34,681 bases of DNA. Origin: Promethearchaeota archaeon (lineage in GTDB: Archaea > Asgardarchaeota > Lokiarchaeia > Sigyniarchaeales > SOKP01). Shown here piece after piece: positions 1-34,681 of this stretch (position 1 is the first letter of the stretch; each line of letters starts with the position of its first letter). Below the pieces are notes generated by a model. That model had not been told where the DNA came from, ran no database searches, and was given only the letters and a program-made list of their open reading frames with translations. The DNA lies in the NCBI GenBank assembly GCA_030603385.1, contig JAUVXW010000042.1, positions 1-34,681 on the forward strand. The letters run 5' to 3'. The position numbers and the translations under genes were made by a program.

Positions 1-95
1 ATTGTTCTTCCCTTCCACTCGCTGGGATTATTTGTGTTTATTATTTGTGTGGATTGGCACGACTCATCGTCGTCTTTTTCTTTTTCTGTCTTCAT
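1..95 (-). CDS. Hypothetical protein, 5' part only (runs off window start)
   Basis: Manual translation from ATG at 95: MKTEKEKDDDESCQSTQIINTNNPSEWKGRT..., open to the window edge; co-oriented with 163..945. Not in the ORF track. Confidence 0.35.
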   Translation of the reverse strand, partial: MKTEKEKDDDESCQSTQIINTNNPSEWKGRT

Positions 96-162
96 TATTA
101 ATTTAAACGGTTAGCATCATAAATACATTGTGATTTACAAATTACAATTTCTAACTCATCTT

Positions 163-945
163 CTAACAAAATTTTTTTTCTAACATCTCGATAAAATTTC
201 TATGCTTTTGAGGCGCTTTCCCGTATTCTTCGTCTATTTCATTGAATTTTGAGTATAATTGCCCTACTTGCTTCGTTGACAGGTTTCTATCCATCCAAGG
301 AAATAAAATCTCATCCTCTTTTTTTATGTGTTCAGGCAAAATCTTACTATAAGCTTTTAAATGTTCTGCAAGAGCTTTTTTATCTTTATTCTTAATTGCC
401 TGGAGCATTTCTTTCACATGAGCACGAACTCTTGTATGATCATTCTGTATAACTTTAATCATATCTAAGTTTTTATCAAAGTATTTGAAAGCCTCGTCTT
501 CTTCTTTTGCATGATGGTATTTGTCAGCATAATTACGGATAAAATCAATTCCATTGTTAATAAGCTGTAAACCTTCCTCAGTCTCTAAGTCTAAACTTTC
601 AGTTACTTTCGGTATTAAAGCCAACCATCTCTTTATCAAAACATGCTCATCAACTATCTTTTTCATAGGGAGTGAATATTTAATTTTCTTAGGACTCTGA
701 CGCTTTCTTTTCCTTTTTGGAAACTCAATTTTCTTATCAGGAGATATAACCTGTGAAATCCTTGCCATTAATTCTGTTTCCAAATCCTCTTCTAAATAAT
801 GAATATCTAAAATATCTTTCAATTGACATAAACCCTCCCCACATGTACCACAACCAATACTATACTCCTCTAGAATTTGCTCAATTTCAGGAAATTCTGT
901 AATAATTTCTTTAATACCCTTGTTAAGATATATTTCTACACTCAA
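163..945 (-). CDS. Hemerythrin (HHE) domain protein with N-terminal DUF1858/ScdA_N-like Cys-rich domain
   Basis: N-terminal IKEIITEFPE...GCGTC..CQLKDI; C-terminal HHE motifs EH...HHAKEE...DH...EHIKKEDEILFP. Confidence 0.8.
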   Translation of the reverse strand: MSVEIYLNKGIKEIITEFPEIEQILEEYSIGCGTCGEGLCQLKDILDIHYLEEDLETELMARISQVISPDKKIEFPKRKRKRQSPKKIKYSLPMKKIVDEHVLIKRWLALIPKVTESLDLETEEGLQLINNGIDFIRNYADKYHHAKEEDEAFKYFDKNLDMIKVIQNDHTRVRAHVKEMLQAIKNKDKKALAEHLKAYSKILPEHIKKEDEILFPWMDRNLSTKQVGQLYSKFNEIDEEYGKAPQKHRNFIEMLEKKFC

Positions 946-1218
946 TTACTTTTCATCTTCAGATTAAATGTTGATTCTTTATTTAGTCAAAAAATTGTAA
1001 TCATTTAATCTTGGCTGCGAACATGTTCCAAACTTCTAACGATTGAACATTGTAATTTATAAAGAAAATAATTGTCCTATTTTATTTTATTGCATAAAAT
1101 AATAAAAAAGAAGGCGCAAATACCGGGGGATTATTGTTTTTAGAGATTTATTCTTTTTCTACTAAAACCATGTAACCAAAAATCCCTCTAAATGTCACAT
1201 AATATCAACAAAATAAAA

Positions 1219-1446
1219 TCAGAAATTTTTAAAAATCCATTTTAACTTGCATTGACGGGAACAAAAAAATCGTTTTTCAGGTATTTGAGTGATATTAATA
1301 TGATGATATTCCTTTTTCCATTTAGTACCCACGATGCTTTTACCACAAAATTCGCAATTATGCGTTGCTTTTTTCTCTATTTCTTTATTCTCTTTAATTT
1401 TCTCCATCAGATGTGATGTTGCGTTTAATTCTTCTTTCTTGTTCAT
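1219..1446 (-). CDS. Small TRASH/YHS-like metal-binding (zinc finger) protein
   Basis: CEFCGK...RFFCSRQCK pattern (CxxC ... FCSxxC). Confidence 0.6.
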   Translation of the reverse strand: MNKKEELNATSHLMEKIKENKEIEKKATHNCEFCGKSIVGTKWKKEYHHINITQIPEKRFFCSRQCKLKWIFKNF

Positions 1447-1692
1447 AAAATAATAATCTCAAATGTAACGAGTATATTAATGATAATGGATTGAGCCTTT
1501 TATATATATATTTGTTTTTTGACTTAATTTAATAATCAATTTTCTTGACCTTGAGATTTTCTAATATTTAAATTTGAAGGGTATGAAAACATGAAACGGG
1601 TTCTTTAATTATTTTGTGTAGGTTTATTTTTATAGATCTAGGGGCTAAAAAAATAAAAAAAAAAATAAATCATTACTCGATAAGTTAGAAAA

Positions 1693-1719
1693 TAAGTTTT
1701 TGGTTGTAACCAAAACTTA
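1693..1719 (-). terminator. Palindrome plus downstream T-tract after the CxxC-x17-CxxC gene
   Basis: TTTTGGTT-GT-AACCAAAA core (1698-1715) about 20 bp after the stop; long A-run on + (T-run on -) near 1648-1665. Confidence 0.4.
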
Positions 1720-1735
1720 GAAAAAATAGAATTAA

Positions 1736-1876
1736 TTATCTTCTATGCTTTCTATAACACTCTCGACAATAAACAGGTCTGCCTTCAGTAGGCTGAAATG
1801 GAACTTCGCACTCGTTCCCACAGTCGGCACATGTGGCTTTGTGCATCGTTCTATTGCCATAATTTCTATTAGACAT
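1736..1876 (-). CDS. CxxC-x17-CxxC domain protein (46 aa), missed by ORF track
   Basis: Manual translation MSNRNYGNRTMHKATCADCGNECEVPFQPTEGRPVYCRECYRKHRR; exactly 17 residues between the CxxC motifs, VPFxP..GRPVYC signature; GGTGA ribosome-binding-like motif upstream. Confidence 0.9.
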   Translation of the reverse strand: MSNRNYGNRTMHKATCADCGNECEVPFQPTEGRPVYCRECYRKHRR

Positions 1877-2235
1877 ACTTTCACCAAATTTTAATTTTAT
1901 ACTTGAAACTTTGAAATATCTCTGTTCAAGTATGTAAGATATATTTTTAAATTTAATAAACCTTGGTATTATGAAAAATTAACTTCAAAATTCTGTTAGA
2001 AAAGATCTTGGTTATTTTTAGAATAATAGGGTTAAATTGAGGTATTGAAATTAAAATCTTGATAAATATAAGAGATTTTAACTAACATTAATTTTTAACT
2101 AAAAAGTTTAAATGTTCTTATTTACCATTTCTTTTAATTACTGTAAAATGTTTATTAAAAATTTGAAATTCGTGTTAAAAAAAGCGTGTCCTAATACAGA
2201 ATGGACGTTAGAATATTTTAAAAGAAGGTGAAGAA

Positions 2236-2442
2236 ATGGAAGTAAAATGTAGCGTATGTGAAAATGATAGACCAAAAAGAAAGGTTATAAAAAGAATGCC
2301 ATTATTGGAGATTGAATTACCAGAGAAATACAGTGATTACAGGGAATTTATGTGCATGAATGTTATTAAGGAATTTCGTAAAGATAAGAAATGGTATGAT
2401 AATGTATGCAAGAATCGTATGCTAGTATTAAAAAAGAAGTGA
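2236..2442 (+). CDS. Small Cys-containing hypothetical protein
   Basis: CSVC plus two later Cys; AAGGTGA upstream of ATG. Confidence 0.6.
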   Translation: MEVKCSVCENDRPKRKVIKRMPLLEIELPEKYSDYREFMCMNVIKEFRKDKKWYDNVCKNRMLVLKKK

Positions 2443-2456
2443 AAAAATTTAATGAT
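2394..2456 (+). repeat. 63-bp direct repeat copy A (3' end of ORF 2236..2442)
   Basis: First 32 bp (GTATGATAATGTATGCAAGAATCGTATGCTAG) identical to 18593-18624; 57/63 identity overall by manual alignment. Confidence 0.85.
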
Positions 2457-2520
2457 GGCGATTTTTTTTCTTTCTATTATTCATTTATTTGATTTATTTC
2501 AAAAAAATAACAAAACTCTG

Positions 2521-3120
2521 CTACATTAAATTGTTTATTACACATTCAGTTAGAGCTTCAAATATCTTTTCCACATTCTGACCTGTTTTTGTTGAGATTT
2601 CGCTATAGCTAGATAAATTAAATTCGTTAGCAATTTCAATTCCCTTTTCTCTCTTTAACTTGCGAGAATCTTCTAAATCAAGTTTGTTACCAATTAACAT
2701 TATTGGAATATCACCAGCTTTTTCTCTTATAATTTGAATCCAATTATATATTTGATCTATCGTTTTAAACTTAGTAATATCAAAAATGATCATAGCAGCA
2801 TTTGCTCCAAGAGTATAAGTTGGTAAGAGGAATCTAAATCTTTCTTCACCTGCTACATCCCAAATTTGTAATTTAATTCTTTTTCCATGTATTTCTACTG
2901 TTTTAACATGAAAATCTACCCCAATGGTTAACTTGTCTTGGGGATCAAAAACATCATAGCAATATCTTTGAGTTAAGTTTCTTTTTCCTACTCCCGGTAG
3001 ACCAACGAGCAAGATTTTAAACGTATAATCATAACTAAAAGGTGGTTTAAAAACAACCTTTCTTTTCTTTCTGGAAATTAGCTTATTCCAGATTTTATAT
3101 AAATTTGAGAATAATTTCAT
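2521..3120 (-). CDS. Rab-like small GTPase with N-terminal amphipathic/basic extension
   Basis: G1 GLPGVGKR, G2 TIGVDF, G3 WDVAGEERF, G4 NKLD, G5 STK; no C-terminal Cys prenylation motif. Confidence 0.9.
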   Translation of the reverse strand: MKLFSNLYKIWNKLISRKKRKVVFKPPFSYDYTFKILLVGLPGVGKRNLTQRYCYDVFDPQDKLTIGVDFHVKTVEIHGKRIKLQIWDVAGEERFRFLLPTYTLGANAAMIIFDITKFKTIDQIYNWIQIIREKAGDIPIMLIGNKLDLEDSRKLKREKGIEIANEFNLSSYSEISTKTGQNVEKIFEALTECVINNLM

Positions 3121-3381
3121 AATTTAAATGTATTTTGTATTAAACGTGAATTATTTTCTCTAAAAATACCTTATCCCTAATAGTAATAAGATAACCTTAG
3201 AATATAAACCTTACAATTGGGTCGATTTTTCATATGAAAAAAAGGAATTGAAATAAAAAATTAAGGATTTTGACAGAATAATTCTGGTCACGTAAGAAGA
3301 GAGCCTTTTATGGGTGATTTTTTAGTAAATTAAAAAGTATTAAATATAAAAATTAAAGGATTATAAATAGACTTAACAAAA

Positions 3382-4413
3382 TTATTCAAAAACCTTTCCT
3401 GCTCCTCCGTGAGTGAGTTTCTCTCCTAATGCTAGACGTACAAGATTGCTAATGATGTAAGGCTCTAATCCTTGGGCTTTTCCTCTGCTTCTAAGACCTA
3501 AAATACACATAGGGCACAAAAACACCATCGCCTCAGCTCCAGCATCCTTTGCATCCATTATATTTTTCATTCTCCATTCTTCTTCTACTTCTTTAGATAC
3601 ATTAACCATAGATCCTTGAATTCCGCCACAACAGAGAGCTCCTAATCGGTCATATTTTCTATTTACTCTTTCTGCTCCTATTAATTCGAAGAGTTCGTCA
3701 AGAATCGTATCTTTTTCGAAAGTATATCTTGAAGCACAAGGTTGTTGATATGCTATTTTAATATTCAGTTTTTTTATCTGATTTTCGTGTTCCTTAACAT
3801 AATCTCGAAGATATTCTATGATATGAATTGGTTTGAATGGCAAGGCTATTTTGTATTCTTTAACTTTGTTGACTAGCATAGCGTAGCAATCATCATGATA
3901 ACATATAATTTCCTTAGCACCAATCTTAGCGAGGTTATCTACAAAGGTTTGGGCATTATCCTTAATTACGCTAGGTGTTCCCGCGTGTATCAAACCAAAA
4001 TAATCGAAGTAATCTCCTCCTTTAAGAAGGGTTAATCCCTCAAAAAGCTGTCCTTCAATAACTCCTGGAAGCATATCACCAAAAATGCAGAGATTCATGA
4101 CAGGTTTTCCAGGCTCTCCCTCTATAATTTCAGATTTCATTCGGCTAAATGCCTTAAAAAAATTTTGGGTCTGTTCATTTAGTATAAAAGTTCCAGTCTC
4201 CTCCTGTCTATCGTTAATTAAATCGAAGGGATTGGCACCCTCAGGACAGAACATATTGCAAGCAGCACATGTAATGCAATCCGCCGTAACGGGAGTTGGG
4301 TCACCATCTATCAATTTTTTAAACTCCTTTTTAGCCTTTTCCTCAGGGTATGCTAAATAAGGACACTTCATTAAACACTCTCCACAAAGAGTACATTTTT
4401 CTTTATCAAACAT
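3382..4413 (-). CDS. Fe-S oxidoreductase, HdrD/GlpC-like (2x[4Fe-4S] plus CCG domain)
   Basis: CTLCGECLMKCP, CITCAACNMFCP, YQQPC...LCCGG...CPMC. Confidence 0.85.
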   Translation of the reverse strand: MFDKEKCTLCGECLMKCPYLAYPEEKAKKEFKKLIDGDPTPVTADCITCAACNMFCPEGANPFDLINDRQEETGTFILNEQTQNFFKAFSRMKSEIIEGEPGKPVMNLCIFGDMLPGVIEGQLFEGLTLLKGGDYFDYFGLIHAGTPSVIKDNAQTFVDNLAKIGAKEIICYHDDCYAMLVNKVKEYKIALPFKPIHIIEYLRDYVKEHENQIKKLNIKIAYQQPCASRYTFEKDTILDELFELIGAERVNRKYDRLGALCCGGIQGSMVNVSKEVEEEWRMKNIMDAKDAGAEAMVFLCPMCILGLRSRGKAQGLEPYIISNLVRLALGEKLTHGGAGKVFE

Positions 4414-4516
4414 TTTTAATCCTCCTTCTAGATTTTACATATAATTTATAAAATTATTGAAAATTATAAAATGATTTAAGAGAGGAAGTTTAATAATCTT
4501 TTTTGTTAATGGAGAT

Positions 4517-5773
4517 TTAACTCAAGTCCTTAATTATATTTGCATTACAGGATTCGCATCTCACTGATTTTCCCTCAAGAAATTTTTTGATTGAAGAATG
4601 TGATATTTTAGAGCCACAATGTGGGCATTTCAAATCATTTAATTTCGCTTTAATTCTTTTTGATAACCATTTTGGAATATCTCTAAAATCATTAAACCAT
4701 TTTGGTAAGTTTTTTATAAAATTTCGATCCTCTAAAAGGGAATTAATTTCTTCTTTATTAAGATATTTCAAGTAATCCTGATTTATTAAATGCTGTACCA
4801 CTGAGGGATACCCACTTGCGAGCCTTAAAGCGATTTCCTCTTTAAATACCTTTTTGGCGAGAGGATCTCCCACTTTTACGAGAGCATTCAATAATGGGAA
4901 TGCTAAATTTCTGTGTAAAATACGAGAGTCGTAATCATTTTCATACCACACTTGGAGATTTGAACAATGCCCCCAAAATTCGATATCAGGAGATAGGTGA
5001 TATTTTCTTGGTTTTCCTCTCTCCATCGAATGATCCAATTTTTCAGCAGCCTCGTCTATTGATTCGATTCCATTATAATCCGTGGTGTTGGTAACAGGAA
5101 TATCTAACAATAGATATTTACATTGCTTAAATAATCTCCCCCCAACATATATGTTTGTATTACCATATTCTAATCTTAGCTTTAGGTGCTTATTGATTAT
5201 GAATTCAGGTCTAGTACTGAGTGGCCTCCCTAATGGTCTTGGAGGAGGTAAAATCTTACATCGTTCAATTATATGTTCTGCCAACTTGTTACAAATTAAT
5301 TCTGGATTTTGGTTAGGTTTTGAAGAGATTTCAGTAAATGCTGAACTATTGTAATTATCTGCTGTTAACATCACTTCCACTCCTGAAACGGCTTGAATCT
5401 CTTCTGAATGATGGTTAAAGGTAAGTAATACTATAGGGATATCCCCTGCTTGTTCTCTAATCATTTGAATAGTGTCATCAATATTATTTCGAAAATTAGA
5501 TTTTGAAATATCAAATATTATTATAGCACCCATGGCACCTCTGTAGTAGATAGGAACTAAAGATCTAAATCTTTCCTCGCTTATCAAATCCCATAATTGC
5601 ATCTTCATAGTTTTTCCGAGCACGCCTAGAGTGTTAACATGGAAATCTACACCAATAGTATATTTATAATCGGTTTTAAAATAACTCTTGCTGAAGCTGC
5701 TTGCGAGATATGCCTTCCCTTCAGTATCATCGCCAATGAGAACTACTTTAACATTATAATCACAATCAGACAT
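4517..5773 (-). CDS. Degenerate Rab-like GTPase fused to FWGHCSN domain and C-terminal Zn ribbon
   Basis: aa ~1-170 Rab-like (TIGVDF, LWDLISEERFR, YYRGA) with broken G1/G3/G4; aa ~190-345 FWGHCSN domain; CPHC...CESC. Confidence 0.85.
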   Translation of the reverse strand: MSDCDYNVKVVLIGDDTEGKAYLASSFSKSYFKTDYKYTIGVDFHVNTLGVLGKTMKMQLWDLISEERFRSLVPIYYRGAMGAIIIFDISKSNFRNNIDDTIQMIREQAGDIPIVLLTFNHHSEEIQAVSGVEVMLTADNYNSSAFTEISSKPNQNPELICNKLAEHIIERCKILPPPRPLGRPLSTRPEFIINKHLKLRLEYGNTNIYVGGRLFKQCKYLLLDIPVTNTTDYNGIESIDEAAEKLDHSMERGKPRKYHLSPDIEFWGHCSNLQVWYENDYDSRILHRNLAFPLLNALVKVGDPLAKKVFKEEIALRLASGYPSVVQHLINQDYLKYLNKEEINSLLEDRNFIKNLPKWFNDFRDIPKWLSKRIKAKLNDLKCPHCGSKISHSSIKKFLEGKSVRCESCNANIIKDLS

Positions 5774-6082
5774 TTTATCAATATATTCATTATTAAGGAA
5801 ATCTGAAAAATATGTTCATTCCTTCTATTAAATCATGAACCGCCCATTTCCCTCTTTCATATTATTAATATAAATATATGAATATAAATTTCTGTCACTC
5901 ATTCTTTATTAAAAATTAACTGCTTTTCATTAAGTAAATAACTCTAAAACTCTATTAAAAATTCGTTAGCTCGCACATTAACCTTGATTTCAGATTATTT
6001 TATTTTTTCAATAATAATTATTCTTTAATATTTGAGAATACTTGGGTTAATCATAGTATAGCAAGCTTTAAAAGAATTTAAA

Positions 6083-7009
6083 ATGCAGCAAACAAGTGGT
6101 ATGAAAAAGAAGAAAATAAAGTGCCCTTTATGTAGTGTTAAATTCATACCTAGATTTTTTCATCGCGAGAAATTGAAATTCGAAGTAAATGCTCCAGTTC
6201 ACATAATAAATAAATTTAAATTAAAGTTTTCAAATGGAGGGTTTCAACCTCCGAATATAGTTAGTCGTTCTTGGGTTACCATTTGTCCCGAATGTAATTA
6301 CATAATTAAATTTGCAGCTGAAATGGGTAAAAAGGAATTTTTAGACCATAATTCGAAATCCATCCTTCACTTACGAGAATTCAAAGAAGATGGAAAGCGT
6401 TATGAATATAAATTTTATAACCTTGAAAAACCCTATAAGGAAGCCCATTATTATAACACAGATCTAATAAAAGCCCTAAAACAGAGGATGTTAAAGGCTT
6501 TAGATGATTTAGATCTATCCAAATGGGGTTTTTTGTATAAGATGTGGAAGACTGATTCTCAGATTGATTCATTTAAATTTTTAATAAGATTTTTAGCTTA
6601 TATAGAGAAATACATTGCATCTCTGAAGATTAAGATTGATCCAGACACCATTATCGCCAAAATTGGGGCATTGTATGTTCCCTACGAATTAAAAGAGAAT
6701 ATAATAAGTCTTATTAGAATTCGAGAAAAAACAATAGGTCAGTATTACGATCTAATTAAAAAAGATGAAGCACTTTTACAAAATACTTATATTGAATTAA
6801 CAATGGAATTAATTTTTCAAGAAATGGTGTCTCTTCATTTAAATAAAGCAAGTATTAAGGAAGATCCCCGTGCTCTAGATAAAGAATTTTATTATTTAGA
6901 ATTGAAAGAGCTACTTCAGAATTATCTAAAGAACACACTGTATATAAGTGAGGACACATCTCTATTTGTAATAACAATGCTTAATCGACTTAAAATAACA
7001 CTAGGCTAG
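6083..7009 (+). CDS. Hypothetical protein with N-terminal CxxC...CxxC and helical C-terminus
   Basis: 308-aa ORF; CPLC and CPEC motifs; no family recognised. Confidence 0.7.
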   Translation: MQQTSGMKKKKIKCPLCSVKFIPRFFHREKLKFEVNAPVHIINKFKLKFSNGGFQPPNIVSRSWVTICPECNYIIKFAAEMGKKEFLDHNSKSILHLREFKEDGKRYEYKFYNLEKPYKEAHYYNTDLIKALKQRMLKALDDLDLSKWGFLYKMWKTDSQIDSFKFLIRFLAYIEKYIASLKIKIDPDTIIAKIGALYVPYELKENIISLIRIREKTIGQYYDLIKKDEALLQNTYIELTMELIFQEMVSLHLNKASIKEDPRALDKEFYYLELKELLQNYLKNTLYISEDTSLFVITMLNRLKITLG

Positions 7010-7305
7010 AGAATTTCTTTATTTTTTTATTAAGAATTTCAAATATGGGGGTTCCACTATCCTCATTAAATCTTGAAAAATTTGAATATACACCCATTAA
7101 TAAGGAAAAATTATCATAGAAACAATTAAAAAATTAGAATTTTTCATTAACATCACTCATTAATTTTGTTAGAATGGATTTGGATCTATATTACTTTATC
7201 CTAATTTGATTTATAAAGATTATGAATTTTGGATTTAATTTTAGAATTGACATAGTTATTCAAGATAATCCATTTAAATATTTGAGAAAATAGGAATAAT
7301 TAGGA

Positions 7306-9228
7306 TTAAGATTTAATTTTGACAGAAACCGTTATTGTTCCCTTTATTGCCCCTCCTCCCCCTCCAGGAGGCTTAAAGATAAATGGATATGGAAAAAATC
7401 CTCCTTCATCATCATCTTTTTTATGTCCACACCACTTACAGACGTCTTGGCCCTTTAGAATCAGTTTTCCACAGTAAGAACATCTCGATTGACTCCTCCG
7501 AATTTGTTCAAAAATCTTCTGTTTAAAAAGTAATTTCTGTTCATCATCTAACTCATCTAAAGGTACATTATTAATAAACCTGTTCCTAATAGCTTCAATA
7601 TAACTCCTTCCTGATATATTGGGGGTACTAAGAGCCTGTCCTTCAAGTTTATTATTTATTATTTGAATACAATCTATAATATCTTCACCTGTTTTTTCAT
7701 CAACTCGTAAGCAAAGACTCTCTAATGTGGTTTTCAGAGTAAATAAAAAGTATGGGTTGTTATGTCTTAAATAAGGTCTAAAAGCGGACATTCTAGGTTT
7801 TATCTGAATAACCGAAAAGAAGATATTTTTACCATCAGGAAGCTTAAGAATTTGTAAAAGAATGTCTTCAAGCAAAGTTGGAAACTTAGAAACACAAGAT
7901 CTTAAAAACTGAGACAACATCTTAGGTTCAGAGGAGAGATTCTTAAGAAGGTCAGTCGACTCCAATATAGTTTTGAATTCTGAGGGACTAAAGACTTGTA
8001 TATATCCTTGAGTAAGGAGATACTGAACTACAGAAGGGTATCCGCTTTCAAGTCTTAGAGCAATTTCTTCTTTATAAACTTTGCTTGCCTTGGGATCTCC
8101 AGCTTTAGTCAATTCTCTTAACAATGGAAATGAAATATTGCTCATTAGAATTCTTGTATCATAATCATGCTCAACCCATGCTTGAATGTTTGAACAATGG
8201 CCCCAAAACTCTTGTTCAGGAGTAATATTATGTCTTTGATTTGGTCCACGCGCGCCCATATGGCCCTCAATAATTCTGTTTTGGTGTATATGGGTACTGT
8301 ACAATTTAGCTGCTTCGTCTATTGAATCAACCTCATCATATAAAGGCACATCATCTTTTGGAATGTTTAGGATTAAACGGATGCATTGAATGAACATCTT
8401 GCCATTTACAAAGATATAAGTCCTTCCATTCACTAACTTGAGCGTGATATATTCATTAATCTTTTTCTCAAGGTTTGAAGGTTTTTTATAATATCTCTGA
8501 TATAAACCACCCTGCACTAATTTAAGTGTCTTTTTCTTTCGTTCTTTTGATTTTTTCTTTAATTTTCGAGCCACTAGTATAACTAAACCTGTAGCTAAAC
8601 CAATCATCCCTAACGCAATTATTAAAATGACAATAAATATTGGTTCAATCTTATCATCATAAGTTAACTTAATAAATGGAACCTCGCTATTACTTGATGC
8701 CCCTTCTTTTGAGTCTCCTTGTATAAATCCATCACCCTCTCCCCCCTTTCCATATAAACACACAGTTATCTCGTCATTGGTAAAGTTTTCTGGTTTGAGA
8801 GGAATATTAAAATCAAAACCATCGCAATAAATATGGCCCCTATATCTCCCTCCACTCGGTTTATTATTCCATGTTATAGTCATCTCATCCCAACTATCAT
8901 ACGTCAGATTTGCTCCAACATGTACCATACTTGAAGCATAATCGAAATACACTACGATAGTTGCCTCTGACCACCCCTTTGGAAGAGAAGAGACGTTAAA
9001 ATGGTAGTAGGCTCTGGCTTCTCCGGAATGATAATTTCCTACACGAAGACGAGTATCATTGCCGTAATTAGTATCTGGAGAATACTCATATACACTCGCA
9101 TCTTTATCAACTCTAATATTTTTAGTATAACCAAAAGCTATTTGAGAAAATGAACTGATCAACAAAAAAAAAATTATAAACACAAGTATAATTATAAAGG
9201 CAACCCTTCTTGTAGTTCGATAATTCAT
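7306..9228 (-). CDS. Receptor-like membrane protein: signal peptide, DNRLRE/CBM96-like extracellular domain, TM helix, FWGHCSN domain, Zn ribbon
   Basis: N-terminal hydrophobic stretch; KDASVY..PDTNYG...L.VG...AYYHFNVS...WDEMTITWNNKP...SKE; TM IFIVILIIALGMIGLATGLVILV followed by poly-Lys; EFWGHCSN; CSYC...CKWC; tail DDDEGGFFPYPFIFKPP. Confidence 0.8.
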   Translation of the reverse strand: MNYRTTRRVAFIIILVFIIFFLLISSFSQIAFGYTKNIRVDKDASVYEYSPDTNYGNDTRLRVGNYHSGEARAYYHFNVSSLPKGWSEATIVVYFDYASSMVHVGANLTYDSWDEMTITWNNKPSGGRYRGHIYCDGFDFNIPLKPENFTNDEITVCLYGKGGEGDGFIQGDSKEGASSNSEVPFIKLTYDDKIEPIFIVILIIALGMIGLATGLVILVARKLKKKSKERKKKTLKLVQGGLYQRYYKKPSNLEKKINEYITLKLVNGRTYIFVNGKMFIQCIRLILNIPKDDVPLYDEVDSIDEAAKLYSTHIHQNRIIEGHMGARGPNQRHNITPEQEFWGHCSNIQAWVEHDYDTRILMSNISFPLLRELTKAGDPKASKVYKEEIALRLESGYPSVVQYLLTQGYIQVFSPSEFKTILESTDLLKNLSSEPKMLSQFLRSCVSKFPTLLEDILLQILKLPDGKNIFFSVIQIKPRMSAFRPYLRHNNPYFLFTLKTTLESLCLRVDEKTGEDIIDCIQIINNKLEGQALSTPNISGRSYIEAIRNRFINNVPLDELDDEQKLLFKQKIFEQIRRSQSRCSYCGKLILKGQDVCKWCGHKKDDDEGGFFPYPFIFKPPGGGGGAIKGTITVSVKIKS

Positions 9229-9328
9229 TTTTAAGACAATAACAGTATGATTGGATTTTTCACTTTCACAAATTACAAATATTCACTTACTGATTTAAAT
9301 ATTGATGATCATGCCCCGGGTATAAATA

Positions 9329-9709
9329 CTATCTTTTTATTATTTCTGCTATTTCACGTGCAGCACGCTCACATTCAAGAAAAATAAGACCCAATTTTGC
9401 CTTATCTGTAGTAGAAACCGCTAACACGGCATAGTCAGCTTCAAAAACCAATAAATACCCCTCAATCCCTTTGATATACAACTGCTTGAATTCGCCAATT
9501 TTCATTTCAATGACAGCTCTTTCAGATAAGGAAAGCAACGTAGCAACCATAGCAGAAATTATCGTTTCATTAAATCCTCGGGGGATTAATGAGAGAATTG
9601 GGAGTCCTTCAATTGATGAAATTGTTGCAATTGTAATACTAGGATTATTTGATAATAACCTTTTTAAAATTCTTTCTAACTCCTCTAGGAAATTATTTTC
9701 TTCAGGCAT
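9329..9709 (-). CDS. Roadblock/LC7 (MglB/LAMTOR-like) protein
   Basis: SIEGLPI...ISAMVATLLSLSERAVIEMKIGEFKQLYIKG...AKLGLIF typical roadblock pattern. Confidence 0.9.
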   Translation of the reverse strand: MPEENNFLEELERILKRLLSNNPSITIATISSIEGLPILSLIPRGFNETIISAMVATLLSLSERAVIEMKIGEFKQLYIKGIEGYLLVFEADYAVLAVSTTDKAKLGLIFLECERAAREIAEIIKR

Positions 9710-9937
9710 TTTATATTATAGTTATTTTTTTTGAAACTCATAAAATATATTTTAAAAAAATCCTAAGTCATATGGGTTACATTTTTAATGAATTCTTTTA
9801 GCTATACTATTTAATTTAGCAATTTGCTTACGATCTATAGGTAAATCCTTATTTGGATTATTTTTTCTCAGCAGTTTGATTAAATCTTGACAAAGATCTA
9901 AGAGAAAAACTATATCATAATTGAAAAAAAAGGGATT

Positions 9938-10366
9938 TTAATTCAATTTTAGCTTTTTACCCATTTCATACCAATTTATTATGGAAAGCTGTTCTATCTT
10001 TTCAAAATGATCTTTATTTCGCGTATAGAAAATTTCATTATTTGCAAGACATATACTAGCAATTAATTCATCCATAGTCCCAATGGGACTTCCTCTCTTC
10101 TTTAAATCTGCTGAAATCTTTGCATACTCTTGAATTGCTTTTTCATTAAAATCTAAAATATTATTAAGTGATTCAATAAGATTTCTAACTTTTAGTAAAC
10201 CTTTTGCGACATTTCTCATAGCGTAACACCCTTTATATAATTCTGCAACATTAAATACCGTTGTTTTTAAGCTTTCTTGTTGTTTTTTCAAATCCTGAAA
10301 AACTTCATACGCATTATCTCTACCCCTTAAAAAAGCAATAATTAAGTCTGAATCAAGTACTACCAT
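9938..10366 (-). CDS. vapC: VapC PIN-domain toxin
   Basis: VLDSDLII, NVAELYKG, GTMDELIA, TRNKDHF. Confidence 0.9.
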   Translation of the reverse strand: MVVLDSDLIIAFLRGRDNAYEVFQDLKKQQESLKTTVFNVAELYKGCYAMRNVAKGLLKVRNLIESLNNILDFNEKAIQEYAKISADLKKRGSPIGTMDELIASICLANNEIFYTRNKDHFEKIEQLSIINWYEMGKKLKLN

Positions 10367-10369
10367 TAT

Positions 10370-10603
10370 CTATTCTCCCTTGAATCGTGCTGGCTTTTTA
10401 CGATCTTCGTAAATATCCTCCAAAATGCGATCCCACTCATCATCCTCTTTTAAACTACCCGCAAGCTTTTCTAGATTTTTCTTTCTCACATGTTTTTCTT
10501 GTAATAACCGGTTGATGAGTTCAGGAAAGGATTCTCCTTTACGTTTTTGTTTTTTTAACGCATTGTATACATCTTCAGGTAATGAAATAGTTTTTTGTGT
10601 CAT
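10370..10603 (-). CDS. vapB: VapB-type antitoxin
   Basis: KTISLPEDVYNALKKQKRKGESFPELINRLL; ends 3 bp upstream of vapC. Confidence 0.85.
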   Translation of the reverse strand: MTQKTISLPEDVYNALKKQKRKGESFPELINRLLQEKHVRKKNLEKLAGSLKEDDEWDRILEDIYEDRKKPARFKGE

Positions 10604-10838
10604 TATAGAAATATAGATGTAAATTATATTTATAATTTTATAAAATCTTAAATTTTTGGTTCAAACCATCTCCCCTTAGAAGAGGCTTCCTTGGTACTCT
10701 TAAAAAACGTTTTAAGTGATAACATAAATTATTTCTAACGCATTAAATAATTACATCCAGTGGATAAGCTGATAGTTTAGAAATAAAAACAATACTGATA
10801 ATTAAGTATTGGACTCCTAATTTTTTTTTAAGATACAT

Positions 10839-11690
10839 ATGCAAAATTATATTATTAGGATGAAAAACAAAAATGTAGAAAATATGAGTCAATCTTCAAA
10901 AATATTTAATTTATCCGTCTTGAAATCAATACTTCTTGTGTTTGGAGCTTATATGTTTAGCTATTGTTTGGGTCTCATATTTCACGAAATCGGACATGCT
11001 CTCGCTTACACGATAGTAGGTGTTACTGATATAGAAATACATGTTCATCCGTTTGCATTATCTCATTGTTCCTCTGGCTTACGTCCCACAGAAGTACTGC
11101 CGTTTACGGGGAGTATGGGACCACTTTTTAATGTAGTCTGTGCAACTATTGTCTCTCTCTCATTATGGCGTATACGGAATCCTAAACTCTTACCTCTATT
11201 AATGTGGGCTGGAACAGCATACATTGCTGAAGGTGTGGCAATGTTTATGGATATTGCGGGATTACCCATTTTAACAGATTGGGGAAAAGTAATTATTATC
11301 GGTGGTGTATCACCCGTTATTATCGGAATTATGGGTATTGTCTTTATAACTATAGGGAGTATATTTATGCTCCTTCTATTACCTTTGGAAAACATTTCTC
11401 ATCGTGATTTATTCTGGAGAAGATACCTAATAACAACATCTATCTCGGTTTATTTCCTATTATCAGTCATTTATACCTCTATATTTGCTTTAAATGTGTT
11501 GGATAATAGATTAATTGCCTTTTTTTCCTCAATTGTATTCAGTCTTTTGCTTACAGCAATATATAAGCCCATCTTTCCATTTTTAGATCGATTATCCCAT
11601 ACGGAAAGGTCTCCGATAAGCTGGTCTGTAGTTACAATCGCTTGCGGATCAGCTCTAGGTATTATAATCATTGTTTTAGTCTTTTTTTAA
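10839..11690 (+). CDS. Membrane metallopeptidase, M50-like (true start possibly 10884)
   Basis: HEIGH (HExxH) in a TM helix, GPLFN and later TDW; many hydrophobic segments. Confidence 0.75.
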   Translation: MQNYIIRMKNKNVENMSQSSKIFNLSVLKSILLVFGAYMFSYCLGLIFHEIGHALAYTIVGVTDIEIHVHPFALSHCSSGLRPTEVLPFTGSMGPLFNVVCATIVSLSLWRIRNPKLLPLLMWAGTAYIAEGVAMFMDIAGLPILTDWGKVIIIGGVSPVIIGIMGIVFITIGSIFMLLLLPLENISHRDLFWRRYLITTSISVYFLLSVIYTSIFALNVLDNRLIAFFSSIVFSLLLTAIYKPIFPFLDRLSHTERSPISWSVVTIACGSALGIIIIVLVFF

Positions 11691-11893
11691 TAAAATTGAG
11701 GTCGGATTGTAGTTAATGGGCAACTATTGATGCCCCTTCAAACTATAACTAAATGCTTAATTCTTAAATTAAAGAAATAAAGAGCTTTATCCACTAATCA
11801 CTCCTCCAAATTTAAAGGACCATAAAAAAAGAATTATCTAACCTATTCAAAAATAAAAAAAAAAAGAATTTAATATTGTTAAATAAAGTTTCT

Positions 11894-14818
11894 TTATACT
11901 TTACACCCTATAAAGAAAACTTTACGACCACTAGCAATTGCTAATCCCTTTTTAGTAATTATAACCGTGATTCTACCGAAATCATTCTTTCCTTTGTAAA
12001 TCTCATGCTTTTTAGAAACGTGGTGAATAAGAATATCCCATGATACACGTATTTCATCAATTCTAATTTCAATTGTAGATGCATTAATATAGATCGCTGC
12101 ATCACCCCAGACCCAACCTCCATCATGCCAAATTTTACCAAACCCAACAAGCATTTTATGGCTCATTAACCACTCATAGGTAGGTTGACTAACATCTTGT
12201 ACACTAAATTCTCCCGAATATACGTCTAAATGACGATATCCCGGCAGCATTATTCCAGTGAAGTCTGGATTTGCAATTTGATGTCTGAACCTCCATTCAC
12301 CTGTATAATAACTATCAGCTAGAAATCCAAGAGATGGAACATCAATCTCATTGTAATAATCATCGAAATCATATGGTACCAAGCCAGTAGATACGTATGG
12401 GCAATTGTCCCAGTCTCTTATGGCGGAAGAATCTAAACTTAACCTTGTAGGCCAGTATCTATCAAACCTAGACATTAAGTAAACCATTATGGCGGGATCT
12501 CCGAAACCTTCTCCCATGTTACTAACTGACAATAATCCATATGCTCCCCATTCGAAAATAGTAAGCCCTGGGTAAGCACCCGGAAGAAATTGTCCTGTCA
12601 TAAACGCTGGCCATGGGTACCATGGCTCCCACGGTGGAAATACAGCAAGTGCGCCAGGATTTTCAACAGCATATTGATATAAGAATACTGCTCCTGCGCT
12701 GCCCACTTCTCTAGACCAATTTTCAGCTGTTAATCCGCTTATCATGCTAGGTAAATCATACTCATTATCCACTAATTCTGGGTATTTTGCCACAGTTCCA
12801 CCATCGCGTGGGATTATTCCTTTTAGATCTTCTTCCCAGTACATTGACGCGTAGTTTGCCATTGCACTTCCACCGAAGCTATCACCAGCAAGGTAGATTC
12901 TCTTTTCTCCTGACACTGCTTTTGCTAGATCCACAGCTTCCTTTATATCGCTTAACCACTGGTTCCATCCCCAATCTACCATGAACGAGAGATCACTATG
13001 GGTTAGATGCTGATCTACAAAGTGAGTTCTGTAATCTATAGAGTAAACTTCCCAACCCCTATTTGCAAGATAGATAGCATGACTATGGTTTTCGTGTTTT
13101 GTATGTGTGTCTGTAAGTGGATTTGAAATCATTTGCTCACCACTACTCCATGTCCCGGGTAGCATGAAATAAACTCCATGTGGTTCAATGCCCTCTTTCA
13201 CTAATCTGTGTACACCTATTTTATCATAAGGTCCATAAGGTGCTCTTTTCATTTCCCAAACATCTTCTCTCAAATCAGGATAAGCCTTAATTCCCCTTCC
13301 ATCTGCAGTTTTAACCCATTTCAATAGAGCCGCAGGAGTTTCGTCAAGATCGTTGATAATATCAATAAACATTTCGGTTGTTGGTACCAGGGCGTCTTTT
13401 GCTACTGTATCTGGTGTATCATACTTAGTGAACTGAGGAGAATTATGAGAGATAAAGTTGATAGTTGGTATTCCGAGTGCATGGAATTTTCCTCCCTCAC
13501 CTGGGACAGCGAAAGCACCCGGTAAACAAAATGTACGTTCCATATCGTTTTCTACAATCGCTTCAGAAGTGTAAGAAAGCAGGTATTCATTCGCTGACAT
13601 AAAGGGTCCTGAAAGAAACAAGCCTCTTGGAGAAACTAGCCCAGTTTCAACAAATTCTCCATCGATTACCTTGATTTGTTTACTAATCATCTCAATATTT
13701 ATAGCACACGCAACTTTGGGCAATAAATCGTATACTTTGCAATCATACTCATTCCAAGCTGCCTTTTTACCGAAGTGACTTCCGAAACTAACGAATAACA
13801 ATGTTTTTTCTCTAAAATATTTAGGAATTCGAGCAAAATATTTAGCCAAAGCTATAATTACTGATGACCCTGAAGCTTCATTAGTTGCCCATCCATCATG
13901 ATGAGATAAAACAACGATTATATCATCTGTCTTCCCTTGTAGTGACCCATAAACGTTGTAAGTTACTCCAGATCCCTCTTCTCCAGTTAAAACTATGGTT
14001 GCTTCCACCGAATCAGAACTTAACAAAAATCTCAAATAATCACCGTCATTAGGACTCACAGTTAATCCAGGGAGTGACCCATCAGCATACCAATGAAGAT
14101 ACTGATTAACATCGTCAGCCATGCAAGTAAGAATACCCACATAACCTATAGCTCCATAAGTATTGGCTAGATTATATGAACTTTCCAAGTTAGCTAAAGG
14201 CCAATTTTCCGTAGCCATTTCACCACTACCCATAGTATTATCTGGATCATACTCAAACAAAACAAAATTATCAAGAAAACCTGTATAGGGCCATGGTGCA
14301 GCAATTATGTCTACAAGAACTATTTTACCTTCAACCCCACCATTTCCGCTCACAGCATCGAATTCTGTTTGTGATCCCGTCCCTACATAAACCATCTCAG
14401 CTGTAATTCCTTCTGGAGGTGTAAAGGCGGCATACCGTAAGAAATAACATGGTATATCCTCATCATCTCCATCTGTATTAATCGTTAGACCCCATTCATC
14501 TGGAAAACAAATAGATGCAGGTACTGGCTCCAGAAATGTATCTTCTAATCCAACTTCCTCGAATTTTTGTAAGACATATTCAGCTCCTTCCCAATCTGCA
14601 GCTGTTCCTGGCATTCGATAACCATACCGACCGTGATCACCTATTTCCCATATATCTTCTACCCAACCAAATATTTCATCCTCAGAAGGTACTTTGGGCT
14701 TGTAATGTCGATGTCTACCATGTCCATAAGAACAAGAAACTCCTGTAGTTGCAAACGCAAAAATCCCAATAATCAATATAAATGCTATAGAATAAAATTT
14801 CAATTTTTTAATTTGCAT
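11894..14818 (-). CDS. Secreted fusion: PA-domain/M28-type peptidase plus alpha/beta hydrolase
   Basis: Signal peptide; YRMPGT, AEMVYVG...VEGKIVLVD (PA), SHHDG, NEASG, NIEM (M28-like); second half LPGTWS, YSIDYR, GDSFGG nucleophile elbow, GYRHLD. Confidence 0.8.
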   Translation of the reverse strand: MQIKKLKFYSIAFILIIGIFAFATTGVSCSYGHGRHRHYKPKVPSEDEIFGWVEDIWEIGDHGRYGYRMPGTAADWEGAEYVLQKFEEVGLEDTFLEPVPASICFPDEWGLTINTDGDDEDIPCYFLRYAAFTPPEGITAEMVYVGTGSQTEFDAVSGNGGVEGKIVLVDIIAAPWPYTGFLDNFVLFEYDPDNTMGSGEMATENWPLANLESSYNLANTYGAIGYVGILTCMADDVNQYLHWYADGSLPGLTVSPNDGDYLRFLLSSDSVEATIVLTGEEGSGVTYNVYGSLQGKTDDIIVVLSHHDGWATNEASGSSVIIALAKYFARIPKYFREKTLLFVSFGSHFGKKAAWNEYDCKVYDLLPKVACAINIEMISKQIKVIDGEFVETGLVSPRGLFLSGPFMSANEYLLSYTSEAIVENDMERTFCLPGAFAVPGEGGKFHALGIPTINFISHNSPQFTKYDTPDTVAKDALVPTTEMFIDIINDLDETPAALLKWVKTADGRGIKAYPDLREDVWEMKRAPYGPYDKIGVHRLVKEGIEPHGVYFMLPGTWSSGEQMISNPLTDTHTKHENHSHAIYLANRGWEVYSIDYRTHFVDQHLTHSDLSFMVDWGWNQWLSDIKEAVDLAKAVSGEKRIYLAGDSFGGSAMANYASMYWEEDLKGIIPRDGGTVAKYPELVDNEYDLPSMISGLTAENWSREVGSAGAVFLYQYAVENPGALAVFPPWEPWYPWPAFMTGQFLPGAYPGLTIFEWGAYGLLSVSNMGEGFGDPAIMVYLMSRFDRYWPTRLSLDSSAIRDWDNCPYVSTGLVPYDFDDYYNEIDVPSLGFLADSYYTGEWRFRHQIANPDFTGIMLPGYRHLDVYSGEFSVQDVSQPTYEWLMSHKMLVGFGKIWHDGGWVWGDAAIYINASTIEIRIDEIRVSWDILIHHVSKKHEIYKGKNDFGRITVIITKKGLAIASGRKVFFIGCKV

Positions 14819-15179
14819 TTAATTTTTCCTCATTTTTTTTTAAACAGTATTAAAGCGTTAAAAATACCTTAATACTATGTTTCAACTCTTTGATTTTTTT
14901 GTTTAAATATAGATTTCAAAGCAAGTTATAATTTGATCCCTCTCTATATAAATATTTACATCTTTGTAAATTGATATCATTGACTAAAATTTAAGGTACG
15001 ATAATAACTCAAGAGAAAACTTTCTTGAACATTTCCAGCTTAGAATTATCTCTTGACCTATAATTGAGCAAAAAAATATTATAAAAATAATTTTTAAAAG
15101 TGAAATCTAACCTACCTGAATACTACACGACTTATTGAGGGAAAGCAATTTTTAAGAAGAAATCGTAAGATGATTTTCT

Positions 15180-15875
15180 TCACCCAGGATACTTATCAAT
15201 GGCTTTTCGTATCTTCTCTGCAGCGCTATGTGGATTTTTCGCACGTGTAATTCCTCCACCTACTATAATAATATCCAATGGATAAGTTAATAGCTTCGGA
15301 ATGTCGGTTACACGAATGCCACCAGCTACCGCTAATTTTGGATGTTCTCTTAACCGCACTACAGATTCTAATTCTAAAAAAGGGGTTCGTCGTGATGCTT
15401 GGCGATCTAAGCCACTATGTACGAGAGTATAATGTAATTTTGTTTCTTCATAATTAAGGTCTATAAGGGCTGCTAATCTGATAACTTGTGATCGGCACGT
15501 GATAAGATCTGCCATAATCTCAACGTTAAAATCATGCGCAGCACGTAAAGCCTCTATGATTGTAATATCGTAAGCATCGGCTAGAACTGTAACAATATCT
15601 GCTTTCGCTTTAGCTGCCATCTTTACCTCAAGGTATCCCGCATCTGCCGTTTTTAAATCTGCACAAACCAACTTGTCTGGGTGTGCATCTTTTAACGCTT
15701 GAATAGCTCGTACACCTTCGGATTTTATTAACGGCGTTCCGGCTTCCAAAATGTCAACAAAAGGAGCCACTTCCCTCGATATCGCCAGTGCATCATCCAA
15801 GGTCTCAAAGTCCAATGCCACTTGTAACCGAGGCTTTTGTTTCTCTTTTTTATGTGTCTGTTCCAAATCTATCAT
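15180..15875 (-). CDS. hxlA: 3-hexulose-6-phosphate synthase (OMPDC/HUMPS family)
   Basis: LQVALD, EAGTPLIKSEG, ADLKTADAG, VHSGLDRQ, VAGGI, VGGGIT. Confidence 0.8.
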   Translation of the reverse strand: MIDLEQTHKKEKQKPRLQVALDFETLDDALAISREVAPFVDILEAGTPLIKSEGVRAIQALKDAHPDKLVCADLKTADAGYLEVKMAAKAKADIVTVLADAYDITIIEALRAAHDFNVEIMADLITCRSQVIRLAALIDLNYEETKLHYTLVHSGLDRQASRRTPFLELESVVRLREHPKLAVAGGIRVTDIPKLLTYPLDIIIVGGGITRAKNPHSAAEKIRKAIDKYPG

Positions 15876-16117
15876 AATTCATTTCTATTATGTGAAAGTC
15901 TTAGGATAAATGAGAAAGTCTTACTATAAATAGATGCTACATTATTGTTATTTTTTTAGACAAAATGTTCCTCTTTTTTTACTATCTTTTATTAAATAAA
16001 ATCTTCACATATACGAGAAAAACAGAAAATGGTATTCCAAAAGAAAGCTTTCTTAAGCATAAAGCCGTGCGAATTTTTTAATTATCTTTAAATATTTCAT
16101 TTTACATTATAATAATA

Positions 16118-16306
16118 ATGAGTACTGAAAAAATTAAAGACCAAATCATTTCATTTATAAAATCACTTCCAGAGGATGTAACATTAGAAGATATCATGTA
16201 TCATTTATACGTTAGGGAAAAAATTTTTCGTGGTTTAAAGGATGCCGATGAAGGTAAAAAAGTATCAAATGAAAATGCTAAAGAAATTATCGAAAAATGG
16301 TTCTAA
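16118..16306 (+). CDS. Putative antitoxin of RelE/ParE pair
   Basis: LPEDVTLEDIMYHLYVREKI..GLKD..EGK; overlaps the toxin start. Confidence 0.75.
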   Translation: MSTEKIKDQIISFIKSLPEDVTLEDIMYHLYVREKIFRGLKDADEGKKVSNENAKEIIEKWF

Positions 16307-16581
16307 TAGAATGGACTGATCGCTCTTTAGAAGACCTAAACGAGATACATGATTATATAGCTCGTGATTCAAAAAATTATGCAAATCTTTTTGTTAAGAA
16401 AATTTACGAGACTGTCCAAAAATTAAAGGATTTTCCAAATATTGGTAGAGTAGTCCCCGAAGTTAGTAATTCCTCCGTAAGAGAAGTTATTTTTCAAAAT
16501 TATCGGATTATATATAGAAAGATGAATAAGTACGTTGAGATTATTACAATAATTCACGGGAGTCGTTTATTAAGAATATGA
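16297..16581 (+). CDS. RelE/ParE family toxin
   Basis: WT..S.EDL.EI.DYIARDS...FPNIGRVVPE...YRIIYR...IIHGSR. Confidence 0.9.
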   Translation: MVLIEWTDRSLEDLNEIHDYIARDSKNYANLFVKKIYETVQKLKDFPNIGRVVPEVSNSSVREVIFQNYRIIYRKMNKYVEIITIIHGSRLLRI

Positions 16582-16759
16582 TTCTACCACAGTATTTAGC
16601 GTCCTTATTCATTAATTCTCATTCAAAAAAACATTAACTAGGTAAATCTGTTGCAGAGGTTTGTGACACTCATAAAAACTATATTATTAAACATTATTTA
16701 GGAGATAAATTTTATTTAACTAAAGAAAATAAAGGTGCAAGATTATATCTTATATTTAT

Positions 16760-17401
16760 ATGAAATCCTTAGAACATAAGGCAGAGAAGTATGATAAGGG
16801 AATCAAGTCAATTACATTAGGAAAATTACCTAAAATAAAACAATTCATTGTAGATAACTATCTCAATGAAGGTGAAAAAATATTAGATATAGGAATGGGA
16901 ACAGGCACATTCGCAATTTTAGCTGTGCAAAAAGGAGTGAGAGTTACAGGAATAGATATTTCTGAAAAAATGTTAAAGGTTGCGAAAAATAAAATTACTC
17001 AGGAAAATTTGTCTGAACAAATCGAAATAATTAAAATGCCTGTAATAGATATGGATGAAAAATTTAAGAATAAATCCTTCGATAAAGTCGTAGCAACCCT
17101 CTCTTTCAGTGAATTTTATCAAAAAGAACAAGATTTTTGTTTAACTCAAATTAATAGAGTTTTAAAAAATAATGGAGAATTTATTATACTTGATGAGGTT
17201 AAACCAAAAATTATTTGGAAGAAAATCCTGTATTTTTTTGTTAGGATTCCACTTGCTTTTATTAATTTCCTTAAAGCACATGTCTCAACTTCATCTTTAA
17301 AAAATTTTGATGAAAAATTAGAAGCATATAATTTTTTGATTTTAGAAGAACATTTGTATCTATTAGATACGTTGAAATTAGTTAGAGCAAAAAAAAACTG
17401 A
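16760..17401 (+). CDS. Class I SAM-dependent methyltransferase, corrinoid-protein-associated (CpaM-like)
   Basis: ILDIGMGTG, VTGIDIS, FDKVVA...FSE; ends 8 bp upstream of the HgcAB-like gene. Confidence 0.85.
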   Translation: MKSLEHKAEKYDKGIKSITLGKLPKIKQFIVDNYLNEGEKILDIGMGTGTFAILAVQKGVRVTGIDISEKMLKVAKNKITQENLSEQIEIIKMPVIDMDEKFKNKSFDKVVATLSFSEFYQKEQDFCLTQINRVLKNNGEFIILDEVKPKIIWKKILYFFVRIPLAFINFLKAHVSTSSLKNFDEKLEAYNFLILEEHLYLLDTLKLVRAKKN

Positions 17402-17409
17402 GAACTAAA

Positions 17410-18501
17410 ATGAGTGTTAAAGAAAAATTAAAATTATTTGGCGGGTATTTTTTTAGATGGATCGGCTTTCCAGTGGAACCGGATGTCAATAAAATTGGAA
17501 ATCCAACAAACGAGAGCCCGGTTTTTCTAACTTGTAATTTCAATATCACGGTAAAAAGAGTTTTAAAAGCATTAAAAGGACTTAATTGTTATTTATTGGT
17601 TGCGCCTTCAAGAGGCATAAATGTATGGTGTGGAGCCTGTGGAGATGATTTCCATACTGATTCAATTTTATCAATAATTAAAACAAGTGGGATCAACGCG
17701 CTTGTTTCTCATAGAACCCTAATTTTACCTCAGTTAAGTGCCCCTGGAATAGATACTGTAATCATAAAGAATAAAACGGGATGGAATGTAAAGTTTGGAC
17801 CAGTATACGCTAAAGATATTCCTGAATATATTAAAAATAATTGTCAAAAAACTGAAGAACAACGAAAAATAAGATTTCCCTTGTCAAAAAGAGCTGAAAT
17901 GGCTAATTTATATTTCTTTATGTTATTCATTTTTCTTACGGGTATTTATTGGGTAGTCTCTATTTTCTTAAATTTTTTGGATTTAATACTCTATATAAAT
18001 AGTACATTAATCATCACTGTAATAATATACGGGTCTCTGATAATATTGCCAAGCATCTCCACAAAAACAGGAAAAATGAAGGTATTTATTTACCAACTTA
18101 TCATTTTATCTATTATTATAATTCTCTATGTTTTTCAGATATACAATACCTTCTTTCTAATCTGGAGTATTATTTTATCAAGTTTAATAGTTCTAATTGT
18201 TGCTGAGGACTTTAATGGACTAACTCCAACTTACAAAAGTGAATTAGGAGAAAGATTGTGGAATAAAGGTAATAAAACTTTTAAATTCCTTTTTGGAGAA
18301 TATAAATTACAACCCTATGGACAAATTAACCTTGAAAGAGATAAATGTTTAGGTTGTAATGTGTGTATTGATGTTTGTCCTAGAAATTTGTATAGTTTTA
18401 ATGAAGAAGATAAAAAAGTAGATCTTAATAATCCTGATAAATGTATTAATTGTAATGCTTGTGTCAAACGATGTTTAGCTCAATGTTTGAATATATCATA
18501 A
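17410..18501 (+). CDS. Fused HgcAB-like protein (corrinoid domain, TM helices, 2x[4Fe-4S] ferredoxin)
   Basis: SPVFLTCNF, GINVWCGACG, SHRTLILPQL.APG, GW.VKFGPVYAKDIPEY; about 4 TM helices; CLGCNVCIDVCP and CINCNACVKRC. Confidence 0.85.
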   Translation: MSVKEKLKLFGGYFFRWIGFPVEPDVNKIGNPTNESPVFLTCNFNITVKRVLKALKGLNCYLLVAPSRGINVWCGACGDDFHTDSILSIIKTSGINALVSHRTLILPQLSAPGIDTVIIKNKTGWNVKFGPVYAKDIPEYIKNNCQKTEEQRKIRFPLSKRAEMANLYFFMLFIFLTGIYWVVSIFLNFLDLILYINSTLIITVIIYGSLIILPSISTKTGKMKVFIYQLIILSIIIILYVFQIYNTFFLIWSIILSSLIVLIVAEDFNGLTPTYKSELGERLWNKGNKTFKFLFGEYKLQPYGQINLERDKCLGCNVCIDVCPRNLYSFNEEDKKVDLNNPDKCINCNACVKRCLAQCLNIS

Positions 18502-18592
18502 CACATATAATGTATTTGGGAAAATTGTGAGTCTCTTGTACATTTTTCTAATAATTATTGGAATTATTACTTTTTTCATTTTAATATTTTGA

Positions 18593-18655
18593 GTATGATA
18601 ATGTATGCAAGAATCGTATGCTAGGATTTAAAAATAGGTGAAAATATTGAATGAT
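18593..18655 (+). repeat. 63-bp direct repeat copy B (orphan fragment of ORF 2236..2442)
   Basis: Matches 2394-2456; no upstream part of the ORF here. Confidence 0.85.
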
Positions 18656-18897
18656 TTCAATTGGACCCTTAATTAAAGAACTTAGGGATCATCTTTTATA
18701 CATAATTCATGTGATACTAAATGTATTATATTCGCATGATTTAAACTCCAAAATCCATTAAAACCTTAGCAAATTTTTGCTTACATAAACGTATTAGATT
18801 GGTAGGAAGGGATAATACCGACAATATTTAAAGAAAACAAACGCTAATACTCTTAAACTATTTTGTAGCTTCTTCTAAAATCGCTTCACACATTTAA

Positions 18898-19170
18898 TTA
18901 AGCAGGTTTAATTAATCTAAACAAATTCTGTGCGAGTTTTTTAATAATTGGAACATGCCCTTCCGTTAGAAGTTGATCCTGAAATAAGATTGCTGGCGGG
19001 ATTAAATCCCCAAATTTTTTTTTGGTATCACTCGAATAAACATCCTCATAGCTCACCTCGATCTTTTCTTTAAATTCTGGTATCGATGCAAACATCCGCT
19101 CGATAATGTTTACTGTTTTGCAACATTTAGCACAATAGTTTTCTTCTTCATTTTTTAATAAAACATGCAT
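18898..19170 (-). CDS. Small thioredoxin-fold protein
   Basis: CAKC, ...PPAILFQDQLL.EGHVP typical of small thioredoxin-like proteins. Confidence 0.65.
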   Translation of the reverse strand: MHVLLKNEEENYCAKCCKTVNIIERMFASIPEFKEKIEVSYEDVYSSDTKKKFGDLIPPAILFQDQLLTEGHVPIIKKLAQNLFRLIKPA

Positions 19171-19520
19171 AACTAGTTTTGATATTATATATCACTTTAC
19201 CCTAATATTTCCTTTAAACTTAAACTATTAAATATTTTATCTAATATATGATTTCTGAAAACTCTCCTCTCTATCTTTTTTTAACTAAGTGGAATTTGAA
19301 ATATATAAATGTATAATCTGCTAAGTTGGCATTAACAAATACCATGAATTTTATTATGTTAAATGGAAAAAGTTTAGCTACATTTATTAACATTAGAACC
19401 TTAATCCTAACAATGTGTATCTCATTACTTTACCACTCTATTAATTAACGGAGTAAAAAATATCCATATAACATGCTTATTAATATGAGATAATGTAATT
19501 TTAAAAACCAGGTAAATAGA

Positions 19521-19889
19521 ATGACGCTAGATATAACTCTAAATTCTTTATATATATGTGTCAAGAATATGGACCGTGCAATCAAGTTTTATGAAAACTT
19601 TTTTGAACAACCCGTTTTTAAAAAGGATAAAATTCTCAGCATTTTTAATATAAAAGGTTTTAGGTTTTGCCTCTTTAATAATGGTGAAGTGAATGAAAAT
19701 GTTACTTGGGGAGATAATTGTTTGCCAAGCTTTGAAGTTAATGATATAAATAAAGAAATTGAAAAACTCAAGATATTAGATAGAGAAATAGTATTTCCTC
19801 TCACAAAAATACGTGATAATTGGGTTTTAGAATTTAAAGATACTGAAGGCAATGATATAGAAGTTTATAGCAAAATAAATAATATATAG
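19521..19889 (+). CDS. VOC/glyoxalase family protein
   Basis: VKNMDRAIKFYE, SFEVNDI, FKDTEGNDIE. Confidence 0.9.
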   Translation: MTLDITLNSLYICVKNMDRAIKFYENFFEQPVFKKDKILSIFNIKGFRFCLFNNGEVNENVTWGDNCLPSFEVNDINKEIEKLKILDREIVFPLTKIRDNWVLEFKDTEGNDIEVYSKINNI

Positions 19890-19939
19890 AATTTAATATC
19901 AGTCTTTCTTACTTATTAAAGGATGAAAGAGTTAACTGA
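19884..19939 (+). repeat. MKELTD repeat copy R1 (upstream region plus first ~5 codons)
   Basis: Matches 30472-30527 with 2 mismatches. Confidence 0.85.
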
Positions 19940-19964
19940 GATTTCTATTTTGAAATTCATATAT

Positions 19965-20750
19965 TTACACAATTCCTGAATTAGCAAGCATTAATCTTGT
20001 TAATGCTTCGAAAGTTTCTTCTACATTCTCACCTGTTCTCGGACTACACTCTGCAAAACCATCTACACCTCTTGATTTTGCGATTTTAATTCCTTCTTCT
20101 GCTGAGATTTGCCGTTCTTCTTCGAATTCTGGTACTATTCCCACAACAAGAATGGGAAAAATGTCTTCTTGTCTTATTTCTTTTCTAATCACCATCAGCC
20201 AATCATCTATATGGACAAGTGAACTAAAATTATTAACATCATAAATGAATAAAGCTCCATTAGCTCCTCTAACATAAGTAGGAAATAAAAATCTAAATCT
20301 TTCTTCCCCACCAAAATCCCAAATTTGTAATTTAATCCTTTTATCATAAACCTTTAGACTCTTGACTTCAAAATCGACGCCTATTGTCATTTTTGAATCT
20401 GATTTAAACAAATTAGTTAAAAATCTTTGAAATAATTGTGTCTTTTCTACTCCAGGATCACCGAGTAGTACAACTTTATATGTAGCATCATAGAATCCCC
20501 CATAATGTGATCTATAAACTATATCTTTAATTACTCTTGGTTTTTTTTTAATCAGTTTTTTTGCGATAGGAACCTTTTCTTTTTTAGGATATTTTTTTTT
20601 AGAGATTTTAATACTACCAGGTATATCCTCATTAAAAGATTTAAGTGTTTTATATAAAGGCTCATAAATAAACTCTGATGGAATGTATCTTAACTGCCTT
20701 TTTTTCCTCCACTTTCTTAATAATCCCATTTCTATGCAGAAATTCTCCAT
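19965..20750 (-). CDS. Rab-like GTPase with long basic N-terminal extension (alternative start 20729, MGLLRKWRKKR)
   Basis: GDPGVEKT, TIGVDF, WDFGGEERF; G4 replaced by GIVPE; SPRTG. Confidence 0.85.
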   Translation of the reverse strand: MENFCIEMGLLRKWRKKRQLRYIPSEFIYEPLYKTLKSFNEDIPGSIKISKKKYPKKEKVPIAKKLIKKKPRVIKDIVYRSHYGGFYDATYKVVLLGDPGVEKTQLFQRFLTNLFKSDSKMTIGVDFEVKSLKVYDKRIKLQIWDFGGEERFRFLFPTYVRGANGALFIYDVNNFSSLVHIDDWLMVIRKEIRQEDIFPILVVGIVPEFEEERQISAEEGIKIAKSRGVDGFAECSPRTGENVEETFEALTRLMLANSGIV

Positions 20751-20963
20751 TTATAAATACTAAAATTAAACATCTTCAAGTCAGGATTCAATTTCTTTTC
20801 CTTCTAATTTTATTAACAAATTTAACCATTTAAATTTTACATTATTGTCATACTTATTTCTATATACTTCTTAGCATACTTTGGGATTATAGTTGTGTAA
20901 TCACGGGACAAGTCTTTCTAAGTGTGGATTGAGCAAATTTCCTCGCGAAGTTTTAAGAAATTT

Positions 20964-21135
20964 TTTAATATCATCCCTTCTTACTTATTAAACGATGAAA
21001 GAGTTAACCGATACAGAAATCCAATGGTTAGAGGCATTTACCAAAAACCATGAATTTTTCGCATCCTTCCTGCTCCATTACAAATTAAAACTGCATTTAT
21101 CGAATAATCAATATTATTGGCTTCTACATTATTGA
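20964..21135 (+). repeat. MKELTD repeat copy R2 with 46-codon ORF 20995..21135
   Basis: MKELTDTEIQWLEAFTKNHEFFASFLLHYKLKLHLSNNQYYWLLHY*; about 140 bp near-identical to 30480-30619. Confidence 0.85.
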
Positions 21136-21222
21136 TAGTGTAATTATTTAAAAAAATTACAAAAAAAAACTGTTGAGTTTCCTCCGCTTTTTTTTCTCTC
21201 TAACATAAGTCTGATTTCAGGC

Positions 21223-22476
21223 TTACTCTTCTTTAAAAATACTTGTATAACAGTATTCACATCTGATTAATTGACCTTGAAGAAATCGTTGAATCAAAGA
21301 TTCTTGTATTTTTGTGCTACAATAATGACATTTTAGATTTTTTAATCTCGCTTTAATTTTATCAGAGAACCATTTCGGAATATTTTTAAAATTATTAAAC
21401 CATTTTGATAAGTTTCCTATAAATTTTGGATTTTCTAAAATGAAATTCATTTCTTTGCTATTTAAATATTTCAAATAACCTTGGTTTATTAAATATATAA
21501 CCACAGAAGGATAACCGCTTTCGAGCCTAAGTGCAATTTCTTCTTTAAATACCTTTCTTGCAAGAGAATCTCCTACTTCTACAAGAGCCTTCAACAATGT
21601 GAATGCTAAATTTCTGTGTAAAATACGTGTATCGTAATCATTTTCATACCACGCTTGTAAATTAGAGCAATGCCCCCAAAATTCGGTATCAGGAGATAAG
21701 TAATGTTTTTTTAACCTGCCTGGTTCCATTGAAGAATCTAACTCTTCTGCAGCCTCATCAATAGATTCAATTTCATCATAATCTCTAATTCTATCATTAG
21801 GGATGTTTAACAACAAGAATTTACATTGATTAAACAGCTTTCCTCCAACATATATATTAGTTTTAGCGCTTTTTAATTTAAGTTCTAGATGCTTATTTAC
21901 TTTGAATTCAAGTCCACTAATGCGTTCTGGTTTAATTAATCCTTGCCTGATTTTTGAGGTGTGGGGCTGAAACATCGAGTGAAGAACCAAATTAAATAAT
22001 GCTTCAATATTCTCTCCTGTTTTACCCGAAACTTCCAGGAATCCACTAAATTTACTATCCTTTGATACCTGGAGCCCTTCATCATAGGAGATGTTGCGAG
22101 ATTCTTCCAAATCTAATTTATTTCCAGCTAATACTATTGGGATATCTCCTGCGTTTTCTCTCATTATTTGACTCCAATCAGAAAGGTGGTTGAGTGTATT
22201 TCGATTCGTAATATCATAAAGAAAAATTGCCCCATTTGACCCCTTACAATATTGTGATAGTAAAAATCTAAAACGCTCTTCGCCTCCGAAATCCCAGATC
22301 TGCATCTTCACCTTTTCCTCCTCAAAATTGACGATCTTAGAGTAAAAATCAATGCCAATAGTTAGCTTAAGATCTTTTATAAAAAACCCAGTAAAATATT
22401 TATTAATTAAGGCGGTTTTTTGGGAAGACTCTTCTCCTAAAACCATAATTTTAAAGGTATAATCGTAATCCATCAT
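21223..22476 (-). CDS. Rab-like GTPase fused to FWGHCSN domain and C-terminal Zn ribbon (paralog of 4517..5773)
   Basis: GEESSQKT (degenerate G1), TIGIDF, WDFGGEERF, GNKLD, SGKTG; EFWGHCSNLQAW; CHYC...CEYC. Confidence 0.9.
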   Translation of the reverse strand: MMDYDYTFKIMVLGEESSQKTALINKYFTGFFIKDLKLTIGIDFYSKIVNFEEEKVKMQIWDFGGEERFRFLLSQYCKGSNGAIFLYDITNRNTLNHLSDWSQIMRENAGDIPIVLAGNKLDLEESRNISYDEGLQVSKDSKFSGFLEVSGKTGENIEALFNLVLHSMFQPHTSKIRQGLIKPERISGLEFKVNKHLELKLKSAKTNIYVGGKLFNQCKFLLLNIPNDRIRDYDEIESIDEAAEELDSSMEPGRLKKHYLSPDTEFWGHCSNLQAWYENDYDTRILHRNLAFTLLKALVEVGDSLARKVFKEEIALRLESGYPSVVIYLINQGYLKYLNSKEMNFILENPKFIGNLSKWFNNFKNIPKWFSDKIKARLKNLKCHYCSTKIQESLIQRFLQGQLIRCEYCYTSIFKEE

Positions 22477-22761
22477 TTTTAATGAATTTTTGAAAACTTA
22501 TTATTAGGGTAAAATGAAAAGCAAAATCTGAAATCTAAATTTCTCTCTCACATAATAAGAAATAATATCACTATATAAGTTTCACAGTTCTGCCAGTTTT
22601 TCACATGACATAAATGAATTGAACGAAAATTTTTAAAATTTTAATTTTTCCAATCATTATCCTCATCCTATAGTTCTAATCATCAATTTCACAGAAAGAA
22701 CGATAATAGCTGTTTATTTAGAAAAGAGGTAATAAATAACAGTTATTGAATTATAATGGGA

Positions 22762-22827
22762 ATGAAAGAATTAACTGATAAAGAAATCCAGTGGTTAGAA
22801 GCATTTGCGAAAAATCATGAATTTTGA
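22762..22827 (+). repeat. MKELTD repeat copy R3 (diverged allele, 21 codons)
   Basis: MKELTDKEIQWLEAFAKNHEF*; differences from R2/R4 are largely synonymous. Confidence 0.8.
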
Positions 22828-23067
22828 CTTGTCTTGAATCCCTGAATTTAAAAGCAAATTTCTGGATTAAAATGCCGGAGAGCATAGAAAAATTAAAAGA
22901 AGAAGGGCTTCAAATCATATTATAAATTTAGTGATTTATAGACCATGAATTACGTTTGAACATTCAGAAAAAGACAAAAGCGTACATCATTAATTAAATC
23001 AATCTTTCCCTCAAGAATTTGCACTATTTAAGTAAGACTTAAATCGAGGTATTACTATTTCTCTAGT

Positions 23068-23304
23068 ATGACCAAATTAAAAGTTGGACCTAAAGGACAA
23101 GTTACCTTGATAAAAAAAATAAGAGAGAAATTTGGCATAGAACCAGGTTCACTTATCGAGGAAATCGAAGTTGAAGATGGTATATTAATAAAACCTATAG
23201 AATCTTCATTTAAAAAATGGAAGAGGCTTAAAGAGAACGTAAGTAAGAAATGGCCTTCAGGGATTTCTTCTGTACAAGCGATTCAAGAGGATCGAACAAA
23301 ATGA
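23068..23304 (+). CDS. AbrB/MazE/SpoVT family antitoxin
   Basis: KVGPKGQVTL.KKIREKFGIEPG. Confidence 0.9.
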   Translation: MTKLKVGPKGQVTLIKKIREKFGIEPGSLIEEIEVEDGILIKPIESSFKKWKRLKENVSKKWPSGISSVQAIQEDRTK

Positions 23305-23717
23305 AAGACATAATTGTAGATTCTAATGTCTTTATTGCATCTTTAATAAAAAATGATAAATTTCACCAGAACAGCCTTAGTATTATTGAAAGGATGGAAA
23401 ATGGTGAATTAAATTTTCATGTATCTATGATAACCCCTATTGAAATATGCTGTGCCATTGCAAGGAGAGTGGGAATAAAAGAAGCAAAGGAAAGTCAAGA
23501 AATAATCCAAAATTGGGTTAAAGAGAAAAAAATTAATATTCACGAACTGAATAAAAAGAGAATGCTTGAAGCTCAAAATCGCGGAATCAATTTTAAATTA
23601 AAGGGAATGGATGCAATCATAGTTCAATTAGCATTTGAATTAAATTTCCCATTAATCACTTTCGACAATGAAATTATTGAAAGAACAAAAGATATCCAAT
23701 TTTTTGAATCATCTTAA
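23301..23717 (+). CDS. vapC: VapC PIN-domain toxin (start set to ATG 23301, ATGA overlap with antitoxin stop)
   Basis: IIVDSNVFI, PIEI, GMDAI, LITFDNE. Confidence 0.88.
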   Translation: MKDIIVDSNVFIASLIKNDKFHQNSLSIIERMENGELNFHVSMITPIEICCAIARRVGIKEAKESQEIIQNWVKEKKINIHELNKKRMLEAQNRGINFKLKGMDAIIVQLAFELNFPLITFDNEIIERTKDIQFFESS

Positions 23718-23839
23718 TATTATGATCTTTAAATATGTTTGGATATAAGTACATCAACCTAACATTTACAAATATCTAACTATATACAAATAGGACTTCT
23801 ATTTAATTTTTAAGAATAAATTTATAAATTCTTTTCTTG

Positions 23840-24058
23840 TTAATTAAAAAGAGCTATAATAAGCTCGTGAAATTCTTTAAAAACTCTTATTGTTTCTTCA
23901 TATTCTTCAGCATGAAAATAAGCAAATCCTAAATTTCTCAAAAGAGATTCATTTTCAAGCTCAATTTTCAAAGCTTCGGTTATAATCTCTATAACTTTTG
24001 CAAAATTGTCCAGTTTAATATAATGTGACTCTTTTATGTAAATTATTGACTCTGGCAT
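23840..24058 (-). pseudogene. Truncated tetratricopeptide-repeat protein
   Basis: About one TPR: NESLLRNLGFAYFHAEEYEETIRVFKE; short ORF. Confidence 0.5.
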
Positions 24059-24240
24059 TTATTATATTTATATTTGTAATTTTTATTGTATACCATTTTT
24101 CCTCTTTATTCTTAAATCTAATTTTTAGCATAGGATTTTTATAATACAAAAATTATATTTGCATTATTTTATAATTTTATTCATGAAAAACTTTTTTAAA
24201 CATGAAAAATATTATAAATACAAGTAAATTATAATTTTAA

Positions 24241-24501
24241 TTGATGATAAAAATGAAAAACGAAGTAACAGTTACAAGTCGAGGAATGGTTACAATTCCT
24301 TCAAAATTAAGGAAAAAATTAAATATAAAAGATGGGTCTAAACTCATCGTTAAAGAACATAAACTAGGATTATTATATATTCCAATCATAGAATTAGAAG
24401 ATTTATTTGGAGTTGATTCTAAAGAATTAGGTTATGAAATGATACGAGAAATACATGAAGATAGAAGAAAAGAAAGAATAAAGGAAACTGAGAAAAAATG
24501 A
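24241..24501 (+). CDS. AbrB/MazE/SpoVT family antitoxin (start may be 24253)
   Basis: VTVTSRGMVTIPSKLRKKLNIKDG. Confidence 0.9.
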   Translation: MMIKMKNEVTVTSRGMVTIPSKLRKKLNIKDGSKLIVKEHKLGLLYIPIIELEDLFGVDSKELGYEMIREIHEDRRKERIKETEKK

Positions 24502-24523
24502 AAATGAGAATTATAAATAAATT

Positions 24524-24925
24524 ATGAAAAGTATATTTTTAGATACAGGGATTTTTGAATTATTTTTTAGTGGTAATCAAACCATCAAAAAGATTTTCAA
24601 CCAAATAAAAAATGAAACCATTCAAGCATTTACATTAGAATTAAATTTATGTGAGATTTTTTATAAGACATGTGAAAAATTAGGCAAAGAAACCGCCCAA
24701 ATTAGAAATATTTCTCTTAGAAACAGTAAAATAAAAATTCTTGATATAAATGACCAATTAACAATAAGATCTGGAATTTTTAAATGTAAATATCCTCAAA
24801 TATTATCACTAGTAGATGCTTATATAAGTGGTTGTGCAGATCTAAACAATTTAATAATTTATTCTACAGATCCTGGGCTTAAAGATATAAAAGAAGTTAA
24901 AAATAATATTTTTCCTTTGGATTAA
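24524..24925 (+). CDS. vapC: VapC PIN-domain toxin
   Basis: IFLDTG, NLCEIFY, LSLVDAY, YSTD. Confidence 0.88.
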   Translation: MKSIFLDTGIFELFFSGNQTIKKIFNQIKNETIQAFTLELNLCEIFYKTCEKLGKETAQIRNISLRNSKIKILDINDQLTIRSGIFKCKYPQILSLVDAYISGCADLNNLIIYSTDPGLKDIKEVKNNIFPLD

Positions 24926-25227
24926 TTATATAATAGTTGGGTCTCTTTTAATCTCCCAACGTGTGTTATAGCGTCTGATATCATTGTAGATTGGCTTCTA
25001 CTCCGCCATCGAAATCGTTATTTTCAACTATATTGTAAAGAGGTAAGATTCTCTAAATTCTAATGAAATTAATATACATTATGGTAAGGATTTTATTATG
25101 TATAATTTACTAATAAAAGAATTTTAAATAGGTTGTTTTTCGCGTATTTAGGAAATCTGTTAAAAATTTTTAGGTTTATTAAGAGACTACTAAAATTAAA
25201 TTTACTTTTAAAAACCTTCTTATTATT

Positions 25228-25683
25228 ATGGAAACAATTTATGTGTTCAAGGTTGCTTTAAAGTATCGGAAAGGTTTATGGCGTAAAATTGAGATTAAAA
25301 AAGATCAAACACTTGGAGAATTTGATGAAATTATTCGAGAATCATTCAATTATGATTCATGGGATCATTTAAGCATGTTTTTTTCTGGCCGTGCATGGAA
25401 ATCAGAAGATTTTGGTCAAATTGAGCCGGGAAGCCAAGGTGCGGGTGTTAAAATGCAAATTGATCAGTTAGGGTTGTCTGAGGAAGATAAATTGGAGTAT
25501 GTATATGATTTTGGAGATGATATACAACATGTTATTACATTAGAAAAGATTAAAGAATCAGAAATAAAATACAAAACACCTTGTATCATTGCGAAAAGCA
25601 GAACTTGATTAAAATATTGTAGACAATGTAAGAACATGGGAAAAAAAGTTAAGGCAAAATATGGGGTGATTTTGCGAAAGTAG
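25228..25683 (+). pseudogene. pRiA4b ORF-3-like protein with internal TGA at 25606-25608 and a truncated Cys-rich tail
   Basis: WRKIEI...TL..F...I...F...DHL..F, YVYDFGD..QH; in-frame read past TGA gives LKYCRQCKNMGKKVKAKY... to TAG at 25683. Confidence 0.65.
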
Positions 25684-26294
25684 CTTTGAAAAATCTAAAG
25701 AATCTTTTTGATGCAATTAATAAAAATAAAAAGTGGGAGTGAAATTCCTATAACTCCCAGAAACAGTTTAACTTAACGAATTTGTTAAACTCTAATACTT
25801 TGAATTTCGGTTTTCATGATCGTCGTTCTATTTAACATTATATGTGTTAATGTTGCGAATGATTCTTGAATATTTTCGAATTTCTTTATTTATAGTCTAA
25901 TAATATAGTTATCCCCGGTGTGAAAATACCCCCTAAACTGAATATACCTACCCACAACCCTTTTTCTACCTTTTTCATAACTACGCCAAATTTGTATAAA
26001 GTTGATACATGAAATCAAAAAGAAACATTGATATTTAAATGTATTGTGATATTTTAACCAGTTTGTCCTTCTTTTCACGGAAATTAATGGAAAATGGTAA
26101 AATTATAAAATTCTTAGATTACCTTCCTTTTTGTCCCATGAATTATCATTAATCTGTTCATTATTACTATCCAAACCAAAAACCTTCAAATTTATCGAAC
26201 TCTGGAATCATTTTTCACCCAAAAATATATTAGAATCAAAGAGGTAACTTAGGTATTGTCATAAATCATTTATAGTAATAATTCCATATGTATA

Positions 26295-26540
26295 ATGATG
26301 ACAACACCAAAAGAAAAAGAAGTGAAAAAGGAAGAAAAAGTATCTGAAGAAAACTTTTTCTTTGATGATTCTGAAGAGATCATATTAACTGAGCAAGAGA
26401 TACAAGATCTCGAAAAAAAACTTGAAAATAGAGAAATTGATGATAAAACTCGTTCTTATTTTAAGTCCTCTCACCAATTTTTTAAAAGATTGGAAGAAAA
26501 TGAATATTCAATATCATTAGAAGAAATTGAGAAATTATAA
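26295..26540 (+). CDS. Putative antitoxin for GNAT toxin (DUF1778/TacA C-terminus-like, no RHH)
   Basis: EIILTEQEIQDLEKKLEN resembles the TacA neutralisation segment; directly upstream of the GNAT. Confidence 0.55.
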   Translation: MMTTPKEKEVKKEEKVSEENFFFDDSEEIILTEQEIQDLEKKLENREIDDKTRSYFKSSHQFFKRLEENEYSISLEEIEKL

Positions 26541-26554
26541 AAGGGATTTTTCAA

Positions 26555-27055
26555 TTGACTGATTTAATTTTTAAAGAACTAGATAGAGATGTAATTATTG
26601 AAACATTTAATTGTGGGGATCAGGCTATTAACAATTTTTTGAATAATCTAGCTCTCCTCAATCAAGAACAAAAACTTTCAAAAACCTATACTTTTTGTTT
26701 GAAAAATTCTAACACGATAATTGCATTTTTAACACTTTCCGCTTCTCAGTTAAATACAGGAGATGCAAGGATATTTGGGATTGATAAAGTGCCAATAGTA
26801 CTTCTAGGACGATTAGGGGTAGATAATAATTATAAAAATAAAAAACTAGGTGTAGCATTGATAAATATCGCCTTAGAAAAATCATTAGAAGCAAGTAAAA
26901 TCATTGCTTGTCGTTTATTGTTGGTAGAAACTACTTTGGATATTAAATCCTATTACTTAGAAAAAGTAAATATGGGTTTTGAATGGTTTCGAGATCGGAA
27001 GAATACCTCTATTCTCTTTATCGATCTGAAAAAATATGAAGAAAATCTTCAATAA
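26555..27055 (+). CDS. GNAT acetyltransferase, TacT/AtaT-like toxin
   Basis: FNCGDQAINNFL..A..NQ...SKTY, VPIVLLGRLGVD..YK..KLG..L, CRLLLVE. Confidence 0.85.
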   Translation: MTDLIFKELDRDVIIETFNCGDQAINNFLNNLALLNQEQKLSKTYTFCLKNSNTIIAFLTLSASQLNTGDARIFGIDKVPIVLLGRLGVDNNYKNKKLGVALINIALEKSLEASKIIACRLLLVETTLDIKSYYLEKVNMGFEWFRDRKNTSILFIDLKKYEENLQ

Positions 27056-27269
27056 AACATAAAATGTCATTAGGTTTTAATTATTTGAATTCTGATAAGA
27101 TTTATATAACCTAACCTTGATTATATAAGCGGGTTTGAAAACCATTTGAATTCAAAGAATACGCAATTTTTTAAAAGTTAAAACAGTTAGTAATGTCAAG
27201 AATTAGAGTACAATGCCAATGGAACGAAAATATTTAAAAAAAATATTAGAGAAAATATCTAGAAAAGAT

Positions 27270-27654
27270 TTAGATGGTAACATATTCTTTTGGAAATATA
27301 TTATAGATCTGTTCTGCGGGCACCTCATTACCAGTAGAATACAAAAACCAACCAAATTCCCCCTCATCAGACGCCATACCGTAAGTATACAACTCGAATT
27401 CATGTGATTTGCGCATAGTGCCTACGAAACCGAGTAATAAATCGAGTATAGTAAGCCAAAGGTTTTGCCCCTCTTCATCCTGTTTATCAACCGGATCTTC
27501 TATCCTACGTTCATAGCCGTATAGCGTTGCCATGCAACTCCTTCCATCATTACTCTTGAAGAAGTTTACAGAAGGTTCCATAACGTTAACTAAAGATGGG
27601 AAATACTGTTGATGTTTTTCCATGGAATTTTTCGTAATAGGCAAGTAAAAATCT
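27270..27654 (-). pseudogene. 5'-truncated duplicate of ORF 30623..31132 (385-bp direct repeat)
   Basis: Ungapped match to 30623-31007, about 20 substitutions by manual count; reading frame intact but N-terminus absent. Confidence 0.9.
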
Positions 27655-27784
27655 ATTTTATTATAACTGGATTGTAGATAAGAGGAATATTCAATATCCC
27701 ATGTAGGCTGAACTCGATAAAGACCCCACCCACTAAATTTAATTTATTAGGATGAATATATTTAATAAATATGAATAATACCTA

Positions 27785-28105
27785 TTGAGTGAGAAAAACA
27801 TGAAAGCTTTAAATAAAGAAGAGATATTCAAGCTTCTCAAGCAACATAAAGAAAAATTAAAGAAGTGTTATGTTTTAAAGATTGGAATATTTGGCTCCGT
27901 TTTGAGAGGAGATAATACTAATGAGAGTGATGTCGATTTTATAGTCGAGTTTGAGGATGGGAAAAAAAATTATGATAATTTTATCGAATTAGCCTTTTTA
28001 TTAGAACGTCTTTTGCAGAGAAAAGTTGATTTACTCACGATCGAAGCTCTCAGTCCTTATATGAAGCCCAAGATCTTAAGGGAGGCTTATTTTGAATCAA
28101 TCTAA
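27785..28105 (+). CDS. Minimal nucleotidyltransferase (MNT antitoxin)
   Basis: IGIFGSVLRG....SDVDFIVEF, RKVDL. Confidence 0.9.
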   Translation: MSEKNMKALNKEEIFKLLKQHKEKLKKCYVLKIGIFGSVLRGDNTNESDVDFIVEFEDGKKNYDNFIELAFLLERLLQRKVDLLTIEALSPYMKPKILREAYFESI

Positions 28106-28422
28106 CGATTATGTGGACAAAATCAATCATATAAATAATGAGATTAATTATTTATCAATCAAATCAAAAGGATTAACGCATGATGAGTTTATTAAAGATG
28201 AAACACTAAAAAGAGCATTTGTTAGAAGCTTGGAGATTATTGGAGAAGCTGTAAAAACCATTCCTAAACAAGTATGTGAACAATATAGACAGATCGAATG
28301 GAATAAAATTGCGAATCATATTCCTAAAATCTCCAAGTTTCTAACAAATCGAATGGAATAAAATTGAAAATCATATTCCTAAATTAAAAGAAACAATTAA
28401 GCTAATTCTCAATGAAGAATAA
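28092..28422 (+). pseudogene. HEPN/DUF86 ribonuclease toxin, catalytic segment deleted
   Basis: RAFVRSLEIIGEAVK..P present; RX4H motif absent; 36-bp direct repeat 28293-28328/28348-28383 with the natural C-terminus (ENHIPKLKETIKLILNEE*) out of frame. Confidence 0.85.
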
Positions 28423-28686
28423 TTGAAATTGAAAAAAATGTATATGTCGTGGAAGGAGACAAATGTGTGGCCTTTTTATTTCTTGAGAGGTTTCATAGGG
28501 CAACGGAATCGCTGGAAATAAATGAATTTTTTTGACTAAATTGAAAATCGAGACTATACTTTTTTACGAAAATGTTAAAGATTTTATTACAAATTAATGG
28601 AAATAGACAAAAATGTTAAATATATATATTGAAATTACTTTCTGAAATATAACCCGATATTATAATAATTATTTGGTGAAATCAAA

Positions 28687-30408
28687 ATGAGAAGAAACTA
28701 TATTATTTTGTTTAGTTTTATTTGCTTTTTAATTATATTATCATTTCTACCTATTGGTCTTAGTTTTAAAACATCTTCTACATCTTCTGCTCTCGCAACC
28801 AAAGATAGTTATGTTGATTCTTATAGCGGAAAAAAAGAAATAGTAAACGAGGATAAATTGATACTTGTATACGAAACATCTGCGAGCGATTATGAATATA
28901 AATGGATTAAAACATGGGGAGGTATATATAACGATGCTACTGATTATGATAATGCAATGGCTATTGATTCTTTTAATAACATATACCTTGTAGGTCGGAT
29001 AGATACCACTGGTACTTCAAATTATAATATTGCGCTTATTAAGTGTGATTCTCAGGGAGTTGAACAATGGGTAAAAATTTGGGATGGTGGAGCTTCGGAC
29101 GAGGGTAATTCGATTTTGATTGATAATACAAATGAGATTTATGTTGTGGGAATGACGACTAGCTATGCTGATCCTGATGGGGATATGGTTATAATTAAAT
29201 ACGATAGTGATGGAAATCAGCAATGGAATTTTACTTGGGGGGGAACTGAGCTTGATAAGGCTCGAGCAATAGTAAAAGATTCGTTTAATAATTACTATAT
29301 TGCAGGTGAAACAAGGAGTTTTGCTGATGTTGATGGGGATGCGATATTAGTCAAGTTTGATAGTAATTGGATTGAGCAATGGAACGTTACATGGGGAGGA
29401 AGCGATGCAGATTTTGCTACTAGTATGGAAATTGATTCAAATGGACATATATGCATTGTAGGTTGGTCATATAGTGCTGATCCTTCACCTGGGGAATCGG
29501 ATGTCATGGTTTTAAAATATGATGCTTCAGGAACCCTTATCTGGGACGAGGATTGGGGTGTTAGCTGGACTCAAAGAGGTAATGCAATTGCTATAGACTC
29601 TAATAATAATATATATTTCGTGGGTCACACTTTTGGGAATCCCGCTTCAAGCATGAAGGGTCATTTAGTTAAGTATGATACTAATGGTAATTATCAATGG
29701 GAACGGATATGGGGTGTTGACGGAGTAATCGGTAATTCATGGTGGGGACTTACAATTGATTCTAATGATGAAATCTTTATTAGTGGTTATACATCAACTC
29801 ACGGACCCTACACCGGTGAAGGAGACGTAATACTGCTTAGTTACGACGCATCAGGAAATCAAAATTGGTATAAGACGTGGGGAATGCCAGATACTGAACT
29901 TGCCTCATGTATTAATTTGGATTCCAAGAATAACTTATATTTAGCAGGGTGGACGGAAAGTTTAGGAGCTGGGGGATATGACATTTTTCTTATGAAATAT
30001 TTAAATACTTTAGGACCAGATATAATTGCCCCCATAGTTACAATCAACGAACCTGAATTCGGAGAAGTATTTGTAGATATTTCTCCACTTTATAGTATTA
30101 CTATAGATGAAACTTCCCTAGATTCATTCTGGTATTCGTTAGATGATGGTCAAACTAATTATACTATTTCGGAATTAACGGGAGCAATAGATCAGAATGC
30201 TTGGGATAGTCTCTCAGATGGACATATAACTCTAAGATTCTATGCGAAAGATGAAGCCGGTAATGTTGGCCAAAGTTTAATAACAATAACAAAAAGAACA
30301 ACCCCAAGAACAAGCCCTCCCGGCATCCCCGGTTATGATTTAATCGCTCTTATTGGTGTAGCTTTTGTATTTACTATAATCATAATCAAGAGGAAATCTA
30401 AGAAGTAA
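28687..30408 (+). CDS. Cell-surface SBBP beta-propeller protein with Ig-like segment and Loki-CTERM-like anchor
   Basis: Signal peptide; about 7 repeats W..TWGG...D.....IDS.NNIY..G; WYSLD.G...FYA.D.AGN; PPGIPGYDLIALIG..TM..KRKSKK. Confidence 0.88.
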   Translation: MRRNYIILFSFICFLIILSFLPIGLSFKTSSTSSALATKDSYVDSYSGKKEIVNEDKLILVYETSASDYEYKWIKTWGGIYNDATDYDNAMAIDSFNNIYLVGRIDTTGTSNYNIALIKCDSQGVEQWVKIWDGGASDEGNSILIDNTNEIYVVGMTTSYADPDGDMVIIKYDSDGNQQWNFTWGGTELDKARAIVKDSFNNYYIAGETRSFADVDGDAILVKFDSNWIEQWNVTWGGSDADFATSMEIDSNGHICIVGWSYSADPSPGESDVMVLKYDASGTLIWDEDWGVSWTQRGNAIAIDSNNNIYFVGHTFGNPASSMKGHLVKYDTNGNYQWERIWGVDGVIGNSWWGLTIDSNDEIFISGYTSTHGPYTGEGDVILLSYDASGNQNWYKTWGMPDTELASCINLDSKNNLYLAGWTESLGAGGYDIFLMKYLNTLGPDIIAPIVTINEPEFGEVFVDISPLYSITIDETSLDSFWYSLDDGQTNYTISELTGAIDQNAWDSLSDGHITLRFYAKDEAGNVGQSLITITKRTTPRTSPPGIPGYDLIALIGVAFVFTIIIIKRKSKK

Positions 30409-30414
30409 ATACAC

Positions 30415-30423
30415 TTTTTTTTT
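30415..30423 (+). terminator. Oligo-T terminator after SBBP gene
   Basis: T9 run a few bp after the stop at 30408. Confidence 0.5.
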
Positions 30424-30471
30424 AAATTTTTGATTTTAAATACATTTTGCTAAACTTAAATGAATAAAAAG

Positions 30472-30619
30472 ATATAGAATTTAATATCATTCTTTCTTAC
30501 TTATTAAACGATGAAAGAGTTAACTGATACAGAAATCCAATGGTTAGAGGCATTTACCAAAAACCATGAATTTCTCGCATCCCTCCTGCTCCATTACAAA
30601 TTAAAACATATTTTATCGA
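30472..30619 (+). repeat. MKELTD repeat copy R4 (ORF 30511..30633, 40 codons)
   Basis: MKELTDTEIQWLEAFTKNHEFLASLLLHYKLKHILSTIRW*; abuts the stop codon of ORF 30623..31132. Confidence 0.88.
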
Positions 30620-30622
30620 CTA

Positions 30623-31132
30623 TTAGATGGTAACATATTCTTTTGGAAATATATTATAGATCTGTTCAGCGGGCACCTTATTACCAGTAAAATACAAAAA
30701 CCAACCAAATTCTCCTTCATCAGATGTCATACCATAAGCATACAACTCGAATTCATGTGATTTATGCATAGTGCCTACAAAACCGAGCAGTAACTCAAGT
30801 ATAGTAAACCAAAGGTTTTGCCCCTCTTCATCCTGTTTATCAACCGAATCTTCTATCCTACGTTCATAGCCGTATAGCGTTGCCATGCAACTCCTTCCAT
30901 CATTACTCTTAAAGAAGTTTACAGAAGGTTCCATAACGTTAACTAAAGATGGGAAATACTGTTGATGTTTTTCCATGGAATTTTTCGTAATAGGCAGGTA
31001 AAAATCTCGTACTTCCTCCTCCACCTCAGCTCTGTTAATATCTATAAAAATAAGCGAGTAAAAATATTGTTTCTTAAATCCTGACATTTCTTTGGATTTT
31101 ACTTCCTTTTTCTTAAAATTATATAAAAACAA
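30623..31132 (-). CDS. Hypothetical protein (start may be ATG 31087)
   Basis: Long ORF immediately after the HAD gene; the duplicate copy conserves the frame. Confidence 0.7.
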   Translation of the reverse strand: MFLYNFKKKEVKSKEMSGFKKQYFYSLIFIDINRAEVEEEVRDFYLPITKNSMEKHQQYFPSLVNVMEPSVNFFKSNDGRSCMATLYGYERRIEDSVDKQDEEGQNLWFTILELLLGFVGTMHKSHEFELYAYGMTSDEGEFGWFLYFTGNKVPAEQIYNIFPKEYVTI

Positions 31133-31136
31133 CTAA

Positions 31137-31667
31137 CTATTGAAGCAATTGATTCCAACTATTCTCATCCTCTATCAATTTGAAATGAATTTGAATATCC
31201 TGTTTATCTCCGAATTTCCTAATTTTCGAAAAGTAGTTGTTCATATCGTCGAAAATATTGAATGTAAAATTTTTTTTCAGAGAAATATTGAAATGTTTCT
31301 TATTGTTTGTACTTTTAATAATTGCTTTGATACTTTTTGCTTTCCAATTAAAATAATTACGGATTTTATGTGATTTTGCTTCAGGGTAATATTTTACATT
31401 AAATTTTTTGATGTTAACTAAGGGGTGTAATTGTTTATTTGTTAGTCTGCCAAATTCACTTTTTTTTCTACCGGTTATAAATAATATTGATTCTGCTTGG
31501 ACACAGTACCTTTTATAATATTTAACAAAATCAGGGAATAGCTTAATACCATTACCATTATGGACAGCATCTCCAACTATTTTTTCTCTAGTTTCATCGT
31601 TGGTAAAATCAGAAAAAATAGGGGGCATTACACAACCATCTATGTCAAAAATGTAAACTTCTCTCAT
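31137..31667 (-). CDS. HAD-superfamily phosphatase-like protein
   Basis: YIFDIDGC (motif I), FITGR (II), WK (III), IFDD (IV). Confidence 0.75.
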   Translation of the reverse strand: MREVYIFDIDGCVMPPIFSDFTNDETREKIVGDAVHNGNGIKLFPDFVKYYKRYCVQAESILFITGRKKSEFGRLTNKQLHPLVNIKKFNVKYYPEAKSHKIRNYFNWKAKSIKAIIKSTNNKKHFNISLKKNFTFNIFDDMNNYFSKIRKFGDKQDIQIHFKLIEDENSWNQLLQ

Positions 31668-31868
31668 TAATCCATCTACGATTTAATTAGTAGTATTAAA
31701 GTTTATTAATTACTATACAGTACGAGTATTTTAATTTAACAAAATCCGTACACTTATTTCAATCTTTTAATTTAAAATTATAAATGTAACCAATCCCATT
31801 TATCAAGGAGAAAATAAAGAGAGAACTTCTAAGATTCTAAGATATTATAAATATTATATCTGTCTAAT

Positions 31869-33386
31869 TTAAAATTCAATTGGTTGATTTTTATTCGGCA
31901 GAATTACTTGAATCTCAGATTTCTGGAATAACTTACCAAAAAATTTAGGATGCTCAGTATGAATTGGAATCAGAAATTTAGGCTTTATTTCTTCAATTAA
32001 GTTAATAATATCATGGGGTGTTGCGTGCCCTGATGCTTGTGCTCGATATGCAGGAATTCCATAAGGCTCTAACTTTCTACGAATTGATTGTGTATTATCA
32101 TAAAACTCTTCTGAATAGGGGTCGATACTTGAAGAAATAAATAAGCCTCTGCGACTAAAATCTAAATTCTCCATCAACCTATTGTTTAAGTGAGTTATAT
32201 AAACAACAAATTTCCCCCCCAGACCCCTAAGATCACGATAGTCAAGAAACCTGTCTGCTTTTCCCCTTTTATATATAATTTGCCTGATTTTTTCCTGCCA
32301 TTTATATCTTGTAGTTCCTCTTTTCAAGATGTAAATATGATCATCTTTAAGAATATTCGGCTCTCTCATAGTTTCATGGACCGCTTTTTTATTCAATAGA
32401 TAATAAAAATATGCATCCATTTCCGTTATAATGTATTTCCATCCATATTTTTTCGCCATAAGTGAAAACGTTCTAAACCTGTCCCAATCAATTCGATCAT
32501 ATTTTACTAAAATGAAATCGAAAGGATTGCTCGCGAATAATTTTTCTAAATTTTCCTCAACTTCCTGCTCTGATTCGACAATACCTTTGTGAATTTTAGT
32601 ACCATCGCATATTAAAACTTTAATCCCTTCTGAAATTAAATCCATTTGCTCTTTATTTGTTTCACCTTTCGTTAGGATCGTACTGTGTGTTTTGGTCTCA
32701 TTTAGAAATTCCTCTGTCATGCTCGATAAAGGACCATGCCTTCGAAAATCTCCCGTGTACACCACCGGGCCTGCAGAAGTATAGATAATGGACCCATAAG
32801 CCCCCGGAACTGAATGATCTACATGAAACGGGATTATTTTCATCCTCTTGAGGTGTAAAATATCTCCAGTGCGGAATGTTTGCCAATTTAAGCCATTAAA
32901 ATTATTCTCCATCGATGACTTAGAAGATTTACAATAAGCTCGAATAATCCTTTTAGTAACAACCCCCGTATAGATAGGTATATTTCGATTTATGAAAGAT
33001 AAGCCAAAATAATGATCCTTATGTGGATGTGATATAAAAATCCCATCTAAATTAGAGAGATAATGATTATCATTAATTTGATCATTATCACTACCATCAC
33101 TACTCCTTGATTTCACGTTTTGTTTAACAAATTTGAACTCTTTAATATATAAATTCTCAATTGGAATATGGTCTTCATCAGGAAGTAAATTGAGCCTTAC
33201 TAATTCTTCTATTGATGATGGATACTGATTACGCTTATATACATCTTTATATTTTTTAATTCTAATCCCAAAATCTAAGAACACTTTCACGTCGTATTCA
33301 AGATCTTCTAATAATACTATATTGCCCCCTACTTCATTCACACCCCCTAACAAGGTGAGTCTTACTGATTTTTCTGTCTTCCCCAT
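31869..33386 (-). CDS. MBL-fold beta-CASP nuclease, RNase J-like
   Basis: GGVNEVGGN, LDFG, SHPHKDH, VDHSVPG, YTGDFR, ASGHA, PIHTEH. Confidence 0.85.
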   Translation of the reverse strand: MGKTEKSVRLTLLGGVNEVGGNIVLLEDLEYDVKVFLDFGIRIKKYKDVYKRNQYPSSIEELVRLNLLPDEDHIPIENLYIKEFKFVKQNVKSRSSDGSDNDQINDNHYLSNLDGIFISHPHKDHYFGLSFINRNIPIYTGVVTKRIIRAYCKSSKSSMENNFNGLNWQTFRTGDILHLKRMKIIPFHVDHSVPGAYGSIIYTSAGPVVYTGDFRRHGPLSSMTEEFLNETKTHSTILTKGETNKEQMDLISEGIKVLICDGTKIHKGIVESEQEVEENLEKLFASNPFDFILVKYDRIDWDRFRTFSLMAKKYGWKYIITEMDAYFYYLLNKKAVHETMREPNILKDDHIYILKRGTTRYKWQEKIRQIIYKRGKADRFLDYRDLRGLGGKFVVYITHLNNRLMENLDFSRRGLFISSSIDPYSEEFYDNTQSIRRKLEPYGIPAYRAQASGHATPHDIINLIEEIKPKFLIPIHTEHPKFFGKLFQKSEIQVILPNKNQPIEF

Positions 33387-33490
33387 TTGGAATCATTCAA
33401 TGATAGGATGATGTTCAATATGTATATGTTTAATATTTGAATATTACAAGATTCTTGCAGATGGTCCGTAGATGTATTTGTCTTTTAATA

Positions 33491-34681
33491 TTAAATGAAA
33501 TATTTCTGCCCTTTTATTATGTTTGTCTCAGCATTTTCATACTTAAATAGTTCTGGCTTTTCAGTATGAATTGGAAAAATTTTCTTGGGCTTAATTTTAT
33601 TTATCATCTCTCTGATATGAATGCCCGGAGCATGACCAGACGCGTGATATTTCTCTCTTTCAAATTGTAAACTGAATTTCGATATCCAATTCATAAGAAC
33701 TTTCTCTTCAAGCTCTCCCTCCTCGTCAAAAGGCTCTGTCTTAAGATTGAAAAAATAACTATCTTTCGGTGGACAGATGTCAATTAACTCGTTAAGTTCG
33801 TAAAAATTAAGTTGCAACAAATAATCGCTCGGATTTTCTTTTATATCACATGCCTTAACTAATATTTCCTCGCCATATTCCGTGGAATAAAAAACATCCG
33901 AAGGTGGTCTTGTCCATTCAACATCATAGGATACATGATATTTAGTCTTAGTATAATCATCATCAGAATAAATCATATTGTTTTTACGAGGTAAGTATAT
34001 CTTCACATTGTCTTCTTTTAAAATTCCTTTTATCATTAACGAATCAAAATTTTGTAAATTGTGAATTGTATACGCCAACTTCGGTTGAATTACTAAAACT
34101 CGGTTTAAATCCTTGGTAAGTTGATAGACGGTAAGAAAGCGCGAAATAGACTTCCACGGAAAAGATGCTATTATCAATTTCTTTGATAGGTTTTTATCTT
34201 TCTCCAATGAAGCAATAATATTGTGATAAACATCACTTTCACTGACTTCTGTATCATCATCAATTCTGGTCCCTTCTGTTATTAAAATGTCTGGATTAGA
34301 ACCAACTTTGTTTAAAAAATCTTCGGAATTTTTCTTCTCATGGTCATGTCCATGAAACCTTATATCGCCGGTATATATTATCGTCTTTCCACTCTTTGTT
34401 GTGACTTTAAACGCCATCGCACCAGGGACCGAATGATCGACCGGGTAAACCTCTATTTTGAAGATGCCTTTTCCTTCCGGAATTTCTATAGGCTCATTTG
34501 GAGCGATTATTTCTAATAATCTTTTCTTTTTGCTTTTCTTTTTATATATAGAACCCGGAAAAAAGCTCCTATCACTTCTTTCTCCCTTCTCACGATAACT
34601 ATAATTTAAAAAATCATAATCCGAAAGGTCGCAAATGATTTCTAATAGTCGTTTTGTAATTTCAGAACAATAAATAGGAAT
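33491..34681 (-). CDS. MBL-fold beta-CASP nuclease, RNase J-like, 5' part outside window
   Basis: Frame is open from the window end (IPIYCSEITKRLL...VDHSVPGAMAF); YTGDIRFHG, ITEGT, HASGHA, PIHTE. The track start 34417 is an internal Met. Confidence 0.85.
   Translation of the reverse strand: MPIYCSEITKRLLEIICDLSDYDFLNYSYREKGERSDRSFFPGSIYKKKSKKKRLLEIIAPNEPIEIPEGKGIFKIEVYPVDHSVPGAMAFKVTTKSGKTIIYTGDIRFHGHDHEKKNSEDFLNKVGSNPDILITEGTRIDDDTEVSESDVYHNIIASLEKDKNLSKKLIIASFPWKSISRFLTVYQLTKDLNRVLVIQPKLAYTIHNLQNFDSLMIKGILKEDNVKIYLPRKNNMIYSDDDYTKTKYHVSYDVEWTRPPSDVFYSTEYGEEILVKACDIKENPSDYLLQLNFYELNELIDICPPKDSYFFNLKTEPFDEEGELEEKVLMNWISKFSLQFEREKYHASGHAPGIHIREMINKIKPKKIFPIHTEKPELFKYENAETNIIKGQKYFI

Follow-up and report, generated by a model that had tools for sequence, protein, structure and literature searches.

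The window analysed here, a stretch of 34,681 nucleotides taken at its full length, contains three genes that were predicted to share an uncharacterised domain of about 160 residues (here called DOM), one of them lying next to a Roadblock gene. This raises the question of what DOM is, and whether it connects a membrane receptor and Ras-like switches to a Roadblock protein in one signalling system.

DOM and the proteins of the window that carry it

The open reading frames of P0001, P0002 and P0003 are all present on the minus strand at the coordinates below, which are given with their parts and with the Roadblock and Ras-like genes of the window.

2521..3120, minus strand: Ras-like protein, 199 aa, G1 GLPGVGKR, downstream of P0001 (Pfam Ras, 7.6e-47)
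4517..5773, minus strand: P0001, 418 aa, Ras-like putative pseudo-GTPase with DOM and Zn ribbon
4547..4627, minus strand: putative Zn ribbon of P0001, CPHC...CESC
4730..5215, minus strand: DOM of P0001, residues 187-348
5270..5749, minus strand: Ras-like domain of P0001 (Pfam Ras, motif table)
7306..9228, minus strand: P0002, receptor-type DOM protein, 640 aa
7309..7419, minus strand: conserved C-terminal motif of the P0002-type subfamily (alignment)
7429..7482, minus strand: putative Zn ribbon of P0002, CSYC...CKWC, residues 583-600
7489..7947, minus strand: P0002 residues 428-580, a helical tail peculiar to the P0002-type subfamily (subfamily alignment, AF2 helices)
7948..8481, minus strand: DOM of P0002, residues 250-427
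8566..8655, minus strand: P0002 residues 192-221, the second hydrophobic (TM) segment, with a Lys/Arg-rich stretch after it (hydropathy scan, sequence)
8821..9120, minus strand: CBM96/DNRLRE-like putative extracellular domain of P0002, residues 37-136 (Pfam, NCBIfam)
9329..9709, minus strand: Roadblock/LC7 protein P0004, 126 aa (Pfam Robl_LC7)
19965..20750, minus strand: Ras-like protein, 261 aa, G4 lost (GIVPE) (Pfam Ras, 1.9e-39)
21223..22476, minus strand: P0003, 417 aa, Ras-like GTPase with DOM and Zn ribbon
21250..21330, minus strand: putative Zn ribbon of P0003, CHYC...CEYC
21433..21918, minus strand: DOM of P0003, residues 187-348

DOM is strongly conserved among the three proteins. Over the domain, P0003 is 72% and P0002 50% identical to P0001, and a search of the genome with the P0001 copy retrieved P0003 (E 2e-75) and P0002 (E 2e-46), far beyond chance. 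The alignment of the three contains 100+ invariant columns and reproduces the motif string of the original prediction. As predicted, all three C-termini carry two CxxC knuckles, spaced in the range of 10-25 residues: P0001 and P0003 both have the pair at 383/406, and P0002 has it at 583/597. Pfam Zn-ribbon matches of these C-termini stay below the cutoff, with weak Pfam and NCBIfam matches for P0001.

The N-terminal inputs are of the predicted kinds. The Ras halves of P0001 (3.8e-29, 101.8 bits) and P0003 (1.1e-39, 136 bits) match PF00071 (cutoff 21.6). Scored against canonical GTPase motifs (G1 GxxxxGK[ST], G3 DxxG, G4 NKxD), neither protein is a fully canonical Ras/Rab GTPase: P0003 has canonical G3 and G4 motifs and an unusual G1 (GEESSQKT), and all three motifs of P0001 are degenerate (G1 GDDTEGKA, G3 WDLISEE, G4 TFNHH), so that on its motifs P0001 is best called a pseudo-GTPase. 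Among 92 homologous Ras-DOM fusions the Ras halves are mostly degenerate.

P0002 consists of an N-terminal hydrophobic anchor, a CBM96/DNRLRE ectodomain, a TM helix, DOM, a helical tail, a Zn ribbon and a C-terminal motif. The ectodomain matches Pfam CBM96 (1.1e-15, 58.3 bits, cutoff 26) and NCBIfam DNRLRE_dom (1.3e-15, 57.9 bits, cutoff 34). It lies between the two hydrophobic segments found by hydropathy scan (residues 4-34 and 192-221), the second of which is followed by a basic stretch, as expected of an extracellular domain. The claim that only the N-terminal input differs between the three proteins did not hold, as the helical tail of about 155 residues and a conserved C-terminal extension of 37 residues are present in P0002 and absent from P0001 and P0003. 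Fold searches with the tail gave only generic helical-repeat matches. The C-terminal motif, nearly invariant in 20 orthologues, is composed of an acidic run, an FFPYPFIFKPP-like segment, a Gly run and a short strand.

DOM itself is built from a unique head of about 100 residues and the first unit of a three-helix repeat of about 60 residues; this last part recurs as tandem arrays in many family members. The head comprises a four-strand beta-meander, the SIDEAA segment and a central FWGHCSN helix that is conserved on every face. The AF2 model (pLDDT 80.7) has the beta-meander followed by helices, and the segment with S238 and D240 is of low confidence in both AF2 runs. For the repeat part, considered as a possible ARM/HEAT-type alpha-solenoid, the fold matches were weak, to designed ARM and PUF proteins (Foldseek E 0.03-2), and to generic helical bundles (VIA Z at most 9.4). 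No model covering DOM was found in Pfam, NCBIfam, PADLOC or PHROGs, de novo designs were the sole matches among PDB sequences, the fold had no specific match in the PDB (Foldseek E at least 0.7; best VIA Z 3.9), and a fold search of the ESM Atlas returned Asgard proteins only. Since no publication on DOM was found in the literature searched either, its description as uncharacterised is upheld.

Conservation was computed over 380 unique DOM domains. About 17 polar or aromatic residues are near-invariant, including N194, C218, S238, D240, E265, H269, C270, S271, N272 and Q274. C218 is conserved in 98.9%, H269 in 98.7% and C270, chiefly replaced by Ser, in 96.8% of the domains, S238 and D240 in 99.5%, and S271, N272, Q274, W276 and Y281 in 97-99.5%. 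A plain docking domain seldom requires so many near-invariant residues, which suggest a ligand, metal or active site. DOM might be an enzymatic or cofactor-binding effector and not a passive adaptor, with a buried centre of C218, H269 and C270, together with S238, D240, E265 and N272 as candidate residues, that does thiol chemistry or binds metal. Ubiquitin-like ligase, peptidase and acyl transferase activities would be candidate chemistries, and target choice or switching of the activity would fall to the fused LRR, TPR, WD40 or Ras domains, in parallel to LRR-NEL ligases and TIR-LRR receptors. The very high conservation of C218, H269, C270, S238 and D240, the all-face conservation of the FWGHCSN helix expected of a buried functional core, and the layout of a constant N-terminal domain with variable repeats, known from effector-bearing receptors, argue for this reading, and DOM is occasionally fused to JAB and CDC48_N, a hint of a ubiquitin-like setting. 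However, these fusions are single cases each, no known hydrolase, ligase or metal site resembled DOM in fold or profile in the searches, and the AF2 model places the Cys in the middle of a helix, whereas papain-like enzymes have it at a helix N-terminus. In addition, conservation drops to 88% at H287, the candidate for a fourth metal ligand, and Met takes its place throughout the P0002-type clade. We consider an enzymatic DOM unlikely. More specifically, DOM could be a novel type of catalytic or metal-dependent signalling head with an invariant Cys...Ser-x-Asp...His-Cys-Ser-Asn core, in a fold matching no solved structure searched, that is gated by Ras-like/Roadblock switches. This version we judge improbable; if true, such a head would arm LRR, TPR and WD40 receptors as the TIR, NEL and F-box heads do in eukaryotes, and the P0002 operon would feed glycan signals sensed at the membrane into a DOM network.

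A large family with variable partners

DOM is a genuine protein domain that had not been described before, and it is confined to one Lokiarchaeial family, where it was detected in 63 of 68 genomes; outside this family it was found in three of seven genomes of a sister family and in one of 21 of one other family, and it was absent from the remaining approximately 200 Asgard genomes searched. Clustered at 90% identity, the DOM family falls into 2,755 clusters; at 50% identity it has 2,504 representatives. The source genome has 15 DOM ORFs, and 8-74 candidates per genome were counted at first look.

The predicted modularity, including the occurrence on LRR proteins, was borne out by a survey of 83 representatives, in which DOM was combined with LRR (28/83), Ras (8/83) or TPR (8/83) domains. 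Further partners are WD40, Orc/Cdc6 AAA+, JAB, ParB and Rad51-like domains, and one chain has the order Ras-DOM-TPR-LRR; mostly, DOM occurs without any GTPase on the same chain. NLR/STAND-like receptors were considered as a class, and most DOM-LRR proteins lack an NTPase domain, and thus the central STAND NTPase, with a few carrying Orc/Cdc6 AAA+ or Ras. In the DOM tree, P0002-type proteins form one clade (SH-aLRT 98) and Ras-DOM fusions a separate one (92). Two DOM subfamilies are present in the window.

Fusion to such functionally unrelated partners as Orc/Cdc6, ParB, Rad51-like, JAB, Ras and LRR would fit a targeting tag, and conservation across paralogues would fit one invariant target. 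DOM could then be a localisation or structural tether to a single structure (membrane, cytoskeleton or envelope) without signalling, and the adjacency to Roadblock genes would reflect shared regulation. We regard this as very unlikely, as DOM is paired specifically and repeatedly with Roadblock and Ras-like switches, which speaks for signalling, and as nothing amphipathic or lipid-binding was recognised in DOM.

The size of the repertoire, with dozens of candidates per genome and LRR, TPR, WD40 and AAA+ partners, would also be consistent with fast-evolving non-self or conflict receptors, an archaeal analogue of NLR/LRR proteins in which DOM is the shared signalling head and the Roadblock/Ras connection a side branch. 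In-frame stops in 17 of the 150 best genomic matches and several DOM fragments in the source genome suggest rapid turnover, four divergent DOM copies reside on putatively viral IMG/VR contigs of about 100 kb, and PIN and ParE toxin genes abound in the window. However, DOM is unusually conserved for an arms-race protein, PADLOC gave no notable match, and, apart from Roadblock/Ras, annotation of the nine neighbour clusters that recur most often yielded housekeeping and not defence genes. A receptor repertoire of this type appears quite improbable.

Linkage to Roadblock and Ras-like genes

P0004 matches Pfam Robl_LC7 (3.3e-8, 33.6 bits, cutoff 23), and its gene, on the same strand as P0002 and upstream of it, is separated from it by 100 bp, exactly as predicted. 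A Roadblock gene within 450 bp upstream on the same strand was found for 14 of 26 P0002-type genes, which stem from 14 different species, and these P0004 orthologues are 47-83% identical. The predicted conservation of this linkage in other Lokiarchaeia is thereby confirmed. It was seen with long and short P0002-type forms, i.e. with and without the membrane sensor; as the extracellular sensor is absent from half of the subfamily, it is dispensable. Per 10 kb around P0002-type genes, 1.61 Roadblock genes (genome background 0.059; 27-fold enrichment) and 0.57 Ras genes (background 0.141; 4-fold) were counted, figures that are open to ascertainment bias because most of the loci were chosen for holding DOM genes. 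In unbiased clustering of neighbouring genes, Roadblock/Ras was the only specific neighbour family. A search starting from Roadblock genes placed P0004 orthologues next to a P0002-type gene (in the source genome and in G150) or a Ras gene (in G132), while the ubiquitous Roadblock paralogue had neither neighbour. The P0004 type is patchy, being present in 3 of 41 genomes of the family. P0004 is a dedicated Roadblock paralogue that travels with P0002-type genes.

For the Ras-DOM fusions, an upstream Roadblock gene was observed at 4 of 34 ORFs, two of which are copies of one contig, leaving three independent cases; at LRR forms it was absent except for one syntenic orthologue group. The Roadblock linkage is real, yet specific to subfamilies. 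The 261-aa Ras-like gene lies 470 bp downstream of P0003, and its orthologues are found beside P0002-type or Ras-DOM genes at other loci (L018, L024, L026, L029 and L031). The linkage expected of Ras-like genes and Ras-DOM fusions holds too, more weakly than that of Roadblock. The overall interpretation was supported as to the domain, its modularity and the Roadblock linkage; it was not supported in treating the three proteins as a single pathway, as P0003 is 12 kb away and belongs to the subfamily in which an upstream Roadblock is rare.

The reading we favour, tentatively and at somewhat less than even confidence, is that DOM is a constant module for docking or signalling, through which variable sensor or switch domains are coupled to one shared partner, with the Roadblock unit regulating a Ras-like partner. 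The variable arms are LRR, TPR, WD40, Ras-like (often pseudo-)GTPase, Orc/Cdc6 AAA+ and CBM96 membrane sensor domains. The P0002 clade and its Roadblock paralogue constitute a conserved two-gene unit, usually with Ras-like genes alongside. By analogy to MglB-MglA and Ragulator-Rag, the Roadblock protein would most likely act as a platform or regulator of a Ras-like partner, which may be a small Ras-like protein encoded nearby or, in fusions such as P0001, the Ras half of the Ras-DOM chain, and the P0002-type protein would bring the Roadblock unit to the membrane. The data establish DOM itself with its conservation, architectures and restricted distribution, as well as the linkage to Roadblock and Ras genes; physical interactions, the direction of signalling, and metal binding or catalysis by the Cys/His centre are what we infer here.

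Comparison with known systems

Roadblock proteins serve as GAP or GEF platforms. As in MglB-MglA and Ragulator (LAMTOR)-Rag, a small Roadblock/LC7 gene lies beside Ras-superfamily genes, and a partner close to the membrane could serve as anchor of the unit. In contrast to these systems, the gene paired with Roadblock encodes no GTPase domain and instead has DOM, a helical tail and a Zn ribbon, and the Ras-like neighbours mostly lack a canonical G1, G3 or G4.

Asgard Roadblock/longin-GTPase proteins (PMC10933270; doi 10.1101/2020.10.19.343400) resemble the present set, in the parts of these papers considered, in the group of organisms and in the general theme of an enlarged set of Rab-like GTPases that have Roadblock partners. 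Tran et al. 2024 (PMC10933270) draw GTPases as fused to 'various domains of unknown function', and the operon in the pertinent part of Liu et al. 2020 (doi 10.1101/2020.10.19.343400) consists of LAMTOR1-like, Rab-like and DENN genes, unlike the P0002 operon. DOM, its LRR forms and the operon of Roadblock and P0002-type genes are neither named nor analysed in those parts of either paper.

ROCO proteins (LRR-Roc-COR) likewise have a Ras/Roc-like domain followed by a constant non-GTPase domain, with LRRs in the same family; the single-chain Ras-DOM-TPR-LRR protein P0178 is similar, and Pfam Roc also matches the G domains. However, the domain order differs and DOM is mostly found without a GTPase. 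A COR profile gave no match to E 0.1 for P0001 and P0003 or to E 1 for the DOM segment alone, which argues against ROCO membership, and no Roc-COR structure was listed in the fold comparison of DOM, a result that would not decide the matter by itself. Finally, TIR-LRR proteins, LRR-NEL ligases and F-box proteins also combine one small conserved domain with variable LRR, WD40 or TPR arms, and the DOM family is similarly large and paralogous with signs of turnover; as DOM is unrelated to TIR, NEL and F-box in sequence and fold, this likeness is one of architecture.

The shared domain in the window proteins

Three proteins of the window share a ~160-residue domain with the motif FWGHCSN (DOM), and a Roadblock gene lies, as originally noted, 100 bp upstream of one of them.

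4517-5773, minus strand: P0001, Ras-family domain followed by DOM
7306-9228, minus strand: P0002, membrane protein with DOM
9329-9709, minus strand: P0004, Roadblock/LC7 protein
21223-22476, minus strand: P0003, Ras-family domain followed by DOM

The window is AT-rich (GC ~30%) and its homologues carry the labels Promethearchaeota or Lokiarchaeia. The three open reading frames were present as claimed, and alignment reproduced the motif string originally given. With the P0001 domain as query against the whole genome, P0003 (E 2e-75, 72% identity) and P0002 (E 2e-46, 50% identity) were recovered. The Ras-family domains expected at the N-termini of P0001 and P0003 were obtained with Pfam (3.8e-29 and 1.1e-39), and the P0002 N-terminus comprises a hydrophobic anchor, a CBM96/DNRLRE domain predicted to be extracellular and a second transmembrane (TM) segment, then a basic stretch. 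CxxC...CxxC was found at the C-terminal end of all three proteins. That only the N-terminal input differs was not borne out, as P0002 also diverges after DOM, where a helical tail of ~155 residues and a conserved extension at the C-terminus are present.

Past the Zn ribbon, P0002 residues 604-640 (window 7309-7419) form a nearly invariant C-terminal motif in alignment A4, which covers the receptor-type DOM subfamily of P0002 (P0002-type). In it, an acidic run is followed by an aromatic/Pro stretch (FFPYPFIFKPP-like), after which come a Gly run and a short strand; all P0002-type proteins, membrane-bound or soluble, have this motif. No known match to it was found, and it might serve in membrane insertion or docking.

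DOM had been described as uncharacterised, and this description was upheld by profile, PDB sequence and fold searches. No credible match was obtained in Pfam (down to E 1), NCBIfam, PADLOC or PHROGs, and the PDB sequence profile search returned de novo designed helical proteins only. Weak RQC and EF-hand lines on repeat proteins were discarded, having no passing stretch. P0001 residues 180-418 were modelled with AF2 from a 138-row alignment (mean pLDDT 80.7). The model shows a beta-meander of four strands, next a stretch of poor model quality in which the invariant SID motif nonetheless lies, then the long FWGHCSN helix, followed by helical repeats. Fold searches on two models gave no specific match in Foldseek against the PDB (E at least 0.7), in the wide VIA search (best Z of 3.9 when run exhaustively) or in the ESM Atlas (Asgard proteins only), and an ESM Atlas feature search gave no usable match. 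For the P0002 tail, the fold search yielded only generic helical bundles (Z <= 9.4). We know of no papain-like, TBC or HEPN motif that fits DOM. According to local HMM mapping, the final ~60 residues of the domain as originally delimited correspond to the initial copy of a three-helix unit, which runs on as a tandem array in many relatives. Therefore, the unique part of DOM is a ~100-residue head.

Conservation was analyzed in 380 unique full-length domains (P0001 numbering). N194, Y209, C218, S238, D240, E265, F266, H269, C270, S271, N272, Q274, W276, Y281, F292, G302, D303, A306, E313 and R317 are 95-100% conserved, with C270 replaced by Ser in 9 of the domains compared. A functional centre built from Cys and His residues is plausible from this pattern. 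A four-ligand Zn site formed by C218, H269, C270 and H287 was considered; since H287 is less well kept (only 88%, and Met throughout the P0002-type clade), such a simple site is not supported. The many invariant polar residues would also suit a DOM that is itself enzymatic or a metal centre, a reading we regard as unlikely.

Distribution and architectures of the family

In the near-length band, the DOM family falls into 2,755 clusters when grouped at 90% identity; at 50% identity there are 2,504 representatives. The window's own 3.9-Mb genome encodes 15 DOM ORFs, fragments counted, together with ~55 Ras-like and 23-28 Roadblock ORFs. When 301 genomes of the phylum were searched, DOM was present in 63 of the 68 genomes of the window's own family, in 3 of 7 of a sister family and in 1 of 21 of one other family, and none was found in the remaining genomes. 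This restricted distribution identifies DOM as a lineage innovation and not as the ancestor of a eukaryotic system.

Similar segments had been pointed out in Loki LRR proteins, and LRRs indeed occur on 28 of 83 diverse DOM representatives; Ras and TPR occur on 8 each. Longer DOM proteins add WD40, the arrangement Ras-DOM-TPR-LRR, and DOM with Orc/Cdc6 AAA+, further partners being JAB, ParB, CDC48_N with Ras, and Rad51-like domains. DOM is usually located at the extreme N-terminus or straight after a Ras domain.

In the window's own genome some DOM copies are fragments, and a Ras plus DOM pair is split (C3:2953-3162, C4:23138-23902, C39:62777-62995, C5:19169-19291); in addition, in-frame stops were observed in 17 of the best 150 genomic matches in relatives. 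Together, these fragments and stops suggest frequent pseudogenisation. A repeat-rich, pseudogene-prone family might represent a receptor repertoire, which we consider improbable.

The IMG/VR contigs L145-L148 (93-112 kb, classed as viral) encode four divergent DOM proteins, which show 38-44% identity and retain the core motifs. These contigs may come from Asgard viruses or proviruses, or may be host DNA that was misclassified.

Roadblock and Ras-like genes beside P0002-type genes

A search with P0002 against species-representative genomes yielded 26 P0002-type genes, of which the long forms carry the CBM96-TM input and the short forms begin just before DOM. In a quick ML tree all P0002-type DOMs fell into one clade (SH-aLRT 98), in which long forms are mixed with short ones, and the Ras-DOM fusions formed a separate clade (SH-aLRT 92). 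The linkage predicted to be conserved in other Lokiarchaeia held for the P0002-type subfamily: in 14 species a P0004-like Roadblock gene precedes the P0002-type gene on the same strand at a distance of <=450 bp, and in one further species it lies 2 kb upstream. It did not extend to LRR-type DOM genes, near which the Roadblock genes belong to a single syntenic orthologue group, 2-5 kb away on the other strand. Downstream of the P0002-type pair a small Ras-like gene is often found, either immediately (loci L018, L022, L036) or farther away (L024, L026, L029, L031).

At these loci, which were chosen through DOM, the flanks of P0002-type genes contain 1.61 Roadblock, 0.57 Ras and 0.23 Ras-DOM genes per 10 kb and those of Ras-DOM genes 0.56 Roadblock and 0.83 Ras genes, against a background in the window's genome of 0.059 Roadblock, 0.141 Ras and 0.039 Ras-DOM. 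Unbiased clustering of 905 neighbouring ORFs returned Roadblock/Ras as the only specific neighbour family. Because the loci had been picked through DOM, the search was repeated from the Roadblock side in 41 genomes of the window's family. Close P0004 orthologues (at least 67% identity) were detected in 3 of these, followed by P0002 in the own genome, by a short P0002-type gene in G150 and by a Ras gene in G132. The ubiquitous Roadblock paralogue (47-60%) had neither a P0002-type nor a Ras neighbour in the 41 genomes. Complex prediction for the cytoplasmic part of P0002 (A4) with P0004 (alignment A5) gave a score of 0.00, below the mark and run without controls, which speaks neither for nor against binding.

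The Ras-like proteins were compared for their G-motifs. Among 92 Ras-DOM homologues, switch I (TIGVDF) is retained and G1, G3 and G4 are mostly degenerate. P0001 carries GDDTEGKA, WDLISEE and TFNHH; in P0003, DxxG and NKxD are intact and G1 reads GEESSQKT. Departures from the canonical motifs are also seen in the window's two free Ras-like genes (2521-3120, 19965-20750) and in most Ras-like neighbours in related loci, including those of L018, L022 and L036. Switch I is preserved in and around these clusters, and several of their Ras-like proteins lack NKxD entirely. These motifs suggest that the cluster proteins are pseudo-GTPases or of altered nucleotide specificity.

Further genes were noted at eight related loci, divergent and upstream of the Roadblock/P0002-type pair, and beside the pair in the window.

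L018:2087-2974, minus strand: winged-helix/coiled-coil/Roadblock gene
L021:807-1658, minus strand: winged-helix/coiled-coil/Roadblock gene
L022:6210-6797, minus strand: winged-helix/coiled-coil/Roadblock gene
Five further loci, minus strand: winged-helix/coiled-coil/Roadblock gene
6083-7009, plus strand: flanking ORF, 308 aa
10839-11690, plus strand: flanking ORF, 283 aa

The divergent gene hints at a transcriptional output. It is absent from the window, where a PIN gene (9938-10366) takes its place. Dispersed over the window are three genes with a PIN domain and one for a ParE toxin (9938-10366, 16297-16581, 23250-23717, 24524-24925), a scatter typical of a variable genome region. For the two flanking ORFs neither a family match nor a counterpart in related loci was found. 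A paralogue at L040:205-3273 shares the CBM96 ectodomain and TM segment of P0002, with 66% identity to P0002 residues 1-267 in this part; its cytoplasmic part differs in that it lacks DOM and contains additional TM segments as well as TPR-like repeats. The P0002 sensor module is thus shuffled between outputs.

Proposed role and relation to known systems

Asgard LRR proteins and the numerous Asgard small GTPases have repeatedly been noted as expanded and functionally opaque. One study describes Asgard LRR proteins as "of unknown function" (doi 10.64898/2026.10.28.762692), and papers on Asgard GTPases and Roadblock proteins refer to fusions between GTPases and domains whose function is not known. 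In the accessible portions of the work on Asgard GTPases, Roadblock and LRR proteins, no description of DOM or of the Roadblock/P0002-type operon was found.

Taken together, DOM is a new, highly conserved, family-restricted domain with subfamily-specific linkage to Roadblock and Ras genes. A substantial fraction of the LRR, TPR and Ras proteins in a single Lokiarchaeial family bears this common, extremely conserved, unannotated domain, to which the dedicated Roadblock partner and the Ras-like neighbours provide a genetic handle. A vague class of "hypothetical proteins" thereby becomes well enough defined to be approached by structure determination, metal analysis and the mapping of interactions. 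It also offers a test case for how GTPase/Roadblock signalling became connected to membrane sensors among the prokaryotes most closely related to eukaryotes.

We tentatively favour a model in which DOM serves as a constant head for docking or signalling. By analogy with MglB-MglA and Ragulator-Rag, a P0002-type protein would join with its Roadblock partner and with a Ras-like protein as a membrane-proximal switch unit. Such a unit would be a case of small-GTPase/Roadblock signalling with a new domain at its centre.
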